Source: Vicinamibacteria bacterium (GTDB taxonomy: Bacteria > Acidobacteriota > Vicinamibacteria > Marinacidobacterales > Marinacidobacteraceae). Taken from it: DNA of 64,000 bases. The translations under genes and the position numbers were made by a program. A model generated the notes under the pieces. The model worked only from the letters and a program-made list of their open reading frames with translations. It was not told the DNA's origin and did no database searches. How positions within the stretch are numbered: position 1 is the first letter of the stretch; each line of letters starts with the position of its first letter. The DNA lies in contig CAXXLQ010000004.1 of assembly GCA_963668695.2 (NCBI GenBank), positions 3,840,001 to 3,904,000 on the forward strand, read 5' to 3'. Below, piece after piece: positions 1-64,000 of this stretch.

Positions 1-2
1 GC

Positions 3-152
3 GGGCCGCAAGACGCTCCCTACCGGATCTTCCGGGGCGGGAGTTGGGCGGACAGCGACGAGCGGATCGCCAGCGTCTTCTATCGAAACTTCACGAGACC
101 CGATACCAGGATCCACAGCATCGGCTTCCGGTGCGCACTTAGCAACCCGTGA
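3..152 (+). CDS. 3' end of formylglycine-generating enzyme (FGE-sulfatase/SUMF1) family protein, partial
   Basis: Manual translation gives IFRGGSWADSDERIASVFYRNFTRPDTRIHSIGFRCALSNP*, with the RGGSW...GFRC C-terminal signature; stop TGA at 150-152. Confidence 0.8.
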   Translation, partial: GPQDAPYRIFRGGSWADSDERIASVFYRNFTRPDTRIHSIGFRCALSNP

Positions 153-164
153 ACAGCGTGAGCC

Positions 165-429
165 GGAAGCCCGAGCCAGAAGGGCTGGGGGTCGGGTGAC
201 CCCGTCCCCCGTCCCTTCCGCTCCGGGGTCTCCGCGGTGCTGGCGCCCCGCTCCGGAAGCGAGCGGCGATGCATCCCGCCTGAACCGCGACGCTTCGCGT
301 CGCTCATCGTTGCGCTTCGGTCGGAATACACCAGGTATTCCTCCCTCGCGCGCCTTGTCAGCCGGGCGCCTCGCCCCCACCGGGAGGACTGGCCGCTCTC
401 GGTGCTCACCTCACCCTATCCACGGACTG
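165..429. mobile_element. MITE-like repeat copy (partial/degenerate) fused to one 90-bp unit; contains one micro-insert at 373-394
   Basis: Core ttgcgcttcggtcggaatacaccaggtattcctccctcgcgcgccttgtcagccggg shared with other copies; reverse complement resembles the 30008-30711 copy. Confidence 0.75.
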
Positions 430-457
430 CCAATCATCCAAGAGAGGAAGAAACGGA

Positions 458-1474
458 ATGACCAAAGCTCGGAACAACGGAATGGGACGCCGCGAGGCAC
501 TCCGTCGCCTTTCGGCCGGAACCGGCGGAGCGGCGCTCGGCGCGACCGGAGGGACGGCCTTCGGCGCGGGGGTGGCAGCCTGCGCCCCCATGGGCTCGGA
601 GGCCGCCCCGGACCCGGGACAGCGGTTCCGGACGATGCTCGGCGCCGGAGACCCGGTGATCTGCCCGGGGGCCTTCGACGTCATCTCGGCCCGCCTGATC
701 GTCGAAATGGGCTTCGAGACGGTGCTCATCGGCGGAAGCGCCGCGTCCGCGGCGAACTGGGGAGTCCCGGATTACGGACTCGCCTCCATCACCGAGCTGA
801 TCGAGATCGCCTCCCGCATCGCGGGGAGCGTCCCGGTTCCCTGCTTCGCGGACGCCGACGACGGGGGCGGCAGCCCGCTCGCGGTGGCGCGGGCAGTCCG
901 CGGCTACGAGCGGGGCGGCCTCGCCGCGGTGATGATCGAGGATCACGTCCAGGCGAAACACCTCGGAGAAGGCGGTGTGCTGATCGAGGTGGGCGCGATG
1001 CAGGACAAGATCCGCGCGGCGGTGGACGCCCGGAAGACCGGCATGATGCTGGTTGCCCGCTGCGATTCCGTTTCCATCGGGCAGAGCGAGGCGGAGGCCA
1101 CGGAGCGAGGCGCCGCCTACGTCGAGGCCGGAGCCGACCTCCTCTTCTTTGCCGGACTGCCTCCCGAGAGCATGGGCGCGGTAGCAGAGGCGGCCGGCCG
1201 GCCGGTGATCGCGAGTGTCCACGACACACCCATGACCACTCTCCGGGAAAACCGGGTCCCGCTCGTCCTCTACGCGGGACAGATGCTCCGCCTCGCCCTC
1301 GGGGCGATGCGCCAGGGACTCCAGGACATCCACGACGGCGCGACCTGGCCCGGCTACGCCGACCGCGCCCTTCCGGGCGACACCTACCAAAACCTCATCC
1401 AGTCCGGGAAGTGGCGCGAAGACGCCGGCCGCTACAACCTCGTGGATGAGAACGGCCGCCAGGTCCGGGGGTAG
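458..1474 (+). CDS. Isocitrate lyase/PEP mutase superfamily protein with Tat-like/lipoprotein signal
   Basis: PGAFD, ADADDGGG, IEDH and VARCD motifs; N-terminal GRREAL followed by VAAC; SD agagagga upstream. Confidence 0.85.
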   Translation: MTKARNNGMGRREALRRLSAGTGGAALGATGGTAFGAGVAACAPMGSEAAPDPGQRFRTMLGAGDPVICPGAFDVISARLIVEMGFETVLIGGSAASAANWGVPDYGLASITELIEIASRIAGSVPVPCFADADDGGGSPLAVARAVRGYERGGLAAVMIEDHVQAKHLGEGGVLIEVGAMQDKIRAAVDARKTGMMLVARCDSVSIGQSEAEATERGAAYVEAGADLLFFAGLPPESMGAVAEAAGRPVIASVHDTPMTTLRENRVPLVLYAGQMLRLALGAMRQGLQDIHDGATWPGYADRALPGDTYQNLIQSGKWREDAGRYNLVDENGRQVRG

Positions 1475-1497
1475 AACGAGGCGCGAAACGCCAGCCA

Positions 1498-1600
1498 GGA
1501 GCGCCCCCCTTTCAAAGCGGCACGCCAGCGCGGAGGAACGCCGCTCTTCAGAGCGGCATCGCCCGCGCATGGGAACGCCGCTCTTCAGAGCGGCATCGCC
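1498..1600. repeat. REP-like hairpin cluster (ggaac-gccgctct-tc-agagcggc-atcgcc x2 plus one degenerate copy)
   Basis: Identical direct copies at 1535-1563 and 1572-1600, each with an 8-bp stem. Confidence 0.75.
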
Positions 1601-1672
1601 AGCCTGAGGCTGGCGAAACTCCCGTAGCCATCCCAGACGACGGCGACGGCGCTGCGAAAGAATCCAGGATCC

Positions 1673-2260
1673 GTGAACCCCCTCCCCGGGAAACAGATCA
1701 CCCCCCGCAACCGGCAGGAATGGCGCCGTTGGCTGGCCGCCAACCACGGCACGGTCCCCGAGGTCTGGGTCGTCTTCTACAAGAAAACCGCCCAGCGAGC
1801 TGGTCGGCCCACCCTCACCTACGACCACGCCGTCGAGGAGGCGGTCTGTTTCGGCTGGATCGACGGCCTCAAACGGCGCGTTGACGACGAACGATACGCC
1901 CACCGCTTCACACCGCGGAAACCGGACAGCCGGTGGTCGGAGAGCAATCGGGTGCGGCTCGAAAAAATGAGGTCCCGGGGCCTCATGACTCCCACCGGTG
2001 AGGAAGCGGTCGAGGCCTCGATACGGTCCGGCGCCTGGGAGAAACCCGCGACCTCGGCACCCCCGGACGTCCCGGCGGAGCTACTCGCCGCCCTCGAAAG
2101 CGATCCGCAGGCGCGCGCCGGCTGGTTGAGGCTCCCCCGCTCGGAACGGCGCCGCTACGAAACCTGGATCGGCATCGCCAAGCGGGCCGAAACCCGAGCC
2201 CGGCGGCTCACCGAGAGCCTGGACCTCCTCCGCCGCGGCGAAAAACTCGGAATGCGCTGA
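1673..2260 (+). CDS. YdeI/OmpD-associated family protein
   Basis: WRRWL..NH, AVEEAVCFGWIDG, FTPRK..SRWS..N, AKRAETRARR motifs. Confidence 0.9.
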   Translation: MNPLPGKQITPRNRQEWRRWLAANHGTVPEVWVVFYKKTAQRAGRPTLTYDHAVEEAVCFGWIDGLKRRVDDERYAHRFTPRKPDSRWSESNRVRLEKMRSRGLMTPTGEEAVEASIRSGAWEKPATSAPPDVPAELLAALESDPQARAGWLRLPRSERRRYETWIGIAKRAETRARRLTESLDLLRRGEKLGMR

Positions 2261-2289
2261 ACCATCTCCCGCCGGTGTAATTGTAGTTC

Positions 2290-2310
2290 GGATAGAATAG
2301 TATTCTATCC
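2290..2310. promoter_or_regulatory. Palindromic operator overlapping a -10 box of vapBC (probably leaderless)
   Basis: Perfect 10-bp inverted repeat ggatagaata-g-tattctatcc directly before ATG 2311; contains TAGAAT. Confidence 0.75.
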
Positions 2311-2565
2311 ATGAGCACAACCATCCACCTCTCGGGTGACCTGCTGGCGGCCGTAGACCGCCGCGCGCAGGATCTGAGAGTCACCCGGAACCGATACATC
2401 GTCCGGGCGCTCGAACGATCCCTGAGTAGTGACACGGAGTGGAGCCCAGCATTCGTCGAGGAACTCCGTGCTGCCCGCCACGATCCGGAAGACCATAGGG
2501 TCCTCGCCGAAATGCGTGCCGCGATCAAGGCGAATCGGGAGAGCAAGGGGCCTCCGGCACTTTGA
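2311..2565 (+). CDS. vapB: Ribbon-helix-helix antitoxin (VapB/CopG-like)
   Basis: 84 aa, TTIHL strand followed by RNRYIVRALE helix; 4-nt overlap with the PIN gene. Confidence 0.75.
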   Translation: MSTTIHLSGDLLAAVDRRAQDLRVTRNRYIVRALERSLSSDTEWSPAFVEELRAARHDPEDHRVLAEMRAAIKANRESKGPPAL

Positions 2566-2969
2566 AGTACGTCCTCGACACGAACATCGTCTCCCTAGCC
2601 ATGGCGGGCACACCATCCGTCACAGAGCGCATGTTTTCCCTGGCAAGAACCGATGTGCTGCTTCCACAACCCGTCATCGCCGAGATCGAGTACGGAATTG
2701 CCCGGTTGCCGGAGTCTGGGCGGCGCCAGCGCTTAGCCGGACGCCTTGAGAAGTTCGTGGAGAACACCTCCGGAGTGCCATGGACCGCCGACGTCAGCCG
2801 TGCTTTCGGCACAACCAAAGCCGATCTCGAGGCTCGGGGCCAGCGGATCGAGGACTTCGACGTGGCAATTGCCGCCCACGCCCTCGCGCTCGACGCGGTC
2901 CTGGTTACCGACAACACCGCCCACATGGGCCGGATTCGCGGGCTGCGACTCGAGAACTGGGGCGCATAG
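2562..2969 (+). CDS. vapC: PIN-domain VapC toxin
   Basis: YVLDTNIV, AEIEYG, DVAIAAHAL, LVTDN motifs. Confidence 0.92.
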   Translation: MKYVLDTNIVSLAMAGTPSVTERMFSLARTDVLLPQPVIAEIEYGIARLPESGRRQRLAGRLEKFVENTSGVPWTADVSRAFGTTKADLEARGQRIEDFDVAIAAHALALDAVLVTDNTAHMGRIRGLRLENWGA

Positions 2970-3007
2970 CACCTGGCCTCGTGTGTCTCGCCGCCCTATG
3001 GGCGGCG

Positions 3008-3033
3008 ATGCCGGCCGGAGGCCGGCGGTCCCT
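3008..3033. repeat. REP-like hairpin (gatgccggccggaggccggcggtccc), empty-site version
   Basis: Imperfect palindrome between convergent genes; related copies at 59113-59158 and 60531-60556. Confidence 0.65.
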
Positions 3034-3128
3034 TTCCTAAGCGCGATGTGGCAGAGTGGTCCCGCGTTATCCCGACTGGTGCACCATCTACTCCAGTAGC
3101 GATGCCGGCCCGGAGAGCGGCGGTGCCG

Positions 3129-4076
3129 CTACTGGGACGACAGGCTGCGGTGGACCAGGCGGACGAAGCGTTCGGCGTTCACGAAGCCGGCCGCGTCGGG
3201 AGACCAGCCGATGTCGGTTCCGATTCCGGTGACCAGTGCGACGTAGTCGGCCGCGGCGTCGTCCTCGCTCTGGCCCGCCTCGACGCGCTCGCTGATCCGC
3301 TCCCGGGCCATGCGGAGCGCTACCCCGTACTTGACCAGGGTGGCGCGGTCCGCGACCGGGCCGTGACCCGGAATGATCTTCGTCTGGTCGTCGGTGCTCT
3401 CCGCGACCGCCTCGGCGGCCGCAATCAACCCGTCGATCCCGCCCCCTGAGTCCACGTCAATGAACGGGAAGGCGCCGTTGAAGAACAGGTCCCCCATGTG
3501 GACCACGTTCGCGCCTCGGAAGAAGATCGCCGAATCGCCGTCGGTGTGGGCATGAGGCTGGTGCCGGACTTCGATGGCGAGGCCATTCCAGTGCAGGGTG
3601 ACCTCCTGCTCGAAGGTCACTACCGGCAGGGCTTCGGGGGCCGCCTGGTCGCTGCGGCCGACCAGGTCGGCAAACTCGGCGGGGTTCAGGCGGCGCCGGA
3701 CGTTCTCGTGGGCCACGATGAGGCTGCCGGCCTTTCCGAGGTTCTCGTTGCCGCCGGTATGGTCACCGTGCCAGTGGGTGTTCACCAGGAAGCGCACCGG
3801 ATCGGTGGTGATCGAGCGCACCGCGGCGAGAATCTTGTCGGTCAGCGGCGCGTACTGATCATCCACCAGCAGGGCGCCGTCGGAGCCGGTGGACAGGCCG
3901 ATGTTGCCCCCGCTCCCAAAGAGGACGTGGATGCCGCCGCCCAGATCCTCGCTGGTGATCGAGACGGCGTCCCAGTCCTGGTCCTGGGCCGCGGCTGGAA
4001 ACGCAGCGAGCGAAAGGCAGATCGCGGCGAGGAAAACCGGCCGAGGGCGGCGATACGATGGATCAGTCAGGAACAT
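3129..4076 (-). CDS. Secreted MBL-fold metallo-hydrolase (cyclase-like)
   Basis: NTHWHGDHTGGN, HTDGD, GDLFF, IPGHG motifs; signal peptide. Confidence 0.92.
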   Translation of the reverse strand: MFLTDPSYRRPRPVFLAAICLSLAAFPAAAQDQDWDAVSITSEDLGGGIHVLFGSGGNIGLSTGSDGALLVDDQYAPLTDKILAAVRSITTDPVRFLVNTHWHGDHTGGNENLGKAGSLIVAHENVRRRLNPAEFADLVGRSDQAAPEALPVVTFEQEVTLHWNGLAIEVRHQPHAHTDGDSAIFFRGANVVHMGDLFFNGAFPFIDVDSGGGIDGLIAAAEAVAESTDDQTKIIPGHGPVADRATLVKYGVALRMARERISERVEAGQSEDDAAADYVALVTGIGTDIGWSPDAAGFVNAERFVRLVHRSLSSQ

Positions 4077-4154
4077 GGCGTAACAAACTCCAGAAGAAGG
4101 GCAAATGCGGCCACACGGATCCCGGTGGCCTGACGAGGGGCCGGCGGCGGGGTG

Positions 4155-5963
4155 TCAGCAGCCGACGCAGGCGTTGTTGTTCTTGGCGCCGTAGCTGGCG
4201 AGGAGCGCGATCGTTTCCGGGAACGGATTGATGCGCTGCACCGGACCGTTGGCGAGGTCGATGGTCGTCTGTCCGGTGCGGGCGACAGCCAGCGGGTCAG
4301 CGCCGTGGTCGATCAGGTACTGCACCATCTCGATGTCGCCGCGCGACGCCGCGTGGTGGATCGTGGAGTAGCCGTTGTAGTCGCGAACGGTCGCATCCGC
4401 CCCGCATTCCTCCACCAGGTATTTCACCGCCGGCAGCCACGCGTCGGGCGCGTGCCGGTGAGAGTTCGCGGCGAGTCCGAGGCCGTATCCCACTCCGGCC
4501 GCTGCATGGAGCGGGTAGACCGCCGGATCCCCATACTCGGCGGAAGGCAAGCCCGACGGATCCGGGGCTCCCTCTTCGATGAGCATCGGGAGACGACGAC
4601 GCTCCGGCACCTTGACCGTGGGGAGGTGGGGATCCGCCCCGTTCGCCACCAGCAGCTTCATGGCCGGGATGTCGAGCGAATAGGCGGCGCGCCAGAAGGC
4701 GGTCGCTCCGCTGCGGTCCACCCCGAGTTGATCCACGTCGTACACCGTGTACCAAAGCGAATTGTCGATCCGCGCGTTCACGTCGGCACCGGCGTCGATG
4801 AGCACCTGCATGAGTTCGAGATGCGAGACCTCCTGCTGCAGGTAGTCGGCCGGCTGCGGGTGACGCGCTTTCGGGATCCACTGTGTGTTGATCGTCCCGT
4901 AGAGCGGAGTCGCGTTCTGCGAATCCGCCATCGTCGGGTCGGCGCCCTGCTCGAGCAACCTCATTGCGAGGTCGAAATGACCGTTGATCGTCGCCATGAG
5001 CAATGGGGTGGTGCCGCTTCCCTCGGCGCGCTGGTTCAAGTCAGCGCCGGCGTCGAGCAGCGCCAGCGCGCTGTCGATCTGGCCTTCGCGGGCCGCGAAC
5101 AGGAGGGCGGTCAACCCGCCGTGGGTGCCGACGCGTTCCTCGTAGGTCTTGGGCTTCGGCTCGTTCGGATCACGGCTCTCGTCCAGGTCGGGGTTGAGCG
5201 GATCCGGGGGAAGACCGGCAGCACCCGTGCTGGTCCCGCTCTTGCCGACGCGGTCGGTCCCGTTGGCGGGGAGCGGACGCTCGGCCTGGATGATGCCGGT
5301 CCCTCCGCGCACCTCGGCAAGACGGGCCTGCCGCTCGCGGCGCTCTGCCCGGTCGAACCGCGAACGCTCGACGACGTCCAGGACATCCGCGGTGGCGGAG
5401 GCGTCCGCGCCGGCGTCCAGCAGGGCTTTGATCGCTTCGACGCGGCCCCGGACCGCTGCGAACATGAGCGGAGTGAGGTCCCACGCGGTTTCCCGCGCAT
5501 CCACGGGAGCTCCGTGGTCGAGAAGTGAAACCACCGTTTCAGGGACGCCGGCGGTTGCCGCCAGGTGAAGCGGTTGGGCGCCGGTAGAGGTCATGGCGTC
5601 GGCAGGGGCGCCGGCGTTGAGCAGAGCTTCGGCGACTCCGGCCTTACCGGCCGCCGCCGCCACGTGCAGCGGCATGTGGCTCCCGAGACGCGTGGTGGCG
5701 CGGACGTCCGCACCCGCCGCGATCAAGACCTCCGCAACCTCGCGGTTCCCCGTCTTCGCCGCCCAGTGCAGCGCCGTGAACCCGTCGCCCTGCGCCGCGT
5801 TCACGTCCGCGCCCGAACGCAGCTCCGCCTTCAGCGTCTCCAGGTCACCGCGTTTCGCGGCGTCCAGCACTGGCGACAGCAGCGCCGCATACCCGGCTCC
5901 GACCAGCACTCCCAGCACTGCGAGCAGTGCCGCCAGGCCGATCCATCGCTTTTTGATCTTCAT
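4155..5963 (-). CDS. Exported ankyrin-repeat protein (copy 1), C-terminal CVGC
   Basis: Many TALH/TPL...GADVN repeats; N-terminal hydrophobic segment. Confidence 0.9.
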   Translation of the reverse strand: MKIKKRWIGLAALLAVLGVLVGAGYAALLSPVLDAAKRGDLETLKAELRSGADVNAAQGDGFTALHWAAKTGNREVAEVLIAAGADVRATTRLGSHMPLHVAAAAGKAGVAEALLNAGAPADAMTSTGAQPLHLAATAGVPETVVSLLDHGAPVDARETAWDLTPLMFAAVRGRVEAIKALLDAGADASATADVLDVVERSRFDRAERRERQARLAEVRGGTGIIQAERPLPANGTDRVGKSGTSTGAAGLPPDPLNPDLDESRDPNEPKPKTYEERVGTHGGLTALLFAAREGQIDSALALLDAGADLNQRAEGSGTTPLLMATINGHFDLAMRLLEQGADPTMADSQNATPLYGTINTQWIPKARHPQPADYLQQEVSHLELMQVLIDAGADVNARIDNSLWYTVYDVDQLGVDRSGATAFWRAAYSLDIPAMKLLVANGADPHLPTVKVPERRRLPMLIEEGAPDPSGLPSAEYGDPAVYPLHAAAGVGYGLGLAANSHRHAPDAWLPAVKYLVEECGADATVRDYNGYSTIHHAASRGDIEMVQYLIDHGADPLAVARTGQTTIDLANGPVQRINPFPETIALLASYGAKNNNACVGC

Positions 5964-6014
5964 GCCCCGTCCTTCTCCTCCGGTCAGAGTCCTCGTTGCG
6001 GATTCCGGTCCTTG

Positions 6015-7403
6015 CTACACCGCCTGCGAAAGCGAGAACGCGCCCGTGCTGTTCCCGAAGGTTTCCAGATCATCCATCCCCAGCTTGTGCGCCAACGTCA
6101 GCATCACGTTCGCCAGCGGGGTCCCGGGCTCCGCACGCAGGTGCAGGTTGTGCTCCAGCGCTCCGTTCGCGCCTCCCGCCACAAAGAACGGAACACGCTT
6201 GTGGTTGTGGATGTTCGGATCCCCCATCGGAGACCCATACAGGATCATCGTCTTGTCCAGCAGCGTCCGATCCTCTTCCTGAATGCTCCGCAGCTTCTCC
6301 ATGAAATACGGAACCAGGCTCACGTGATACCGGTTGATCCGGCCCAGAACCTCAACCCGCTCGGGATCGTTCCCGTGGTGCGAGGCCGGATGGAACGCCA
6401 TCGATTCGCCGCTGTCCGGATACACCCGGCTCGACGCGTCCCGGCCCAGCTTCAAGCTGAACACCCGCGTCATGTCCGACTGGAAGGCCAGCGCCTGCAG
6501 GTCGAACATGATCTTCACATGCTCGTCGAACGAGTCCGGAACCCCTGACGGAGCGTCCGGAAGCTCACGAAGCTCCCCGCTCGTGTTCCGTTCCACGATC
6601 CGCTCGATCCGACGCTCCATCTCCCGGACGTCCGTCAGGTACCGGTCCATCCGGCGCACATCCTGCGGATCCAGCGCTCCCTTCAGCCGCTGCACCTCCG
6701 AACCGATGAAGTCCAGAACGCTCCGGCGCGCGTTCTGCCGCGCCACCCGGCCCTCCGGGGTTCCCCCCGCGCCGAACAACTGGTCGAACACGATCCGGGG
6801 ATCCCGCGTCATCGGAAGCGGCTCCGTCGGCGACGCCCAACTGATGGTGTCGGTGTAGACGCAGGCATACCCGTAGGCGCAACCACCCGCCTGGTCCACC
6901 GTCTCGATGCAGAGCTGCATCGAGGGAATCGGTGTGTCCTGGCCGAAACGGTTCGCATACATCTGATCCAGCGAGGTCCCGGCAAAGACATCCGAACTCT
7001 CGGTCTGCTTGGGATACGACTGGGTCAGGAACGCCGCGCTCGAGCGGAAGTGGTCTCCACCGATCTCACGCGCCGTGCGCGCCTCCGCGGGCTCCACATC
7101 GCAATCGCTCACGATCGTGACGTAGTCCCGGACGGACTCCAGGGAGCTGAGCGCACCCTTCGACAGATCGAAGTCCGCGCCCTCTTTCTCCGGAGTCCAC
7201 AGATGCTGCGATCGGCCGTACTTGTTGCTGCCCGCCGACCCGTGAACGATCTCGATCGCCACGAGCCGCGTCGGATCCTCTGCGGTCGGCTTCGCGATCA
7301 CGCTCGCCGGAACCATCGCGTCCAGGAACGGCAACGCGACCGTTGCTCCCGCTCCCCGAAGGAACGTCCGCCGTGGGAGGCTCTTGCCGGTCAGATAGTT
7401 CAT
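6015..7403 (-). CDS. DUF1552 domain protein (copy 1), Tat signal
   Basis: LPRRTFLRGAGATVALPFLDAM N-terminus; TSLDQ, YTDTISW, HPASHH motifs. Confidence 0.9.
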   Translation of the reverse strand: MNYLTGKSLPRRTFLRGAGATVALPFLDAMVPASVIAKPTAEDPTRLVAIEIVHGSAGSNKYGRSQHLWTPEKEGADFDLSKGALSSLESVRDYVTIVSDCDVEPAEARTAREIGGDHFRSSAAFLTQSYPKQTESSDVFAGTSLDQMYANRFGQDTPIPSMQLCIETVDQAGGCAYGYACVYTDTISWASPTEPLPMTRDPRIVFDQLFGAGGTPEGRVARQNARRSVLDFIGSEVQRLKGALDPQDVRRMDRYLTDVREMERRIERIVERNTSGELRELPDAPSGVPDSFDEHVKIMFDLQALAFQSDMTRVFSLKLGRDASSRVYPDSGESMAFHPASHHGNDPERVEVLGRINRYHVSLVPYFMEKLRSIQEEDRTLLDKTMILYGSPMGDPNIHNHKRVPFFVAGGANGALEHNLHLRAEPGTPLANVMLTLAHKLGMDDLETFGNSTGAFSLSQAV

Positions 7404-7695
7404 GGTGTTCTCCTGTCAGGGCGCCCCGCCGTCCCGGTGTTCCGGTGGGGCTGGAGTCGCTGTGTAGAGAGCCCGAGATCCTCGGGTGACTTGGATGATC
7501 CGGCCCAGGGTGGAACCGGCTGGGGACCCGCCGTTGCAGGGATACGCCCCCCACAAAGTACGGGATCGATGGGCTCCCATAACCGGACTAGGATAGGAAA
7601 TCAACCGTCCCGGCGCAAGGGGCATCCGGCCCGGTCGAGAACTGCTGCGAGAGCCGACTCCGGGAACCGGAGAGCGCCCCCCCAAGAGGAGGAGA

Positions 7696-10247
7696 TCAGG
7701 GCTCGCCCGCGACCGTGGTTTCGATCTCTGCGGGGACCCCGCCCTTCATCTGGAAGGCCGGGCTCGTCGCCACCCCCAGGATGAACGCTGACATCCGGTA
7801 GTCCGAAGCCTCCGCCTGCCGGACGATCTCCCGGATCAGCGGCTGATCGAAATACTCCACCCGCCGGCCCAGCGCGTACGCCATCAGGTTCTCCGTGAAG
7901 GTTCGAAGCAGCGGCGTCGGACGCTTCAGCAGCGCCTCCCGCAGGTCCCCGATGTTCTGGATCGGGGTCCCGTCGTAGAACTCACCCGAAGCGTCAATCG
8001 GCTGGCCCGCGTCCTTCACCCGCACTCTGCCCGTCACGTCGAACTGCTCCAGCGCCAACCCGATCGGGTCCATCATCCGGTGGCACGAACGGCACGCCGG
8101 GTTGTCCCGGTGGATCTCCAGCCGTTCACGCGCGGTCAACTCCCGGCCGTTCTCCGACGCTGCCGTCGCGTCCAGATCCGGAACGTCCGGCGGCGGTGGC
8201 GGCGGCGGACTGCCCAGCAGAACCTCCATCACCCACTTCCCACGAAGCACCGCCGACGTCCGATACGGATGGGACGTCAGCGTCAGCATGCTCCCGTGGG
8301 CGAAGATCCCACGCCGGTTCGGGTCCTGATACGACACCATCCGGTGCTCCGGACCGGCAATCCCCTCCATCCCGTAGTGCTTCGCGAGGCGCTCGTTCAC
8401 GAACGTGTAGTCCGCGGTGAACAGGTCGAAAACGCTCCTGTCCTCCGTCACCAGGTGCTGGAAGAACCGCTCCGTCTCCTCCACCATCGCCGTCTTCAAC
8501 TGCTGGTGGAAGTCCGGATACAACCGAACGTTCGGGTTGATCTTCTCCAGATCCTGCAGCCGGAACCACTGATACGCGAACCGCTTCGCCAGCGCTTCCG
8601 AGCGCGGGTCCGCGAGCATCCGACGAACCTGGGTCTCGAACGCCGCAGGATCCGACAACTGCCCCGCCTCGGCCGCATCGAGCAGCTCGTAGTCGGGGAT
8701 CGTCCCCCACAGGAAGAACGACAGGCGCGACGCCAGGTCGGTATCCGTCAGCCGGTACCCGAACTCCGCCTCCCGCGGGTCCAGCGGCTCCTCGATCCGG
8801 AACACGAAGTTCGGGCTCGCGAGGATGCCCTCCACTCCCATCCGGATCCCTTCTTCGAAGCCGACCGTCTCGGCCCCCACGTCGTAGAGCAACATCAGCG
8901 CCGCCCGACTTTCGTCGTCGAGACTCCGGCGATAGGCCAGCCGGCCCAACCGCGAAAGGATCTCCTCGGCGCACGGCCGTGCTTCGTCCGCTGCCAGCGG
9001 GCGGCAGGCGAAGATCGCCTTTCGGCTCGGCGTCTCCGACACCCCCGTGGTGTCGAACGGTCCCCGAACCAGAATGTCCCGCAGATGGGGAAGGCTGTGG
9101 ATCCCGTAGGTGAGCGCGATGTTGGTGCTCGCCAGCGACCATTCGTGCGGCGAGATCAGATCCAGCGTCGCGCCGTCAAACTGGCGCAGGAACGCAGCGG
9201 CCACCGTCCTGGGACCGGCCTTGATGAAGAGGGGCTCCGTGATCATCGTCGCCCCGTTGGGATCCGAGGTGTGCATCCACGGGTCGATGGAGAGGAGCGC
9301 GACCCGCTCTCCGTCGATCGAGATCTCGAGCTGTTCCGGGTTCTCCTCGGAGTTCAACGCTCCGGCGGCGGTGCCGACGACAGGGCCGCACACTTCGTGG
9401 TGCAGCGAAACGCGGAAGACGTAGTTCCCGTCCGCGGCAAAGGTGTGATCCACTGCGATCCCGCCGCGGGTGCCGTACGGGGCTCCCTCGACCTGAACCC
9501 GCTGCGAAGCCCAACGGGAAACGAAGTAACTGGTCTCGGCCGGTGCGGCGTCGGGGTCCCCTACGGCCAACCGGCTGATCTCGCCCGCCGCGCGCAGATA
9601 GGAGTCCATGAGCGTGGCCGACAGCAACTGGACATCCGCGATGTTGTCGAAGTTCGCGCTGATCGTGTCCTGCGGCAGATACTCGGCGGCATCCACGGCG
9701 AGCGCCAGGAGATCCCGGATGGCCGCCGTGTACTCCGCCCGGTTGAGCCGCTGGAAAGAACGGCGTCCCGGATTCGGTTTCGCCTCCGCGCTCGCGTCAA
9801 GCTGGGTTTCGAGCGACCCGGCGACCTCGGCGAGCACCTCCTCTCCGGGGCGCCGGGCCCCCGGCGGCGGCATCATGCCGAGCCGCAGCTTCGAGACCAT
9901 CTTTTCCGCGAGGGCGGCATCTTCCGGCGCGTTCCCGGCGTCGAAACCGGAGAGCGTCATGTTCCCGGTCTTCATGCGGTCGTTGTGGCAGACATGCAGT
10001 AGGTCCGCAGCATCCGGTTGTGGGCGGCCGCGTTTTCGGGGGACACCGCCACAACGGCGCGCTCCGTCGCTGACGGCTCCCAGGACCGAACGGTGGCGAC
10101 CGTCGGCCCGGAAGCGGTGGGCTCCGATCCTTCCAGCCGGGCCAGCCGGGCTTCAAGCCCGGGCGCCGCCGCCGCGACGGAAGACGCGAGCAGGCCGGCG
10201 AAGAGAACCGGAATCAGCGAAACCGCTTCCAGCCTGGATGTCCCCAT
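7696..10247 (-). CDS. DUF1592-family protein (PSD/PSCyt domains, c-type heme motifs), copy 1; apparent 1-nt frameshift at ~9993
   Basis: RLNRAEY, LASRLSFFLW, RGKWV, CRSCH..MDPIG; N-terminal ORF 9972-10247 joins if one base is restored in CMVCH, as in the paralog at 16115-16129. Confidence 0.85.
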
Positions 10248-10256
10248 CGTGGCGCC

Positions 10257-12290
10257 TCAGCAACCCACGCAGCGGTTGTTGTTTTTCGCCCCGTAGGTCT
10301 CGAGGAGGGCGATGGTCTCCGGGAAGGGGCTGATCCGCTGCACCGGCCCGTTCGCCAGGTCCACCGTGGTCTGCCCGGTCCGGGCGATTGCCAGCGGGTC
10401 GGCGCCCTTCGAGATCAGGTATTCGATCATCTCGTTGTCGCCCCGCGAGGCCGCGTGGTGGATCACGCTGTAGCCGTTGTGGTCACGGGCGTCGGGATCG
10501 GCGCCCAGCTCTTCCACGAGGTACTTCACGGAGGGCATCCAGGCGTCGGGGGCGTGGCGATGCGAGTTCGCGGCCAGCCCGAGCCCGTACCCGACGCCGG
10601 CAGCGGCGTGTACGGGATGGACCCCGGGGCCCCCGTGGAGAACCTCAGGGAGGCCCGAGGGATCTTCCTCAGGCTCTTCCGCCGTCAGGTCGGTCAGCCC
10701 CCGGAGGGTCCGCTCGGGAACCTTGATGGTCGGGATCCCGGGGTCCGCGCCGCGCGCGACCAGCATCTTCATCGCGGGGATGTCGAGCGCGTAGGCCGCG
10801 CGCCAGAAGGCGGTGGCCCCGGCCCGGTTCACCCCGAGCTGGTCGGTGTTGTAGGTGCTGTACCACTGCTTCCGCTCGAGCCGGGAGTTCACGTCCGCCC
10901 CGGCATCGATGAGCGCCTCCATCAACTCGATGTGCGAGGTCTGCTGGCGGAGGTGATCCGCGGGCTGGGGATGGAAGGGTTGCGAAATCCAGCGGGCGTT
11001 GATCGCGCCATACAGCGGAGCGCCGCCGGAGACGTTCTTCAGGTTCGGGTCCGCACCGCGTTTGAGCAGTTCCATTCCGATGTCGTAGTGGCCGTTGATC
11101 GCCGCCATCAGGAGAGGTGTGGTGCGGTGGCCCTCGGCCCGCTGGTTGATGTCGGCCCCACCGTCCATGAGGGCGACGGCGGCTTCCAGATGGCCGTCAC
11201 GAGCGGCGAGCAGCAGAGCCGTCAGGCCGCCGTGCGTCCCGACCAGTTCGGCGTAGCGGAGCGGCTGGAGGCGGTTCCGGTCCCGCTTCCTGCTCGCTCT
11301 GCGCTTCTTTGCCTCTTCGATGGCCTTGGCCCTGACGAGATCGTCCTCGGGATGACCGTGCGCCGCGGCGTGCTCGTCCTCCTCCGCCGCCAATTCCTCC
11401 GCGGTCTTTGCGGTCTTCAGATCAGCAAGGTCCTTCGCAAGGTCCGCAGAACCGGATTTCCCGGTGCCGGCGTCGGCTCCCGTGGAAGCGGTCGCGGGGG
11501 CCTCCTCGATGCGTCCCTTCTCGTTCGCCGCCTTGGCGGCCGCGGCCCGCGCCCGTCGCTGGGCCTCCCGGGCCTTCTTGTCGCGTTCCCGCTCGTCGTA
11601 GATCACGCCCGCTGCGCCCCGTCCCTGGTCGATCCGCGCCTGGCGAGCCCGACGCGCGATGAGATCCCGCTCGGCGCGGGCCGCGACGTCCAGTACCGAA
11701 GCGGTGATCGAGGGATCGGCGCCCGCTTCCAGAAGCGTCGCGACGGCCGCGGTGCGGCCCACGGCGGCCGCGAACATGAGCGGGGTCTGTCCCCACTGCG
11801 GCTCGACGGCGTCGAGGTTGGCGCCATGCTTCCCCAGCACCGTGAGGGTCGGTGTGCTGCCGGAAGCCGCGGCGAAGTGGATCGCCCGGGCTCCGGTTCC
11901 GGTCGGCTCGGCGATCGGGGCGCCGGCCTCGAGGAGGACTTCGGCAACTCCCGCCTGGCCGGCCGCCGCCGCCACGTGCAGCGGCATGTGGCTCCCGAGG
12001 CGCGTGGTGGCGCTGATGTCCGCACCCGCCGCGATCAAGACCTCCGCAACCTCGCGGTTCCCCGTCTTCGCCGCCCAGTGCAGCGCCGTGAACCCGTCGC
12101 CCTGCGCCGCGTTCACGTCCGCGCCCGAGCGCAGCTCCGCCTTCAGCGTCTCCAGGTCACCGCGCTTCGCGGCGTCCAGCACCGGCGCGAGCAGCGCCGC
12201 ATACCCGGCTCCGACCAGCACTCCCAGCACTGCGAGCAGTGCCGCCAGGCCGATCCATCGCTTTTTGATCTTCCGCTTTCCAATCTTCAT
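10257..12290 (-). CDS. Exported ankyrin-repeat protein (copy 2), C-terminal CVGC, with charged insertion
   Basis: Paralog of 4155-5963; 5' ~300 bp nearly identical. Confidence 0.9.
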   Translation of the reverse strand: MKIGKRKIKKRWIGLAALLAVLGVLVGAGYAALLAPVLDAAKRGDLETLKAELRSGADVNAAQGDGFTALHWAAKTGNREVAEVLIAAGADISATTRLGSHMPLHVAAAAGQAGVAEVLLEAGAPIAEPTGTGARAIHFAAASGSTPTLTVLGKHGANLDAVEPQWGQTPLMFAAAVGRTAAVATLLEAGADPSITASVLDVAARAERDLIARRARQARIDQGRGAAGVIYDERERDKKAREAQRRARAAAAKAANEKGRIEEAPATASTGADAGTGKSGSADLAKDLADLKTAKTAEELAAEEDEHAAAHGHPEDDLVRAKAIEEAKKRRASRKRDRNRLQPLRYAELVGTHGGLTALLLAARDGHLEAAVALMDGGADINQRAEGHRTTPLLMAAINGHYDIGMELLKRGADPNLKNVSGGAPLYGAINARWISQPFHPQPADHLRQQTSHIELMEALIDAGADVNSRLERKQWYSTYNTDQLGVNRAGATAFWRAAYALDIPAMKMLVARGADPGIPTIKVPERTLRGLTDLTAEEPEEDPSGLPEVLHGGPGVHPVHAAAGVGYGLGLAANSHRHAPDAWMPSVKYLVEELGADPDARDHNGYSVIHHAASRGDNEMIEYLISKGADPLAIARTGQTTVDLANGPVQRISPFPETIALLETYGAKNNNRCVGC

Positions 12291-12341
12291 GCCGCGTCCC
12301 TCTCTTGGGTCAAAGTCCCTGATGTGGATCCCGCTCCCGGG

Positions 12342-13730
12342 TTACACCGCCTGCGAGAGCGAGAACGCACCCGTGCTGTTCCCGAAGCTCTCCAGATCAT
12401 CCATCCCCAGCTTGTGCAGCAACGTGAGCATCACGTTCGCCAGCGGGGTCCCGGGTTCCGCACGCAGGTGCAGGTTGTTCTCCAGCGCTCCGTTCGCGCC
12501 TCCCGCTACAAAGAACGGAACGCGCTTGTGGTTGTGGATGTTCGGATCTCCCATCGGAGACCCATACAGGATCATCGTCTTGTCCAGCAGCGTCCGATCC
12601 TCTTCCTGGATGCTCCGCAGCTTCTCCATGAAATACGGAATCAGGCTCACGTGATACCGGTTGATCCGGCTCAGGAGTTCCACCCGCTCGTCGTCATTCC
12701 CGTGGTGTGAGGCCGGATGGAACGCCGTCGATTCGCCGCTGTCCGGAAACACCCGGCTCGACGCGTCCCGGCCCAGCTTGAGGCTGAACACCCGCGTCAT
12801 GTCCGACTGGAACGCCAGCGCCTGCAGCTCGAACATGATCTTCACGTGCTCGTCGAACGAGTCCGGAACCCCTGACGGAGCGTTCGGAAGCTCACGAAGC
12901 TCCCCGCTCGTGTTCCGTTCCACGATCCGCTCGATCCGACGCTCCATCTCCCGGACGTCCGTCAGGTACCGGTCCATCCGGCGCAAATCCTGCGGATCCA
13001 GCGCTTCTTGCAGGGTCCGCACCTCTTCACCGATGAAGTCCAGAACGCTCCGGCGAGCCTTCTGCCGCGCCACCCGGCCCTCCGGGGTTCCCCCCGCGCC
13101 GAACAACTGGTCGAACACGATTCGGGGATCCCGTGTCATCGGAAGCGGCTCCGTCGGCGACCCCCAACTGATGGTGTCGGTGTACGCGCAGGCATACCCG
13201 TAAGCGCAACCACCCGCCTGGTCCACCGTCTCGATGCAGAGCTGCATCGAAGGAATCGGCGTGTCCTGGCCGAAACGGTTCGCATACATCTGATCCAGCG
13301 AGGTCCCGGCAAAGACATCGGACCCTTCGGTCTGCCTTGGATGGGACTGGGTCAGGAACGTCGAGCTCGAGCGGAAGTGGTCCCCGCCGATCTCCCGCGC
13401 CGTCTCGGCCTCCGCGGGCTCCACGTCACAGTCGCTCACGACCGTGACGTAGTCCCGGACCGGCTCCAGGGAGCTGAGCGCACCCTTCGACAGATCGAAG
13501 TCCGCGCCCTCTTTCTCCGGAGACCACAGGTGCTGCTCACGACCGTACTTGTTGCTGCCCGCCGCCCCGTGGACGATCTCCACCGCCACGAGCCGCGTCG
13601 GATCCTCCGCCGTCGGCTTCGCGATCACGCTCGCCGGAACCATCGCGTCCAAAAACGGCAACGCGACCGTGGCCCCCGCTCCCCGCAGGAACGTACGGCG
13701 TGGAAGGCTCTTGCCGGTCAGGTAGTTCAT
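12342..13730 (-). CDS. DUF1552 domain protein (copy 2), Tat signal
   Basis: 462 aa, closely similar to 6015-7403. Confidence 0.9.
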   Translation of the reverse strand: MNYLTGKSLPRRTFLRGAGATVALPFLDAMVPASVIAKPTAEDPTRLVAVEIVHGAAGSNKYGREQHLWSPEKEGADFDLSKGALSSLEPVRDYVTVVSDCDVEPAEAETAREIGGDHFRSSSTFLTQSHPRQTEGSDVFAGTSLDQMYANRFGQDTPIPSMQLCIETVDQAGGCAYGYACAYTDTISWGSPTEPLPMTRDPRIVFDQLFGAGGTPEGRVARQKARRSVLDFIGEEVRTLQEALDPQDLRRMDRYLTDVREMERRIERIVERNTSGELRELPNAPSGVPDSFDEHVKIMFELQALAFQSDMTRVFSLKLGRDASSRVFPDSGESTAFHPASHHGNDDERVELLSRINRYHVSLIPYFMEKLRSIQEEDRTLLDKTMILYGSPMGDPNIHNHKRVPFFVAGGANGALENNLHLRAEPGTPLANVMLTLLHKLGMDDLESFGNSTGAFSLSQAV

Positions 13731-13813
13731 CGCTGTCTCCTTGTGGTCAGACTGACTTTCTCTCTTGGCTTTCTCGTTTTGACTCTTCTCGGTTTGATTC
13801 TCTGTAGGGCTTC

Positions 13814-16387
13814 CTAATGCTCCGCGGCATGCTCCGCGGCGAGCGTCGTCTCCGTCTCGGCTTCGACCCCGCCCTTCATCTGGAAGGCCGGACTCGTCGC
13901 CACCCCCAGGATGAACGAAGACATCCGGTAGTCCGAAGCCTCCGCTTCCCGAACGATCTCCCGGATCAGCGGCTGGTCGTAATACTCCACCCGCCGACCC
14001 AGCGCATACGCCATCAGGTTCTCCGTGAATGTCCGCAGCAGCGGCGTCGGACGCTTCAACAGCGCCTCCCGCAGGTCCCCGATGTCACGGATCGGAGTCC
14101 CGTCGTAGAACTCGCCCGACGCGTCGATCGGCTGGCCCGCGTCCTTCACCCGAATCCGCCCAGTCACGTCGAATTGCTCCAGGGCCAACCCGATCGGATC
14201 CATCATCCGGTGGCACGAACGGCACGCCGGGTTGTCCCGGTGGATCTCGAGGGCTTGGCGGGCGGTGAGTTTGCGGACCGTCTCGCCTGACTCCCCGGCA
14301 TCCAGGTCCGGAACGTTCGGAGGCGGAGGTGGCGGCGGACTCCCGAGCAGCACCTCCATCACCCACTTCCCACGAAGCACCGCCGACGTCCGATACGGAT
14401 GGGACGTCAGCGTCAGCATGCTCCCGTGGGCGAAGATCCCACGCCGGTTCGGATTCTGATACCGCACCAGACGGTGCTCCGGACCGGCAACCCCCTCCAT
14501 CCCGTAGTGGTCGGCCAGGTTGTCGTTCACGAACGTGTAGTCCGCCGTGAACAGGTCGAAGACGCTCTTGTCCTCGGACACCAGGTGATGGAAGAACCGC
14601 TCCGTCTCCTCCACCATCGCCAACTTCAACTGCTGGTAGAAGTCCGGATACAACCGAACGTTCGGGTTGATCTTCTCCAGATCCTGCAACCGGAACCATT
14701 GATGCGCGAACCGCTTCGCCAGCGCTTCCGAGCGCGGGTCCGCGAGCATCCGACGAACCTGCGTCTCGAACACCGCAGGATCCGACAACTGCCCCGCCTC
14801 GGCCGCATCGAGCAGCTCGTGGTCGGGGATCGTCCCCCACAGGAAGAACGACAGGCGCGACGCCAGGTCGGTATCCGTCAGTCGGTACCCGAACTCCGCC
14901 TCCCGCGGGTCCAGGGGCTCTTCGATCCGGAACACGAAGTTGGGGCTCGCGAGCATTCCCTCGATCCCCATCCGGATCCCTTCCTCGAAGCCGACGCTCG
15001 CGGCCCCCATGTCATAGAGCGACATCAGCGCCTTGAGGTTGCGCTCGGTCAGATTCCGCCGATACGCGAGACGCCCGAGCCGCGACAGGATCTTCTCGGC
15101 ACAGGGGCCCGCCTCTTCCGCCGAGAGCGGCCGGCAGGTGAAGATCGCCTCGCGGCTCGGGGTCTCCGACACCCCGGTCGCGTCGAAGGGCCCCGTAATG
15201 ATCAGATCCCGCAAGTGGGGTACGTTGTGGATGCCGTAGGTCCTCGACGTCGCGGTGCTGGCAAGTGACCAGTCGTGGGGGGAGATCAGGTCGAGGACCG
15301 GTCCCTCGTAGTGCTTCAGGAAAACCGCGGCCACCTTGCGCGGGCCACCCCGCACGAAGACCGGTTCGCTCCGCAGATTGACCCCGTCGGGGTCGGAAAC
15401 GTGCATCCAGCGACCGACGTCCAGGAGCGCGAGCCGCTCACCGTCGATCGAGATCTCGACCTGCTCCGGAGTGTCGACCGTGTGAAGCGAACTCGATCCC
15501 GAGCCGACAATGGCGCCGGTCGTCTCGTGGTGGAAGGCCACCCGGAACCGATACGCGCCGTCCGCCGGGAATACGTGGTCCACGACGATTCCGCCCCGCG
15601 TTCCGTAGGGAGCTCCCTCGACCAGATCCAACTGGGCAGCCCAGCGGGACACGTGGTAGCCGGACTCCGCGGCCACCGCGTCAGGGTCCCCGACCGCGAG
15701 ATGACTGATATCGCTGGCCGCCCGCAGGTAGGAGTCCATGAGCGTCGCAGACAGCAACTGGACGTCCGCGATGTTGTCGAAGTTCGCGCTGATCGTGTCC
15801 TGCGGGAGGTATTTGGCCCCATCCAGCGGGAGGTCCAACAGGTCCCCGATCGCCGCGGTGTATTCGGCCCGGTTCAAGCGCTGGAAGGAGCGGCGCCCGG
15901 GATTCGGGTTTTCCTCGGCGCTCGCGTCAAGCTGGGTCTCGAGCGACTCCGCGACCTCGCCAAGCAGGTCCTCCGCCGGCCGCCGGGCCCCCGGCGGCGG
16001 CATCATGCCGAGCCGGAGCTTCGAGACCATCTTCTCCGCGAGGGCCGGGTTCGCGACTGCCTCGCCGGCATCGAACGCGGCAAGCGACATGTTCCCGGTC
16101 TTCATCCGGTCGTTGTGGCAGACCATGCAATAGGTCCGCAGCATTCCGTTGTGCGCGGCGGCCGTCTCCGTGCTTATGGACCCAGTGTTTTTGGACCCAT
16201 CGTTTTTGGACCCACCGGGGGAACTCTCCGGACTCCAGTTCCGGACAGACGCGATGGTAGGCGCCGCCGGCGCGATGGTGGGCGCCGCCGGCTCGAAGCG
16301 CGGCGTCTCCTCGGCATCAGCGGCCGGCGGCAGCAGGTATGCGCCCACGCCGAGGGACCACGCTGCGACGATGGGAATTAGGCGCAT
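13814..16387 (-). CDS. DUF1592-family protein with two CxxCH heme motifs (copy 2)
   Basis: Likely start MRLIPIVAAW (signal peptide); CMVCH and CRSCH; same motifs as copy 1. Confidence 0.88.
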   Translation of the reverse strand: MRLIPIVAAWSLGVGAYLLPPAADAEETPRFEPAAPTIAPAAPTIASVRNWSPESSPGGSKNDGSKNTGSISTETAAAHNGMLRTYCMVCHNDRMKTGNMSLAAFDAGEAVANPALAEKMVSKLRLGMMPPPGARRPAEDLLGEVAESLETQLDASAEENPNPGRRSFQRLNRAEYTAAIGDLLDLPLDGAKYLPQDTISANFDNIADVQLLSATLMDSYLRAASDISHLAVGDPDAVAAESGYHVSRWAAQLDLVEGAPYGTRGGIVVDHVFPADGAYRFRVAFHHETTGAIVGSGSSSLHTVDTPEQVEISIDGERLALLDVGRWMHVSDPDGVNLRSEPVFVRGGPRKVAAVFLKHYEGPVLDLISPHDWSLASTATSRTYGIHNVPHLRDLIITGPFDATGVSETPSREAIFTCRPLSAEEAGPCAEKILSRLGRLAYRRNLTERNLKALMSLYDMGAASVGFEEGIRMGIEGMLASPNFVFRIEEPLDPREAEFGYRLTDTDLASRLSFFLWGTIPDHELLDAAEAGQLSDPAVFETQVRRMLADPRSEALAKRFAHQWFRLQDLEKINPNVRLYPDFYQQLKLAMVEETERFFHHLVSEDKSVFDLFTADYTFVNDNLADHYGMEGVAGPEHRLVRYQNPNRRGIFAHGSMLTLTSHPYRTSAVLRGKWVMEVLLGSPPPPPPPNVPDLDAGESGETVRKLTARQALEIHRDNPACRSCHRMMDPIGLALEQFDVTGRIRVKDAGQPIDASGEFYDGTPIRDIGDLREALLKRPTPLLRTFTENLMAYALGRRVEYYDQPLIREIVREAEASDYRMSSFILGVATSPAFQMKGGVEAETETTLAAEHAAEH

Positions 16388-16670
16388 GGGACGTTTTGCC
16401 GGACGTGGCGAGGCGGTGTTTCCGCCCCCGAATACGCTCCGGCCCAATTGGAAGAGGATAGTGGCGAGCGACCCCCGATGCAAGCAGCGGAAACCCGTTC
16501 CGGGGCGTTCGGCGGAGGCGCCCAGCGGCCCCCGCAGCGCGTCGGATCAGCCCGGAATCCGGCGATTCTCTTCGCAGGCCACGGAGCGCGGTCGCGTGAT
16601 CGCGGCGGAGTCCGGAGCCTGCTTCCGAGACCTTGCGGAGCTGGAGCGGGGCGGGGTCGGTCGATCGGAG

Positions 16671-16694
16671 TATGGTATTATGGTATTGGTATGG
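16671..16694 (+). promoter_or_regulatory. Extended -10 (TGnTATTAT) with tandem tggtat repeats; probable antitoxin operator
   Basis: tatggtattatggtattggtatgg overlapping ATG 16691. Confidence 0.6.
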
Positions 16695-16966
16695 TCAAGG
16701 TTACCTACTCGCTTGACGACGCCACGGTGCGCCGGATCCGCACCATCGCGGGCCGACTCGGCATTCCCCAGAGCCAGATGGTGCGGGAGGCCGTCGCCGA
16801 CTATGCGGCACGCAAGGATCGGCTGAGCGAGGCCGAGCGCCTCCGCATGCTGGAAGTGCTGTATCGCCTGCGCGACACGCCACCCCGCCGGTCCCGAGCG
16901 GAGGTGGAGGCGGAGCTGAGGGAAATCCGCGATGCGCGGCGCCGGGGCTGGCGGCCGGAGCGGTGA
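16691..16966 (+). CDS. vapB: Ribbon-helix-helix antitoxin
   Basis: MVKVTYSLDD...SQMVREAV RHH pattern; GTGA overlap with the PIN gene. Confidence 0.75.
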   Translation: MVKVTYSLDDATVRRIRTIAGRLGIPQSQMVREAVADYAARKDRLSEAERLRMLEVLYRLRDTPPRRSRAEVEAELREIRDARRRGWRPER

Positions 16967-17337
16967 TCGTCCATCTCGACACCTCGGCGCTCGTGGACGC
17001 GCTGGCCGGCCAGAGGTCCTCGCTCACACGGCTCATCGCTCTCGTGGACGCGGGACACCGCCTGAACATTTCCGCCCCCGTCCTCTACGAGTGGCTACGG
17101 GGACCCAGAACTCTCGACGAATTAAGGGATCAGGAGGCGCTTCTGCCTCGCCGCGCTGCCGTCCCTTTCGATACCGACGCCGCGGCGGCCGCGGCCGATC
17201 TCTATTCCGGACTCGGGAGGGCGCGCGGCCGCGAAACGGACCTGGCGGTCGCGGCGTGTGCGATCACGCAGGACGCCGCGCTCTGGTCCCTGAATGAGGA
17301 GGATTTCCAGGACATTCCCGGCCTCAACCTGGTGTAG
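16963..17337 (+). CDS. vapC: PIN-domain VapC toxin
   Basis: HLDTSALVD, LYEWLRG, DLAVAACA, WSLNEEDF motifs. Confidence 0.88.
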   Translation: MIVHLDTSALVDALAGQRSSLTRLIALVDAGHRLNISAPVLYEWLRGPRTLDELRDQEALLPRRAAVPFDTDAAAAAADLYSGLGRARGRETDLAVAACAITQDAALWSLNEEDFQDIPGLNLV

Positions 17338-17385
17338 CCGGCCGGCGCCCGACGACCGAATTCGTCCGGATCGGTCGGTTTCCCG

Positions 17386-18183
17386 CTACGGGAACTCGAG
17401 ATCGCAGAGGACCGGCGCGTGGTCGGAGGGAATGTCCTCACCCTTCCGCTGACGCCGCTCGTCCCGGTCTACCCGGACCGATCCGATCCGACCGGCGAGA
17501 GGACCGGTCAGATAGATGTGATCGATGCGGGCGCCGACGTTCCTGGCGAAGGCCAGGCGGGTGTAGTCCCACCAGGTGTAGAGGCCCTTTTCCGGTTCCG
17601 CCCCCTCCGCGTAGACCGTTCGATAGGCATCGGACAGTCCCCACGCGGCAACGCCTCGGAGCGCCGTGCGGGCGTCCGGGTGGCAGAGCACCCCTCCCGG
17701 GTCCGCCACCGCGGCGTCTTGGTCCTTCGGGGCCACGTTGAAGTCTCCGCAGAGGATGAGCGGCTCCGCGGGATCCGCGTTGCCGGCAAGATGGTCCCGG
17801 AGCGCTCCGAGCCATTCCAGCTTGTACTTCCAGTCGTCGGTGCGGCTCACCGCCTTCCCGTTCGGTACGTAGGCGGTGATCACCCGGCATCCCGCCGCGC
17901 GGACGTCCAGCAGGCGCGCCTCGCCGCGCTCCCGGCACGGAGGAAGGCCGCGCTCCAGAACCTCCAGAGACTCGCGGGCGAGGATGGCCACCCCGTTCCT
18001 CGCGGCCTGGGCGTGCACGACGGCCCGGTAGCCGGCAGCCTCGATATCCAGCCAGGGGAAGGCCTCCGCGGGAGCGCGAAGCTCCTGGAGACAGAGGATG
18101 TCGGGCTCGTGTCTTGCGAGCAGACGGAGCAGGCGAGGCCGGCGCGTCCGGATCGAATTCAGGTTCCAGGTAATGACGCGCAA
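17386..18183 (-). CDS. xth: Exodeoxyribonuclease III
   Basis: TWNLNSIR, LCLQE, YVPNG, GDFNVAP, YTWWDY, RIDH, SDHAP motifs. Confidence 0.95.
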   Translation of the reverse strand: MRVITWNLNSIRTRRPRLLRLLARHEPDILCLQELRAPAEAFPWLDIEAAGYRAVVHAQAARNGVAILARESLEVLERGLPPCRERGEARLLDVRAAGCRVITAYVPNGKAVSRTDDWKYKLEWLGALRDHLAGNADPAEPLILCGDFNVAPKDQDAAVADPGGVLCHPDARTALRGVAAWGLSDAYRTVYAEGAEPEKGLYTWWDYTRLAFARNVGARIDHIYLTGPLAGRIGSVRVDRDERRQRKGEDIPSDHAPVLCDLEFP

Positions 18184-18247
18184 CGAGACAACCGGGCCGG
18201 ATCATAGACGGCCCTCAGCCCCTACACTTGGCACCCGCCGACCCCGC

Positions 18248-18496
18248 ATGAAAGCCTTCTTTCCGATGCCGCCGCGCGAGCGCGTCGCGCTCTTCGCCCT
18301 GGTCGCCTTCTCGACGATCGCCTTCCTGCCGGTGTTCGGAGAAACGTCGGTGCTCGGCGTCGCGGTCTTCGGTTGGCTGATGGCGGTGCTGCTGCTCGGA
18401 TCGCCGGCGATGCTTCTCCTGTTGCTCCTTGCCGAGCCGGACAGGGGAAGCGGCCAGGAGAATCACGAATCGGCGGAACTCCGCCCGGATCCATGA
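18248..18496 (+). CDS. Small two-TM membrane protein, probable SSS accessory subunit
   Basis: Two hydrophobic segments; ATGA overlap with the SSS gene. Confidence 0.6.
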   Translation: MKAFFPMPPRERVALFALVAFSTIAFLPVFGETSVLGVAVFGWLMAVLLLGSPAMLLLLLLAEPDRGSGQENHESAELRPDP

Positions 18497-19923
18497 TCGA
18501 ACGCTGGCTCGTCCTCGCCTACCTGCTGGTATGCGTGGTGGTCGGCGCGCTGGCCACCCGCCGCGTGCTCGGCTCGGCGGACGAGTACTGGGTGGCCGGG
18601 CGCCGCGTCGGGACGGGGGTCAACGCGCTCGCAATCATGGCGAGCCTGGCAAGCGGCGGCTCGCTGATCGGAGTGTTGGGCCTTGCCTACCGGGACGGCA
18701 TTCCCGCAACGCTCGCGCTGTTCGCAGGGGCGGTGGTCGGGTTTCCGCTCGCCACCATCCTGGTCGCCGCGCCGCTTCGCCGACTGGCGAAATTCACGAT
18801 CACCGACTTCATGGTTTTCCGCTACCCCCACGGACTGGTGCGGGCGCTGGTCCCGGCGATCATCGTGGTGTCGCTGACCGTCTACATGGTGGCCCAGATG
18901 AAGGCCGCCGGGATCACCGCCGAGGCCCTGCTGGGCGTGGACTACGGGACCGCGATCACCGTCGCCACCCTCGTGTTCGTCCTCTACGTGTCCTTCGGCG
19001 GAATGGTTGCCGTAACGGTCACCGACGTGATGCAGGGGGCTTTGTTGTTCCTCCTGATGGGGGCTACCGCCGTCATCCTGGCGCTTTCCGCGGGCTCGCC
19101 GTTCGCGTCGCTCCAGGCGGCGACCGCGGCCTCCCCGGCCTTCGGACAGCTCCCCCCGGGGGGATCCGGCTACCTGAGCTACTTCGTGATCTGGGCTTCG
19201 GCGATTCCGGTGATCCCCCACATCGTGATGCGGGTGGCCACCGCCCGGAATCCGCAAAGCGCCCGGGTCTCGCTGAACCTGGCGACGGCCATGTACGGCG
19301 TGATGATCCTGGCGGCGATCCTGCTCATCGCCCCGGTGGGGATCCTCGAATTCCCCGGGCTGACCGACCCGGATCAGGTGTTCCTGCGCATCGTGGGCGA
19401 TCACTTTCCCCCGGTGCTGCGCGGGCTTGCGGTGGCGGCGGTGCTGGCGGCGGTGATGTCCACCACCGATGCCTTCCTGCTGGCGGTGAGTTCCGCGGTC
19501 GCCCACGACTTGCTGGGCGGCTACCTGTCCCGGAAGAGCAAACGAGCGCAGGCCGCCGCCCGCCTCGGAACCACCTGGCTCGTGGGGGCCGCGGCGCTCT
19601 ACTGGGCCTGGTCGCCGCCCGAGTTGCTCACTCAGTTCTATACCGCCGGCGTCGGTCTGCTCTCGGCGGGGCTCTTCGTGCCGGTGGTCTTCGGCATCTG
19701 GTGGCGGCGGGCGAATCTGGTGGGCGGCGTTTTGGCGCTCGTGTCCGGAGTGACCACCTATTCCGTGCTGCTGCTCGCGGGCCCACAGCTCGGAATCGGG
19801 ATCGGTCCCATTCTGCTGGCGCTTCCCGTGAGTCTGTTGGCGATGCTGATCGGCGGGCTGTGGGGCGGACGCGATCCCGCCGAGCGGTTAAGGGCCGTCG
19901 AACGACTCCACGGGGCGCAGTAA
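18493..19923 (+). CDS. Sodium:solute symporter family protein
   Basis: YWVAGRR, GGMVAVTVTDVMQG, PHIVMR, LAAVMST motifs; many TMs. Confidence 0.92.
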   Translation: MIERWLVLAYLLVCVVVGALATRRVLGSADEYWVAGRRVGTGVNALAIMASLASGGSLIGVLGLAYRDGIPATLALFAGAVVGFPLATILVAAPLRRLAKFTITDFMVFRYPHGLVRALVPAIIVVSLTVYMVAQMKAAGITAEALLGVDYGTAITVATLVFVLYVSFGGMVAVTVTDVMQGALLFLLMGATAVILALSAGSPFASLQAATAASPAFGQLPPGGSGYLSYFVIWASAIPVIPHIVMRVATARNPQSARVSLNLATAMYGVMILAAILLIAPVGILEFPGLTDPDQVFLRIVGDHFPPVLRGLAVAAVLAAVMSTTDAFLLAVSSAVAHDLLGGYLSRKSKRAQAAARLGTTWLVGAAALYWAWSPPELLTQFYTAGVGLLSAGLFVPVVFGIWWRRANLVGGVLALVSGVTTYSVLLLAGPQLGIGIGPILLALPVSLLAMLIGGLWGGRDPAERLRAVERLHGAQ

Positions 19924-19927
19924 GGGT

Positions 19928-20166
19928 TAACAGCCTGTGGTGAAACCCGCGCGGCCCAGTTCTCCCGGTGGGGGCTCGGCCGGCGATCCATCCCGGCTGA
20001 ACCACTCCGCTTCGCTGCGTTCTGCGTTGCGTTTCGGTCGAAATACACCGGGTATTCCTCCCTCACGCGCCTTGTCAGCCGGGCCCCCACCGGGAGGACT
20101 GGCCCCACCGGGAGAACTGGGCCTCACCGGCCTCGGCGCTCACCCGGGTTCCACCACAGGCTGTTA
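19928..20166. mobile_element. MITE-like element, full length, with three micro-inserts
   Basis: ta-acagcctgtggtgaaaccc ... gggttccaccacaggctgt-ta inverted ends with TA flanks. Confidence 0.85.
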
Positions 20167-20170
20167 GACG

Positions 20171-21619
20171 TTGCCGGCCGCTATCTCGGGGGCCGTACTT
20201 CTTCTCTACACCGCCCTTCTGTTCGGGATCGCGTGGATCTCCAGTCGCCGCGTCCACAACTTCTCGGACTACCTGGTCGCCGGCCGGCGTCTCGGGACAC
20301 CGCTCGCCTCGCTGAGCCTGCTCGCCACCTGGTTCGGGGCCGGCACGCTCCTCGCTTCCGCCGAAGAAGTCCGGTCCGTAGGGTTGTCGGCAGCCGCCCT
20401 GGAGCCCATCGGTCCTGGGATCTGCTTGTTGCTGGTCGGTCTGTTCTACGCGGCCCCGCTCCGGCGGCAGGGGCTCCTGACGCTCGGGGATTTCTTCGCC
20501 GGCCGTTTCGGCCGAAGCGCGGAGATCGTCTCGGCCGCCATCATGGTTCCGAGCTTTTTCGGCTGGATCGCCGCCCAGTTCTCGGTGTTGGCCGCGCTCC
20601 TCGGCGAACTCTTCCAAATCCCGCTCGCTGCGGGTCTCCTGTTGGTCGCCGCCGTTGCCATCGGCTACACGCTGATCGGGGGGATGTGGTCGGTGACCCT
20701 CACCGACGCGGTACAAGGGGTCATCGTGGGCTTCGCGCTCATCGCCCTCGGGGTTTCCGCCCTGGCCGAACTGGGCGCCGGATCGGCCTTGGGAGGGCTG
20801 GCCCGGCTCGGACGCGAGACGCCGCCGGACCTGCTCGCCGTCGTACCCGGCGAAATGACCGCGCTGTTCGCCTGGTCCGGACTCCTGATCGCAGGCGCCC
20901 TCGGGAACATCCCCGGACAGGACGTGCTGCAGCGGGTGTTCTCCTCACGCTCGGAACAGGTGGCCCGGCGCGCCTGCCTGATCGCCGGCAGCCTCTACCT
21001 CGGCCTCGGCGCCATCCCGGTGATGCTGGGACTGGCCAGCCGCCTCCTGCTACCCGGGCATGAAGGCGACATGCTGGCCGCGCTCGGCCGCATTCTCTTC
21101 AGTCCCCTCGCAGCACTGGGGCTCATCTTGCTGGTGGTTTCGGCGCTCCTGTCGACCGTGGACAGCGCGCTAATATCGGCCGCGTCCGTACTGGCGCAGA
21201 ACCTGCTCCGCCACCCCCTGCCCCGGGTGGGGCTCTTGCGGTTGAGCCGGCTCTCAGTCCTGATGGTCGGTGCGGCGAGTCTCTTCTATGCGTTTCGTGG
21301 TCTCAATGCGTACTCCCTGCTGGAGGACGCGTACGAGCTCACGCTCGTGGGGCTGTTCGTACCGTTGACCGCAGGACTCTTCTCGGAACGCGGCGGACGC
21401 TTCGCCGCGCTCACCTCGATGGCCGGCGGCACCGTTTTGTGGATCATTCATCTGGCGTTCGGGTGGGACTGGTTCCTCGAGCCCGCGCTGTATTCCGCCG
21501 GCATAACGATTCCGAAGGCCATCGGCCTGACGGCCGCGAGCGGCGCCGGGTACCTGCTCGGGGCGGCCTTCGACACCGCGAGCCGGCGGCGGCCCCCGCG
21601 CCCGGGAGCCGCCGCCTGA
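20171..21619 (+). CDS. Sodium:solute symporter family protein
   Basis: DYLVAGRRL, ATWFGAGT, GGMWSVTLTDAVQG, QDVLQRVFS motifs. Confidence 0.9.
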   Translation: MPAAISGAVLLLYTALLFGIAWISSRRVHNFSDYLVAGRRLGTPLASLSLLATWFGAGTLLASAEEVRSVGLSAAALEPIGPGICLLLVGLFYAAPLRRQGLLTLGDFFAGRFGRSAEIVSAAIMVPSFFGWIAAQFSVLAALLGELFQIPLAAGLLLVAAVAIGYTLIGGMWSVTLTDAVQGVIVGFALIALGVSALAELGAGSALGGLARLGRETPPDLLAVVPGEMTALFAWSGLLIAGALGNIPGQDVLQRVFSSRSEQVARRACLIAGSLYLGLGAIPVMLGLASRLLLPGHEGDMLAALGRILFSPLAALGLILLVVSALLSTVDSALISAASVLAQNLLRHPLPRVGLLRLSRLSVLMVGAASLFYAFRGLNAYSLLEDAYELTLVGLFVPLTAGLFSERGGRFAALTSMAGGTVLWIIHLAFGWDWFLEPALYSAGITIPKAIGLTAASGAGYLLGAAFDTASRRRPPRPGAAA

Positions 21620-21626
21620 GCGCCCG

Positions 21627-23066
21627 ATGAGCGAGTTCCGCAACCGCGCCGAATCGCTGCGGCGCCGCTCCCGTGCGCTCGAGCCGGATGCGGAAGAGCG
21701 GCGCACGCTCACCGAGGCAACCATCCGCCACACCGAGGAGTTTCTGGAGGGCCTGATCAGCGGCCCGTCCTGGGTTCCGCCGAGGGAATCCCGGGAAATC
21801 AACGAACTTCCCATCGGCGCGGAAGGCCGCCCCTTTCCCGAACTCCTGGATCTGGTTCGGCGAGAGGTCGAGCAGCAGGGTCTGAACCCTGCATCCCCGC
21901 GCGATCTGGGCTACGTCCCCGGCGGCGGGATTTTCGTATCGGCGCTCGGCGACTACCTGGCGGCCGTCGGGAATGCATTCGCCGGGTATTTCCCCGCCTC
22001 GCCGGGAGCGGCCCGCGTGGAAAACCGGCTCGTGGAATGGATCGCCGAGATCGTGGGCTACCCGAAAGAAGCCGGAGGGACGCTGACTTCAGGGGGAAGC
22101 GTCGCCACCCTGACCGGGGTCATCGCCGCCCGCGAGGCCAAGGGACTCCGCTCAACCGACTTCTCCCGGGCATCGATCTACGTGACCAGCCAGGAGCACT
22201 ATTCGGTCCGCAAGGCGGTCCACCTCGCGGGTGTGGGTGAGGCGCCCTGCCGGATCGTCGCCGTGGACGGCGCTTTCCGCATGGCTCCGGAATCCCTGGC
22301 CGCCCAGATCCGGAAGGATCGCGCCGACGGCCTGCTGCCCTGGCTCGTAGTCAGCACCGCCGGCACCACGAACACCGGCGCGGTGGATCCGCTGGACGCG
22401 ATATCCGAGATCGCGCGGGCCGCCGGCGTCTGGCACCATGTGGACGCGGCCTACGGCGGGTTCTACCTGCTCGTTCCGGCGCGGCGGGATCTGTTCCGGG
22501 GCATCGAGAAGTCGGACTCCGTCGTACTGGATCCCCACAAGAGCCTGTTTCTTCCCTATGGAAGCGGCGCGCTCGTGGTCCGGAATGCGGCGCACTTCGA
22601 CACGTTCCGCTTCCAGGCCCCCTATCTCCTTGATAAGCCGCAGGAGGAAGTCTCCCCTTCCGAGCGGTCGATCGAGCTCACCCGGCACTTCCGCGGGATG
22701 CGCCTCTTCCTGCCGCTGCTACTCCACGGCACCGAGGCATTCGCGGCCGCGCTCGAAGAGAAGTGGTGGCTTGCCCGCTACCTCCAGGACGAACTCGGTC
22801 GCTGGGAGGACATCGAGGTGGGGCCGGAGCCCGCACTTTCGACCATGTGCTTCCGCTACCGGCCGGAAGGTCGGACCGAAGAGGAAACGGATGAACTCAA
22901 CCGCCGGATCGTCGCGGCGCTCCACGCCGACGGCCGGATCTTCATCACCGCCACCTACCTGAACGAACGCTTCTGGCTCCGGCCCTCGATCGGCATCTTC
23001 CGCACCCACATCGAGCACCTCGACGAGTTTCTGGAGATCCTGAAAGGCTTCATCGCGGAGCTCTGA
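21627..23066 (+). CDS. Group II PLP-dependent amino-acid decarboxylase
   Basis: GTLTSGGS, TAGTTNTGAVD, HVDAAYGG, LDPHK (PLP lysine). Confidence 0.92.
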   Translation: MSEFRNRAESLRRRSRALEPDAEERRTLTEATIRHTEEFLEGLISGPSWVPPRESREINELPIGAEGRPFPELLDLVRREVEQQGLNPASPRDLGYVPGGGIFVSALGDYLAAVGNAFAGYFPASPGAARVENRLVEWIAEIVGYPKEAGGTLTSGGSVATLTGVIAAREAKGLRSTDFSRASIYVTSQEHYSVRKAVHLAGVGEAPCRIVAVDGAFRMAPESLAAQIRKDRADGLLPWLVVSTAGTTNTGAVDPLDAISEIARAAGVWHHVDAAYGGFYLLVPARRDLFRGIEKSDSVVLDPHKSLFLPYGSGALVVRNAAHFDTFRFQAPYLLDKPQEEVSPSERSIELTRHFRGMRLFLPLLLHGTEAFAAALEEKWWLARYLQDELGRWEDIEVGPEPALSTMCFRYRPEGRTEEETDELNRRIVAALHADGRIFITATYLNERFWLRPSIGIFRTHIEHLDEFLEILKGFIAEL

Positions 23067-23072
23067 GGCAAG

Positions 23073-23231
23073 AGACCGCCAACAGGCCGGGCGGCACCGC
23101 CAGCGAGGGGCCCCCACCGGGAGAACTGGCCGCCGACCTCCAGGTCGGCACTGCGAGGGGCCCCCACCGGGAGAACTGGCCGCCGACCTCCAGGTCGGCC
23201 CAGCGAGAGACCGCCGACCTCCAGGTCGGCA
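23073..23231. repeat. REP-like cluster (ccgccgacct-cc-aggtcggc x3); two copies preceded by the micro-insert
   Basis: Hairpin gccgacct/aggtcggc repeated; inserts at 23110-23131 and 23160-23181. Confidence 0.8.
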
Positions 23232-23450
23232 ACTGCCGCGCGCAAGCGCGGCGAAACGCGGTCTACAACCCTTATTCCTTGCAAATCGTCCCGTGGACGG
23301 TACGTTTTGCACGGAACACCGTCCCTTTGTCCCTGTCAGGCCGCGCGTCGGTATCACGAGCGTTAATGCCGGCAGACCTGCGGTAGGCTCCATCCAGCCA
23401 TGGGTCGAGCGGCGGTGCAAGGGAACCCCGATCCTCCTGGGGCCGCTGCG

Positions 23451-23777
23451 GTGACCGACGCCGTGATCGCCGAGATGGTCGAGACGCTCGTAATGGAGGC
23501 CGATCCCGAACAGGTCATCCTCTTCGGGTCTCGCGGCCGCGGCGACGCGCGGGCCGACTCGGACGTGGACCTGATCGTGGTGGAGGCGGAACCCTTCGGT
23601 CCCGGCCGGGACCGCGTGAAGGAGATGGCGCGGCTCTACAAGGCGCTCGCTGGATTTCTGGTTCCGGCCGACATCCTCGTGTACTCGCGAGAGGATGTGG
23701 AGTACTGGCGGGATTCGCTGAACCATGTCCTGGCGCGAGCGCTCCGCGAAGGCAGGGTCGTCTATGAGCGACCCTAG
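23451..23777 (+). CDS. Minimal nucleotidyltransferase (MNT) antitoxin
   Basis: LFGSRGRGD...DSDVDL motif. Confidence 0.88.
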   Translation: MTDAVIAEMVETLVMEADPEQVILFGSRGRGDARADSDVDLIVVEAEPFGPGRDRVKEMARLYKALAGFLVPADILVYSREDVEYWRDSLNHVLARALREGRVVYERP

Positions 23778-24186
23778 GTGCGCCGACGCGATGCTTCGAG
23801 CGGCGGAGCGCGATCTGCTGACCCTCCGGAGCATGAATCACGAAGCGCCGGAAGAGTCCTTCGGGTTCCACCTCCAGCAGGCCGCCGAGAAGGCTTTGAA
23901 AGCATGGATCGCGGCACTGGGGGACGAGTATCCGCTGACGCACAGCATTGAAACGCTGGCGAGCCGCCTCCGAGCCCTTTCCGTGGTGACGGAGCCCTTC
24001 GCACCGCTCGCCGAATTCACGCCCTACGCCGTGACCTTTCGGTATGAGGGGGTCGGTCCGGAAGCCGAACCCATCGACCGCGAAGCGATGATCGCACTGC
24101 TTGACGCGCTGCTTGAGCGAGTGCGCGCCGAGGTCCGCAGTGGGCCTGAGGCACCGAGGTCACCTACCGACCGTCCGCCTGAGTAA
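23764..24186 (+). CDS. HEPN domain protein (MNT-HEPN pair)
   Basis: FHLQQAAEKALKAW, YPLTHSI, YAVTFRY motifs. Confidence 0.88.
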   Translation: MSDPRCADAMLRAAERDLLTLRSMNHEAPEESFGFHLQQAAEKALKAWIAALGDEYPLTHSIETLASRLRALSVVTEPFAPLAEFTPYAVTFRYEGVGPEAEPIDREAMIALLDALLERVRAEVRSGPEAPRSPTDRPPE

Positions 24187-24249
24187 CCCGCGGCACGTTA
24201 CTCCCGCGACCTGGGATCACGATCCCGACCGAGACACTGCGGCGGTCTG

Positions 24250-24614
24250 GACCATGATCGCTCACCACCAGTTGGCCGGACACGAAGGTGGGGGCGTCTT
24301 TCGAGGGGTTCGCGATCAAGCAGGTGCTGTCCTGCCTGGGGCTCGGAAACGCGTCCTTCCGGGGCACCCAGGGCCGAGCCGAGCTCGACCTGTTGATCAC
24401 CCACCGCGGGAAGCGATACGGCTTCGAGGTCAAGTACGCGGACGCACCGGGCACGACACGGTCAATGCACACCGCCATCGCGGATCTGGGACTCGAACAC
24501 CGGTGGGTGATCTATCCGGGGAGCGAGCGCTACCGGTTGCGCGAGAAGATCACCGCGCTGCCGATCGGTCACGTTCCCTTCGTATTTGGCGACGGGAGTC
24601 CGGTTATCCCCTGA
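24250..24614 (+). pseudogene. C-terminal remnant of an AAA_14/DUF4143 ATP-binding protein
   Basis: GASFEGF...ELDLL...GFEVKY..AP (DUF4143 PD-(D/E)xK-like tail) with no ATPase part; frame break just upstream. Confidence 0.65.
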
Positions 24615-24639
24615 GAACTGCCGGTCGCGGCTTGGCCTT

Positions 24640-25044
24640 TAACAGCCTGTGGTGAAACCCACGTGAGCGCCGAGGCCGGCCAGTTCTCCCGGTGGGGGCG
24701 AGGCCCAGTTCTCCCGGTGGGGGTCCGGCTGACAAGGCGCGTGAGGGAGGAATACCGCGTGTATTCCGACCGAAACGCAACGCAGAACGCAGCGAAGCGG
24801 AGTGGTGAACAGCCGGTGGTGGAACCCACGGGAGCGCCGAGGCCGGCGAGGCGCCCGGTTGACAAGGCGCGTGAGGGAGGAATACCGCGTGTATTTCGAC
24901 CGAAACGCAACGATGAGCGGCGCGCAGCGACGCGGTTCAGCCGGGATGGATCGCCGGGCGAACGCCGCGTGGGTTTCATCACCGGTTGTTTGGCCGGGAT
25001 GGATCGCCGGTCGAACGCCGCGTGGGTTTTGCCACAGGCTGTTA
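24640..25044. mobile_element. MITE-like element containing a second nested copy (24808-24990)
   Basis: Outer ends taacagcctgtgg / ccacaggctgtta; inner ends aacagccggtgg / tcaccggttgtt. Confidence 0.85.
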
Positions 25045-26346
25045 CGGGCTCTTGACCACCTCGCCGCCCTTCATGACGAACTTCACGTCCTCGAGGAGCC
25101 GGATGTCGTCGAGCGGGTTGCCCGCCACCGCGATGATGTCGGCCAGCTTGCCGTCCTCGATAGAGCCGAGGTCCGCCTCCCAGCGGAGCAGTTCCGCGGC
25201 GTTGATGGTGGCCGTCTGGATCGCCGCCATCGGCGAGATGTCCATCGCATCCACCATGATGGCGAAGTCCCGGGCGTTCCTGCCGTGCGGGAACACCGCG
25301 GCGTCCGTCCCGTAGGCGAACTTCACGCCGGCGTGGAAAGCGGCGGCGAGCCGCTCGCGCTGCTGGGCCGCCATCTCTTTCGCCTTCTGGATGGCGTATT
25401 CGGGGATGTCGTTGTCGGCCCCTTCGTCAATGATGTAGTCGAGTGTGTAGAGGGTGGGAACGACGAAGGTGCCGTGCTCCTTTGCGAGGCGGATCCCCTC
25501 GTCGTCGATCAGGGTTCCGTGCTCGATGCTGGCCACCCCGGCGCGGATCGCATCGTTCATGGCCGCCGGCGAGTGGGCGTGCGCCGCCACCGGGGTGTCG
25601 AGCATGTCCGCGGTCTCGACGATCGCCTTCAGTTCATCGAAGGAGTACGCCTGGTCGTACACCGAGTCGCCGTGCGAAAGCACCCCGCCGGAGGCGGTCA
25701 CCTTGATGACGTCGGCGCCGTACTTGACCTGGTAGCGCACGGCGCGGCGCAGCTCGTCGGCGCCATCCGCGATCATCGCGTAGCCGGGGGTCGGCACGTC
25801 GGGGTTCCAGCCGTTGATGTCGGCGTGTCCGCCCGTCGAACCCACGCCCCAGGTCGCCGCCTGGATCCGGGGTCCCGGAACGACGCCCCGCTCGATCATG
25901 TCGCGGAGCGCCGCGTCGTGATAGTTCCCCGCGCCGATGTTGCGAACGCTGGTGAAGCCCTTTTCCAGGGTGATCTTCGCGTGCGCCACCGCGTAGATCG
26001 CCTCGTGGGCGACCGTCTCCCGCATCTTCTGGGTGTCCCCGCCGTCGCCCGGAATGCCGCCGAGGTGGACGTGGCAGTCGAAGAGTCCGGGAAGGATGGT
26101 GTGGCCGCTCAGATCCAGCACGGTCGCACCCGGCGGGATCGGAATCGCCCCCATGGGGCCGACAGCGGTGATCCGCTCTCCCTCGATGACCACCTCGGGG
26201 TTCAGGATGGGAGGGACGTCGGTGCCGACAATGAGCCGGTCGGCCCGGATCACCACCGCAGTTTCGGACTGCCATCCGGCCGCTGGAAGCGCGGCGAGAA
26301 CGGCGACGCCGAGGGCGAGAGTCAAGCGGCAGAACGAATTGCGCAT
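25042..26346 (-). CDS. Secreted metal-dependent amidohydrolase (Xaa-Pro dipeptidase-like)
   Basis: PGLFDCHVH, IKV..SGGV, AAHAH, SIEHG, GTDA, GKLADI motifs. Confidence 0.92.
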   Translation of the reverse strand: MRNSFCRLTLALGVAVLAALPAAGWQSETAVVIRADRLIVGTDVPPILNPEVVIEGERITAVGPMGAIPIPPGATVLDLSGHTILPGLFDCHVHLGGIPGDGGDTQKMRETVAHEAIYAVAHAKITLEKGFTSVRNIGAGNYHDAALRDMIERGVVPGPRIQAATWGVGSTGGHADINGWNPDVPTPGYAMIADGADELRRAVRYQVKYGADVIKVTASGGVLSHGDSVYDQAYSFDELKAIVETADMLDTPVAAHAHSPAAMNDAIRAGVASIEHGTLIDDEGIRLAKEHGTFVVPTLYTLDYIIDEGADNDIPEYAIQKAKEMAAQQRERLAAAFHAGVKFAYGTDAAVFPHGRNARDFAIMVDAMDISPMAAIQTATINAAELLRWEADLGSIEDGKLADIIAVAGNPLDDIRLLEDVKFVMKGGEVVKSP

Positions 26347-26523
26347 CGGAAATCCCTCCGGGAGAAGCGGGCGATCGTACCCGGATTTCGGTGGGGCCAG
26401 GCACCTTCAGCGCTGTCCGGGGAGGCGAAATTGCGCATCTCGCCCCGCTCCGGGGGGCGGTTCCCGCCCCCACCAGGAGAACTGGCCGGCGTTCCCGCAT
26501 TCCCGGCGGATAATCGGCGGGTC

Positions 26524-28794
26524 ATGAGAACCCGGATCGCCCTCTTCGTAACCGCCGGCCTGCTCTTCGCCGCCGGAGCCCCAGCCCAGACCGAACCCGC
26601 CCAGACCGAATCGGCCCAGACCGAACCAGCCCAGACCGAACCCGCCCAGACCGAACCCATCGAGCTGAGCCAGCTCTACGGTCCGGAGGCGCTCTCGTTC
26701 TCCCCCGAGCTCCCGCGGGTCCGCTGGATGCCCGGTGGAACGCACTACCTGACCGGGGCCGGAGAGGAAGCCGAACGCTCCTGGAACGTGGTGGAGGCCG
26801 CTACCGGCGCCTCCCGGGCTCTTTACGACGCGGACGCCCTGGCCGCGGCGCTCACTGAGACGCTCTCGCTTCCGGAAGAAGAGGCTGCCCGGGCGGCGCG
26901 GCCGGCGTCGCTCACCATGTCCACCGGCGGAGAAAGGCTGCTCCTGAACCTGGCTTCCGACCTTTTCTCCTGGGAGCCGGCCGAGGGCGCCCTCCGCCGG
27001 CTGACCCGGGGCCCGGAGACCGAGGAACTGGCCCGCTTCTCGCCGGACGGGAACCGCATCGCCTTCATCCGCGACAACGACCTCCACGTCGTGGATCTCG
27101 CGGGCGGCGATCTCCGGCTCACCACCGGGGGCGGACCCGACCTCCTGAACGGGAAGCTCGATTGGGTCTATCAGGAGGAGATCTACGGGCGCGGCAACTT
27201 CTTCGCCCACTGGTGGAGCCCCGACGGCAGCCGGATCGCGTTCCTGCAGAGCGACGAGCGGGACGTCCCCCGTTTCACCGTCGTGGACCACATCCCCTAC
27301 CACCTGGGACTCGAGGTCTATCCCTATCCGAAGGCCGGAGACCCGAATCCCCGCGTCCGTCTCGGCGTCGTCCCATCGTCCGGGGGCGACGTCGTCTGGT
27401 TGAACCCCGGCGGCTACGGCAACGCGGAGACGCTGATCGTGAACGTGGCGTTTTCTCCGGACGGCGACGTCTGGTACCAGGTTCAGGACCGGACCCAGAC
27501 TTTCCTGGATCTCCACCGGGCGGACTCGCGGACCGGCGAGTCGTCGCGGGTGCTGCGGGAAGATGCCGGGCCCTGGGTCAACGGACACGGCGCCCCCCAC
27601 TTCCTCTCGGAAGCGAGTGGCGGCGGTTTCCTCTGGTTCAGCGAACGAACCGGCTTCAAGCACCTCTACCGCTACGACGCGGCCGGCGAGCTGGCCGGCG
27701 CGCTCACCGAAGGCCGTTTCGAGGTCCGGCGACTCCACGCGGTGGACGAAGAGGCCGGGGCGGCGTATGCCTCGGGTACCTACCGCTCGTCGCTGGGCGC
27801 CGACACTCTGAAAGTGGCCCTCGACGGGTCCGGCGCGACCCTGCTGGGCGAGGCGCCGGGCACGCATCAGGCCAACTTCCCGGAGGGGCCGAACGTCGAG
27901 CACTACGTGGCCGTATCCCACGATCTGGACAGCCCCCCGCGGATGAGCCTGCGCCGCGCCGCCGACGGCGCCGCCCTCCGCGATCTTGGAGGCGGCGAAG
28001 TTCCAGACCTCGCCCGCTTCGAGATCTCTCCGCCGGAGCTACTGAAGATCCCCACCGCGGACGGCACGCAACTCGAAGCGATGATGGTGCGGCCGCACGG
28101 CTTCGATGCTTCGCGCGTCTACCCGGCCTGGGTCCACGTATACGGAGGCCCCCACGCACCCCAGGTCCGCGACGCCTGGCCGGGGACGCGCGGCATGTGG
28201 TTCCAGTACCTCGCCCAGCAGGGGATCGTGGTCCTCGTGGTGGACAACCGGATCGCCTCCGGCAAGGGGGTGGAGTCCACCTGGCCGGTGTACGGCAACT
28301 TCGGCGAGCAGGAACTCAGCGATCTGGTCGAGGCGGTGGACTGGCTCGGCTCCCGCGATTTCGTGGACGCCTCCCGGATCGGAGTGGACGGCTGGAGCTT
28401 CGGCGGCTACATGACGCTCACCGCGCTCACCAAGTCCGACCGTTTCCGCGCCGGCATCGCGGGCGGCAGCGTCGTGGACTGGCGCGACTACGACTCGGTG
28501 TACACCGAGCGTTACATGAGCACGCCGGACGAAAACCCGTCGGGCTATCAGAAGAGTTCCGTGCGCGAGGCGGCCGGGAACCTCACCGGCGACCTGCTGC
28601 TGATCCACGGGACGATGGACGACAACGTGCACCTCCAGAACACCGTGCAGTTCGTCCACGACCTGCAAGAGGCCGGGAAACCCTTCGAACTGATGGTCTA
28701 TCCGCAGTCGCGCCACGGGGTTCGGGACGACAACCTGGTGCTCCACCTGCGGGAGACCATGGCGCGGTTCATCCTGAAGACGGTGTCGCCCTAG
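26524..28794 (+). CDS. S9B dipeptidyl peptidase IV family protein
   Basis: DWVYQEE, YPKAG, VYGGP, GWSFGG nucleophile, HGTMDDNVH, SRHG; AQTEP-type x5 linker after the signal peptide. Confidence 0.95.
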   Translation: MRTRIALFVTAGLLFAAGAPAQTEPAQTESAQTEPAQTEPAQTEPIELSQLYGPEALSFSPELPRVRWMPGGTHYLTGAGEEAERSWNVVEAATGASRALYDADALAAALTETLSLPEEEAARAARPASLTMSTGGERLLLNLASDLFSWEPAEGALRRLTRGPETEELARFSPDGNRIAFIRDNDLHVVDLAGGDLRLTTGGGPDLLNGKLDWVYQEEIYGRGNFFAHWWSPDGSRIAFLQSDERDVPRFTVVDHIPYHLGLEVYPYPKAGDPNPRVRLGVVPSSGGDVVWLNPGGYGNAETLIVNVAFSPDGDVWYQVQDRTQTFLDLHRADSRTGESSRVLREDAGPWVNGHGAPHFLSEASGGGFLWFSERTGFKHLYRYDAAGELAGALTEGRFEVRRLHAVDEEAGAAYASGTYRSSLGADTLKVALDGSGATLLGEAPGTHQANFPEGPNVEHYVAVSHDLDSPPRMSLRRAADGAALRDLGGGEVPDLARFEISPPELLKIPTADGTQLEAMMVRPHGFDASRVYPAWVHVYGGPHAPQVRDAWPGTRGMWFQYLAQQGIVVLVVDNRIASGKGVESTWPVYGNFGEQELSDLVEAVDWLGSRDFVDASRIGVDGWSFGGYMTLTALTKSDRFRAGIAGGSVVDWRDYDSVYTERYMSTPDENPSGYQKSSVREAAGNLTGDLLLIHGTMDDNVHLQNTVQFVHDLQEAGKPFELMVYPQSRHGVRDDNLVLHLRETMARFILKTVSP

Positions 28795-30002
28795 TCCCCG
28801 GCCAGGGCCGCCACCTGCTCGGCGATGGCGAGCGACGCCGTGGCCGCGGGCGAAGGGGCGTTCAGCACGTGGATGCGGTTCTCGCGGCGCACGATGCGGA
28901 AGTCGTCCGCGATGCGGCCGTCCGGGAGCACGGCAATCGCCCGCACCCCGGAGGGCGAGGCGGTGAGATCTTCCGCGCGGATTTCCGGCACCAAACGCTG
29001 CAACCGCCGGGTGAAGGCCCGTTTCGAGAGGGACCGGTGGATCTCGTCCACCCCGACGCGCCACTCGCGCAGCGCCAGACGGCGGAACCCGGAATAGCCC
29101 GCCATCTGCCGGAGATCGCCGAGGTCCAGATCGCGGCGGCGGTACCCCTCGCGGGCGAGGGCGAGCACCGCATTCGGGCCCGCGTCCACCTGCTTGTCGA
29201 GGTTTCGGTGGAGGTGCACCCCGAGGAACGGGAACCGCGGATCGGGCGTCGGGTAGATCAGCCCGCGCACCAGCCCGGCCCGTTCCGGCCGGACCCGGAA
29301 GTACTCGCCCCGAAAAGGCACCACCTGCAGTTCCGGATCGTCCCCCGCCAGTCGCGCGACGCGGTCGGCGTGGAGGCCGGCACAGGTGACGAGCCGCCGG
29401 CAGGCGAAATCCCCTCTCGTGGTGAGAATCCGGGTCCCGCCGTCAGAACGGGAAAACCCGAGCACCCGCGCGCCGGTCTCCACCCGGCCCCCCGCAGTCT
29501 CGAAGAGACGGCGGAGCGTCGCCGCCACCTCACGGAAACGGACCACCCCGGAGGTCGGGGAGTGGAGCGCCGCGACCCCCTCGGCGTGGGGTTCGATCTC
29601 GCGGAGCGCCGCCCGATCCAGCAGGCGGAGGCCGGGAACGCCGTTCGCTTCACCGCGCCGATGCAACTCGTCGAGCCGGCCCCGTTCGGCCTCGTTCGCG
29701 GCGACGATCACCTTGCCCGAAAGGGCGAAGGGAACTGCGTGTTCCCGGCAGAAACGGAGCAGCAGCTCCACCCCGCGGCGGCAGTTCCGGGCCCGGAGCG
29801 AACCGGGCGCGTAGTAGATCCCGGAATGAATGACCCCGCTGTTCCTTCCGGTCTGGTGCCGGGCGATGTCCGCCTCCTTCTCGAGAACCAGAATCGACCG
29901 CGAGGGCGCCGTTTCCTGAAGGCGGCGCGCCACCGCCAGGCCGACGATCCCTCCCCCGACCACCGCGACGTCCAGAGGTTTCGTCCCGCCCGCTCCGCTC
30001 AT
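28791..30002 (-). CDS. lhgO: L-2-hydroxyglutarate oxidase
   Basis: VVGGGIVG, HQTGRNSGVIHSGIYY.PGSL, PFLGVH, NAPSPAATASL motifs. Confidence 0.92.
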   Translation of the reverse strand: MSGAGGTKPLDVAVVGGGIVGLAVARRLQETAPSRSILVLEKEADIARHQTGRNSGVIHSGIYYAPGSLRARNCRRGVELLLRFCREHAVPFALSGKVIVAANEAERGRLDELHRRGEANGVPGLRLLDRAALREIEPHAEGVAALHSPTSGVVRFREVAATLRRLFETAGGRVETGARVLGFSRSDGGTRILTTRGDFACRRLVTCAGLHADRVARLAGDDPELQVVPFRGEYFRVRPERAGLVRGLIYPTPDPRFPFLGVHLHRNLDKQVDAGPNAVLALAREGYRRRDLDLGDLRQMAGYSGFRRLALREWRVGVDEIHRSLSKRAFTRRLQRLVPEIRAEDLTASPSGVRAIAVLPDGRIADDFRIVRRENRIHVLNAPSPAATASLAIAEQVAALAGD

Positions 30003-30007
30003 CGGCT

Positions 30008-30711
30008 TAGTAGCCTGTGGATAGAGTGGCGTGAGCACCGAGACCGGCGAGGCCCAGTTCTCCCGGTGGGGCCAGTTCTCCCGGTGGGGGCCCGGCTGAC
30101 AAGGCGCGCGAGGGAGGAGCCCCCACCGGGAGAACTGGCCCGAGGGTATTCCGACCGAAGCGTAACGATGAGCAAAGCGAAGCGGAGTGGTTCAGCCGGG
30201 ATGCATCGCCGGTCGCTTCCGGAGCGGGGCGCAAGCACCGCGGAGACCCCGGAGCGAGAGGGATGGGGGACGGGGACACCCGGCTCCGATCCCTCTTGGC
30301 TCGGGCTTCCGGAGCGGGGCGCGAGCACCGCGGAGACCCCGGAGCGGAAGGGACGGGGGGCGGGGTCACCCGACCACCATCCCTCTTGGCTCGGGCTTCC
30401 GGAGCGGGGCGCGAGCACCGCGGAGACCCCGGAGCGGAAGGGACGGGGGGCGGGGTCACCCGACCACCATCCCTTCTGGCTCGGGCTTCCGGAGCGGGGC
30501 GCGAGCACCGCGGAGACCCCGGAGCGGAAGGGATGGGGGACGGGGACACCCGGCCCCCATCTCTCTTGGCTCGGGCTTCCGGAGCGGGGCTCGGGCTTCC
30601 GGAGCGGGGCGCAAGCACCGCGGAGACCCCGGAGCGAGAGGGACGGGGGACGGGTCCACCCGGCCCCCATCCCTCTTGACTCGGGAATGCCGCGTGACTT
30701 TGTCCACAGGC
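30008..30711. mobile_element. MITE-like element expanded by five tandem 90-bp units, with three micro-inserts
   Basis: Ends tagcctgtgga / tccacaggc; units start at 30216, 30306, 30396, 30486 and 30596. Confidence 0.8.
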
Positions 30712-30851
30712 GGCTCACGCCCTCATGGTGTCAGAAGGCGGCAGTATCACCAGCGCCGCAACCTCTTGAACGCGAATTCAGAAGATCCCCGCAATTCCTT
30801 GAATTCGAGGTCAATTCCGAACCGGAGCGCCGGCGCCTCGTTGCCGGGGAT

Positions 30852-31550
30852 ATGCGCGTTCGTCTCCGACCCCTTCTCCTCTCCGGCGCTCTCCTCACCG
30901 CGTCGAACTCCGCCGCCTCGAACTCCGCCGCGGTTTCTCCCGGCCTCCTCCTTCCGCAGATCGAGTTGCCGGCGGTCGCTCGGACGGAGCCGCTCCAGGT
31001 GCGGTTCTATGACCCCTATCACCTGCTTTCCCGCGAGACCCGCGAACGGCTCCAGGAGGAGGTGGTCCTCGCTTTCGAGGCGAGCGAAATCGGACTCCGT
31101 TTCGTCGGCCGCGGAGGCCCGGGGGTGATTCCCGCAACCCTCTATCCCGAGCTCCCGGACCGCTGGGACGTTGCCCCCGAGGCGATCGGAGTAGCGATCG
31201 GGGTGCAGGGGGAACGCCGGTCGATATTCCTGTCGCTCGGGGCCGCCGAGCGGGCGCTCGGTTTGCCCCTTGCCCGGCGCACCGAGTGGAACGGAAAGGG
31301 GAAGCGGGCAAAACGCCACCTGGCGGGCTCGCAGCCCCGCCGCCTCGGAATCGCCCTCGGCCGCGTCCTTGCCCACGAACTCACCCACACGATCGCCCCC
31401 GAATGCCCCCACACGAAGAGCGGTCTGATGGCAAAGCGGCTGAGCCGCAGAATGCTTACCGCTCCCGGAGTCCGGTTCGACGCCCAGGCGACCCGTCACC
31501 TGCAGCAAAGGGTGGCGAATCTCCGCGCGAACGCTCCGGAGTCAGGCTGA
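30852..31550 (+). CDS. Hypothetical secreted zincin-like protein
   Basis: Signal-like N-terminus; LGRVLAHELTH...CPH...GLM motif. Confidence 0.6.
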   Translation: MRVRLRPLLLSGALLTASNSAASNSAAVSPGLLLPQIELPAVARTEPLQVRFYDPYHLLSRETRERLQEEVVLAFEASEIGLRFVGRGGPGVIPATLYPELPDRWDVAPEAIGVAIGVQGERRSIFLSLGAAERALGLPLARRTEWNGKGKRAKRHLAGSQPRRLGIALGRVLAHELTHTIAPECPHTKSGLMAKRLSRRMLTAPGVRFDAQATRHLQQRVANLRANAPESG

Positions 31551-31654
31551 TCCGGCTCCCGGAGAGGCCCGGGCCCGGCCCCCGGAGAAACCCGGACCCG
31601 GCCCCCCGTCGAATATGGAGAGGAGCGCCCGCCGGACCCGGTTAGAGTTTGCCT

Positions 31655-32860
31655 ATGCGGCGTCAGAGTCCGCACCGGCAGCGGATCCTCGTGCTCGCCG
31701 GCCTGGTGGCCGGCGCCCTCGGGGTCGCCCTGTTCCAGGGCGCGCTCACCATGCCGGAACGGGTGGAAGCGCTCTACACCACCGGTATCTATCCGCTGGT
31801 CGTCCGCGGGTTCTCCTTCCTCAGCGGCCTCGTTCCCTTCTCGCTGGCCGAACTGCTGATCGCGGCCGCCGCCTTGTTCGTGATCGCGCGCCTCACCTGG
31901 CGCCTCACCTCGCGCCTCACCTGGCGGTTGACCGGCCGCTTCCGACAAAACGCCGCGACCGGGGAATCGCCGCCGGCGCAAACCACCACTCTCCGCCGGC
32001 TGGCGCACACCGCGATCTTCGCGCTCGCCGGAGCCGGCGCCCTCTACGCCGTCTTCGTCGCGGTGTGGGGGCTGAACTACGCGCGGCCCCGCCTCGAACA
32101 CCGTCTGGGTCTCCCGATCGGCCAGATCGAGGAGCCGGAGCTCGTCCGCCTGGCCACCCGCGTCGCGGCCGACACCACCCGCCTCCACCGGCTCGCCGGC
32201 CTCCCGCTCCACGCGGTGTCGACGAATCCCCTCGACTTCGGCACCCTCAGCACCGCCATTGACGAGGCGTACGACGCCCTGCAGCTCCCGGGCGACCCCG
32301 GTCCGCGGAGGCTCAGCCCGGTCAAGCCGGCCGTCTTTTCGGGACTCCTGTCCCGCCTCGGCATCAGCGGCATCTTCGTCCCCTTCACCGGCGAGCCCAC
32401 CGTGAACACCGGCCCCCCGGACGTCGCCGTTGCGTTCACGGCCGCGCACGAGAAGGCGCACCAGCGGGCCATCACTCATGAGGGCGAAGCGAGTTTCGCC
32501 GCGTATCTGGCGCTGTCCCGGCAGCGGCGGCAGCCTTACCTTTCCTACGCCGCTTCCTTCTTCGCCGCCAGGCATCTGCTCGCAGCCGTCAGACATGCCG
32601 GCACGGAGGACCGGGACCGCGCCTGGGCCGCCTTCGGACCCGGGCCACGGCGCGATCTGGACGCTCTCAACGCTTTCTGGGCCCAGCACCGGGGCATGGT
32701 TCGCGGCGCCGCCCAGCGGGTGAACGATTCCTACCTGCGCACCATGCGGATCCCCGACGGCGCCCGCAGTTACGGCACGGTGGTGCGCCTGCTGATCGCC
32801 GACCTGCGGCGGCGGCCGGCGCCTCCGGTCGGGATCACGACCGACGACAGCGAGGGCTGA
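31655..32860 (+). CDS. DUF3810 family membrane protein (HExxH)
   Basis: PFSLAE, WGLNYAR, GISGIFVPFTGE..VN, AHEKAHQ..EGEASF motifs. Confidence 0.85.
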   Translation: MRRQSPHRQRILVLAGLVAGALGVALFQGALTMPERVEALYTTGIYPLVVRGFSFLSGLVPFSLAELLIAAAALFVIARLTWRLTSRLTWRLTGRFRQNAATGESPPAQTTTLRRLAHTAIFALAGAGALYAVFVAVWGLNYARPRLEHRLGLPIGQIEEPELVRLATRVAADTTRLHRLAGLPLHAVSTNPLDFGTLSTAIDEAYDALQLPGDPGPRRLSPVKPAVFSGLLSRLGISGIFVPFTGEPTVNTGPPDVAVAFTAAHEKAHQRAITHEGEASFAAYLALSRQRRQPYLSYAASFFAARHLLAAVRHAGTEDRDRAWAAFGPGPRRDLDALNAFWAQHRGMVRGAAQRVNDSYLRTMRIPDGARSYGTVVRLLIADLRRRPAPPVGITTDDSEG

Positions 32861-32876
32861 GGGCCGAAACCCCCAT

Positions 32877-32957
32877 CCGCGGGGGATTGGCCCGCGGGGG
32901 ATTGGTCCGCGGGGGATTGGTCCGCGGGGGATTGGTCCGCGGGGGATTGGCCCGCGG
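32877..32957. repeat. 15-bp tandem repeat ccgcgggggattgg(c/t) x5
   Basis: Directly visible between convergent genes. Confidence 0.9.
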
Positions 32958-32967
32958 ACTCCCGCCC

Positions 32968-34485
32968 TCAGTCGGCTGCGCCCACGGCTTCGTCCACCTC
33001 GGACTCGCCGGGGAACCGCAGCGCGGTTTCGAAAAGCGTCCGCACGCCGAAGCCGGTGGCGCCCTTCGGGTAGTACTTCCACGGCTTTTCCACGATGAAG
33101 GGCCCGGCGATGTCGAGGTGGGCCCACTTGGCGCCTTCCGGAACGAACTCCTGGAGGAAGAGGGCGGCGGTGATCGCGCCCGCGTTGATGCCGCCGATGT
33201 TCTTGAGGTCCGCTGAGTCGCAGCGGAGTTCCTCGGCGTATTCCTTGACCAGCGGCAGCTCCCAGAACAACTCGCCGTGCGGCTCGCCCGCCTCGATCAC
33301 GGCGCGCACCCACTCGGCGTCGTTCCCCATGACTCCGGCGACCCCGGTGCCGAGCGCGCGCACGGCGGCTCCGGTCAGGGTCGCGACGTCCACGATGTGC
33401 GTTGCGCCCTCCTCGCCGGCACGGGCCAGCCCATCGGTGAGCACGAGGCGGCCCTCGGCGTCGGTGTTGTCCACCATCACGGACTTGCCGTTGCGGGCGC
33501 GGAAGATGTCTCCCGGCCGCGTAGCCGACGGTCCCGGATAGTTCTCGGCGGCCGCCACGATTCCGGTGACCGTCACCGGCACGCCCTCCCGGGCCACGGC
33601 CGACATGGCGGCGAGCACCGCGGCAGCCCCGGACATGTCGCCCTTCATGGTCCACATCCCGGAGGGCGGTTTGAGCGATATGCCGCCGGTGTCGAAGGTG
33701 ATGCCCTTGCCCACGAGAGCGAGGTGGTTCCCGTTCTTCGGGGCGTCCGGCGGGCGGTGCCGGAGCACGATGAGGCACGGAGGCCGGTGGCTCCCCTGCC
33801 CGACGGAGATCAGCCCGGGATACCCCTCCTCCTGGAGCGCCTTCTCGTTCCAGACCTGGACCTCGAGTCCGGTTTCGGCCGCGATCCGATGGGCCTCGCG
33901 GGCCAGGGTTTCCGGAGTGACGGCTTCCGCCGGCTCGTTGATGAGATCCCGGGCGCGGTTCACTTCGGAAGCGAGCCGCACGGAGCGGGCGACCCCCTCC
34001 CGGGCCTCTTCGAGGGCTTCCTCGGCGACCACGATCCGCACCCTCGGAGATGCCGGGTCGCCGGGATCCTTGAGGTACCGCGCGAAGCGGTACGCGCCGA
34101 GGGTGGCGCCTTCCGCCACCGCTCCCGCGAAGGCGAGACCATCACGGCCCTGGAGCGAGAAGACCACTTCCCCGTGATGGAAGTCGCGGGCGTGCCGGAG
34201 GGCGCGCGCCGCCAGAATGCGAACTCCGTCGGACACCGGATAGTTGCTGGTGGCCCGGGTGTGGAGCGCCAGAGTCGAGGCGCTCCGCGGCCCGCCATGC
34301 CCCGCCACCGCTCTTTTGACCTTCGGGTCCCCGAAGATCCTCGCGGCGTTCGTCAGGAAATCGTTTTCCCATCCCGCCTTCGGGGCGGCGAAGTCGTGGA
34401 CGTCATCAAGGAGATACGCGACCAGCGAACCTCCCCGGGCGGAGGCGTCCGCCGAAACCTGAACCTGCGGTGTCTCAGTCCTCAT
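32968..34485 (-). CDS. pepA: Leucyl aminopeptidase (M17)
   Basis: [34 protein letters not shown] motifs. Confidence 0.95.
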
Positions 34486-36439
34486 CGCCGTACTCCTCCC
34501 TGAGCTTCTGCACCACCGCCGGATCGGCCAGCGTGGTGGTATCGCCGATCGCCTTGCCCGCCGCGATGTCCCGGAGCAGGCGCCGCATGATCTTTCCGGA
34601 CCGCGTCTTGGGCACGTCCGCCGCCAACACGATGTCGTCGGGGCGGGCGATGGGTCCGATCGCCTGGACGACGTGCGCCTTCAGTTCGGCGATGAGGCCG
34701 TCATGCGCCGTGGCGCTCTCCCGGAGGACGACGAAGGCGGCGATCCCCTCTCCCTTGATCTCGTGCGGACGACCGACCACCGCCGCTTCCGCGACGGCCT
34801 CGTGTTCCACCAGGGCGCTCTCGATTTCCGCGGCCCCCAGACGGTGGCCGGAGACGTTCAGCACGTCGTCCACCCGGCCCATGAACCAGTAGTAGCCGTC
34901 CTCGTCGCGCCGGGCGCCATCCGCCGCGAAGTAGATGTCCTTCCACTGGCTCCAGTAGGTCTCCCGGAAACGTTCCTCGTCGCCCCAGATGCCGCGCAGC
35001 ATGGAGGGCCAGGGCCGGGTGATGGCGAGCAGCCCGCCGCCGACCTCGACCCGCTCTCCCCGGCGGTCCAGGATGTCGAGGGAGATCCCCGGAAAGGCGC
35101 GGGTCGCGGATCCAGGCTTCAGAGTGGTCACCCCGGGGAGCGGGGTCGCCATGATGGCTCCCGTTTCGGTCTGCCACCAGGTGTCCACCACCGGGCAGCG
35201 CCCGCCCCCGATCTCCCGGTGGTACCAGACCCAGGCCTCGGGGTTGATGGGCTCTCCCACCGTTCCCAGGAGGCGCAGCGAGGTCAGGTCACGGGAGGCC
35301 GGATGTTCGGCTCCCCACTTCATGAAGGCGCGGATGGCCGTCGGCGCGGTGTAGAGGCAGCTCACCCCATAGCGCTCCACGATGGACCAGATCCGGGCGC
35401 GGTTCGGAAAGTCGGGCGCACCCTCGTACATGACCTGGGTGACCCCGAGCGCGAGCGGGCCATAGACGATGTAGGAGTGGCCGGTCACCCAGCCGATGTC
35501 CGCCGCCGCCCACCAGACGTCGGAGTCCTTCAGGTCGAAGACGGCGCGCGCGGTGGCGGTGACCGAAGTGAGGTAGCCGCCGGTGGTGTGCACGATCCCC
35601 TTGGGCTTCCCGGTGGTGCCCGAGGTATAGAGGATGTAGAGGATGTCCTCGGCGTCCATTTCCTCGGGCTCGGCCGTGTCGGGAACGCCCTCCACGAGAT
35701 CCGCCCAGTCGTGGTCCCGGCCGGCCCGCATCCCGACCTGCTGGCCGGTGCGGCGCACCATCACCACCCCGGTGATGGACGGCGTATCCTCGAGAGCCTC
35801 GTCGGCAATGTCCTTCAGCGGCACGATCCCGCCGCGCCGGTAGCCGCCGTCGGCGGTGATCAGCACCTTTGCCTCGGCGTCGTTGATCCGGTCGCGGAGC
35901 GACTGCGCGGAAAAGCCGGCGAAGACCACGCTGTGGGGCGCCCCGATCCGGGCGCAGGCGAGCATCGCGACCGGAAGCTCCGGGATCATCGGCAGGTAGA
36001 TCGCCACCCGGTCGCCCTTTTGGACCCCGAGGCCGCGCAGAACGTTGGTGAAGCGGCAGACCTCCCGGTGGAGGTCGGCGTAGGTCAGGGTCTTCCGGTC
36101 CCCCGGCTCGCCTTCCCAGAGGATCGCCGGACGATCGCCGCGGCCGCTGGCAAGATGCCGGTCCAGGCAGTTGACGCTCGCGTTCAGCTTTCCGCCGACG
36201 AACCAGCGAGCGAAGGGCGGCTTCCAGTCGAGGACCTGGTCCCACCGGCGGGTCCAGTCGAGCCGCTCCGCCTGGGCAGCCCAAAACGCTTCCGGATCGG
36301 CCTCCGCCTCCCGGTAGATGGACTCGTCCCGGACCCACGCCTGGTTCCGGAAGTCCTCCGGGGGCGGATAGACGCGCTGCTCATCGAGCAGCACCTCTAT
36401 TTCCTGTTCTGGAACTTCCTGTTTGGGTTGCTCGGCCAT
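34475..36439 (-). CDS. acs: Acetate--CoA ligase
   Basis: [32 protein letters not shown]; start MAEQPKQ. Confidence 0.96.
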
Positions 36440-36522
36440 CGGACGATTGTAGGAGGGTTGCGGCGGGAGCGGAACGCCGGGGTTTTCCGGGGTCGCAGCG
36501 GAATTTGGCCCCTCGGGACCGC

Positions 36523-38064
36523 TTAGAAGAGCGCGCGGCGGACGCGGCGACGGGCGGAGTGGATGGGACCGAGGAGAAGGACGGCCACCGTAACGATTTC
36601 GAGACGGCCGGCGATCATGAGGGCGGCCAACAGGAGCTTGGCCGGCTCGGGAAGGAACGCGTAGCTGGCGGCAGGTCCTACGGCGCCGAACCCCGGACCG
36701 ACGTTCGTCACGGCGGCGGCGGCAGCGCTGAAGGCAGTCAGCAGATCCACCCCCATCGCCGCGATCGCCAGCGCGCCGGCGACGGTGAGGCCGATGAACA
36801 GCAGCACGACCTCGCCGATCGTCGAACTGAGCAGCAGGGAGACCGGACTCCGGCCAACGTAGACCCGCAGTTCGGTGTGAGGCTGAATGGCCACCCGCAA
36901 AGCGAGCGGCACTTTCCGGAACAGGATCACCCAGCGGAGGATCTTGATGGAACCGGCGGTCGAGCCGGCGCAGCCGCCCGCGAACATGAGGACAAGCAGC
37001 AGCATTCGCGAAAAGTCCGGCCACTGGTTGTAATCCACGACGGAGTAACCGGTCGTGGTGATGATCGCGACCGCCGTGAACGCCGCCTGGCGCAGGCCGT
37101 CCATGGAACCCTGCCCTATCAGATAGAGACTGAGGAACAAGAGCCCGGTGCTGACCGCCACCACCCCGATGTAGAGACGCAGTTCCGGATCCGAGAAGTA
37201 GCTGGCGGCCGGGGCCGCGGTCGCCTGCCGCCCGCGGCCGCCCCGGACCCGCCGCCAGAGCCGGGTCAAGCCGGCGACGACGCGCTTCACTTCGTAGATA
37301 TGGATGGCGAAGCGCATGCCGCCGATCACCATGAAGGCGATGATGACCCACTGCACAACCGGCTCGAACGCCCCGACGCTTGCGTTCCGGGTGGAAAACC
37401 CGCCGGTCGCCAGGGTGGTGAGCGCATGGCAGATCGCGTCGAAGGCGGGCACCTCGAGGAACAGGAGCACCGCGATGAGGATCGCAGTGAGCACGGTCCC
37501 GACGATCACCGCGTCCCGCGCCGTTTCGTTGAGGTGGGGCTCGGTCTTTTCCGGGGTCGGTCCGGGCACCTCCGCGGACAGCACGTCCAACCCCCACTGG
37601 CGGCGGCCCAGCAGCCAGACGAAGATGATGATGATCCCCAGCCCGCCGAGCCACTGGGTCAGGGCTCTCCAGAGCAGTAGCGAGCGCGGAAGCGACTCCA
37701 CTTCCGTGAAGATGCTGGCTCCGGTGGTCGAGAAGCCGGACGCCGATTCGAAGATGCCGTTCACCACGAAGCCGGGGCCGAACTCCGCGATGTACGGCAG
37801 GGCCCCGAACACCGTGGCCAGGCACCACGCCAGCACTACGAAGAGATAGGAGCGACCGCCGCCCTTGGAGGGCCCGGATCGTCCGACGAGGGGGGCGAAG
37901 CGGCGGCTGAAGGCCCCGATCGCCAGCCCCAGCGCGGCGGGAGCGGCGAAGGCCAGCCAGGCCGGCTCTCCGAGGACGAGCGCGACGGCCAGGGGAATGA
38001 GCAGCGCCAACCCCAGCGCCTCGGCCATCCGCCCGAGCAGCGCGATCGTCTCCGTGCGGTTCAC
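36523..38064 (-). CDS. trkH: TrkH potassium uptake membrane protein (paralog 2)
   Basis: [41 protein letters not shown] motifs. Confidence 0.92.
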
Positions 38065-38199
38065 GGGCGCTCCGAAAGGACCGGCATCATTCGCTGCGGC
38101 CGTTGTGGCGGCCGGCCGCGGAACGATTCTAGTACGCGAACAACACTGGCCCGCTCTCCTTTTCGTGACGGGCCGCGGCGGGAGGTCGGCCCGCAGCGC

Positions 38200-39741
38200 T
38201 CAGGAGAGCAGGTCGCGAACGCGGCGGCGGGCGGAGCCAATCGGGCCCAGGAGAAGGACCGCCACCGTGACGATTTCGAGGCGGCCGGCGATCATCAGGG
38301 CGGCCAGCAGCAGTTTCGCGGTAGCGGGAAGGAAGGCGTAGTTGGCCGCGGGTCCCACCCCACCCAGACCGGGACCAACATTCGTCGCGCTGGCCGCGGC
38401 GGCGCTGAAGGCGGTGAGCGGTTCGATTCCCATGGCGACGATCGCCAGCCCTACGGCCATGGTGACCCCGACGAACAGCAGCACGAACTCTCCGATGGTC
38501 GAACTCACCGACCAGGAGACCGGCCGGCCGCCGAGGTGGACACGCAGCTCCGTATGCGGCTGGGTCGCCATCCGGAGCGTCAGCGGCATCTTGCGGAGCA
38601 GGATCACCCAGCGGAGCACCTTGATGGATCCGGCCGTGGAGCCCACACACCCCCCCACGAACATGCAGAGCAGCAGCAGCGTTCGCGAAAAATCCGGCCA
38701 GCCGTCGAAGTCCGCGGTTGCGAAACCGGTCGTGGTGATGATCGAGACCGCCTGGAACGCCGCGTGCCGGAGGCCGTCCATGGACCCCTGCCCCACCTGC
38801 TGGAGGCTGAGGAACAAGAGTCCGGTGGCGACCACCACCACCCCGATATAGAGGCGCAGTTCCGGATCTCCGAAGTAGCTGGCGAGCGGCGAGGTGGGGA
38901 CGTGACGCCAGCGACGCTCCCTCAGAGCCCGCCAGAGCCGGGTCAGGCGCGCCGAAAGGCGCTTCACTTCATAGATGTGGATGGCGAAGCGAACCCCGGC
39001 GAGCAGCATGAAGGCCGTGATGACCCACTGCACCGCCGGGGCAAAATCGGCGAGCCCGGCGTTTCGCGTGGAAAACCCGCCGGTCGCGAGGGTGGCCAGC
39101 GCGTGGCAGACCGCATCGAAGAGGGGCACCTCAAGGAAGAGGAGCAAACCCACGAGCGCCGCGGTCAGCACCGTTCCCACGATCACGGTGTCCCGGGCGG
39201 TCTCGCTGATCTTGGGCTCGGTTTTCTCCGCGGAGGGGCCAGGCGCCTCCGCCGACAGCACGTCCACCCCCCACTGGCGGCGGCCGAGCAGCCAGACGAA
39301 CAGGATGACGATCCCGAGTCCCCCGAGCCACTGGGTGAGGGCCCGCCAGAGCAGCAGCGAGCGGGGAAGCGATTCCACGTCCGTGAAGATGCTGGCTCCC
39401 GTCGTGGAAAAACCGGAGGCCGATTCAAAGAGGGCGTCCACCGCGAAACCCGGGCCGAACAGCGCGATGTACGGCAGGGCCCCGAACACCGCGGCCAGAC
39501 ACCAGGCGAGCACCACGAAGAGATAGGCGCGCGTGCCTCCCGCGGAGGGACTGGGACTTCCGACGACGGGCGCGAAACGCCGGCTGAGGCCAGAGATCGC
39601 GAGTCCCAGCGCCGCGGGAGCCGCAAAGGCCAGCCACGCCGACTCACCGAGGGCGACCGCGACCGCCAGCGGAATGAGCAGCGCCACTCCCAGCGTCCCC
39701 GCCAGCCGGCCCAGGAGCGCGAGGGTCTCGCCGCGGGTCAC
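38200..39741 (-). CDS. trkH: TrkH potassium uptake membrane protein (paralog 1)
   Basis: Same pore-loop motifs; 513 aa like its neighbour. Confidence 0.92.
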   Translation of the reverse strand: MTRGETLALLGRLAGTLGVALLIPLAVAVALGESAWLAFAAPAALGLAISGLSRRFAPVVGSPSPSAGGTRAYLFVVLAWCLAAVFGALPYIALFGPGFAVDALFESASGFSTTGASIFTDVESLPRSLLLWRALTQWLGGLGIVILFVWLLGRRQWGVDVLSAEAPGPSAEKTEPKISETARDTVIVGTVLTAALVGLLLFLEVPLFDAVCHALATLATGGFSTRNAGLADFAPAVQWVITAFMLLAGVRFAIHIYEVKRLSARLTRLWRALRERRWRHVPTSPLASYFGDPELRLYIGVVVVATGLLFLSLQQVGQGSMDGLRHAAFQAVSIITTTGFATADFDGWPDFSRTLLLLCMFVGGCVGSTAGSIKVLRWVILLRKMPLTLRMATQPHTELRVHLGGRPVSWSVSSTIGEFVLLFVGVTMAVGLAIVAMGIEPLTAFSAAAASATNVGPGLGGVGPAANYAFLPATAKLLLAALMIAGRLEIVTVAVLLLGPIGSARRRVRDLLS

Positions 39742-39763
39742 GGGCGTTGCGGGAGGACCGTCT

Positions 39764-41140
39764 TCATTCGTTCCGGCGCCCGAACAGCTCTTCGAGTTCC
39801 GAAAGCAGGGATTCCGGCTCGCCGGATCTGCCGGCGGCGTCGCGGCTCATGAAGAGGGCCACGCGATCTCCGGGAACGAACTCGGTGTCGCCGTTCGGCA
39901 CGAAGGGCGCCGACCGGGCGCGAACCACCTCGCCGACGATGCAGGTGTGGGGGACCCCGAGCTTCCGGAGCGGCGCCCGGGTGGCGGGGCTCCCCTCGGC
40001 GACCTCGAATTCCACGAGCTCGCCGCCGCCCTCCACGAAATCGAGCCGGACCATCGCGCGGGTGTGCAGGAGCTTCAGGAGAGCTCCCGCGGAGATCACT
40101 CCCGGGGAAATCGGATGGTCCACCCCGAGATGCCGCATCGCCTCGTGGAGGTCGTCCCGGTTGTAGAGGGCGACGGTCCGCCGCGCGCCCGCCTTCTTCG
40201 CGAGGTGTGCCGCCATCAGGTTCACTTCGTCGGCGTCGGTGGCGGCCACGAAGAAATCCGCATCCCCGACTCCCGCTTCCTGCAGAATGTCCTCATCCGT
40301 CGCGTCCCCGACGATCGTGTGAGCCGCCAAGGGGAACCCGGAAGTCGGATGCCGGCGGATGGCGGTGAGGTCCACATCGTCATCAAGCAGGAGTTCTCCC
40401 AGGCGCTGGCCGACCTGTCCGAGCCCTGCAATCACCACCCGCCGGGCCGGCCGCTGGCTCACCCCGATGGTCTTCAGAAAGTTCCGCGCTTCGCTGGCGG
40501 GCCCGACGGCGAAGATCTCGTCACCCTCTTGCACCCGGGTCCGGCCGCGCGGGATCTCGAGAGGCCCGCCGCCCTTGCGGAGGATCCCGGTCAGGATCCA
40601 GCCGCGAGGCGCGGTATCGATCTCCTCAAGCGGCCGGTCGAACGCCGCCGGCGGCTGCGGCGCCGCGCGCAGCAGCACGAGCACCCCTTCCCCGAAGGAA
40701 CGGACGGAGCGCGCGCCCGGATAGCGGAGGATTCCGAGGATCTCCTCCGCAACCAGTTCCTCCGGAAAGATCGTCTCGATCGCCTCTCGCCGGCCCTCCT
40801 CGGCGAGCAACGGATTCTGCCGGTGTCTTTGATCGCTCAGGCGGACAACGGCGCGGTGCACGCCGATTGCCGGATCGGTTGCGGTCAGCGCCGCGAGCAT
40901 GTTCGTGGCGTCATCGTTCGTGAGCGCAAACAAGGCGTCGGCGCCCGCGCAGTGCTGGGTGAGGACCGCCGGAACGCGGGCGTCACCCTCCACGATCCCG
41001 ATGTCGTATTTCCGTTGCAGATGAATGCGGATCTCGGGATTCCGCTCGACCAGCGTGATGTCGTGGTGCTCGGGAAGCCGGCTCAACTGCCGGATCAGGT
41101 GCTCGCCCATCCGGCCCGCACCCAAGACGACGAGACGCAT
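39764..41140 (-). CDS. trkA: Trk potassium uptake regulatory protein
   Basis: Two RCK_N domains (GAGRMG, GLGQVG) with RCK_C domains; start MRLVVLG. Confidence 0.9.
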   Translation of the reverse strand: MRLVVLGAGRMGEHLIRQLSRLPEHHDITLVERNPEIRIHLQRKYDIGIVEGDARVPAVLTQHCAGADALFALTNDDATNMLAALTATDPAIGVHRAVVRLSDQRHRQNPLLAEEGRREAIETIFPEELVAEEILGILRYPGARSVRSFGEGVLVLLRAAPQPPAAFDRPLEEIDTAPRGWILTGILRKGGGPLEIPRGRTRVQEGDEIFAVGPASEARNFLKTIGVSQRPARRVVIAGLGQVGQRLGELLLDDDVDLTAIRRHPTSGFPLAAHTIVGDATDEDILQEAGVGDADFFVAATDADEVNLMAAHLAKKAGARRTVALYNRDDLHEAMRHLGVDHPISPGVISAGALLKLLHTRAMVRLDFVEGGGELVEFEVAEGSPATRAPLRKLGVPHTCIVGEVVRARSAPFVPNGDTEFVPGDRVALFMSRDAAGRSGEPESLLSELEELFGRRNE

Positions 41141-41143
41141 TCT

Positions 41144-41406
41144 TAACAGCCCGTGGAAAAAGCACCCCGCACGATTTCCGGAACGGTACGTGCGGCGATT
41201 CCGGCGATTTGTGCGCGTGCGGGGCGCTTTCCCCACGGGGTGATGGCGCGAATCGCTCCGCGATCCGCACCATCGTCTTTCGTGGGGAGGGGAATCCCCT
41301 CCCCACACCCCTCCCCCGCGGCGCTGCGCGCCGCGACCCCACACCCCTCCCCCGCGGCGCTGCGCGCCGCAAATGGATCGGACCAGAGTTTCGCCACAGC
41401 CTGTTA
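41144..41406. mobile_element. Second MITE subtype: same inverted ends, unrelated interior
   Basis: taacagcccgtgg ... ccacagcctgtta; internal hairpin ggggagggga-a-tcccctcccc and a ~34-bp direct repeat. Confidence 0.7.
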
Positions 41407-41644
41407 ACAGCCTGTGGTGAAACCCGGGTGAGCGCCGAGGCCGGTGAGGCCCAGTTCTCCCGGTGGGGCCAGTTCTCCCGGTGGGGGCCCGGCTGACAAG
41501 GCGCGTGAGGGAGGAGCCCCCACCGGGAGAACTGGCCCGGGTGTATTCCGACCGAAACGCAACGCAGAACGGAGCGAAGCGGAGTGGTTCAGCCGGGATG
41601 GATCGCCGGGCGAACGCCGTCTGGGTTTCATCACAGGCTGTTAA
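41405..41644. mobile_element. MITE-like element, full length, three micro-inserts; shares a TTAA junction with the previous element
   Basis: taacagcctgtggtgaaaccc ... gggtttcatcacaggctgttaa. Confidence 0.85.
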
Positions 41645-41698
41645 AACCGCATCCCTTTCCCGAGGGGGAAGGGCGCGCGGGGAAACTACCCTAACGGG

Positions 41699-42709
41699 GT
41701 GTCAGAGGAAAGGCTCCCCGAAGGAAAAATCCCGCCCCGCGTGCTCCGGGAGATGCTTGCGCGTCTCGGAGACGGCGCCGGACTCGATCCCGGACCCGCA
41801 GCCGGGGAGGACGCGGCGGTGGCGCTGGCGGGGAACGAGCCGCGGCTGGTGCTGGCGGCCGATCCGATCACCTTCCCGAGCGCCGACCCCGGCTGGCACG
41901 CGGTGATCGTGAACGCCAACGACGTGGCCGCCACCGGAGGCGAATCGCGTTGGTTCCTTTCCCAGGTGCTCGCCCCTCCCGGAACCACTGAAGACCGGAT
42001 CATCGCGATCGCCGACGGGATTCGCCGCGGATGCGACGAAGTAGGGGCGGTGCCCGCCGGCGGCCACACCGAGATCACGTCTGCGGTCGAGCGAGTCGTG
42101 GTCGCGGGAACGATGGTCGGCGTGGCCACCGCCGAGCGCGTCAAACCGACCGCGGGCGCCCGGGAGGGCGACATGCTGGTGGTCACGAAGGGCGTCGCAA
42201 TCGAAGCCACCGCCATCGTCGCGACCGAACGGGAGGAAGAAGTGCGGCGAACCTTCGGAGCGGACTTCCAGCGGCGCGCCGCCGGTTTTCTCGCGGATCC
42301 CGGGATCAGCGTCGTGGCGGAGGCCCGGATCGCCGCCGGAATGCTCGAAGTGCACGCGATGCACGACGTCACCGAAGGGGGCATCGCGACCGCGGTGCGC
42401 GAAGTGGCGGAGGCGGCGGAACTCGGAGTCATCATGGCGGAAGCGGAGATTCCGCGCTTTTTGGAATCCAAGCGTCTGATGACCCACTTCGGCCTCGACA
42501 TCCTGGGCGCCATCGGCTCGGGCGCCCTGCTCATCGCCTGCGCCGAGTCGGGAACCGGGGAACTGCTGGAGCGTCTCGAGGAAGCCCGGATCGGCGCCTT
42601 CGTCATCGGGCGTTTCGTCCGGCGCTCCGCCGGGATCCGCCTCGCCCGGGGATCCGTCCGGCGCGATTTGCCGGTCTTCGAGTCCGACGAACTCACCCGC
42701 CTCGGCTGA
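41699..42709 (+). CDS. AIR synthase family protein (HypE/ThiL/PurM fold)
   Basis: GEDAAV, DPIT, NANDVA, GGHTE, MHDVTEGG motifs. Confidence 0.88.
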   Translation: MSEERLPEGKIPPRVLREMLARLGDGAGLDPGPAAGEDAAVALAGNEPRLVLAADPITFPSADPGWHAVIVNANDVAATGGESRWFLSQVLAPPGTTEDRIIAIADGIRRGCDEVGAVPAGGHTEITSAVERVVVAGTMVGVATAERVKPTAGAREGDMLVVTKGVAIEATAIVATEREEEVRRTFGADFQRRAAGFLADPGISVVAEARIAAGMLEVHAMHDVTEGGIATAVREVAEAAELGVIMAEAEIPRFLESKRLMTHFGLDILGAIGSGALLIACAESGTGELLERLEEARIGAFVIGRFVRRSAGIRLARGSVRRDLPVFESDELTRLG

Positions 42710-42784
42710 GCGTCCGTGGTGGCCGCTGGATGGGACCCGAGGCCCGGGTGCGATGTTTGCGGGCGGCCTCCTAGAATCCACCCG

Positions 42785-43237
42785 ATGAGACGCCTCCGTA
42801 CCCGGAGTTCCGGCGCGCCCGGCGTGCTGCTGCTCGCCGGACTCTTGATTTCAGGATGCAGCCCCGGCACCACACCCGGGTTTCCCGCTCCCGATTTCCA
42901 GGCTCCGCTTCAGACACCCTTCGCGCTGCGGGCCGGCGACCTCGGCTACATACAGGGCACGGCCGACTTCCTCTACCTCAGTATTCAGTCGGTGGGCATC
43001 GACAGCCGGTGTCCCCCGGAGTCGAGCTGTGACGAGCCGGGGTTCGTGGAAGTGATCCTGGAACTCGAAACCGCGGAAGCCCAGGGCTCGGCGGGGATGC
43101 GGATTCCACCCAGCGGGGACGCCGTCATCACCTACCGGGGCTTCGAGATCCGGGCCCACGAGGTGCAACCTCCGGGCAGCGCGAGCCGGATCCCGCCCGC
43201 GGACTACTTCTTCCTGATGTCGGTCTCGTTGCGTTAG
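42785..43237 (+). CDS. Hypothetical lipoprotein
   Basis: LLISGC lipobox; DSRCP...C motif. Confidence 0.65.
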   Translation: MRRLRTRSSGAPGVLLLAGLLISGCSPGTTPGFPAPDFQAPLQTPFALRAGDLGYIQGTADFLYLSIQSVGIDSRCPPESSCDEPGFVEVILELETAEAQGSAGMRIPPSGDAVITYRGFEIRAHEVQPPGSASRIPPADYFFLMSVSLR

Positions 43238-43301
43238 CAGTCCGAACCGGGAATCCCGAACCTAGAATCCCGGCTCGCCCCGAACGGGACGGAGGAAACG
43301 C

Positions 43302-44582
43302 ATGCATCACTACCACGACTCAACAGCCCGTGGCAAAACCCACGCGGCGTTCGACGGGCGATCCATCCCGGCTGAACCGCCCCGCTTCGCGGGGCTCTGC
43401 GTTGCGCTTCGGTCGAAATACGTTCGGTATTCCTCCCTCGCGCGCCTTGTCAGCCGGGCGTCTCTCCCGTCTCGGCGCTCACGCGGGTTTCACCACGGGC
43501 TGTTCATGAGAGTTGCCGGAACCGGCATCGCCTGCGCCGCATTCCTGCTGGGAGCGGCGGCGTGCGGGGGAAACGAAATGGAAGAGCCGGCGGAGACCCA
43601 GGAAGCGGTTTCGGAGAACGACGACTTCCCGAACCCGTTCACCGCCGAGGCCATGTGGGGCGAGCTGCCCGGCGACCGCGGCTGGGGCGCCATCAGCGCG
43701 ATCTATCCGGCGTTGGACGGCAACATCTGGGCCGCGGAGCGGTGCGGCGCGAACTTCTGCGGCGACCGGCCCGACGTGGACACGATCGTCCTCTTCAGCC
43801 CCGGCGGCGAAGCGCTGAAGAGCTTCGGGGCCGGGCTCATCGCCTGGCCGCACGGGATGTTCGTGGATCACGAGGGGAACGTCTGGGTCACCGACGCGAA
43901 GGGTTTCGTGCCCGACGAGCGGGTGCCGGAGGGTCTCGGCCACTTCGTGATCAAGTTCAGCCCCGAAGGCGAAGTGTTGATGCGGCTCGGCGAGCCCGGG
44001 ACGGCGGGGACCGCTGACGGGCAGTTCAACATGCCCTCGGCCGTGCTGGTCGCGCCGAACGGCGAGATCTACGTGGCCGACGGTCATAACGCCGGCGGGA
44101 ACAACCGCATCGTCAAGTTCTCGGCGGACGGCGCGTTCCTCATGAGCTTCGGGGAGACCGGCACCGGACCGGGGCAGTTCCGCGATCCGCACGCGCTGGC
44201 GATGGATTCCATGGGCCGCCTCTTCGTGGGCGACCGGGCGAACAACCGGATCCAGCTCTTCGACCAGGCAGGCAGCTTCATCGAGGAGTGGCTCCAGTTC
44301 GGCCGGCCGAGCGGGATCTTCATCACCGCCGACGACACGATCTACGTCGCGGATTCCGAGTCCACCTCGGAGGCGAATCCGGGCTTCGGGCGGGGCATCC
44401 GCATCGGGAGCGCGGTGGACGGCACGGTGCACACCTACCTGCCGGACGACGTATCCGACCTCGAACCCGGCGCGGAGCCCGTGACCAGCGGGCCGGAAGG
44501 CATCGCGGTGGACGCCCAGGGGAGCGTCTACGGGGGCGAAGTCCGCCAGCAGATGGTCCGGAAGTTCACACGAAGCGAATAG
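43302..44582 (+). CDS. NHL-repeat peptidyl-alpha-hydroxyglycine lyase (PAL)-like lipoprotein; start 43302 (in-frame MITE) or 43506
   Basis: PHG.FVD..GNVWVTD, IYVADG, PHALA, DRANNRIQ motifs; AAAC lipobox; SD GGAGG at 43291. Confidence 0.85.
   Translation: MHHYHDSTARGKTHAAFDGRSIPAEPPRFAGLCVALRSKYVRYSSLARLVSRASLPSRRSRGFHHGLFMRVAGTGIACAAFLLGAAACGGNEMEEPAETQEAVSENDDFPNPFTAEAMWGELPGDRGWGAISAIYPALDGNIWAAERCGANFCGDRPDVDTIVLFSPGGEALKSFGAGLIAWPHGMFVDHEGNVWVTDAKGFVPDERVPEGLGHFVIKFSPEGEVLMRLGEPGTAGTADGQFNMPSAVLVAPNGEIYVADGHNAGGNNRIVKFSADGAFLMSFGETGTGPGQFRDPHALAMDSMGRLFVGDRANNRIQLFDQAGSFIEEWLQFGRPSGIFITADDTIYVADSESTSEANPGFGRGIRIGSAVDGTVHTYLPDDVSDLEPGAEPVTSGPEGIAVDAQGSVYGGEVRQQMVRKFTRSE
43322..43504. mobile_element. 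MITE-like element, 183 bp, no micro-insert (reference empty form)
   Basis: Perfect 12-bp inverted ends aacagcccgtgg / ccacgggctgtt. Confidence 0.85.
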
Positions 44583-44620
44583 CGGCCCGTCGCGCGGGTG
44601 TCGCCGCAGTCTCCTTCGAC

Positions 44621-45280
44621 GTGGACGGCACCGACAACGCCGCCAGTTCTCCCGGTGGGGGCCTTCAGACCGGCATCGCCCCGCACCGCGGGGCGAACTT
44701 CGCAGCCGTTTCCTTCGACGTGGACGGCACCCTCTACGCGGACGGCTTTCTGCGGGCCCGGATCGCTCTCGAAGCCATCCGCCGCCTGAATCCGAGTTCC
44801 CTCCGGGATCTCTACCGTTTCGATAAACGCGCCGTTGCCGCCCGCGCCGCCGGGGGAGCACTCGACCCTTCCTGGGCTTCCACGATTCCCATCCGGCTCG
44901 AAGCGGAGGCTCGCCTGCTGCTCCCGGTCATCCGGCGCCTGGGGCCCCGGGCCGGTGCGGCCGATCTCCTGACCCGCCTCCGGCCCCGCACCCTGATCGC
45001 CGTCTCGGACTTCGACGCGGAGGCCAAGCTGGAGGCGCTCGGCCTCCGCCATCACTTCGACCACACCTACGCCGCCGAGCGGTACGGCGCCCTCAAGCCC
45101 GACCCTTTGGTCTTCCGGGCCGCGCTCGCGGATCTCGGAATTGCTCCCTCCACCCTGCTGCATGTCGGAGACCGCCCGGACACCGACGGCCTCGCCGCCC
45201 GTGCGGCCGGCTGCCGCGCCCTCATCCTGGGCACCGACTTCGCCTCCTTTCGCGGACTCGGGGACCTGCTCGCCCCCTGA
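44621..45280 (+). CDS. HAD family hydrolase (start uncertain)
   Basis: FDVDGTLY motif I, KPDP, HVGDRPDTD motif IV. Confidence 0.78.
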   Translation: MDGTDNAASSPGGGLQTGIAPHRGANFAAVSFDVDGTLYADGFLRARIALEAIRRLNPSSLRDLYRFDKRAVAARAAGGALDPSWASTIPIRLEAEARLLLPVIRRLGPRAGAADLLTRLRPRTLIAVSDFDAEAKLEALGLRHHFDHTYAAERYGALKPDPLVFRAALADLGIAPSTLLHVGDRPDTDGLAARAAGCRALILGTDFASFRGLGDLLAP

Positions 45281-45507
45281 ATCCGCAGCGGAGGTCGTCC
45301 GCTTGGTCCTTCCGGGCGGTGGTCCGCGACGAAACGTATGATCCGCTGATCGAGACGACGGTAGATGCGCTGGGAAGCGAACCGGAAAGGTTCCTTCAGA
45401 CCGGCATCGGGTAGCTCCTCAGCGACCTGTCAAGAATGCACGCCGAGCAAGCAGCCGCGCTCGTGGAACGAGCACTACGAAAAACAGCCTCCGGGGAGGG
45501 GACGTCC

Positions 45508-46651
45508 ATGAAGATCGAGCGCCTGGGGTCAACAGTTCTGGTGGCCTTCGGACTTGCGCTGCTGTCCGCCTGCGCGGACGAGAGTCCGGGTGGCAGGATG
45601 GAGTCGGCGCCGGCGGGGCCGGTGGCCAAGGGCGGCGACGACCGGACCGGCGAGTACGACGCCGTACCCGGCTGGTGGAAGCCCGCGCCGGGACCATGGG
45701 GAGCCCTGGGTCTGGGGACAGGTCTCGGGCGTGGCGGTCGACACCCCGGACCGGGTCATCGTCGGTATCTGGGGCGACCGGGACGCCGAGGGGCGCGAGC
45801 GCGAGGGAAGCACCAACTACGTTGTCGCCGTGGACCGGGACGGCAACATCACCGAGAACTGGTCCCAGTGGGACTCGATCTTCAACAAGCCTCATCAGCT
45901 CTACATCAGCCCCTACGACCCCGAGCGCCACGTGTGGATCGTGGAGCGCGGCGGCGGCAAGAACGTCAACATGCAGATCCTCAAGTTCTCGAACGACGGG
46001 AGCGAGCTGGTGATGCGGCTCGTCGATCCGGATCACCCCACCACCCGGGCGGAGGCGCGCGCCAACCCGCACCCGGGCCCGTACGAGTACGGCGACCCCG
46101 CGGTGATGGCGTTCCTGCCGAGCGGTGACTTTCTGGTGGGCGATGGCTACTGGCACTCGCGCATCATCAAGTACGACGCCGAGGGCGAGTATCTGATGGA
46201 GTGGGGCGAACTCGGGAGCGGGCCGGGCCAGTTCGACCTGGTGCACGGGCTCGCGGTGGACCGGAACCGCCGCGTCTACGTGGGCGACCGCGCCAACAAC
46301 CGCATCCAGATCTTCACCGAGGACGGCGAGTACATCGACGAGTGGCCCGACGTCTCCGACCCCGTCGGCGTCTTCATCGACGAGAGCGATGCCGTCTGGG
46401 TGGTCTCGGCGATCCTGAACCGCATCCTCAAGTTCAACTTGGACGGCGAACTCCAGTACCACCTGGGCGCCTACGGGGGCACGCGGGGCGGCTTCCCGGG
46501 CGGTCTGTCGCGGCCGCATCAGATCGATGTGGACGAGGAGGGCAGCCTCTACATCGCGAGCTGGGACGGGGGCTGGATGGACAAGTTCATTCCCAAGCCG
46601 GACGCGGATCCGAGCAAGCTGGTGGGGAGGAAGCTGGTTCTGGAGAACTAG
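45508..46651 (+). CDS. NHL-repeat PAL-like lipoprotein; apparent +1 frameshift at ~45691
   Basis: LSAC lipobox; WWKPAP continues as DHGEPW in another frame if one G is removed; DGYWHSRI, DRANNRIQ motifs. Confidence 0.8.
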
Positions 46652-46718
46652 CCGGCAACCCGATGCTGATTCCGCTCGCTGGCTGTTCCTGGGGAGCCCA
46701 ACACCCTGGAGTACCGTT

Positions 46719-47755
46719 ATGAGTCGCCGAACATCGATCGCAGTGCTGGCCCTCGGGCTCACGCTGCTTTGGCCCGGATCACGCCTCGCCGCCCAGATCC
46801 CAGGCCTCCTGCTGAACGAGGCCGGTGAGGAGATCGTCGCCACCTTCTCGATCGTCGCGCGCGATCCAGGCACGGGAGAGCTGGGAGTCGCCGTGCAGTC
46901 GCGGGCGTTTCGCGCCGGAGCCATCGTTTCGTACGCCAAGGCGGGGGTCGGGGCGATCGCGACCCAGGCGGCGGCCAACCAGACCTACGGGCCGCGCGGG
47001 CTGGAACTCCTGGAGCTGGGGCTCTCGCCGGACGAGGTGGTCGAGCACCTGACCGGCTCGGATCCGGGGCGTGACCGCCGCCAGCTCGCCGTCATCGACG
47101 ACCAGGGCCGGGTCCGGGCCTACACGGGATCGGCAACCAGCGCCTGGGCGGGACACCTCGAGGGCGAGAACTTCTCGGCTCAGGGCAACATCCTGGCTGG
47201 GGAAGCGGTGGTGCAGGCGATGGCGGAGGCGTTCGAGGCGTCCAGGGTCCGCTCGCACTTCGTCTGATGGACGCCCTCGATGCCGGCCAGGCCGCCGGGG
47301 GCGACGCGCGCGGCAAGCAGGCTGGCGGGGTTTTGGTGGTGAAGCCGATCGGCAACTCCGGCCGGACCACCCGGACCAGCGACCGCTGGGTGGACGTGCG
47401 CGTGGACGACCATGCCGAGCCGTTCAAGGAGCTGCGCCGCCTGGTCAACATGTCGGTCTCGCGAATTCACGCGAGCGAAGCCCGGACGCTGGCCGCGGAG
47501 GGCCGCTTCGACGAAGCCGTGGCGGCGCAGCAGGAAGCGATCGCGATCGTGCCCGGGGAGGATCAGCTCATCTACGGGCTGGCCCGGCTGTACGCCCGCG
47601 CGGGCGACGCCGCGGGCGCGGTGGCGACGCTCAAGCAAGCCATCGAAATCGACGCGCGCTGGCGAGGGCTGGCGGCGTCACAGGCCGACTTCGACAACAT
47701 CCGCGATAACGCGGAGTTCCAGAAACTGCTCAACTCCAAAGGACCCCTGTCATGA
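46719..47755 (+). CDS. DUF1028 (Ntn-hydrolase-like) protein with C-terminal TPR; apparent frameshift at ~47243
   Basis: TFSIVARD...GVAVQS, ATQA, QGNILAG; continues GPLALRLMDALDAGQAAGGDARGKQ in the next frame. Confidence 0.82.
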
Positions 47756-48248
47756 AATATCGCCGAATCCCGCTGCTGTTCGCCCTGGCGCTGCTCCCGG
47801 GTTGCGCTGCCGACCCGGCCCCCCCGGAGGCGACTGCCCCGGAGTTGCCCAGAATGCCCCAGTTGCCCCGGAGCGGAGCTACATCAACTCCCGCTCGGCA
47901 CAAGACCCCGATGTGCCGCCCTTCAGCGGCGGCGTGATGGTGGGCGACACCTTCTACGTTGCGGGAACGATCGGGCTGGGCCCCGACCAGACGGTACCCG
48001 AAACCGCCCAGGAGGAGGCTCGCATCGTCCTCACCAACGTGCAAAACACACTGGAGGCGGCCGGGCTGACCATGGACGACCTGGTGTCGGTTCAGGTCTA
48101 CTCCTCGGACGTCGCGGATTACGACGCCTTCAACGAGGTCTATCGCACGTTCTTCACCCAGGAGTATCCGGCGAGGGCATATCTGGGCTCGGGCACGTTG
48201 CTCTTCGAAGCGCGGTTCGAGGTGCTGGGGTTCGCGGTCAAGCGATAG
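47752..48248 (+). CDS. RidA/YjgF family protein with lipoprotein signal; apparent frameshift at ~47820-47870
   Basis: LPGC lipobox in one frame; PFSGGV..GDTFYVAG, FNEVY...PARA in the next. Confidence 0.78.
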
Positions 48249-48318
48249 GGCCGCTCGGAACACAGTCTCAGATTCGCGGTGCGCGTTCGCCCGCCTCCGG
48301 CGGACGATGCCGACCGGA

Positions 48319-48409
48319 CTCCCCCGCGCGCCTTGTCAGCCGGGCGCCTCGCCCCCACCGGGAGAACTGGCCGCTCTCGGCGCTCACCCGGGTTCCACCA
48401 CCGGCTGTT
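48319..48409. mobile_element. MITE-like right-end fragment with micro-insert; supplies the GH3 stop codon
   Basis: gcgccttgtcagccggg...caccaccggctgtt. Confidence 0.75.
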
Positions 48410-49998
48410 CCCCCTCTTCCCAAAGACGCGGGTAGAAGGGCTGGAACTTGAACTGGGAGTCAACGTGGGCTGAGCCTCCACCGGAGGCGCGCGGAAGGAA
48501 GTCCGAGAGCTCAAGGGTTGAGCAGCGGACTCCACCGAGCCGGCGGCTCGCACGCTTGGCGCGGTATTCGAGGTTCTGATTCCCGAGAAGTTCATCGAGC
48601 CGCTCGGGGAGGCCCTCGGGGAGGCCCTCGGGCAGGCCGCCGGGCTCGCGCGACGCCGGGCGGACCGCCGCCAGGTGGTAGCAGGGAAGCGCATCTCCTC
48701 GTGGGTTCGAAGGAAAGAGCGCGAGCCAGAAACGCTTCCGGAGTCCCGGGAACTCGCAGTCCAGCGCCGAGAACGCGCGCTCAACGTGCCCGGCGGTGAG
48801 CTTTTCCCCGGTGAAGGACCAACCCAGGCCTCGCCGGCGGACAAAACGGAGATCCGGATGTCCGCCGACGAAGCGCGCGACCCGAAAAAGATCCCCGGTC
48901 GCGTAGCGCCGGAGGCCGAAACGGTGGCTCACCACCATTTCGTACGTCTCCCCCGGCCGCAGGTCGCTGGCGCCCAAGAGGCTTGCCTCGGATCCCAGGC
49001 TTGCCTCGGATCCCGGCTCGAGGAACTCGTAGAAGACGCCGGGTGCGGCCGGTAGGAACGCCGTCTCTCGCTCCCGGTAGTCGGGAACGGTCTCGATCGT
49101 CTCGGTGGACATCGAATACATCGGCTCCCGGGTGAAACGCGATGCGGGGAGGCGGCGGTCGAGCCGCTGCAGAAACGGACCCACCGCGCCTCCGGTCCAG
49201 CAGACGTAGGTCGTGACGCCGGGCGCCCAGGCCGTGATCGGCAGTGGCTCGGGACTTTCCGCCACCCGGAGGAGCCGCTTCCGCGATCCCATCGAAGCGA
49301 GCTTCCGGAGGAGCCGCCAGACGGACGGGTGCAGGCGCTCAGGTTCCCGGACGACCCGCCGAACGAGCGCGGAGGCGCTGCTCCCAATCGGCGTCGAGCT
49401 CTTCGAAGAACCCGCTCAGCGTGGAGGGGTTCGTTGCGTAGAGGACTCCCGGATTCGACAAGGTGAGGACCAGGAGACGAAGCGCGGCCGCGCCGTACTG
49501 CTCTTTCAGATCCTTAAGCGCCGGATCCGACTGCGCCCGGTAGGGCGCCTGCAGCAGGATGAACCACGGAGGCGCGCGGCGCTCGCTGACGAGCAACCAG
49601 CTCAGCGAGCGATCCGGATCGAGAGCGCCGAAGACGTAGAGGCTGGGACGCCGGATCCGCCGGCGCGCGACGAGGCGAAGCATCCCGTCCACGAAAACGC
49701 CGCGGGTCGCCGAGAGCCGCTGCCGCGGGTACGCGACGCGCTTGGGCTCGCCCGAGGTGCCGGAGGTGAGCGCCACGGGGGCCCCCGCCCCGTCACCCGA
49801 ATCCGCGGAAGGCAGTTCCCGGGTGAGCGGCGTCGCGGGGGTGATTCCGAAGCGCCGCCGCAGCCGCCGTTCCCGGAGCGGATGGATCGTCAGACGTACG
49901 CGGTGGCGAAGGACGGCCGCCCGCCCCGCCAGTCGCAGGACAAGCGCGATCGCTGCGCGTCCGAGGTCATTCGCGAGGCCCCGGGCCTCGCGGCTCAT
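48384..49998 (-). CDS. GH3-family adenylating enzyme; apparent frameshift at ~49384
   Basis: LTSGTSGEPK, MYSMSTE, YEMVVS..FGLRRYATGD and GEK match the GH3 motifs; the two ORFs join if one G of a GGG run is removed. Confidence 0.75.
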
Positions 49999-50024
49999 CG
50001 GGGTCGAACTCGGGGCCGAACTTG

Positions 50025-50256
50025 GGCGCCGGTGGACAGAGCCAGGCGGCCCAGTTCTCCCGGTGGGGGCTCGGCCGGCGATCCATCCCGGCTGAGCGCT
50101 GCGCCCCACTTCGCTCGTCGTTGCGCATCGGTCGAAATAACCCGGGCCAGTTCTCCCGGTGGGGGCTCCTCCCTCGCGCGCCTCGTCAGCCGGGCGCCTC
50201 GCCCCCACCGGGAGAACTGGCCGGCCTCGGCGCTCACCTTGCTCTGACCACAGGAA
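50025..50256. mobile_element. Degenerate MITE-like copy with three micro-inserts
   Basis: Core retained; inserts at 50048, 50145 and 50201. Confidence 0.8.
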
Positions 50257-51532
50257 CCCAGGGCTGTCCGGACCGGACGAACGGCGGATCAACCAGGGGG
50301 GCCACAAAGGCGGCAGCGATGAAGTCAATGTCTTCCTCGCGGAGGAGGGCCGGGTCCCAGGTGATCGTGACCACGGTCTGGTCGGCCTGGGACATGGCGG
50401 CGAAGTAGAGCGGATGCTGCCGGTGGAGGCAGGCGATCACCTCCATGCCCGAAACGTCCTGGAGCACCGGCTCGTCGTCACCGGGCCAGTGCTCGAGGTG
50501 CGTAAACCCGGCGGTGCCGAAGTCGGCCCACGGCCGGTAGATCCATCGGCGGAGCAGGGGGGCCGCGACAGGAAACAGCGAAGCGGGAACCGGCAGAGAG
50601 GGAACTGCCCACTCTCCCGTCCGTTTCTTCCGGTACACCATCCGGCGAACCGAGCGGCAGCGCTCCAGAAAGGCCCGGCTCTTCACGACAGAAACCGGCT
50701 CGCGGTGAACCCGGATCCGCGACGCACCGTTCCCGAAGCCTCGGAGGCGATCCTCCCGGACGTTCATCGGCACCCAAAGCCCGATTCGATTCCCGGACAC
50801 CCCCTGGTGCTCGTTCCAGGCCGCCAGCGCGTCGAGCGCCGCCGCCAGCAGACAATCGTTCCACCGGAATCCGCCGACCGTCTGGGACAGGGAGGCGAGA
50901 GGCTCGCGGGGCACGGACACCGTACGCCAGCAGCGGCTCGCCGAAGCAGGCCCGGGACGCGTCGCGAGCGTGGCCGAGGTGCCGGAATCCGGGTTGCGAC
51001 GGGCGCCCTTTGGCGCCTCCATCAGTTTGAGCGACCCGGTCTGGGGGCGCGAGGGCATGGTGTCCAGGCCGCGCGCCATGCGTAGCTGCCGCTGCACGAA
51101 CAGCAGCGTGCCGATCAGGTCCGAGGCGGCATGGTGTACCTGAGTGACGAGACTCCAGGAGGGAGGGTCTCCGGTGCCGAGCAGCATTTGCCTGAGCGGT
51201 GGCCCCTCCTCGAGGGGAAAGGGAATCTCGAGAAACTCCTGGATCCGGGCGACGCGCTCCCCCTCCGGAAAAACCCGGATCGCCAGGGATGGCGAAGCGC
51301 CGGGCCGCGGCTCCCACATCGGTACATCGAACGGCGGCCGGCAGAGCCGGCTCGTGGACACCGGGAACAACTCCCCAGCGCCCTGAGTCCCGGCGTACAG
51401 CGGCCCGAAGTCCGTCACCGCATGCGACGACCGGCCCAGATCGAGCACCAGGGCGTAGTCCAGGGGCCGCTCCGGCGAGTCCGCGAGCAGACACGCCAGG
51501 TCGGGCGTGGCGAGCGGGATGCGTCCGGTCAG
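50234..51532 (-). CDS. Condensation-domain / CoA-dependent acyltransferase-like protein (HHxxxD)
   Basis: FPLEEGPPLR, QVHHAASD, WNDCLLAA, PMNVR...GFGN motifs; frame open upstream to a CTG overlapping the desaturase stop (CTGA). Confidence 0.68.
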   Translation of the reverse strand: MTGRIPLATPDLACLLADSPERPLDYALVLDLGRSSHAVTDFGPLYAGTQGAGELFPVSTSRLCRPPFDVPMWEPRPGASPSLAIRVFPEGERVARIQEFLEIPFPLEEGPPLRQMLLGTGDPPSWSLVTQVHHAASDLIGTLLFVQRQLRMARGLDTMPSRPQTGSLKLMEAPKGARRNPDSGTSATLATRPGPASASRCWRTVSVPREPLASLSQTVGGFRWNDCLLAAALDALAAWNEHQGVSGNRIGLWVPMNVREDRLRGFGNGASRIRVHREPVSVVKSRAFLERCRSVRRMVYRKKRTGEWAVPSLPVPASLFPVAAPLLRRWIYRPWADFGTAGFTHLEHWPGDDEPVLQDVSGMEVIACLHRQHPLYFAAMSQADQTVVTITWDPALLREEDIDFIAAAFVAPLVDPPFVRSGQPWVPVVRAR

Positions 51533-52404
51533 ACGGCTTCCGGCGGCGCTTCGCGCCAGATGTCGCGGCGCGGAATCCGGCGCCGCTCGGGGTCGCGCTC
51601 GACAAGCTGGTGAAGCTCGACCCAGGCGAGATGCGGCCTCAGGTGGTGTTCTCGGTGCATGGACAGTCCGGAGGAAAACCAGTACGCCAATCGGCCGAAG
51701 TAGTTGTGGGAGCGCGCCGCGGGATCACCGGTGGAATAGCCCTCATGGGTGAGATGGGCGAAAGGAATCCAGAGCACGAGCGACACGAGTACGCAGACCG
51801 GCAGGGTCCCCGACACCACCCGCCAAGGACCCACCAGCATGGCCACCAGAAGATAACAGGCCGCGATGGCCAGATAGTTCACCGCCAGATCGCGTCCATG
51901 GCCCGGAGGCAGTCCGCCGCGGCGGCGAATCCAGAAGAACCATTGGTGCGGCATCGCCACCGCCCGGAAGGGAAGCTGCCACTTATGGGGAGTGTCCAGG
52001 AACAGGTCCGGATCCTTCCCCGGCTCGTTGGTGTGGCGGTGGTGCTGGAGATGGGTGCCCCGGAAATTCGTGAACGGAACGAGACAGGGCAAAAGAGCCA
52101 GCCGGCCCCAGAAGGCATTGGTTTTCCGCGACCGGCCGAGGAGGCCGTGGACGCCTTCGTGGGCCATTACGGTGCCGATGAAGGCCAGCCAGCTCCGGAA
52201 CAGGATGTCCGCCGTCCAACCCCACCAGGTGGTGGGAACCACCAGCAACCCGGCGAAGCTCAACGCCAGGAGCGACACGATCACCGTGCGGCTGAGCAGG
52301 TGGACCCGGCGGACCGGCCAGCGACGAAGTCCGGCCGGAACGGAGGGAGAATGGACACCGGAAACCTCTTCGGACCGGTTTCGATTCATGGCCACCTGGT
52401 ACAC
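51529..52404 (-). CDS. Membrane fatty-acid desaturase family protein
   Basis: Histidine boxes HEGVH, HLQHH and HREHH, with TM segments. Confidence 0.9.
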   Translation of the reverse strand: MYQVAMNRNRSEEVSGVHSPSVPAGLRRWPVRRVHLLSRTVIVSLLALSFAGLLVVPTTWWGWTADILFRSWLAFIGTVMAHEGVHGLLGRSRKTNAFWGRLALLPCLVPFTNFRGTHLQHHRHTNEPGKDPDLFLDTPHKWQLPFRAVAMPHQWFFWIRRRGGLPPGHGRDLAVNYLAIAACYLLVAMLVGPWRVVSGTLPVCVLVSLVLWIPFAHLTHEGYSTGDPAARSHNYFGRLAYWFSSGLSMHREHHLRPHLAWVELHQLVERDPERRRIPRRDIWREAPPEAV

Positions 52405-52421
52405 CCCTTCCGATCTTGACT

Positions 52422-52627
52422 CTAGCAGCCTGTGGACAAGGTCACGCGGCGTTCGGCTGGCGATGCATCCCGGCTGAACCGCGCCTCTGTGAGGCGCTCA
52501 TCGTTGCGCTTCGGTCGAAATACACCAGGTATTCCTCCCGCGCGCGCCTTGTCAGCCGGGCGCCTCGCCCCCACTGGGAGAACTGGCCAGCCTCGGCGCT
52601 CACGCCACTTTGTCCACAGGCTACTAG
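52422..52627. mobile_element. MITE-like element, full length, CTAG at both ends, one micro-insert
   Basis: ctagcagcctgtggacaa ... ttgtccacaggctactag. Confidence 0.85.
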
Positions 52628-52707
52628 CATTCGCCATACCTCGAGACGGACGGCCGGCAGCCTGCGCGCCAGCGGCCGAATTCCTGGAAGAAGGAGGGAA
52701 GCGCTCC

Positions 52708-55700
52708 ATGCCCCCAGCACACTTTGACATCGGCTCCGCACCCGTGACCGGCGGGCGCCGGAAACGCGCGGCGTTGCTCGCCGCCGCCCTCCTGCTGGCC
52801 GCCGGTTTCGCCGCCGGCCAAACCGCGGATCCGGATACCGGGCCGGTTGCCACCGCGATCGAGGGACTGAAGCTCCGCGGGATCGGCCCCGCCCTGATGG
52901 GAGGCCGCATCGCCGACATCGCCGTGCACCCGCAGCGGCGCTCCACCTGGTACGTGGTGGTGGGTTCCGGCGGGCTCTGGAAGACCGAAAACAGCGGCAC
53001 CACCTGGAAGCCGGTCTTCGACGAATACCCCTCCTACTCCATCGGCACCGTAGCCCTCGATCCTTCGAACCCGGAAGTCGTGTGGATCGGCACCGGAGAG
53101 AACGTGAGCGGACGCCACGTCGGCTGGGGCGACGGGGTGTATCGCAGCCGTAACGGCGGCGCCTCCTGGGAACAGGTGGGCCTCGCCGGCTCGCAGCACA
53201 TCGGCAAGATCCTGGTGGATCCGCGGGATGGGGACACCGTCCTGGTGGCCGCCGAGGGGCCGCTGTGGAACGGAGGGGGCGAACGCGGCGTGTACCGGAC
53301 CGAGGACGGCGGCGCCACCTGGACCCGCACGCTCGATCTCGGCCCCGACACCGGCGCGACCGATCTGGAGTTCGCTCCGGGCGACCCGGACACCGTCTAT
53401 GCCGCGGCCTACCAGCGCCGGCGCCACGTGTGGTCGTTCCTGGCCGGAGGACCCGGCTCCGGGATCCACAAGTCCGACGACGGCGGCCGGACGTTCCGAA
53501 AGATCACGAAGGGCCTGCCGAAGGGGGACGTCGGGAAGATCGGCCTCGCGGTGACCCCGGCGGATCCCGGGCTCGTCTACGCGACCATCGAGGCCGACGA
53601 GGAGGAACGCGGCTTCTACCGCTCCGGGGACCGGGGCGAGAGCTGGGAGCGGCGCAGTCCCTACGTGTCGGGAGGCACCGGGCCGCACTACTACCAGGAG
53701 ATCGAAGCGTCTCCGGCCGACCCGGACCTCGTGTACCAGATGGACGTCTTCTTCCACGTGACCCGGGACGGCGGCAAGACCTTCGACTACCTCGGCACCG
53801 GACGCGAAAAGCACAGCGACAACCACGCGATCTGGATCGATCCCGACGACCCCGGCCACCTGCTCGGCGGCACCGACTCGGGGCTTTACGAAACGTTCGA
53901 CGAGGGAGTGACCTGGCGGCACTTCCCGAACATGCCCGTCTCCCAGTTCTACAAGGTGGCGCTCAGTAACGCCGAACCCTTCTACGACCTCCTCGGGGGG
54001 GCGCAGGACCTCGGGTCGGTGCACGGTCCTTCGCGCACCCAGAACAGGGAAGGGGTCCGGAACCGCGACTGGTACGTGCCGCTCGGGGCGGACGGCTACG
54101 GCGTGCAGATCGATCCGCGCGACCCGAACATCCTCTATCTGATGACCCAGCAGGGGAATCTCTATCGCGCCGACCGGCGGAGCGAGGAGACGCTGCACAT
54201 CCAGCCGCTGGCCGCCCCCGGCGAACCACCGGAACGCTGGAACTGGGACTCCCCCATCCTGATCAGCCCGCACGACGCGGACCGGCTGTACTTCGGGTCG
54301 CAGCGAGTGTGGCGGAGTGAGAACCGGGGCCAGTCGTGGACCGCGGTCAGCGGGGACCTGACCACCGGCCGGAACCGCTACGAGCTCCCCTTCTACGACC
54401 GGATCTGGAGCGTGGACGCCCTGCACGACACGGCGGCCATGTCCCGCTACGCGACGCTGACCGCGATCTCCGAGTCGCCGGTGGCGGAGGGCGTGCTCTT
54501 TACCGGAAGCGACGACGGACTGGTCCACGTCAGCACCGACGGCGGGGCGAACTGGAGCCGGGCGGCGGCGCTTCCGGAACTCCCGGCCCTCGCCTTCGTC
54601 AACGACGTCGAGGCGTCCCAGCACGACCCGGACACCGTGTTCGTGGTGGCCGACAACCACAAGATGGGCGACTTCCGGACGTATCTGTTCCGCAGCCGGG
54701 ACCGCGGGGCGTCTTGGGAGTCCATCGCCGGGGACCTGCCCGACGGGACCATCGTCTGGGCCATCCAGCAGGATCACCGGGACCCGGACCTGCTGTTCCT
54801 GGCAGCCGAGTACGGGCTCCACGTCTCGTGGAACGGCGGGACGAACTGGGTGAAGCTGAAGGGCGCCCCGACGATTTCGTTCCGCGACGTGAAGGTGCAG
54901 CGGCGGGATGACGACCTGGTCGGCGCCACCTTCGGTCGGGGGTTTTACGTCCTGGACGACTACGCGCCGCTCCGGGCAATGGCCGCCGCGGTCCGCGCCG
55001 GCGAATCCACGCTCTTCCCGCTGCGCGACGCCTGGTGGTACGTGCCGTCGGTTCCGGCCCAGGCCCCGGGCCGTCCCACCCAGGGAAGCACCGCCTTCGT
55101 GGCGGACAACCCGCCGTTCGGCGCGGTGCTGACCTACTACCTCGCCGAGGACCTGAAGACGGCGAAGGAGGAGCGGCAGGCCGGCGAGAAGGAAGCGCGG
55201 GAGAGCGGCGCCGACATCCCCTTCCCCGGATTCGACACGCTCCGGATCGAGGAACTGGAAGAGGATCCCGCGGTGTTCGTGGTGATCCGGGACGCGAACG
55301 GAGCGCCGGTCCGGCGGGTCGCCGGATCCCCGAAGAAGGGCGTCCACCGGGTGGCCTGGGACCTCCGGGGCCCGGCGCCCAACCCGATCACCTTCCAGGA
55401 GCCGGGGTTCACCCCTCCCTGGGTGCGCCCGCCCCAGGGACCGCTCACGGCGCCGGGCGAGTACTCCGCGCAGCTCGTCGCGGTGACCCGTGACGGCGCC
55501 CGCAACCTCGGGGAACCGCAGCGCTTCCGGGTCAAGCCCGTGCCGAACCTCCCCGAGGGCACCGATCCGGCGGCGGTGGCCGCCTTCCAGCAGGAGACGG
55601 CCAGCCTGCTCCGAGCGATCCACGGGGCCGCGGCCGAGGCCGGCCGGGTCCGGGAGCGGATCCGCCACCTGCGGGCGGCCCTCAAGGAAACCCCCCAGGC

Positions 55701-56031
55701 GGACGAAGCGCTCTTCGGGCGGATGGACGCCGTCCTCAGGACGCTCTCGGACCTGGAAGTCCGGCTGAACGGCGACCCCGCCCGCGGTTCGCGGAACCAC
55801 CCGGCGGCGCCCTCCATCCGGGAGCGGGCCGGGGGCATCGCGGGCGGCCACTGGGACACCCGCCAGACGCCCACCGAGACCCAGCGCGAAAGCCTCCGCA
55901 TCGCGGCCGGGGAGTTCGAAGGACTGCGGGGTGAGTTGCGGTCGCTGGTCGACGAGGACCTGGCCGGGCTCGAAGCGGACCTCGAAGCCGCCGGGGCCCC
56001 CTGGACCCCGGGGAGGAAGATCCCGGGATAG
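52708..56031 (+). CDS. Secreted VPS10/BNR-repeat glycosyl hydrolase (GH74-like)
   Basis: IGPALMGGRIAD and many S/T.DGG.TW Asp-boxes; SD aaggagg upstream. Confidence 0.9.
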   Translation: MPPAHFDIGSAPVTGGRRKRAALLAAALLLAAGFAAGQTADPDTGPVATAIEGLKLRGIGPALMGGRIADIAVHPQRRSTWYVVVGSGGLWKTENSGTTWKPVFDEYPSYSIGTVALDPSNPEVVWIGTGENVSGRHVGWGDGVYRSRNGGASWEQVGLAGSQHIGKILVDPRDGDTVLVAAEGPLWNGGGERGVYRTEDGGATWTRTLDLGPDTGATDLEFAPGDPDTVYAAAYQRRRHVWSFLAGGPGSGIHKSDDGGRTFRKITKGLPKGDVGKIGLAVTPADPGLVYATIEADEEERGFYRSGDRGESWERRSPYVSGGTGPHYYQEIEASPADPDLVYQMDVFFHVTRDGGKTFDYLGTGREKHSDNHAIWIDPDDPGHLLGGTDSGLYETFDEGVTWRHFPNMPVSQFYKVALSNAEPFYDLLGGAQDLGSVHGPSRTQNREGVRNRDWYVPLGADGYGVQIDPRDPNILYLMTQQGNLYRADRRSEETLHIQPLAAPGEPPERWNWDSPILISPHDADRLYFGSQRVWRSENRGQSWTAVSGDLTTGRNRYELPFYDRIWSVDALHDTAAMSRYATLTAISESPVAEGVLFTGSDDGLVHVSTDGGANWSRAAALPELPALAFVNDVEASQHDPDTVFVVADNHKMGDFRTYLFRSRDRGASWESIAGDLPDGTIVWAIQQDHRDPDLLFLAAEYGLHVSWNGGTNWVKLKGAPTISFRDVKVQRRDDDLVGATFGRGFYVLDDYAPLRAMAAAVRAGESTLFPLRDAWWYVPSVPAQAPGRPTQGSTAFVADNPPFGAVLTYYLAEDLKTAKEERQAGEKEARESGADIPFPGFDTLRIEELEEDPAVFVVIRDANGAPVRRVAGSPKKGVHRVAWDLRGPAPNPITFQEPGFTPPWVRPPQGPLTAPGEYSAQLVAVTRDGARNLGEPQRFRVKPVPNLPEGTDPAAVAAFQQETASLLRAIHGAAAEAGRVRERIRHLRAALKETPQADEALFGRMDAVLRTLSDLEVRLNGDPARGSRNHPAAPSIRERAGGIAGGHWDTRQTPTETQRESLRIAAGEFEGLRGELRSLVDEDLAGLEADLEAAGAPWTPGRKIPG

Positions 56032-57230
56032 GAACTCCACGCTCTGGCGGGGTCTGTTGCGGGGACTCCACGCTGGAGCGGTGGAACTCCACGCGGCACG
56101 CTACTCCACGCTGGAGCGGGGTCTGCGGGCGCGCTACTCCACGCTGGAGCGGGAACTCCACGCTGGAGCGGGATCTGTTGGCGGGAACTCCACGCTGGAG
56201 CCGCCGAACTCCACGCTGTAGCGGGATCTGTCGGCGGGAACTCCACGCTGGAGCCGCCGAACTCCACGCTGTAGCGGGATCTGTTGGCGGGAACTCCACG
56301 CTGGAGCCGCCGAACTCCACGCTGTGGCGGGGTCTGCTGGTGGGAACTCCACGCTGGAGCCGCCGAACTCCACGCAGCGGGATCTGCCGGCGGGAACTCC
56401 ACGCTGGAGCCGCCGAACTCCACGCTGGAGCGGGTCTGTTGGCGGGAACTCCACGCTGGAGCCGCCGAACTCCACGCTGGAGCGGGATCTGTTGGCGGGA
56501 ACTCCACGCTGGAGCCGCCGAACTCCACGCTGGAGCGGGTCTGTTGGCGGGAACTCCACGCTGGAGCCGCCGAACTCCACGCTGGAGCGGGATCTGTTGG
56601 CGGGAACTCCACGCTGGAGCCGCCGAACTCCACGCTGGAGCGGGATCTGTTGGCGGGAACTCCACGCTGGAGCCGCCGAACTCCACGCTGGAGCGGGATC
56701 TGTTGGCGGGAACTCCACGCTGGAGCCGCCGAACTCCACGCTGGAGCAGGATCTGTTGGCGGGAACTCCACGCTGGAGCCGCCGAACTCCACGCTGGAGC
56801 GGGGTCTGTTGGCGGGAACTCCACGCTGGAGCCGCCGAACTCCACGCTGGAGCGGGATCTGTTGGCGGGAACTCCACGCTGGAGCCGCCGAACTCCACGC
56901 TGGAGCGGGGTCTGCTGGCGGGAACTCCACGCTGGAGCCGCCGAACTCCACGCTGGAGCGGGGTCTGTTGGCGGGAACTCCACGCTGGAGCCGCCGAACT
57001 CCACGCTGGAGCAGGATCTGTTGGCGGGAACTCCACGCTGGAGCCGCCGAACTCCACGCTGGAGCGGGGCCGGCGGACGGAACTCCACGCTGGAGGGGGT
57101 TCGGCGGATGGGGACTCCACGCTGGAGGAGGTGGAACTCCACGCTGGAGCCGCGAAGCTCCACGCTGAAGCGGGTTCGGCGGGCGGGAACTCCACGCTGG
57201 AGCCGCGAAGCTCCACGCTGGAGGAGGTTC
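56031..57230. repeat. ~1.2-kb satellite: 17 regular ~53-bp units with degenerate flanks (~45 copies of gaactccacgctggag)
   Basis: Unit ggaactccacgctggagccgccgaactccacgctggagcgggatctgttggcg; linkers nearly invariant. Confidence 0.95.
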
Positions 57231-57408
57231 CGCGGGCGGCGACAGGACTGTCAGAAATTCCGTGTGTAGGCCGGTGACTCTGGAAACTGCGTTCGGTTTG
57301 CTTCCCGGAATTGTATGACCGGGCCGATGGGGATTTGGCCGGCGCGCCCGAGGGGGCCGGCGCGGAGCGGGTAGGGACGCCCGATGCGCGTGAAGCGCGT
57401 GGTTGCGC

Positions 57409-58134
57409 CTAACGGACCGCCCGCGAGTACCACCCGCCCCACGCCGCCTTCCACCGCCGGAATACCGCGATGAAGAGCGGGTTGGTCCAGATCAGGATCT
57501 TCCACAGCGGCCACTGGTCGAAGCGGCGGCACGAGGGCCGGACGGGCGGTTCTCGGATCCGCCGGATTCGCCGGCCGGTCTTCCGCCCGAGCCGCCCGAG
57601 ACGCCAGACGAAGTCCACGTCTTCGCCGATCCACGTCCGCTCGTCGTATCCACCCACCTGTTCGAAGGCGTCCCGGCGAGCGAACTGCGCGGCCCCCAGC
57701 ACCATCCCCGTGAGCCGGACGAGAAGCCACCAGGCGCCCAGGTAGAGCCTCACCGAGAGGCGCCGCGCCCGCCAGGTTGTCTCCACGCCTCCCCCGATGC
57801 ACGCCGGATCGCTCATCGCCTCGTGGATCCGGATCAGGAACTCCGGCGGGACGATCACGTCCGCATCCACAAAGACCAGCACGTCCCCGCTCGCCCGGCG
57901 CGCCCCGGCGTTCCGGGCCCGGGCGATGACCTGCACCGGCTCGTGGACCACCGTGGCGCCCCGCTCGCGGGCAATCGACGCGGTCCGGTCGCGGCTGTTG
58001 TTGTCCACGACAATCGTTTCGACTTCCGCGCCGGTCCGGGAACCGAGCGCCTCCGCGGCAATCCGGAGCGAGTCGAGCGTCGGCCCCAGGTACGCCTCCT
58101 CGTTGAAGGCGGGGACGACAACGGAGAACTTCAC
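57409..58134 (-). CDS. GT2 family glycosyltransferase
   Basis: SVVVPAFNEE, VDNNSRD, ARNAGA, FVDAD, GGYDE...ED motifs. Confidence 0.9.
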   Translation of the reverse strand: MKFSVVVPAFNEEAYLGPTLDSLRIAAEALGSRTGAEVETIVVDNNSRDRTASIARERGATVVHEPVQVIARARNAGARRASGDVLVFVDADVIVPPEFLIRIHEAMSDPACIGGGVETTWRARRLSVRLYLGAWWLLVRLTGMVLGAAQFARRDAFEQVGGYDERTWIGEDVDFVWRLGRLGRKTGRRIRRIREPPVRPSCRRFDQWPLWKILIWTNPLFIAVFRRWKAAWGGWYSRAVR

Positions 58135-58234
58135 TAAGCTCGGATCAGCGCCCTCCGGTGTACGAATCAATCACCACGTCAGCGATTTCATTCACGTGGT
58201 GAATAGCTGGGAACTCCAGGTCGCACCGGGCAAT

Positions 58235-58294
58235 CCTGCTCCACCCTGGCCTGCTCCACCCTGGCGTGCTCCACCCTGGCCTGCTCCACCCTGG
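58235..58294. repeat. 15-bp tandem repeat cctgctccaccctgg x4
   Basis: Directly visible; core ctccaccctgg resembles the satellite core ctccacgctgg. Confidence 0.85.
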
Positions 58295-58305
58295 AATCGG
58301 TCCCG

Positions 58306-58599
58306 TCAGACATGGCGCTGGGCATCCATTTTGGCGTGCAGAACCCGAACGATGACCAGACCCTCGGACCCCGGCAGATAGAACACGACATGCGAACGAA
58401 ACTCGTACCGCCGCAACCCCGGTGCAAGGGATTCGGCACTTCGGCCTAGTCCGAGGTTGCCGACCAAACGCTCACAGCACGCATGGAGCCCGTCGAAGTA
58501 GCTGCGCGCCTGTTCGAGTCCGAAGCGTCCCGCGGTGTATTCGAAAATCCCATCCAGGTCTGCCGCCGCGCGACGCGTCAGCCTATAGGCCGCCGTCAC
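58306..58599 (-). CDS. parE: ParE/RelE family toxin
   Basis: YRLTRRAAADLDGI...FG.EQA..Y, HVVFY, IVRVLH..MD motifs. Confidence 0.9.
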   Translation of the reverse strand: MTAAYRLTRRAAADLDGIFEYTAGRFGLEQARSYFDGLHACCERLVGNLGLGRSAESLAPGLRRYEFRSHVVFYLPGSEGLVIVRVLHAKMDAQRHV

Positions 58600-58840
58600 G
58601 CCGAAGCCGTGCTTCGCCTTCCTTCGCGATCTGCAAGATCGTCCGGTCGCTCATCCCGCTTTCCAGCCCTTCCCGGATCGCCGCCTGGAGGACATGGAAT
58701 GAGGCATCACTCTCGCGGTCGCGCCGGATCAGGTCGCGGATGTATTCGCTGTCGTTGGTGAAGCGACCAGCCGCGATCTGGGTCTTCACCCACTGATCCT
58801 GTTGACTGGTCAGTGTGATGGTCTTCCGGACTGTGGGCAT
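58583..58840 (-). CDS. parD: ParD-type RHH antitoxin (CC2985-like)
   Basis: GRFTNDSEYIRDLIR, AIREGLESG motifs. Confidence 0.9.
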   Translation of the reverse strand: MPTVRKTITLTSQQDQWVKTQIAAGRFTNDSEYIRDLIRRDRESDASFHVLQAAIREGLESGMSDRTILQIAKEGEARLRRDGGL

Positions 58841-58883
58841 GTAGGAACTCTCCAGGATTCGCAGTGGCTATTCCGAGAAGCGC

Positions 58884-58900
58884 ATTATCGCACCGATAAT
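58884..58900. promoter_or_regulatory. Probable parDE operator/promoter palindrome
   Basis: attatcg-cac-cgataat in an AT-rich patch upstream of parD. Confidence 0.6.
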
Positions 58901-59112
58901 CATCATTTTCATGTCGAAATCGGATCGGGCCGGGGATGAAGTACGCAACGACACTATAGGCCTCGCCCGCCTCCGGCGGGCGAGGCCGGCCTCCACCGGG
59001 AGAAACGCCCATGATCGGGTCCTCCCGTACACCCCGCCTGGTACGAAAAAGGTGGAGCGGCACTCACATTGGCAGAGCCCGGCATCATCGGCGCTGGTTT
59101 CGCGCTCCCGCG

Positions 59113-59158
59113 CGATGCCGGCCCCCACCGGGAGAACTGGCCGGAGGTCGGCGTTCCC
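59113..59158. repeat. REP-like hairpin interrupted by the micro-insert
   Basis: gatgccg-gcc-cccaccgggagaactg-gcc-ggaggtcggcgttccc versus the empty copy at 3008-3033. Confidence 0.75.
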
Positions 59159-59273
59159 GTGCCTGCGCGCCATCCGCTCTTTCGGGGGCCCGGCGCGACT
59201 GGATTTTCACAGCAACTGGCCGGCGGTCCCGTGCCCACGCGCCTCCCCGACAGGCGCCGCGCCCTCCAGGCCG

Positions 59274-60461
59274 TCACCCGAGGTCGAGCGCTGCCGGCGA
59301 ACACAGCGTCCAGCGTTCCCGGATGCGAACCGGTTGCTCTGGCGCGGTGAGGGAAACGACCTGTCCGGGCTGCCAGTTCGGGTCGGAGATCCGGTCGAGC
59401 GGGGCCAGGCGGTCGTGGCGGGGCGAGCCCAGCTTGACCTCGACCGGCCAGACTCTGCCGGCGTGCTCGATCAGGAAGTCAATTTCCTGGCCGTCGCGGG
59501 TGCGCCAGAAATAGATGTCCACCTCGTGCGCCCGATGGCGAAACTGCCGGAGGATTTCCGAAAACACCTGGGTCTCGAACAGGGCGCCGGCCATCGGCCC
59601 GAGACGCGCCTGCTCTGTGCTCCTCCAACCGCCGAGCCAGGCGGCGAGACCGGCATCCAGGAAGTAGAGCTTCGGATTCTTGGTCATCCGGCGCGTCCGG
59701 TTCGTGAAGTACGGAAAGAGCAATCGGATGAGAAAACTGTCTTCCAGCAGGCTGAGCCATTCCCGAACCGTTGTCGGGGACACGCCAGCGTCCCGCCCCA
59801 AATCGTGGTAGTTCACGACCTGGCCGGTGCGGAGCGCGGCGAGCCGCACGAACGTTTCAAACTCCCGGCGTTTGCCGATTCTCAGCAGTTCGCGAACATC
59901 CCGCTCGATATAGGTCTGCACGTAGGAGGCAAGATAGAGATCGCGGGTGGCCCCATCCCCGGTTCCGGACAACCGCGGGAAGCCGGTCTCGAGCATTCTG
60001 CCGAAGTAGTCGCCGGGTGACAGCAGGTGGGGCAACCTCTTTTCCTCATCCGAGAGCCCGAGCAGGTTCAGGATCGCGACCCGGCCGGCCAGGGTCTCGG
60101 TCACGCCTTCCATCACCCGGAAGTTCTGTGAGCCGCTTAACCGGATGGCGCCGGGTTCGAGGCCACCCTCGTCCACCATCCGCTTGATGGGGCTGAGCAG
60201 CTTCGGCGCATACTGGATTTCATCAATTACGAACGGCGGTCTGAGGTCGCGCATGAACAGAACCGGATCCCGATTGGCGCGCTCGCGGACGTCAAGGTCG
60301 TCCAGGTTGGCATAGGTGTGGCTTCCGGAGCACCGATGGAGCAGCGAACTCTTGCCGACCTGTCGCGGCCCGAGCAGCAACCACACCGGGAAGAGCCGCA
60401 GCTGCTCGGCCGGAGCGTCGAGTACCGGTTGAAGGGTCCGGTGGATCCAGTCGAGCGGCAT
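59274..60461 (-). CDS. AAA_14 ATPase with DUF4143 domain
   Basis: GPRQVGKS Walker A, IDEIQ, LSGSQ, TYIERDV, PKLYFLDAG, EIDF, EVK motifs. Confidence 0.92.
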   Translation of the reverse strand: MPLDWIHRTLQPVLDAPAEQLRLFPVWLLLGPRQVGKSSLLHRCSGSHTYANLDDLDVRERANRDPVLFMRDLRPPFVIDEIQYAPKLLSPIKRMVDEGGLEPGAIRLSGSQNFRVMEGVTETLAGRVAILNLLGLSDEEKRLPHLLSPGDYFGRMLETGFPRLSGTGDGATRDLYLASYVQTYIERDVRELLRIGKRREFETFVRLAALRTGQVVNYHDLGRDAGVSPTTVREWLSLLEDSFLIRLLFPYFTNRTRRMTKNPKLYFLDAGLAAWLGGWRSTEQARLGPMAGALFETQVFSEILRQFRHRAHEVDIYFWRTRDGQEIDFLIEHAGRVWPVEVKLGSPRHDRLAPLDRISDPNWQPGQVVSLTAPEQPVRIRERWTLCSPAALDLG

Positions 60462-60588
60462 ATGTGCAGTTTACTTTGGATCTGCCGCTCACGAGGATCA
60501 AGAAGATCTCGCGCTTCCCGCCAGCGGCGAATGGCGGCCTGGAGGCCGGCGGTCCCTTGCCGGCGCGCCGTACCGGGGCCGGCGGTCC

Positions 60589-60731
60589 CTAGCAGCCGGT
60601 GGTGAAACCCAGGCGGCCCAGTTCTCCCGGTGGGGGCTCCTCCCTCACGCGCCTTGTCAGCCGGGCCCCCACCGGGAGAACTGGGCCTCGCCGCCCTCGG
60701 CGCTCACCCGGGTTCCGCCACCGGCTGCTAG
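60589..60731. mobile_element. Internally deleted MITE-like element, CTAG at both ends, two micro-inserts
   Basis: ctagcagccggtgg ... ccaccggctgctag; the central ~100 bp is missing at an insert. Confidence 0.85.
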
Positions 60732-62536
60732 CGCTCGGTCTCGATCCAGCGGCGGATGACGGTGTCCAGCACCGGGAGGGTGACCGGGCCGTTCAGCAGC
60801 ACCGCGTCGTGGAAGGCGCGGACGTCGAAGGCGTCGCCAAGCTCGGCCTCGGCGAGGGCGCGCATCTCGCGGAGCTTGAGTTCCCCCATCTTGTAGCCGA
60901 GGGCCTGCCCCGGCCACGCGATGTAGCGGTCGGTCTCGGTGGTGATCTCGTGGATCGAGAGGGCGGTGTTGGCGGCCAGGTAGTCGAGGGTCGCTTGCCT
61001 CGTCCAGCCGAGGGCGTGCATCCCGGTGTCCACCACCAACCGGCAGGCCCTCCACATCTCGTAGGTGAGCCTGCCGAAGTTGTTGTAAGGGTCCTCGTAG
61101 AAGCCGACCTCGAGTCCGAGCCGCTCCGAATAGAGCCCCCAGCCTTCGCTGTAGGCGCCGATCCCGAAGTAGCGGCGGAACTCGGGCAGGTCGAGTTCCT
61201 TGGCCAGGGAGATCTGGAGGTGGTGGCCGGGGACCGCCTCGTGGAGCGAGAGCGACTCCAGGGTGTAGAGCGGCCGGCTGTCGAGCTGGTAGGTGTTGAC
61301 CCAGTAACGTCCGGGCTGGGTTGAAGTGAGCGCCGCCCCGACGTAGCGGCCGCCGGTGTACTTCGGGGCGATGGCGTCCGGGACCGGCTCGACGGTGTAG
61401 GGCTGGCGCGGGAGGCGCCGGAAGAGCCGCGGCAGCGCTCCGTCCATGCGCTTCACGATCCACATCGCCTCCCGCAGCAACTCTTCGGGGGTGTCCACGT
61501 AGAAGCGGGGATCGGTGCGCAGGAACTCGAGGAACTCGGCGAAGGTCCCCTCGAACCCGGTGGCGCGCATCGCCTCTTCCATTTCGGCCCGGATGCGCTC
61601 CACCTCGGCGAGGCCGATTTGGTGGACCTCCTCGGCGGTCTGGTCGAGGGTGGTGAAGCGGCCGATCAGGAACGCGTAGTACTCGCGCCCGTTCGGCAGC
61701 TCGGAGGCGCCGATGCTCGTTCGGGCGGCGGGCCGGTATTCGTCCTCGAAGAAGTCGAGAAACGTCTGGTACGCGGCCGCCGCTCCGCTGAGGATCGCCT
61801 CCGCTCCCTCGGCTCGCAGCCGGCCCCGCTCGGCCTCCGGGATCCGCTCGGGGAGCGAAGCGAAGGGCGCGTAGAAGACGCTTTCCTCCGGGTCTTCGAC
61901 CACGTGGCTCGCGATCGTGACCTCGTACCCCTCGAGGACCACCCGGGGCACGGTCATTCCGAGTTCCATGCCGCGCCGCATGAGGGCGATGTGCTCCTCG
62001 AAGTAGCGGGGAATGTCGCGGAGCAGCGCGATGTAGGCGTCGTAGTCGGCCGCCGTGCGCAGCGGAAGCGAGTTCGGGAGGCGCGCCATCCCGATGTGGA
62101 ATCCGGAATCGGCGTTGATCGGGAGGAAGTGGCCGCCGAACTGCGCGTCACCGATCTGCTCGGCGAGCGCCGCCTCGAAGATGTCCCGATGGACCTGGTC
62201 GTCGTCCGAAAGCCGCTCGCGGGGGATTTCGAGCAGCCGGTCCCGGAAACCGCGCGCCGCCGCCGCGCGCCGCTCGCTGTCGGCCTCGGTCATGGAGCCG
62301 AGAGTCGTCGGGGAAACGCCGTCGAGCGAGGCCGCAAAACGGGGCTCCTCCTGGCGGCGGAACTCCATGAAGTCGTCGAAGAGCGCGTGGAGTTCGGCAT
62401 CACCCGACGCGGGAACCGGCTGGGCGGGCGCCGGCGCGGGAACCGGCTGGGCGGGCGCCAGCGCGGGAACAAGCCCCGCCACCCCGAGCCAGAGGCCGAT
62501 CCGGAGCGCGCGGGCGCAGAAGAGCGTGGAAATCAT
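60728..62536 (-). CDS. DUF885 family secreted protein
   Basis: HEAVPGHHLQ, AYSEGWGLYSE, RACRLVVDTG, PGQALGYK motifs. Confidence 0.93.
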   Translation of the reverse strand: MISTLFCARALRIGLWLGVAGLVPALAPAQPVPAPAPAQPVPASGDAELHALFDDFMEFRRQEEPRFAASLDGVSPTTLGSMTEADSERRAAAARGFRDRLLEIPRERLSDDDQVHRDIFEAALAEQIGDAQFGGHFLPINADSGFHIGMARLPNSLPLRTAADYDAYIALLRDIPRYFEEHIALMRRGMELGMTVPRVVLEGYEVTIASHVVEDPEESVFYAPFASLPERIPEAERGRLRAEGAEAILSGAAAAYQTFLDFFEDEYRPAARTSIGASELPNGREYYAFLIGRFTTLDQTAEEVHQIGLAEVERIRAEMEEAMRATGFEGTFAEFLEFLRTDPRFYVDTPEELLREAMWIVKRMDGALPRLFRRLPRQPYTVEPVPDAIAPKYTGGRYVGAALTSTQPGRYWVNTYQLDSRPLYTLESLSLHEAVPGHHLQISLAKELDLPEFRRYFGIGAYSEGWGLYSERLGLEVGFYEDPYNNFGRLTYEMWRACRLVVDTGMHALGWTRQATLDYLAANTALSIHEITTETDRYIAWPGQALGYKMGELKLREMRALAEAELGDAFDVRAFHDAVLLNGPVTLPVLDTVIRRWIETER

Positions 62537-62653
62537 GAAGCCGATGCTACCGAACCGCCTTCCGCCCGCCCGAGCAACGTTCCGGACCGGTGGAGCGCCC
62601 GGGACCTCCCGCGGGGCGAGCCGGGTAGACTCGAACCTCGATCGAGGTGCACC

Positions 62654-64000
62654 ATGAATGTGTCAAGAGGGAACGAACACGCACGCAGAAAATTCCTCGC
62701 CTACTTCTCGGGCGCCGGACTGACCACGACGCTCTTCCCCGGCGTGCTTTGGGCGCGTCTCCAGGAGAGCGGCGCGGAGAGCTTGAACATCGGCATGATG
62801 AAGGAGACCGCGGCTCTCGCCGGGCTTGAGTTCACCGACGAGGAATACGAGCTGATGGTGGACGAGGTCAAGAAGAACTTCGACCACTACCACGAGATGC
62901 GGCAAACGCACCTCGACAACTCGGTACCTCCTCCCCTCTATTTCAACCCCGCCGTTCCCGGGATGAGGTTCGAGCGCACCGAACGGGCGTTGCGCCTGAG
63001 TGAAGTGCGCGGGGTGTCGCGTCCCGCCAATCTGGAGGATGTCGCGTTCTGGCCGGTGACCCGGTTGGCCCGCCTGATCGAGACGCGCGAGGTCAGCGCG
63101 CTCGAGCTGACCGACATGTATCTCTCGAGGCTCGAGCGGTTGAATCCGGTCCTCAACTGCGTCGTGACCCTCACCACGGACCGGGCGCGCGAACAAGCGC
63201 GGCAGGCGGATGAAGAAATCGCCGCCGGACGCTACCGGGGCCCGCTCCACGGCATCCCCTGGGGCGCCAAGGACATCATCGCGGTGCGCGGATACCGCAC
63301 GACCTGGGGCGCCGCCCCCTTCGAGAATCAGGTCCTCGACGTCGACGCCGCCGTCGTCCAGCGTCTGGATGCGGCGGGCGCCGTGCTCGTCGCCAAGCTC
63401 ACGACCGGCGAGCTGGCGTTCGGCGACCAGTGGTTCGGCGGGCGCACGAACAACCCGTGGAAGCCGGAGGAAGGTTCCAGCGGGTCGTCCGCCGGCTCGG
63501 GCTCGGCGGCCGGCGGCGGCCTCGTGGGGTTCGCGATCGGAACCGACACGGGCGGATCGATCCTTTCGCCGGCGGTGCGGAACGGCGTCGTCGGTCTCCG
63601 CCCGACATTCGGGAGGGTCAGCCGCTACGGCGTGATGGCCGCCGGGTACACGCTGGACAAGATCGGGCCCATGACGCGAATGGTCGAGGACAACGCTTTG
63701 GTCCTGCATGCCATTGCCGGGCCTGACGACCGCGACCTCGCCGTCGTCGCTGGCGTTCCGTTCAACTGGGACGGTACGGCTTCCGTGCGCGAACTGCGGT
63801 TCGGCTTTTGCGCGTCCGCGTTCGAAGAGGCGGATTCGCCGGAAGGCGAAGCGACTCTCGCACACGCCCGCCGGAGTCTGGACACCCTCCGCTCGCTCGG
63901 CTATGACCTCAAACCCGTGGAGATACCGCGCAATCGACTCTCGTATTTCATCGAGTACGTCGAGCGGTCCGCCGGTTTCGACGAATTCGCGCGGACCCGG
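62654..64000 (+). CDS. Amidase-signature family enzyme with Tat signal, runs off the window end
   Basis: Manual translation: MNVSRGNEHARRKFLAYF..., PLHGIPWGAKD, GSSGSSAGS, IGTDTGGSI; SD gaggtg. Confidence 0.9.
   Translation, partial: MNVSRGNEHARRKFLAYFSGAGLTTTLFPGVLWARLQESGAESLNIGMMKETAALAGLEFTDEEYELMVDEVKKNFDHYHEMRQTHLDNSVPPPLYFNPAVPGMRFERTERALRLSEVRGVSRPANLEDVAFWPVTRLARLIETREVSALELTDMYLSRLERLNPVLNCVVTLTTDRAREQARQADEEIAAGRYRGPLHGIPWGAKDIIAVRGYRTTWGAAPFENQVLDVDAAVVQRLDAAGAVLVAKLTTGELAFGDQWFGGRTNNPWKPEEGSSGSSAGSGSAAGGGLVGFAIGTDTGGSILSPAVRNGVVGLRPTFGRVSRYGVMAAGYTLDKIGPMTRMVEDNALVLHAIAGPDDRDLAVVAGVPFNWDGTASVRELRFGFCASAFEEADSPEGEATLAHARRSLDTLRSLGYDLKPVEIPRNRLSYFIEYVERSAGFDEFARTR

Follow-up and report, generated by a model that had tools for sequence, protein, structure and literature searches.

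A short non-palindromic unit inserted into hairpin-forming repeats of sponge-associated Vicinamibacteria

A fixed sequence unit of ~18–20 bases with sharp ends was found in more than 1000 hairpin-forming repeats and in two working genes, and the way it is inserted fits no known mobile element. Sister species, and also near-identical haplotigs, differ in whether a given slot holds the unit, and these differences do not depend on the sequence around it. The best explanation, to which we assign a probability of roughly 0.45, is that the unit is a discrete micro-element which a putative trans-acting activity inserts at hairpins. The window, i.e. the whole stretch of 64,000 nucleotides analyzed here, belongs to genome G000.

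Copy number and boundaries of the unit

The first-pass annotation of the window had reported about two dozen copies of the 16-mer CCCACCGGGAGAACTG in both orientations. All 24 listed copies were present, with place and strand as reported (chance expectation 0.1). Allowing two mismatches, the window gave 25 matches; 100 shuffles averaged 0.10 matches and always stayed below 25. The 25th match, at 16211 and absent from the earlier list, had two mismatches and no GCC flanks, and looks like a chance match.

Whole-genome counts are given non-redundantly, because the assembly is partly redundant, with haplotig-like duplicates and a contamination of 9.34%. The window itself is duplicated at ~66–130 kb of contig C4, and C1 and C3 repeat parts of C4. 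Counted in this way, the genome holds 1236 exact copies, 1492 with at most one mismatch and 1552 with at most two, compared with 0.006 expected from composition. Both strands are used equally (819 + versus 840 −). A single-strand, lagging-strand mechanism would predict a replichore strand bias, and none is present. Most of the non-redundant blocks (916 of 1352) were flanked by MITE sequence on both sides, and REPs held most of the others. The unit is almost absent from coding DNA, with one deep coding copy in G000 (1 of ~1350 blocks).

A 16-mer insert with GCC ends had been described. The insert is real, but conservation extends beyond the 16 nt: in a logo of 1595 copies, it was confined to positions −3 to +18, 99% of the copies having C at −1 and 97% having G at +16. 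The invariant core is CC-CCCACCGGGAGAACTG-G (19 nt), most commonly found as GCC-16mer-G(C), and CC-16mer-G was the sole part common to the contexts compared in six genomes. The GCC/GGC ends are able to pair, closing a 15-nt loop. Position 12 of the 16-mer is A or G, and both variants occur in several species. A flank variant, GGC-16mer-CCC, has 31 copies in two REP types; the flank change is paired, with G at −2 in 32 of the 42 copies having C at +16. When slots were located by their flanks alone, the exact 16-mer was found in 258/273 alpha-filled and 233/239 beta-filled slots.

The net gain per insertion is 18 nt at most MITE slots, and 19 nt at REPs and one MITE slot. The unit replaces 1–3 target bases without target duplication, and the junction types differ (20-for-2, 20-for-1, 21-for-3). 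Insertion by GC/GCC microhomology, as suggested earlier, holds for part of the sites: a GCC duplication describes only the delta slot and REP2, while at the remaining sites the unit brings its GCC...G(G)C flanks along and takes the place of 1–3 unrelated host bases (AT, AC, TT, CG or A). Such non-uniform junctions are also expected from microhomology-guided copying.

Units are found in both orientations, and some form tandem stacks at one slot, with a period of 18 nt and runs of up to 5. Of the 129 doublets, 81 were (G,A) and 48 were (A,A); (A,G) and (G,G) did not occur, which indicates an inherited haplotype. Inverted unit pairs folded into strong hairpins; single-unit sites had folding energies no better than shuffles (z −1.7 to +0.3).

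Slots in MITEs, REPs and genes

The host MITE (~185 bp) is typical, with TIRs and a CTAG/TTAA-type duplication. At least four unit positions within it had been proposed; multiple positions were indeed found, their number being at least 6–8, in both orientations. Slot censuses were queried with host flanks only. Slot alpha (585 cases) was empty in 285, filled in 287 and other in 13; slot beta (490 cases) was empty in 217, filled in 255 and other in 18; and the gamma/delta region (588 cases) was empty in 219, with 341 having gained 18, 19, 36, 37 or 55 nt. The censuses revealed no common indel besides the unit. Slot occupancy is ~50% and combinatorial, with 37 of 48 possible slot combinations among 253 full MITEs, and the slots are positively associated (odds ratios 4–6).

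In 534 non-redundant MITEs, the mean r2 between the state of slot alpha and 24 flanking SNPs was 0.026 (maximum 0.066), and the r2 with a SNP only 4 nt distant was 0.001; the mean r2 of the SNPs among themselves was 0.34. Some of the flanking SNPs lie in CCGG-type sites and could be hypermutable, which would weaken the linkage argument.

The insertion point in REPs is the junction of loop and 3' arm, in several REP hairpin families. In an RND transporter gene of G000 and G001, the unit is inserted in frame at the center of a 10-bp palindrome (CCCG|CG|CGGG to CCCG|GCC-16mer-G|CGGG). The codon position is the same in both sister genomes, and exactly 18 nt are missing from 4/4 other orthologues. 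In the relative G010, the CoaBC gene has an 18-nt insertion compared with 5/5 orthologues. New contexts, including these two unique coding sites, always contain exactly CC-16mer-G and no piece of donor flank. The occurrence in several MITE slots, REP families and two protein genes bears out the earlier view of the oligonucleotide as an entity of its own at many unrelated hairpin sites.

Copies in the window

Two empty/filled site pairs of the first-pass annotation were confirmed by direct reading (24836 versus 24670, and 3008 versus 59113).

The full MITE at approximately 41408–41640 is orthologous in G000, G001 and G004, and has three clean unit differences. A tandem doublet in its slot gamma (41452–41485, − strand) occurs in G000 only, with exactly 36 nt lacking in G001 and G004. 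Its slot alpha copy (41519–41534, +) is filled in G000 and G001, and the slot is empty (ATA) in G004, with an adjacent cctgg polymorphism unaltered. Another full MITE, at approximately 19931–20163 (TIR CAGCCTGTGG..., TTAA/TTAG flanks), is found in G000 and G001, and the locus is without MITE in G004. Slot beta (19957–19972, −) is filled in both genomes. Slot gamma has a tandem doublet, G11 then A11, with a period of 18 (20086–20119, +), and none in the orthologous G001 MITE. Between 19880 and 20260, flank substitutions cluster around the changed slots, resembling conversion tracts.

A further slot gamma doublet (30055–30088, −) corresponds to one opposite-orientation copy at a neighboring position in the orthologous G004 MITE. 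It forms a 20-bp inverted repeat with the slot alpha copy at 30122–30137 (+), where GCC-16mer-GC stands in place of ATA. One MITE arm has two copies 25 nt apart (24681–24721, −), in slots delta (24681–24696) and gamma (24706–24721, ACC left flank); both slots are empty in the adjoining MITE copy at about 24830. Slot delta is also filled in a 5'-truncated MITE at 376–391 (+, G11 variant CCCACCGGGAGGACTG), as in G001, and in a truncated MITE at 48354–48369 (+), where the G008 MITE is empty. At 52570–52585 (+, one mismatch) the copy is in slot delta, the orthologous MITEs of G004 and G008 have it in slot gamma instead, and G001 lacks the entire MITE and shows its CTAG insertion site unoccupied.

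The MITE at 50052–50219 has three copies, in slots beta (50052–50067, −), alpha (50148–50163, −) and delta (50204–50219, +). In its G001 counterpart (49985), the stretch from beta to alpha is deleted and one hybrid copy is left. A short MITE derivative with two copies (60619–60683) is missing from G001, G004 and G008. One copy is in slot gamma (60668–60683, +), and the other (60619–60634, −) has one alpha-type and one beta-type flank, the result of an internal deletion from one copy to another.

Within a REP array, two copies 50 nt apart (23113–23178, +) are each placed 5' of a GCCGACCTCCAGGTCGGC REP hairpin, and one unit is missing from the other haplotig. The REP1-type hairpin at 26469–26484 (+, one mismatch) is filled in G000 and G004, and is a perfect empty REP (…GGTCTGAAGACCGGC…) in G001. 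This pattern implies either two gains or a base-restoring loss, the latter being gene conversion. At a REP1 hairpin copy (GCCGGTCTGAAG|GCC-16mer; 44644–44659, −), G001 and G008 share 13/16 bases and continue differently. The REP2 copy (GCCG|GCC-16mer-GCC|GGAGGTCGGC; 59124–59139, +) has an empty REP2 equivalent at ~3000–3025.

Related genomes and changes in situ

The 16-mer was found in 21 of the 41 related genomes searched. It was present in 15/15 genomes of the genus and in 5/9 genomes from the family's other genera, there in different slots. The sequence is identical across at least five genera of one Vicinamibacteria family, and its hosts are a group of sponge-associated bacteria. Copies per genome ranged from 1 to 1325 among complete or near-complete relatives. 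Units per MITE core numbered 0.06 in G010, which has 94 MITE cores and only 6 exact units, and about 2 in G000, G001, G009 and G014. In G018 a decayed copy has become fixed in slot beta, and perfect copies occur elsewhere; the single copy of G020 is located in a MITE.

Two MITE loci could be aligned over their full length between G000 and G001, and 4 of their 6 occupied slots differed cleanly. Further slot differences separate G000 from G004 and G008, and haplotigs 97.6% identical over the aligned segment have a clean +18 difference. With slot states changing in situ between sister genomes, the unit is, as had been proposed, no built-in part of a single repeat.

Search for an enzyme, a template or a larger element

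Templating by a reverse transcriptase and a noncoding RNA, or the footprint of a larger recombinase-mobilized element, had been put forward as sources of the unit. Neither was supported. A six-frame search of G000 for RVT_1 gave no match, while control genomes did match. No unique, conserved, syntenic master copy was found; the copies with unique flanks were REPs, MITE fragments and the RND gene. The 58 tRNA/tmRNA genes had no 9-mer in common with the unit. No larger element bearing the unit's ends was detected, the two halves occurred apart no more often than by chance, and no recurrent long-range pairs were found. As for a mobilizing gene, Y1-HUH/RAYT (Y1_Tnp), TnpB and serine recombinase were not found in G000, and its one IS110-family element is inserted in a REP arm, away from the unit. 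The putative enzyme in G000 is not a reverse transcriptase, Y1-HUH transposase (RAYT/IS200), TnpB or serine recombinase.

Alternative explanations

The main rival to the micro-element is a mosaic repeat spread by gene conversion. The 18–20-mer would be a module of the MITE and REPs, which reached new slots by rare illegitimate events at stalled hairpins, either microhomology-mediated or by template switching, and with no dedicated enzyme. The rest would be host-repeat multiplication together with homologous conversion, or template switching at quasi-palindromes, involving ~600 MITEs and several hundred REPs. That hairpins can mutate by template switching without RecA is well established. The location of most blocks in MITEs and REPs, the (G,A) doublet propagating as a unit, the substitutions clustered around the changed slots at 19880–20260, and junctions that vary by 1–3 nt with overlapping GCC/CCGG microhomologies all agree with it. 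Conversion is also the easiest account of the empty G001 REP, and copies do recombine mutually, as in the deletion derivatives at 60619 and G001 49985. However, the unit is the only frequent indel of the MITE censuses, and its state is near-unlinked to SNPs 4–10 nt away which are linked to each other. This speaks against general conversion, because conversion would move unit and SNPs jointly. New contexts without donor flank, the identity of the 16-mer across genera despite different slots, and the few units among the many MITE cores of G010 also disagree with a mosaic repeat, which we consider possible but rather unlikely.

Alternatively, the 16-mer could be a recognition site, for instance a signal for DNA uptake or the target of a conserved DNA-binding protein. 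Alleles gaining the motif would be favored or preferentially transmitted, so that the sequence stays identical across genera, and insertions would be rare accidents. Exact conservation over at least five genera with one tolerated 'dialect' (A/G at position 12) in several species, equal strand use and the strong hairpins of inverted pairs are in line with this. Yet copies originate by inserted extra bases and not by substitution, they are nearly absent from coding DNA, and their range from 1 to 1325 among relatives is unlike a family-wide uptake signal. Selection of this kind accounts for maintenance of the motif, but not for the writing of the same 19–20 nt into new sites. We regard it as improbable.

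Copying of a fixed noncoding RNA into hairpin nicks, by a reverse transcriptase or a polymerase with such activity, would explain the fixed sequence, sharp ends, 18-nt-period stacking and long-term constancy by a template in one conserved gene. The searches for RVT_1, a syntenic master copy and matching tRNA/tmRNA genes speak against it, as does G020, with its only copy in a MITE. Moreover, the A/G variants and the flank variant each occur in several contexts, so that more than one template would be needed, and this origin appears very improbable.

An adapter, primer or assembly artifact, as the redundancy and contamination of the assembly might suggest, is refuted for practical purposes by the motif's presence in MAGs of several projects, in the 21/41 relatives and in short-read contigs from 4 studies (4 runs), and by the RND gene copy shared in frame by two sister genomes.

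Comparison with known systems

REPs and REPINs, mobilized by RAYT (Y1-HUH) transposases, are similarly short (~20–40 nt), extragenic, hairpin-associated and clade-conserved, and reach copy numbers of hundreds to thousands. In size the unit falls within the range of REPs, and it resides beside genuine REP hairpins. In contrast to them, it is non-palindromic apart from the 3-bp GCC/GGC closure, is inserted inside REPs, MITEs and genes, has no Y1_Tnp gene in G000, and shows clean single-unit insertion polymorphism in situ. Mosaic intergenic repeats include Escherichia coli BIMEs, pneumococcal BOX with its variable number of boxB, and neisserial NIME/dRS3. In these, too, a short module recurs within composite repeats in varying numbers and combinations, and its tandem copy number varies at one position. 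The unit differs from them by its many alternative positions in both orientations, in unrelated host repeats and unique coding sequence, and by a state uncoupled from the host-repeat haplotype.

MITEs, as non-autonomous DDE transposons, are likewise of high copy number and presumably trans-mobilized, but the unit is 10 times shorter, lacks terminal inverted repeats and target-site duplication, and causes loss of target bases. Rickettsia palindromic elements (~100–150 bp) can sit in frame in functional protein genes, as the unit does, whereas the unit has 18 nt, is non-palindromic and very rarely enters coding sequence. DUS/USS and HIP1-type oligomers arise by substitution and spread through coding DNA. 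Like the unit, they are exact oligomers with thousands of copies, equal strand use and clade-wide conservation with dialects; the unit, however, arises by insertion, lies almost only in repeats and varies 1000-fold among relatives. IS elements of the IS110/IS1111 family share hairpin repeats as targets, with REP hairpins being their preferred insertion sites (Tobes and Pareja 2006, PMC1525189). Such elements are autonomous, have a length of 1–2 kb, insert with a conserved core and are excised precisely, whereas the unit has no gene and is not found at IS ends.

Proposed mode of spread

The unit behaves like an independent mobile element that enters GC-rich DNA, palindromic or hairpin-forming, in its full length. 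For the micro-element, a trans-acting activity would recognize the unit sequence, accepting A or G at position 12, and supply unit copies, which may be joined at nicks or breaks in extruded hairpins. This active-insertion step we purely infer, as neither an enzyme nor a donor intermediate nor a master copy was found. The joining would be more end-joining-like than transposition-like, given the loss of target bases and the lack of a duplication. Direct-orientation copies recombine, deleting MITE interiors. Resident copies are also carried along in the multiplication of their host MITEs and REPs, which clearly accounts for much of the copy number.

Abundance of the unit

The 16-mer CCCACCGGGAGAACTG forms the centre of the short insert under study (hereafter the unit). 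It had 25 matches in the window at up to two mismatches, compared with a mean of 0.10 in dinucleotide-preserving shuffles, none of which reached 25 (n = 100). Of these matches, 24 were exactly the copies listed in the first-pass annotation, on both strands, and the two pairs of empty and filled host sites quoted there were confirmed as described. The remaining match, at 16211, was taken as a chance occurrence, because it differed at two bases and the usual flanks were missing.

The source genome (G000, GCA_963668695.2) is assembled in four contigs (C1 to C4; 4.10 Mb, 67.5% G+C, 91.7% complete by marker genes), with the window near the end of C4 (CAXXLQ010000004.1). The whole assembly had 1659 matches at up to two mismatches, 1325 of them exact, with 819 on the plus and 840 on the minus strand and no replichore strand bias. 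It is partly redundant: C1, C3 and C4:1-148038 duplicate C4:304-421 kb, 3505-3538 kb and 3783-3914 kb. Within C4, the initial ~148 kb thus recur in the terminal ~130 kb, and the entire window is repeated at C4 ~66-130 kb. These haplotig-like duplicates are 97.6-99.7% identical, differ in unit number (87 vs 93 copies) and raise the genome-wide unit counts by about 7%. The genome-wide count proposed in the first-pass annotation gave, over the non-redundant 3.77 Mb, 1236 exact matches, 1492 at up to one and 1552 at up to two mismatches; base composition predicts 0.006. The first-pass observation holds, and more strongly than it was put there.

Other repetitive features were noted along the way. 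A tandem array of ~22.9 kb at C4:2803874-2826790 (period ~351-357 nt, self-matches of 85-94% identity) is probably a giant repetitive gene, and coincides with a spike of GC skew at 2.80 Mb (50-kb bins). Window 56034-57293 is internally repetitive, its counterpart in the sister genome G001 matching at registers ~53 nt apart (73-79% identity). Short tandem repeats of the cagaccgaacc type lie at a gene start at window 26560-26645, and their number differs between G000, G001 and two further related genomes, G004 and G008. Paralogous gene blocks lie in window 4155-16168, where for example 4155-5145 resembles 10257-11256. Among them is the gene of a 677-aa ankyrin-repeat protein (window 10257-12290, minus strand); such proteins are common in sponge symbionts.

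Structure and variants of the unit

A logo of 1595 copies was conserved from position -3 to +18 (G 0.88, C 0.86, C 0.99, the 16-mer, G 0.97, C 0.60 / G 0.39, C 0.92), which defines the invariant core as CC-16mer-G. Units also stood in tandem, with a period of exactly 18 nt, as 139 doublets, two triplets, one run of four and one of five. All five runs of at least three units were at one slot of the host MITE. An internal variant with G for A at 16-mer position 12 accounted for 80 of 1219 single copies and for the first member in 81 of 129 doublets; it was also present in relatives and in different contexts.

A flank variant, GGC-16mer-CCC, was found in 31 copies, in two different REP types, with positions -2 and +16 changing together. 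Where +16 was C, position -2 was G in 32 of 42 copies. The combination C:G occurred in 1265 copies and G:G in 165, the latter being second members of tandems. The three flanking bases on each side can still pair (GCC/GGC or GGC/GCC) and so close a 15-nt loop. Since these bases change as a pair, the flanks belong to the unit. Folded as DNA, the unit did not form a stable hairpin of its own: only the 3-bp GCC/GGC closure was conserved, and six single-unit sites had z values of -1.73 to +0.34 against shuffles. Inverted unit pairs folded into 20-bp hairpins (z -5.5 and -6.3). The unit has no terminal inverted repeats, its ends sharing only GCC/GGC, and at most sites the comparison of filled with empty copies revealed 1-3 replaced host bases and no target-site duplication.

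A related sequence was seen in the G001 and G008 counterparts of window 44600-44660 and at window ~59050-59080. It has the first 13 bases of the unit, followed by ...GAGAAACGC(C/T)CATGATCGGG in place of ...CTGG, and in about 12 copies across the genome the continuation is GAGAAACC. This sequence could be a sister repeat or a source of partial copies.

Host repeats and slots

Among 1352 non-redundant blocks, 916 had both flanks in one MITE family, 247 had one flank there, and 189 had neither. The empty MITE is ~185 bp long, its terminal inverted repeats (TIRs) begin with CAGCC(T/G)GTGG, and a clean empty site in G001 has a CTAG duplication. Its slots were named alpha to epsilon. In slot alpha (GGA-ATA-CCGGG), ATA is replaced by GCC-16mer-GC, and in slot beta (CGA-AC-GCC), AC is replaced by GCC-16mer-G. 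Slot gamma, between GGC and GCC, holds one to five units, and slot delta is a +19 slot. Slot epsilon and rarer slots include the opposite orientation in the same arm. The 189 blocks outside the MITE were almost all REP hairpins of the form GCCGG-loop-CCGGC, with several loop types and in both orientations. Here the unit sits just 5' of the 3' arm (GAAG-A-CCGGC becoming GAAG-GCC-16mer-G-CCGGC), and 123 of these blocks matched the simple REP-junction pattern. We estimate from the tabulated data that about one third of the hairpins of type REP1 are filled.

For an unbiased census, slots were located by their host flanks only. Slot alpha was empty in 285 cases, filled (+18) in 287 and otherwise changed in 13 (n = 585); slot beta was empty in 217, filled in 255 and otherwise changed in 18 (n = 490). 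For gamma/delta (n = 588), 219 were empty, and lengths of +18 (74), +19 (106), +36 (89), +37 (32), +55 (40) and other (28) were recorded. No other common indel was seen in the MITE slot census. In the non-redundant set, flank-located slots held the exact 16-mer in 258/273 (alpha) and 233/239 (beta) cases, a conservation which does not by itself single out the unit, since many MITE positions are equally invariant within the genome. The common rule was that a ~20-nt unit replaces two bases (GC, AC, AT, TT or CG), which adds 18 nt net, and that before CCGG it replaces one (+19). Copies recombine with each other and thereby give rise to MITE deletion derivatives.

Units in unique genes and in other genera

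Two protein genes carried the unit. In an RND transporter gene of the AcrB family (G000 C4:393139-395949) it is read in frame as ...GEPG-PHRENW-RDAA.... The G001 orthologue (Pfam ACR_tran) has the same insertion, and the orthologues of G004, G008 and the relatives G009 and G010 lack exactly these 18 nt. The target, CCCG-CG-CGGG, is perfectly palindromic over 10 bp, and GCC-16mer-G takes the place of its two central bases. The CoaBC gene of G010 (Pfam Flavoprotein and DFP) is 18 nt longer than all five orthologues and contains the unit, with a junction that is not placeable to the base. G000 had no other copy deep in a coding-like frame; the other 50-odd matches in such frames lay at the upstream ends of stop-to-stop frames or were haplotig duplicates. 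Possible further units lie at or just inside gene starts at C4:3267756 (near the 5' end of the coding-like frame 3266619-3267806, minus strand) and C4:1639308.

Two genomes of other genera (G018 and G019) had the same MITE family with perfect units in other slots (e.g., CCGGG-AT-GCATCG and CGCGCC-TT-GTCAGCC, with AT and TT replaced by GCC-16mer-G), as well as units in other REP types. In G018, slot beta additionally has a fixed, decayed copy. The targets comprise two protein genes, REPs of several families and, in both orientations, at least eight positions of the MITE; the unit is therefore not an integral module of one repeat, a case that the first-pass annotation had named as refuting its reading.

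Differences at orthologous loci

G001, G004 and G008 were collinear with the window region (identity to G001 about 92-97%), and unit differences were found at four orthologous MITE loci and in one haplotig pair. Window 41380-41680 was near-identical in G000, G001 and G004 but for clean differences at three slots. Gamma had two units (36 nt) in G000 only; alpha was empty in G004 but occupied in G000 and G001, the adjoining cctgg polymorphism being unchanged; and epsilon was filled in G001 only. At window 19880-20260, alpha was filled only in G001, and a gamma doublet was present only in G000. Over these two loci, four of six occupied slots differed between G000 and G001. At window 52420-52630, G000 had a unit at delta, and G004 and G008 had one at gamma instead. 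At window 29990-30330, G004 had one opposite-orientation copy where G000 had a gamma doublet. In one MITE, the haplotigs C3 and C4, whose aligned segment is 97.6% identical, read cagccgg-gc-gcctc versus cagccgg-ACC-16mer-G-gcctc.

Such differences could also arise if the unit were part of a mosaic repeat that conversion and template switching had spread. The (G,A) doublet, clearly an inherited haplotype, speaks for this, as do the clustered substitutions around some changed slots and one REP which is filled in G000 and G004 and is a perfect empty REP in G001. However, 37 of 48 slot combinations occurred among 253 full non-redundant MITEs (occupancies 0.60, 0.45, 0.11, 0.40), and the slot associations, though positive (odds ratios 4-6), were independent of distance. 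Across 534 MITEs, the state of alpha was almost unlinked to 24 flanking SNPs (minor-allele frequency ≥0.2; mean r2 0.026, maximum 0.066), including one 4 nt from the unit (r2 0.001) and one about 10 nt away (r2 0.003). Among themselves, the same SNPs had a mean r2 of 0.34, with 28% of pairs above 0.5, and slot beta behaved similarly to alpha. General conversion would carry SNPs too, and the result therefore argues against it, although some of these SNPs lie in possibly hypermutable CCGG sites. Tested as a fixed module, the unit was neither bound to a fixed place nor linked to the host haplotype.

The load per MITE was lineage specific as well, which again speaks against conversion. Exact units and MITE cores numbered 1325/631 in G000, 605/307 in G001, 665/424 in G004, 557/386 in G008, 87/44 in G009 and 55/28 in G014, versus 6/94 in G010, 5/52 in G007 and 6/31 in G012. 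The ratio is 1.4-2.1 units per MITE core in the first group, with about 2 in several lineages, and 0.06-0.19 in the second. We regard spread by conversion and template switching as less likely than insertion of the unit on its own, and as the main rival reading. A recognition motif, driven or selected, is improbable. DNA uptake sequences are taken up preferentially and are spread evenly, coding sequence included; the distribution of the unit does not fit this pattern, as it is confined to repeats and ranges from 1 to 1325 copies among relatives.

Candidate enzymes and sources

The first-pass annotation had suggested, among other possibilities, templating by a reverse transcriptase (RT), and had proposed a search for a master copy beside an RT, IS110, RAYT/HUH or NHEJ gene. 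A six-frame search of G000 for RT (PF00078) gave no candidates (control positive in 3/14 reference genomes), and none of the tRNA and tmRNA genes had a 9-mer in common with the unit. Scanning the window for Rfam families (gathering thresholds) and for tRNAs gave nothing. RNA templating is very unlikely. Y1-HUH transposases, including RAYT (PF01797), were likewise missing from the six-frame search of this 91.7% complete genome (control positive in 6/14 reference genomes). No TnpB zinc ribbon (PF07282) exceeded the cut-off in the 16 genus genomes. Serine recombinases (PF00239) were absent from G000 and present in 3/16 genus genomes, without relation to unit load. The NHEJ protein Ku was indeed present in G000, but it was rejected as a discriminating gene, as it occurs in 15/16 genus genomes whatever their load. 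Seven DDE_Tnp_1 genes were found in G000 by six-frame search.

The single IS110-family element of G000 (C4:~482108-483884; a 415-aa protein with DEDD_Tnp_IS110 and Transposase_20 domains) proved unrelated to the unit. It sits in the 3' arm of a hairpin of type REP2 (...ccggaggtc-IS-cggcgttccc), and neighbouring REPs of that array carry the unit. A large serine recombinase (814-823 aa, N-terminal resolvase domain) has seven identical or near-identical copies in G001 and three in G008, and none in G000, and in those two genomes probably represents an active element.

The idea that the unit is the footprint of a larger element did not hold up. The two halves of the motif did not occur apart at the ends of a longer repeated element: about 1560 of the 2190 occurrences of CCCACCGG continue as the unit, and the rest have scattered continuations, near chance by our arithmetic. 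Apart from neighbouring MITEs, no spacing of unit pairs recurred in the range 450-6000 nt. No autonomous IS with the TIRs of the MITE was found (39 TIR pairs lie 700-3500 nt apart, with no recurring length), and a 1486-bp IS at C4:2955078 was rejected as the MITE source, its TIRs being unrelated. A full-text literature search for the 16-mer returned no match. Titles and abstract openings of the literature on sponge Vicinamibacteria, the candidate taxa and in-frame REP insertions held no description of such a unit.

Distribution among genomes and public runs

The suggested count in related genomes found the exact 16-mer in all 15 same-genus genomes (5 to 1325 copies), in 5/9 genomes from other genera of the family, and in 0/16 genomes from two sister families of the order. 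A one-genome-per-species scan returned at least 101 stretches with the 16-mer. Among the matches listed, the multi-copy ones were MAGs titled Vicinamibacteria, 'Candidatus Marinacidobacterium', 'Candidatus Poriferihabitaceae' or sponge-derived Acidobacteria, and single matches elsewhere were at the chance level we expected. A scan of viral contigs with a 20-mer gave no match.

Window 40600-42400 was detected, whole or in part, in 20 public runs from 10 studies, and the repeat was carried on contigs of four runs from four studies. Occurrence in MAGs of relatives and on contigs of these independent studies rules out an adapter or assembly product, and we give an artefact practically no credence. 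The short-read contigs over this region stop at the MITE, so presence or absence at the locus is not readable from them; a form skipping both units (41450 to 41487) exists somewhere in all four runs. About 1500 identical 16-mers in ~600 MITEs are a hazard for the assembly and binning of sponge symbionts.

Comparison with known systems and implications

The unit lacks the defining features of the REP/RAYT, MITE, mosaic-module, retroelement and IS200/IS607-type families. It resembles REPs and REPINs in being extragenic, of high copy number and clade specific (1236 exact non-redundant copies, one of them deep in coding sequence; confined to one family). However, those are imperfect palindromes, which form a hairpin alone and have a RAYT gene, and the unit has neither property. 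MITEs and other derivatives of DDE transposons have terminal inverted repeats and a duplication, and again the unit has neither. BIME and BOX modules keep to fixed positions in a single composite element, with which they are inherited, unlike the unit. A retron, DGR, group II intron or other retroelement insertion would come with an RT gene, and IS200/IS605-TnpB or IS607 with Y1 TnpA, TnpB or a serine recombinase; these genes were not found in G000.

The sites share a signature: a fixed unit with sharp ends, in both orientations, with 1-3 target bases lost and no duplication. The targets are hairpin loops or palindrome centres, and units stack at one slot. We infer that this best fits a discrete, oligonucleotide-sized unit joined where extruded hairpin DNA is nicked or broken. 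Our preferred reading, with a probability of roughly 0.45, is a discrete micro-element that a trans-acting activity would insert. More tentatively, it could be smaller than any mobile DNA seen so far: a unit of 18-20 bp without gene or inverted repeats that a sequence-specific enzyme system of sponge-associated Vicinamibacteria would copy or excise and write into extruded hairpins and palindrome centres, replacing 1-3 bases. Such a natural 'oligonucleotide-writing' activity would be distinct from catalogued transposases, recombinases and RTs, active in the loaded lineages and silent in the others.

Even under conversion, the unit of this uncultured symbiont would provide an unusually clean system in which to measure conversion over short tracts and template switching at hairpins. 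If it inserts on its own, the lower size limit of mobile DNA would have to be redrawn. The unit would then point to an enzymology specific for a 16-20-nt sequence, which it joins seamlessly at DNA hairpins, of interest for genome stability (palindrome 'disarming'), for REP and MITE evolution, and for DNA-writing tools. Because sister genomes range from heavily loaded to nearly unloaded, the gene or genes responsible can be searched for directly.

Follow-up and report, generated by a model that had tools for sequence, protein, structure and literature searches.

Introduction

Which product could be made by a membrane oxygenase, a free-standing condensation-fold enzyme and a GH3 ligase whose genes stand side by side without a carrier protein? 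Such a trio, hereafter DES, AT and GH3, lies on the minus strand of the window, the whole 64,000-nucleotide stretch of DNA analysed here. To our knowledge, bacterial GH3 enzymes received their first assigned function only in 2025, with OlsH. Our analysis suggests that the trio is most likely an operon of three genes for a lipid pathway that needs no carrier protein, and that its product would most likely be a previously undescribed fatty-acyl amino lipid, made in a manner related to the GH3-dependent ornithine-lipid pathway.

Organization and conservation of the trio

The preliminary description had reported three co-oriented genes, the first two overlapping by 4 nt. Their coordinates, strand and content are confirmed, as is the overlap, a CTGA shared by DES and AT. 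The features are as follows.

52404..51529, minus strand: DES, membrane di-iron oxygenase of the FA_desaturase family, 291 aa from GTG
51529..51532, minus strand: CTGA junction, the DES stop TGA overlapping CTG, the only conserved candidate start of AT
51532..50234, minus strand: AT, free-standing condensation-fold HHxxxD enzyme, 432 aa from CTG
50140..50240, no strand: high-copy palindromic repeat element between AT and GH3, with a 22-bp stem
49998..48384, minus strand: GH3 acyl-acid amido synthetase gene, broken by one extra base; intact form 537 aa
44678..45280, plus strand: HAD-IA family hydrolase (Pfam HAD), a loosely linked recurrent neighbour

The HMM searches and structure predictions that had been proposed earlier recovered FA_desaturase, the condensation fold and GH3, and the three assignments stood: all are backed by profiles, and those of AT and GH3 also by fold.

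We compared 57 public loci, all from metagenome bins. DES, AT and GH3 follow one another in this order on one strand in 47 of them, so the expected co-localization in other genomes was found; in five more, cut by contig ends, the order agrees as far as the sequence goes. The loci belong mostly to Acidobacteriota, with a few from Myxococcota, Gemmatimonadota and Latescibacterota, and across these four phylum labels the lowest identity to the window is 29% for AT, 38% for GH3 and 44% for DES. AT is present in all 15 other genomes of the genus (full trio in 13, cut by a contig end in one, AT only in one). Variants also occur: G041 and G084, both 95% complete, carry DES-GH3-HAD with no AT-family match in the genome; L080 and L084 carry DES-AT without GH3; and L102 has AT-GH3 with DES relocated. 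AT is therefore not obligatory for whatever DES and GH3 make.

The flanks vary from locus to locus, and the trio therefore looks self-contained and reliant on a common cellular metabolite. A homologue of the HAD hydrolase recurs in 32/57 loci. The window's own HAD gene lies 3.1 kb beyond GH3 in convergent orientation, and its product shares 45% identity with the HAD encoded directly next to GH3 in L076; in L108 and L128 the gene is on the same strand and overlaps the end of GH3, within the operon. No specific NCBIfam equivalog was found for this hydrolase. Downstream of the trio, L093 has a PlsC-type acyltransferase and L097 a second desaturase. The absence of a nearby carrier protein, claimed earlier, was borne out, as the genome holds only two PP-binding matches, at 1.07 and 2.38 Mb, and the trio is at 3.89 Mb.

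At the junction, the TGA stop codon of DES (51531-51529) and a CTG (51532-51530) overlap to read CTGA. No ATG, GTG or TTG was found in the AT frame upstream of 51448, and a start at 51448 would cost 28 residues that are conserved in homologues. CTGA is present in all 17 same-genus DES/AT junctions that were read and, counted separately, in every one of the 13 genus loci. Distant orthologues carry ATGA (7 loci), GTGA (1) or TTGA followed by ATG (6) at the corresponding position, and a stop/start overlap of one of these forms (ATGA, GTGA, TTGA or CTGA) is found there in 27 of 49 junctions examined. DES and AT are thus predicted to be translationally coupled via the 4-nt stop/start overlap, with a CTG start conserved in the genus. 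A conserved CTG in such an overlap is a clean natural case for studies of non-canonical re-initiation.

Between AT and GH3, the palindromic repeat element has been inserted. It has a hairpin fold (z -2.8), is represented by 790 BLAST pieces in the 4.1-Mb genome, has a partial second copy near 50030-50100 and coincides with read-depth spikes. Same-genus relatives without the element have AT-GH3 gaps of 9-30 nt. One metatranscriptome run yielded contigs on DES (51463-51837 and 51847-52390) and on the 3' end of AT (50242-50449); because DNA may occur in metatranscriptome libraries, they are only a weak hint of expression.

GH3 is predicted to be a very divergent acid-amine ligase

The intact form of GH3, encoded by a second copy of the locus (copy B; protein P0046), matched the Pfam family GH3_M (PF23571) with an E-value of 2.6e-14 and 53.5 bits (cut-off 23.6). 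GH3 N (13.2 bits) and GH3_C (12 bits) were both under 23.6 in this protein, and the L128 orthologue reached 32.7 bits for GH3 N. When the family profile was compared with the PDB, 10 of 10 matches were plant GH3 enzymes, JAR1 with 1.1e-13 over profile positions 200-510 of 525. The AF2 model (pLDDT 86.9) gave plant GH3 enzymes at all Foldseek ranks from 1 to 28 (E 1.6e-20 to 6e-14), followed by PaaK-type ligases at ~1e-10. The predicted fold is that of GH3 and not another ANL adenylating fold.

Three GH3 nucleotide-binding motifs have been defined for AtGH3.11 and OlsH in the OlsH paper (PMC12493201). Here they read TSGTSGEPK, YSMSTE and GLRRYATGD. Invariant in 19 orthologues are T78, S79 and G80 (the first motif, T78-S79-G80..K86, also includes K86), M293, S295, S297, T298 and E299, and G361, R364, Y365, T367 and D369; YSMSTE is found in 46/51 orthologues. 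From these matches, GH3 of the trio is predicted to be a very divergent acid-amine ligase.

The OlsH equivalog model (NF052613) scored 15.7 bits on the C-terminal part of GH3 only, against a cut-off of 620. The whole genome contains no OlsH-type match at E<=0.01, and no OlsB-type match (PF13444) was found elsewhere in this 91.7%-complete genome. Since GH3 fails the OlsH model, neither ornithine nor fatty-acid specificity can be transferred to it.

DES is a predicted membrane di-iron enzyme

DES matched Pfam FA_desaturase (PF00487) with an E-value of 2.8e-23 and 83.4 bits (cut-off 29.7); orthologues point to a start site a few codons downstream of the GTG. Eighteen aligned orthologues share the His boxes HExxHG, HxxHH and HRxHH together with invariant H220 and H233, and HxxHH is present in 49/49 orthologues. 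With three hydrophobic segments (peaks 2.1-2.3), DES is predicted to be an integral membrane protein. Its best NCBIfam matches, all weak, are the CrtR hydroxylase (44 bits, cut-off 475) and the CrtW ketolase (32.6 bits, cut-off 350), and DES belongs to neither equivalog; the DesB model gave 18.1 bits. DES therefore scores higher with models of hydroxylases and ketolases than with those of desaturases. As the CrtR and CrtW similarities fall far under their cut-offs, sequence cannot tell hydroxylase from desaturase in this case.

AT is a free-standing condensation-fold protein

The motif VHHAASD of AT contains H133, H134 and D138 (residue numbers taking the CTG at 51532 as the start). Across 18 sequences H133 and D138 do not vary, and H134 is conserved to at least 90%; HHxxxD is kept in 52/55 orthologues, the residue after D being mostly L, and G in 9, and FGN[GA]xSR[IL]R is found in all 55. 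No Pfam family matched AT at E<=1, Condensation (PF00668), PF03007 and PF06974 included. The WS/DGAT model TIGR02946 gave 28.8 bits, below its cut-off of 309.95, and the best PDB match by sequence profile was the Marinobacter WS/DGAT 6chj (E 2.9e-4). The AT family thus appears to be a group of its own without a Pfam model, with 126 representatives at E<=1e-30 among 1.84 billion.

The AF2 model of AT (pLDDT 86.6) gave 322 Foldseek matches at E<=0.001, NRPS C domains among them, and shows the two-lobed, V-shaped C-domain fold (Z 24-34 over ~380 residues for C, Cy, E, WS/DGAT and PapA5). By VIA-align, AzeD is the closest solved structure, with Z 33.8 versus 30.1 for the next entry. NRPS Cy/C domains score 28-30, WS/DGAT 27.3 and PapA5 25.0; starter (lipo-initiation) C domains also score 28-30 (CDA C1 29.8, RzmA 28.2).

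A proposed route to an acyloxyacyl amino lipid

Judging from the families, GH3 would adenylate a free fatty acid or another lipophilic acid with ATP and then couple it to an amine, an amino acid being the likeliest, to give an N-acyl amide, as OlsH does with ornithine. DES would oxidize the acyl chain by hydroxylation or desaturation, of which we favour hydroxylation, and the HHxxxD site of AT would use a second acyl group, donated by acyl-CoA or acyl-ACP of primary metabolism, to form an ester on the new hydroxyl. The end product would be an acyloxyacyl amino lipid. The model as a whole, that is, GH3 amide formation, DES chain oxidation and AT O-acylation, is tentative, and we give it somewhat less than an even chance. 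The lipid context speaks for it: a membrane DES, a WS/DGAT as the PDB match of AT, the similarity to starter C domains and the neighbours in L093 and L097. Against the acyl-transfer step, the structure closest to AT, AzeD, is a dehydratase and not an acyltransferase.

It is conceivable, though doubtful, that the trio evolved independently as a fourth way of making acyloxyacyl (piggy-back) amino lipids, or that it yields lipids of a new class. In such a route, fatty-acid synthesis and its 3-hydroxy-acyl intermediates would not supply the branching hydroxyl. A dedicated hydroxylase, the membrane di-iron enzyme, would add it once the N-acyl amide is complete, and its esterification without a carrier would fall to a free-standing condensation protein of the NRPS type.

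Alternative products

DES may be a true desaturase, as the preliminary description had it. The product would then be an unsaturated N-acyl amide or an N,O-diacyl head-group compound, and AT would place its acyl group on the amine partner or on a hydroxyl of the head group rather than of the chain. The same description had the product as a possible signal or host-interaction molecule. The placement of DES in FA_desaturase by Pfam agrees with this, as does the structural closeness of AT to starter C domains, which N-acylate amino acids with fatty acyl-CoA; one may also speculate that the recurrent HAD hydrolase cleaves a phosphate ester to release a head group bearing a hydroxyl or an amine. We consider this version unlikely, since one bond would not call for two enzymes that form amides or esters, except where a pair of acyl groups is attached, and since the best, if weak, scores of DES are with oxygen-inserting members of its family.

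The same amide-forming core could also be combined with a dehydration, wherein DES hydroxylates the GH3 amide and AT, acting like AzeD, removes water to leave an enamide or dehydro-amino-acid type of product. AzeD (8s6l) is the top match of both aligners (Foldseek E 5.8e-21; VIA-align rmsd 3.6 over 399 residues), and a dehydrating C domain, AmbE-CmodAA, ranks fourth in Foldseek. AzeD, which its preprint describes as a free-standing protein of the C family, removes water from a secondary alcohol of an NRPS product (bioRxiv 10.64898/2026.07.17.738954). However, AzeD has PHxxxDG, and many members of its group have an altered first histidine, whereas the AT family keeps both histidines; identity between AzeD and AT is just 15%. 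Moreover, acyl-transferring C domains, WS/DGAT and PapA5 all reach Z 25-30, and fold rank therefore does not decide the chemistry of AT. A hydroxylase plus a dehydratase would also be roundabout compared with a one-step desaturase, and we regard a dehydrating AT as quite unlikely.

A substrate other than a fatty acid is more improbable still. The trio would then oxidize, conjugate with an amino acid and acylate a carotenoid-derived, aromatic or other lipophilic acid, a reading suggested by the carotenoid hydroxylase and ketolase models that head the NCBIfam matches of DES and by plant GH3 enzymes, whose PDB titles name jasmonate, auxin, benzoates and isochorismate as acids that they conjugate. 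With scores at about a tenth of their cut-offs, the CrtR and CrtW models argue against it, as do the differing flanks and the lack of carotenoid genes in those scanned.

The GH3 frameshift

In the window, GH3 is split between 49998..49339 and 49292..48384, which lie in different frames; the frameshift is therefore real in the window sequence. It is due to one extra base at 49380 (about 49374-49380), the only indel in 4.5 kb between the window and copy B. Copy B, on the same contig and 98.5% identical, has no such base and keeps an intact 537-aa ORF, and contigs of three DNA runs from three studies also omit the base (depths 22.8/22.8 in X1, 7.78/7.78 in X14 and 149.3/312 in X5). Within 16 kb, the window copy has four further single-base indels relative to copy B, and its NHL-repeat and DUF1028-TPR genes are broken in the window copy only. 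This pattern is consistent with consensus errors that affect one haplotype of an assembly from long reads.

The preliminary description had also considered that the frameshift might mark a decayed cluster; the frameshift stood, and the decay did not. Loss of trio members does occur, as same-genus G429 (L047/L071) has AT and only a DES remnant, with no GH3, but the intact copy B, the DNA-run contigs and the breaks confined to the window copy make a decaying remnant with a dead pathway highly improbable.

Implications

Lipids of Vicinamibacteria, Bryobacterales and Pyrinomonadaceae are known mainly from a few cultures. If the trio makes a membrane or signalling amino lipid, a pathway would be assigned to these groups, a stand-alone condensation protein would gain a function outside NRPS chemistry, and a compact three-gene unit would be directly testable by heterologous expression. 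If the fourth route were true, several uncultured lineages of Acidobacteriota, sponge-associated ones included, would have it as their main pathway to amino lipids, and the pairing of GH3 with a stand-alone C-protein would be a two-enzyme principle that bacteria use generally to make acyl amides. The cassette in any case shows a second, very divergent GH3 clade tied to two different partners, one of them without a Pfam model.

Comparison with known systems

DES shares with CrtR and CrtW the three His boxes and the Pfam family, and they are its best NCBIfam similarities; unlike them, it stands outside any carotenoid context and far under the equivalog cut-offs. WS/DGAT and PapA5, CoA-dependent O-acyltransferases, are like AT stand-alone HHxxxD proteins of the same superfamily, and they esterify lipid hydroxyls without a dedicated carrier domain; AT nevertheless falls far below TIGR02946 and outside PF03007 and PF06974. 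AzeD, founding member of a stand-alone C-protein group, resembles AT in being free-standing, ~430 aa long and two-lobed, and it acts on a free rather than carrier-bound substrate (PDB 8s6l; bioRxiv 10.64898/2026.07.17.738954). Besides its motif and low identity, it differs in that the AT family never adjoins NRPS genes in the loci read.

The closest known system is the OlsH/OlsI(/OlsG) pathway of Singulisphaera acidiphila (PMC12493201, J Biol Chem 2025; review PMC12971839). According to the former, OlsH is a bacterial GH3 enzyme that makes N-acyl ornithine from a fatty acid with ATP and Mg2+, and OlsI, a separate O-acyltransferase, then finishes the ornithine lipid. The earlier statement that bacterial GH3 function is poorly known is thus partly outdated. 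The trio differs in that its GH3 lies below the OlsH model and its partner is a condensation-fold enzyme, whereas OlsI is an alpha/beta-hydrolase; no such hydrolase was found in the window flanks scanned, the partners there being DES and AT. Furthermore, the trio has an integral, translationally coupled membrane di-iron oxygenase and no OlsG methyltransferase, and its orders (Vicinamibacteria, Bryobacterales and Pyrinomonadaceae) are absent from the list of orders with OlsH homologues in the review (PMC12971839). Both systems nonetheless place a GH3-fold enzyme with conserved nucleotide-binding motifs in a small operon, pair it with a separate second-step enzyme and use no carrier protein, and a fatty acyl amide as the first intermediate, as in the OlsH pathway, would be the natural reading for the trio.

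Results

The three genes overlap or closely follow one another on the minus strand

The window has a G+C content of about 69%, and long spurious frames are therefore plentiful. Three of the frames are real genes, which lie head to tail on the same strand:

52404..51529, minus strand: DES, a di-iron enzyme of the FA_desaturase family, 291 aa (Pfam FA_desaturase, E 2.8e-23)
51532..50234, minus strand: AT, a free-standing HHxxxD condensation-fold protein, weakly matched by the WS/DGAT subfamily TIGR02946 (28.8 bits against a cut-off of 309.95)
49998..48384, minus strand: GH3, an acid-amine ligase, split over two frames

The 4-nt overlap between DES and AT that the preliminary description had pointed out was recovered at 51532-51529, where the DES stop TGA overlaps a CTG. 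The earliest canonical start in the AT frame is a GTG at 51448, and its use would drop 28 residues ('LTGRIPLATPDLACLLADSPERPLDYAL') that align with the N-termini of homologues. CTGA was found in all 17 junctions of one reading (the window, its second copy in the same contig and 15 genomes of the genus), and a second reading found it in 13 loci of the genus, seven of which lack any ATG, GTG or TTG from the preceding stop as far as the conserved motif. Since distant orthologues carry ATGA (L094, L097, L101, L105, L107, L109 and L111), GTGA (L098) or TTGA followed by ATG (six Terriglobia loci) at the homologous junction, comparison of the junctions indicates that the overlap is ancestral and that the genus retains it with CTG. 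Accordant with this arrangement, AT would be translated by initiation or re-initiation at the CTG.

Complex prediction for DES and AT (score 0.00) was uninformative either way. Two candidates for DES-AT fusions from the representative search, P0153 (560 aa) and P0068 (502 aa), have no desaturase domain, and open frames of 718-725 aa in two genomes (G425 and G427) were read as a chance-open alternative frame in high-GC DNA. Rfam gave no match at E<=0.1 across 47500-53500. A promoter scan, which returned no sigma-70-like site, and a terminator scan, with 5 terminator-like sites against 3.0 expected, were both uninformative.

The break in GH3 does not reflect decay of the cluster

The source bin comprises four contigs (4.1 Mb; 91.7% complete, 9.3% contamination), and the window corresponds to C4:3840001-3904000 in its 3.9-Mb contig C4. 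The last 130 kb of that contig (C4:3783325-3913787) repeat C4:13629-148038 at 96.5-99.5% identity, probably because two strain haplotypes were joined in one contig, a reading that fits the contamination figure. Comparison of the two copies over the 4.5 kb of the trio gave 68 substitutions and one indel, an extra G at 49380 in the window. In the second copy, GH3 reads through without a break for 537 aa, beginning at the homologous ATG (P0046). Moreover, Logan contigs from three DNA runs of three studies omit one base at 49378/49379; the depth omitting it was 22.8 of 22.8 in run X1, 7.78 of 7.78 in X14 and 149.3 of 312 in X5. Judged from bin means, the excess depth in X5 (312 against 149.3 with the deletion, 49374-49380) probably comes from the end of a short contig that overlaps there. 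Over 16 kb, four more single-base indels separate the window copy from the second copy, and two further genes are broken in the window copy alone:

46527-47755: DUF1028-TPR gene, broken in the window copy by an indel of one base; one open frame of 360 aa in the second copy
45415-46651: NHL-repeat gene, broken in the window copy by an indel of one base; one open frame of 411 aa in the second copy

Because the second copy and the DNA runs are intact and indels confined to the window break two more genes, the GH3 break is more likely a consensus error than a private allele. Decay of the cluster, which the preliminary description had raised, is ruled out by the intact second copy and the three runs without the extra base; the base is present in the window, and the cluster is not decayed.

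The gene order is conserved across several phyla

AT is present in all 15 other genomes of the genus and in 5/12 genomes of other genera of the family (GTDB species genomes), in 22 of the 55 genomes of the order (the source genome counted), and as three further strong matches among 400 genomes sampled from elsewhere in the phylum. DES, AT and GH3 follow one another on one strand in 47/57 loci of the genome_contigs set (all 57 from MAGs), with median gaps between matched parts of 41 and 39 nt, so the co-localisation proposed earlier holds well beyond the source genome. Contig ends cut five loci, and five deviate: in L071 a remnant of DES accompanies AT, GH3 is missing from L080 and L084, L095 lacks DES and retains just a fragment of GH3, and in L102 DES is relocated downstream on the other strand. 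By record title, the loci belong to Candidatus Marinacidobacterium, Vicinamibacteria, Bryobacterales, Terriglobia, Pyrinomonadaceae, Gemmatimonadaceae, Latescibacterota, Myxococcota and one 'Deltaproteobacteria' bin. In a quick AT tree, rows clustered mostly according to taxon (49 Acidobacteriota, 3 Myxococcota, 2 Gemmatimonadota and 1 Latescibacterota), and the two loci without GH3 sat on long branches.

Searching that phylum sample with the GH3 profile added two genomes, G041 and G084, with no AT-family match anywhere in either. In both, GH3 comes directly after DES, and a HAD hydrolase gene overlapping it comes next; this two-gene cassette (L128, G041:C7, 6164-9257; L121 in G084) lies behind a divergent GntR regulator.

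A homologous HAD-IA hydrolase occurs in the 5-kb flanks of 32/57 loci, mostly convergent and just past GH3; it is in the operon in L108 and L128, and lies 3.1 kb from GH3 in the window. Other flanking genes vary between lineages. No carrier protein was found near the trio, as had been proposed from the sequence, and the only two PP-binding matches of the genome map to contig positions 1.07 and 2.38 Mb. The trio has two plus-strand neighbours in the window, and further lipid genes were seen at two other loci:

52432-56031, plus strand: large Sortilin/BNR-repeat protein, divergent from the operon
within 47412-48248, plus strand: RidA/L-PSP gene, converging on the GH3 end
L097 (Latescibacterota), 8601-9893, minus strand: second FA_desaturase gene, past the HAD gene
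L093 (Acidobacteriota), 8685-10118, plus strand: PlsC-type acyltransferase gene at the corresponding place

Repeats and transcript cover

In this species the AT-GH3 spacer (50140-50240) holds a palindromic repeat of 100 nt whose stem is 22 bp long, and a short U-rich run comes after it; same-genus relatives without the repeat have an AT-GH3 gap of 9-30 nt. The repeat (about 80-100 nt, with 21-23-nt inverted ends) also flanks the trio (48319-48388 and 52533-52603) and recurs at 339-411, 30070-30142 and 41467-41542. It is intergenic, with one copy inside the operon, gave 790 BLAST pieces in the 4.1-Mb genome, has no Rfam match and attracts read-depth spikes of 10^3-10^5 in all runs examined. A separate tandem array at 56103-57223 repeats a 53-nt unit 21.3 times (90% matches), every unit having two copies of the palindrome-bearing word ACTCCACGCTGGAGC; frames across it have no Pfam match, and similar arrays lie near 0.42, 2.09, 2.74 and 3.28 Mb of the contig.

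Contigs of one metatranscriptome run (X17) cover DES and the 3' end of AT, a weak hint of expression, since such libraries can contain DNA. The same run gave no GH3 contig outside repeat elements, and this absence of cover is no evidence.

Families and folds of the three enzymes

DES carries the His boxes HExxHG, HxxHH and HRxHH together with invariant H220 and H233 (alignment of 18 orthologues), and has three strongly hydrophobic segments. Its top NCBIfam similarities, all far below the cut-offs, are to CrtR carotenoid hydroxylase (44 bits), CrtW ketolase (32.6) and a Delta10 desaturase (18.1); a PDB search with its profile gave nothing at E<=0.1.

GH3 has the Pfam GH3_M domain above cut-off. 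A profile of 19 orthologues searched against the PDB matched plant GH3 structures in 10/10 cases (JAR1, 1.1e-13, profile positions 200-510), and with the AlphaFold2 model (pLDDT 86.9) Foldseek placed plant GH3 enzymes at ranks 1-28, ahead of any other adenylating enzyme. The three nucleotide-binding motifs of AtGH3.11 and OlsH (PMC12493201, section 6) are recognisable and invariant in the same number of orthologues; motifs I and III were judged by alignment invariants, as too-strict patterns missed 34/51 and 25/51.

AT matches no Pfam family even at E<=1. Its AlphaFold2 model, built from 18 family members (pLDDT 86.6, pTM 0.89), gave 322 PDB matches at E<=0.001 in Foldseek; the matches listed are NRPS condensation, epimerisation and cyclisation domains, WS/DGAT and TRI3. 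The predicted models and Foldseek thus confirmed the GH3 and AT folds that had been assigned from the sequence.

Structural re-alignment of the AT model
AzeD (8s6l): Z 33.8, rmsd 3.6 over 399 residues
Pyochelin synthetase, NRPS elongation module: Z 30.1
CDA starter C: Z 29.8
RzmA starter C: Z 28.2
WS/DGAT: Z 27.3
PapA5: Z 25.0

The HHxxxD motif is present in 52/55 orthologues, with H133 and D138 invariant. The family is small and unannotated: clustering at 90% identity yields 45 groups, and not one of them bears a Pfam domain or a name that informs. When 1.84 billion representatives were searched with the family profile, 126 reached E<=1e-30; within the 150 top matches listed, the first giant multi-domain proteins (4650 and 6179 aa), matched in the HHxxxD region alone, came at E ~1e-29. 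The ESM Atlas returned, as leads only, unnamed clusters and one with PF00668 on 36% of members.

Discussion

Taken together, the observation is confirmed: synteny was found, the folds were confirmed and decay was not borne out, and all three outcomes favour a live, conserved operon. Its product and its mechanism beyond family-level chemistry are what we infer from comparison. A literature search of article main texts found no paper on a DES-AT-GH3 cassette and none naming Marinacidobacterium. The chief interest of the trio is that it offers a directly testable three-gene unit and an unnamed condensation-fold family.

Among described systems, the nearest is OlsH/OlsI, in which, according to the OlsH paper (PMC12493201), ornithine is N-acylated by a GH3-like enzyme that uses a free fatty acid and ATP, and an alpha/beta-hydrolase attaches a second fatty acid through an ester bond. 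By analogy, the trio would form the amide first and then attach a second acyl group, with no carrier. AT may instead have a dehydratase role on the modelled fold, because its nearest solved relative, AzeD, is a dehydratase, with PHxxxDG.

We read the trio as working like OlsH/OlsI in logic while standing outside that pathway, because its GH3, the sole GH3 of the source genome, is not OlsH by NCBI's model, its partner enzymes have folds unlike that of OlsI, and its di-iron enzyme has no counterpart there. The words 'desaturase' and 'condensation' are absent from the main text of the OlsH paper, the source genome has no OlsB-type (PF13444) match, and the orders carrying the trio GH3 are absent from the list of OlsH-homologue orders in a 2026 review (PMC12971839). 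The trio probably represents a variant of the GH3-dependent acyl-amide lipid theme.
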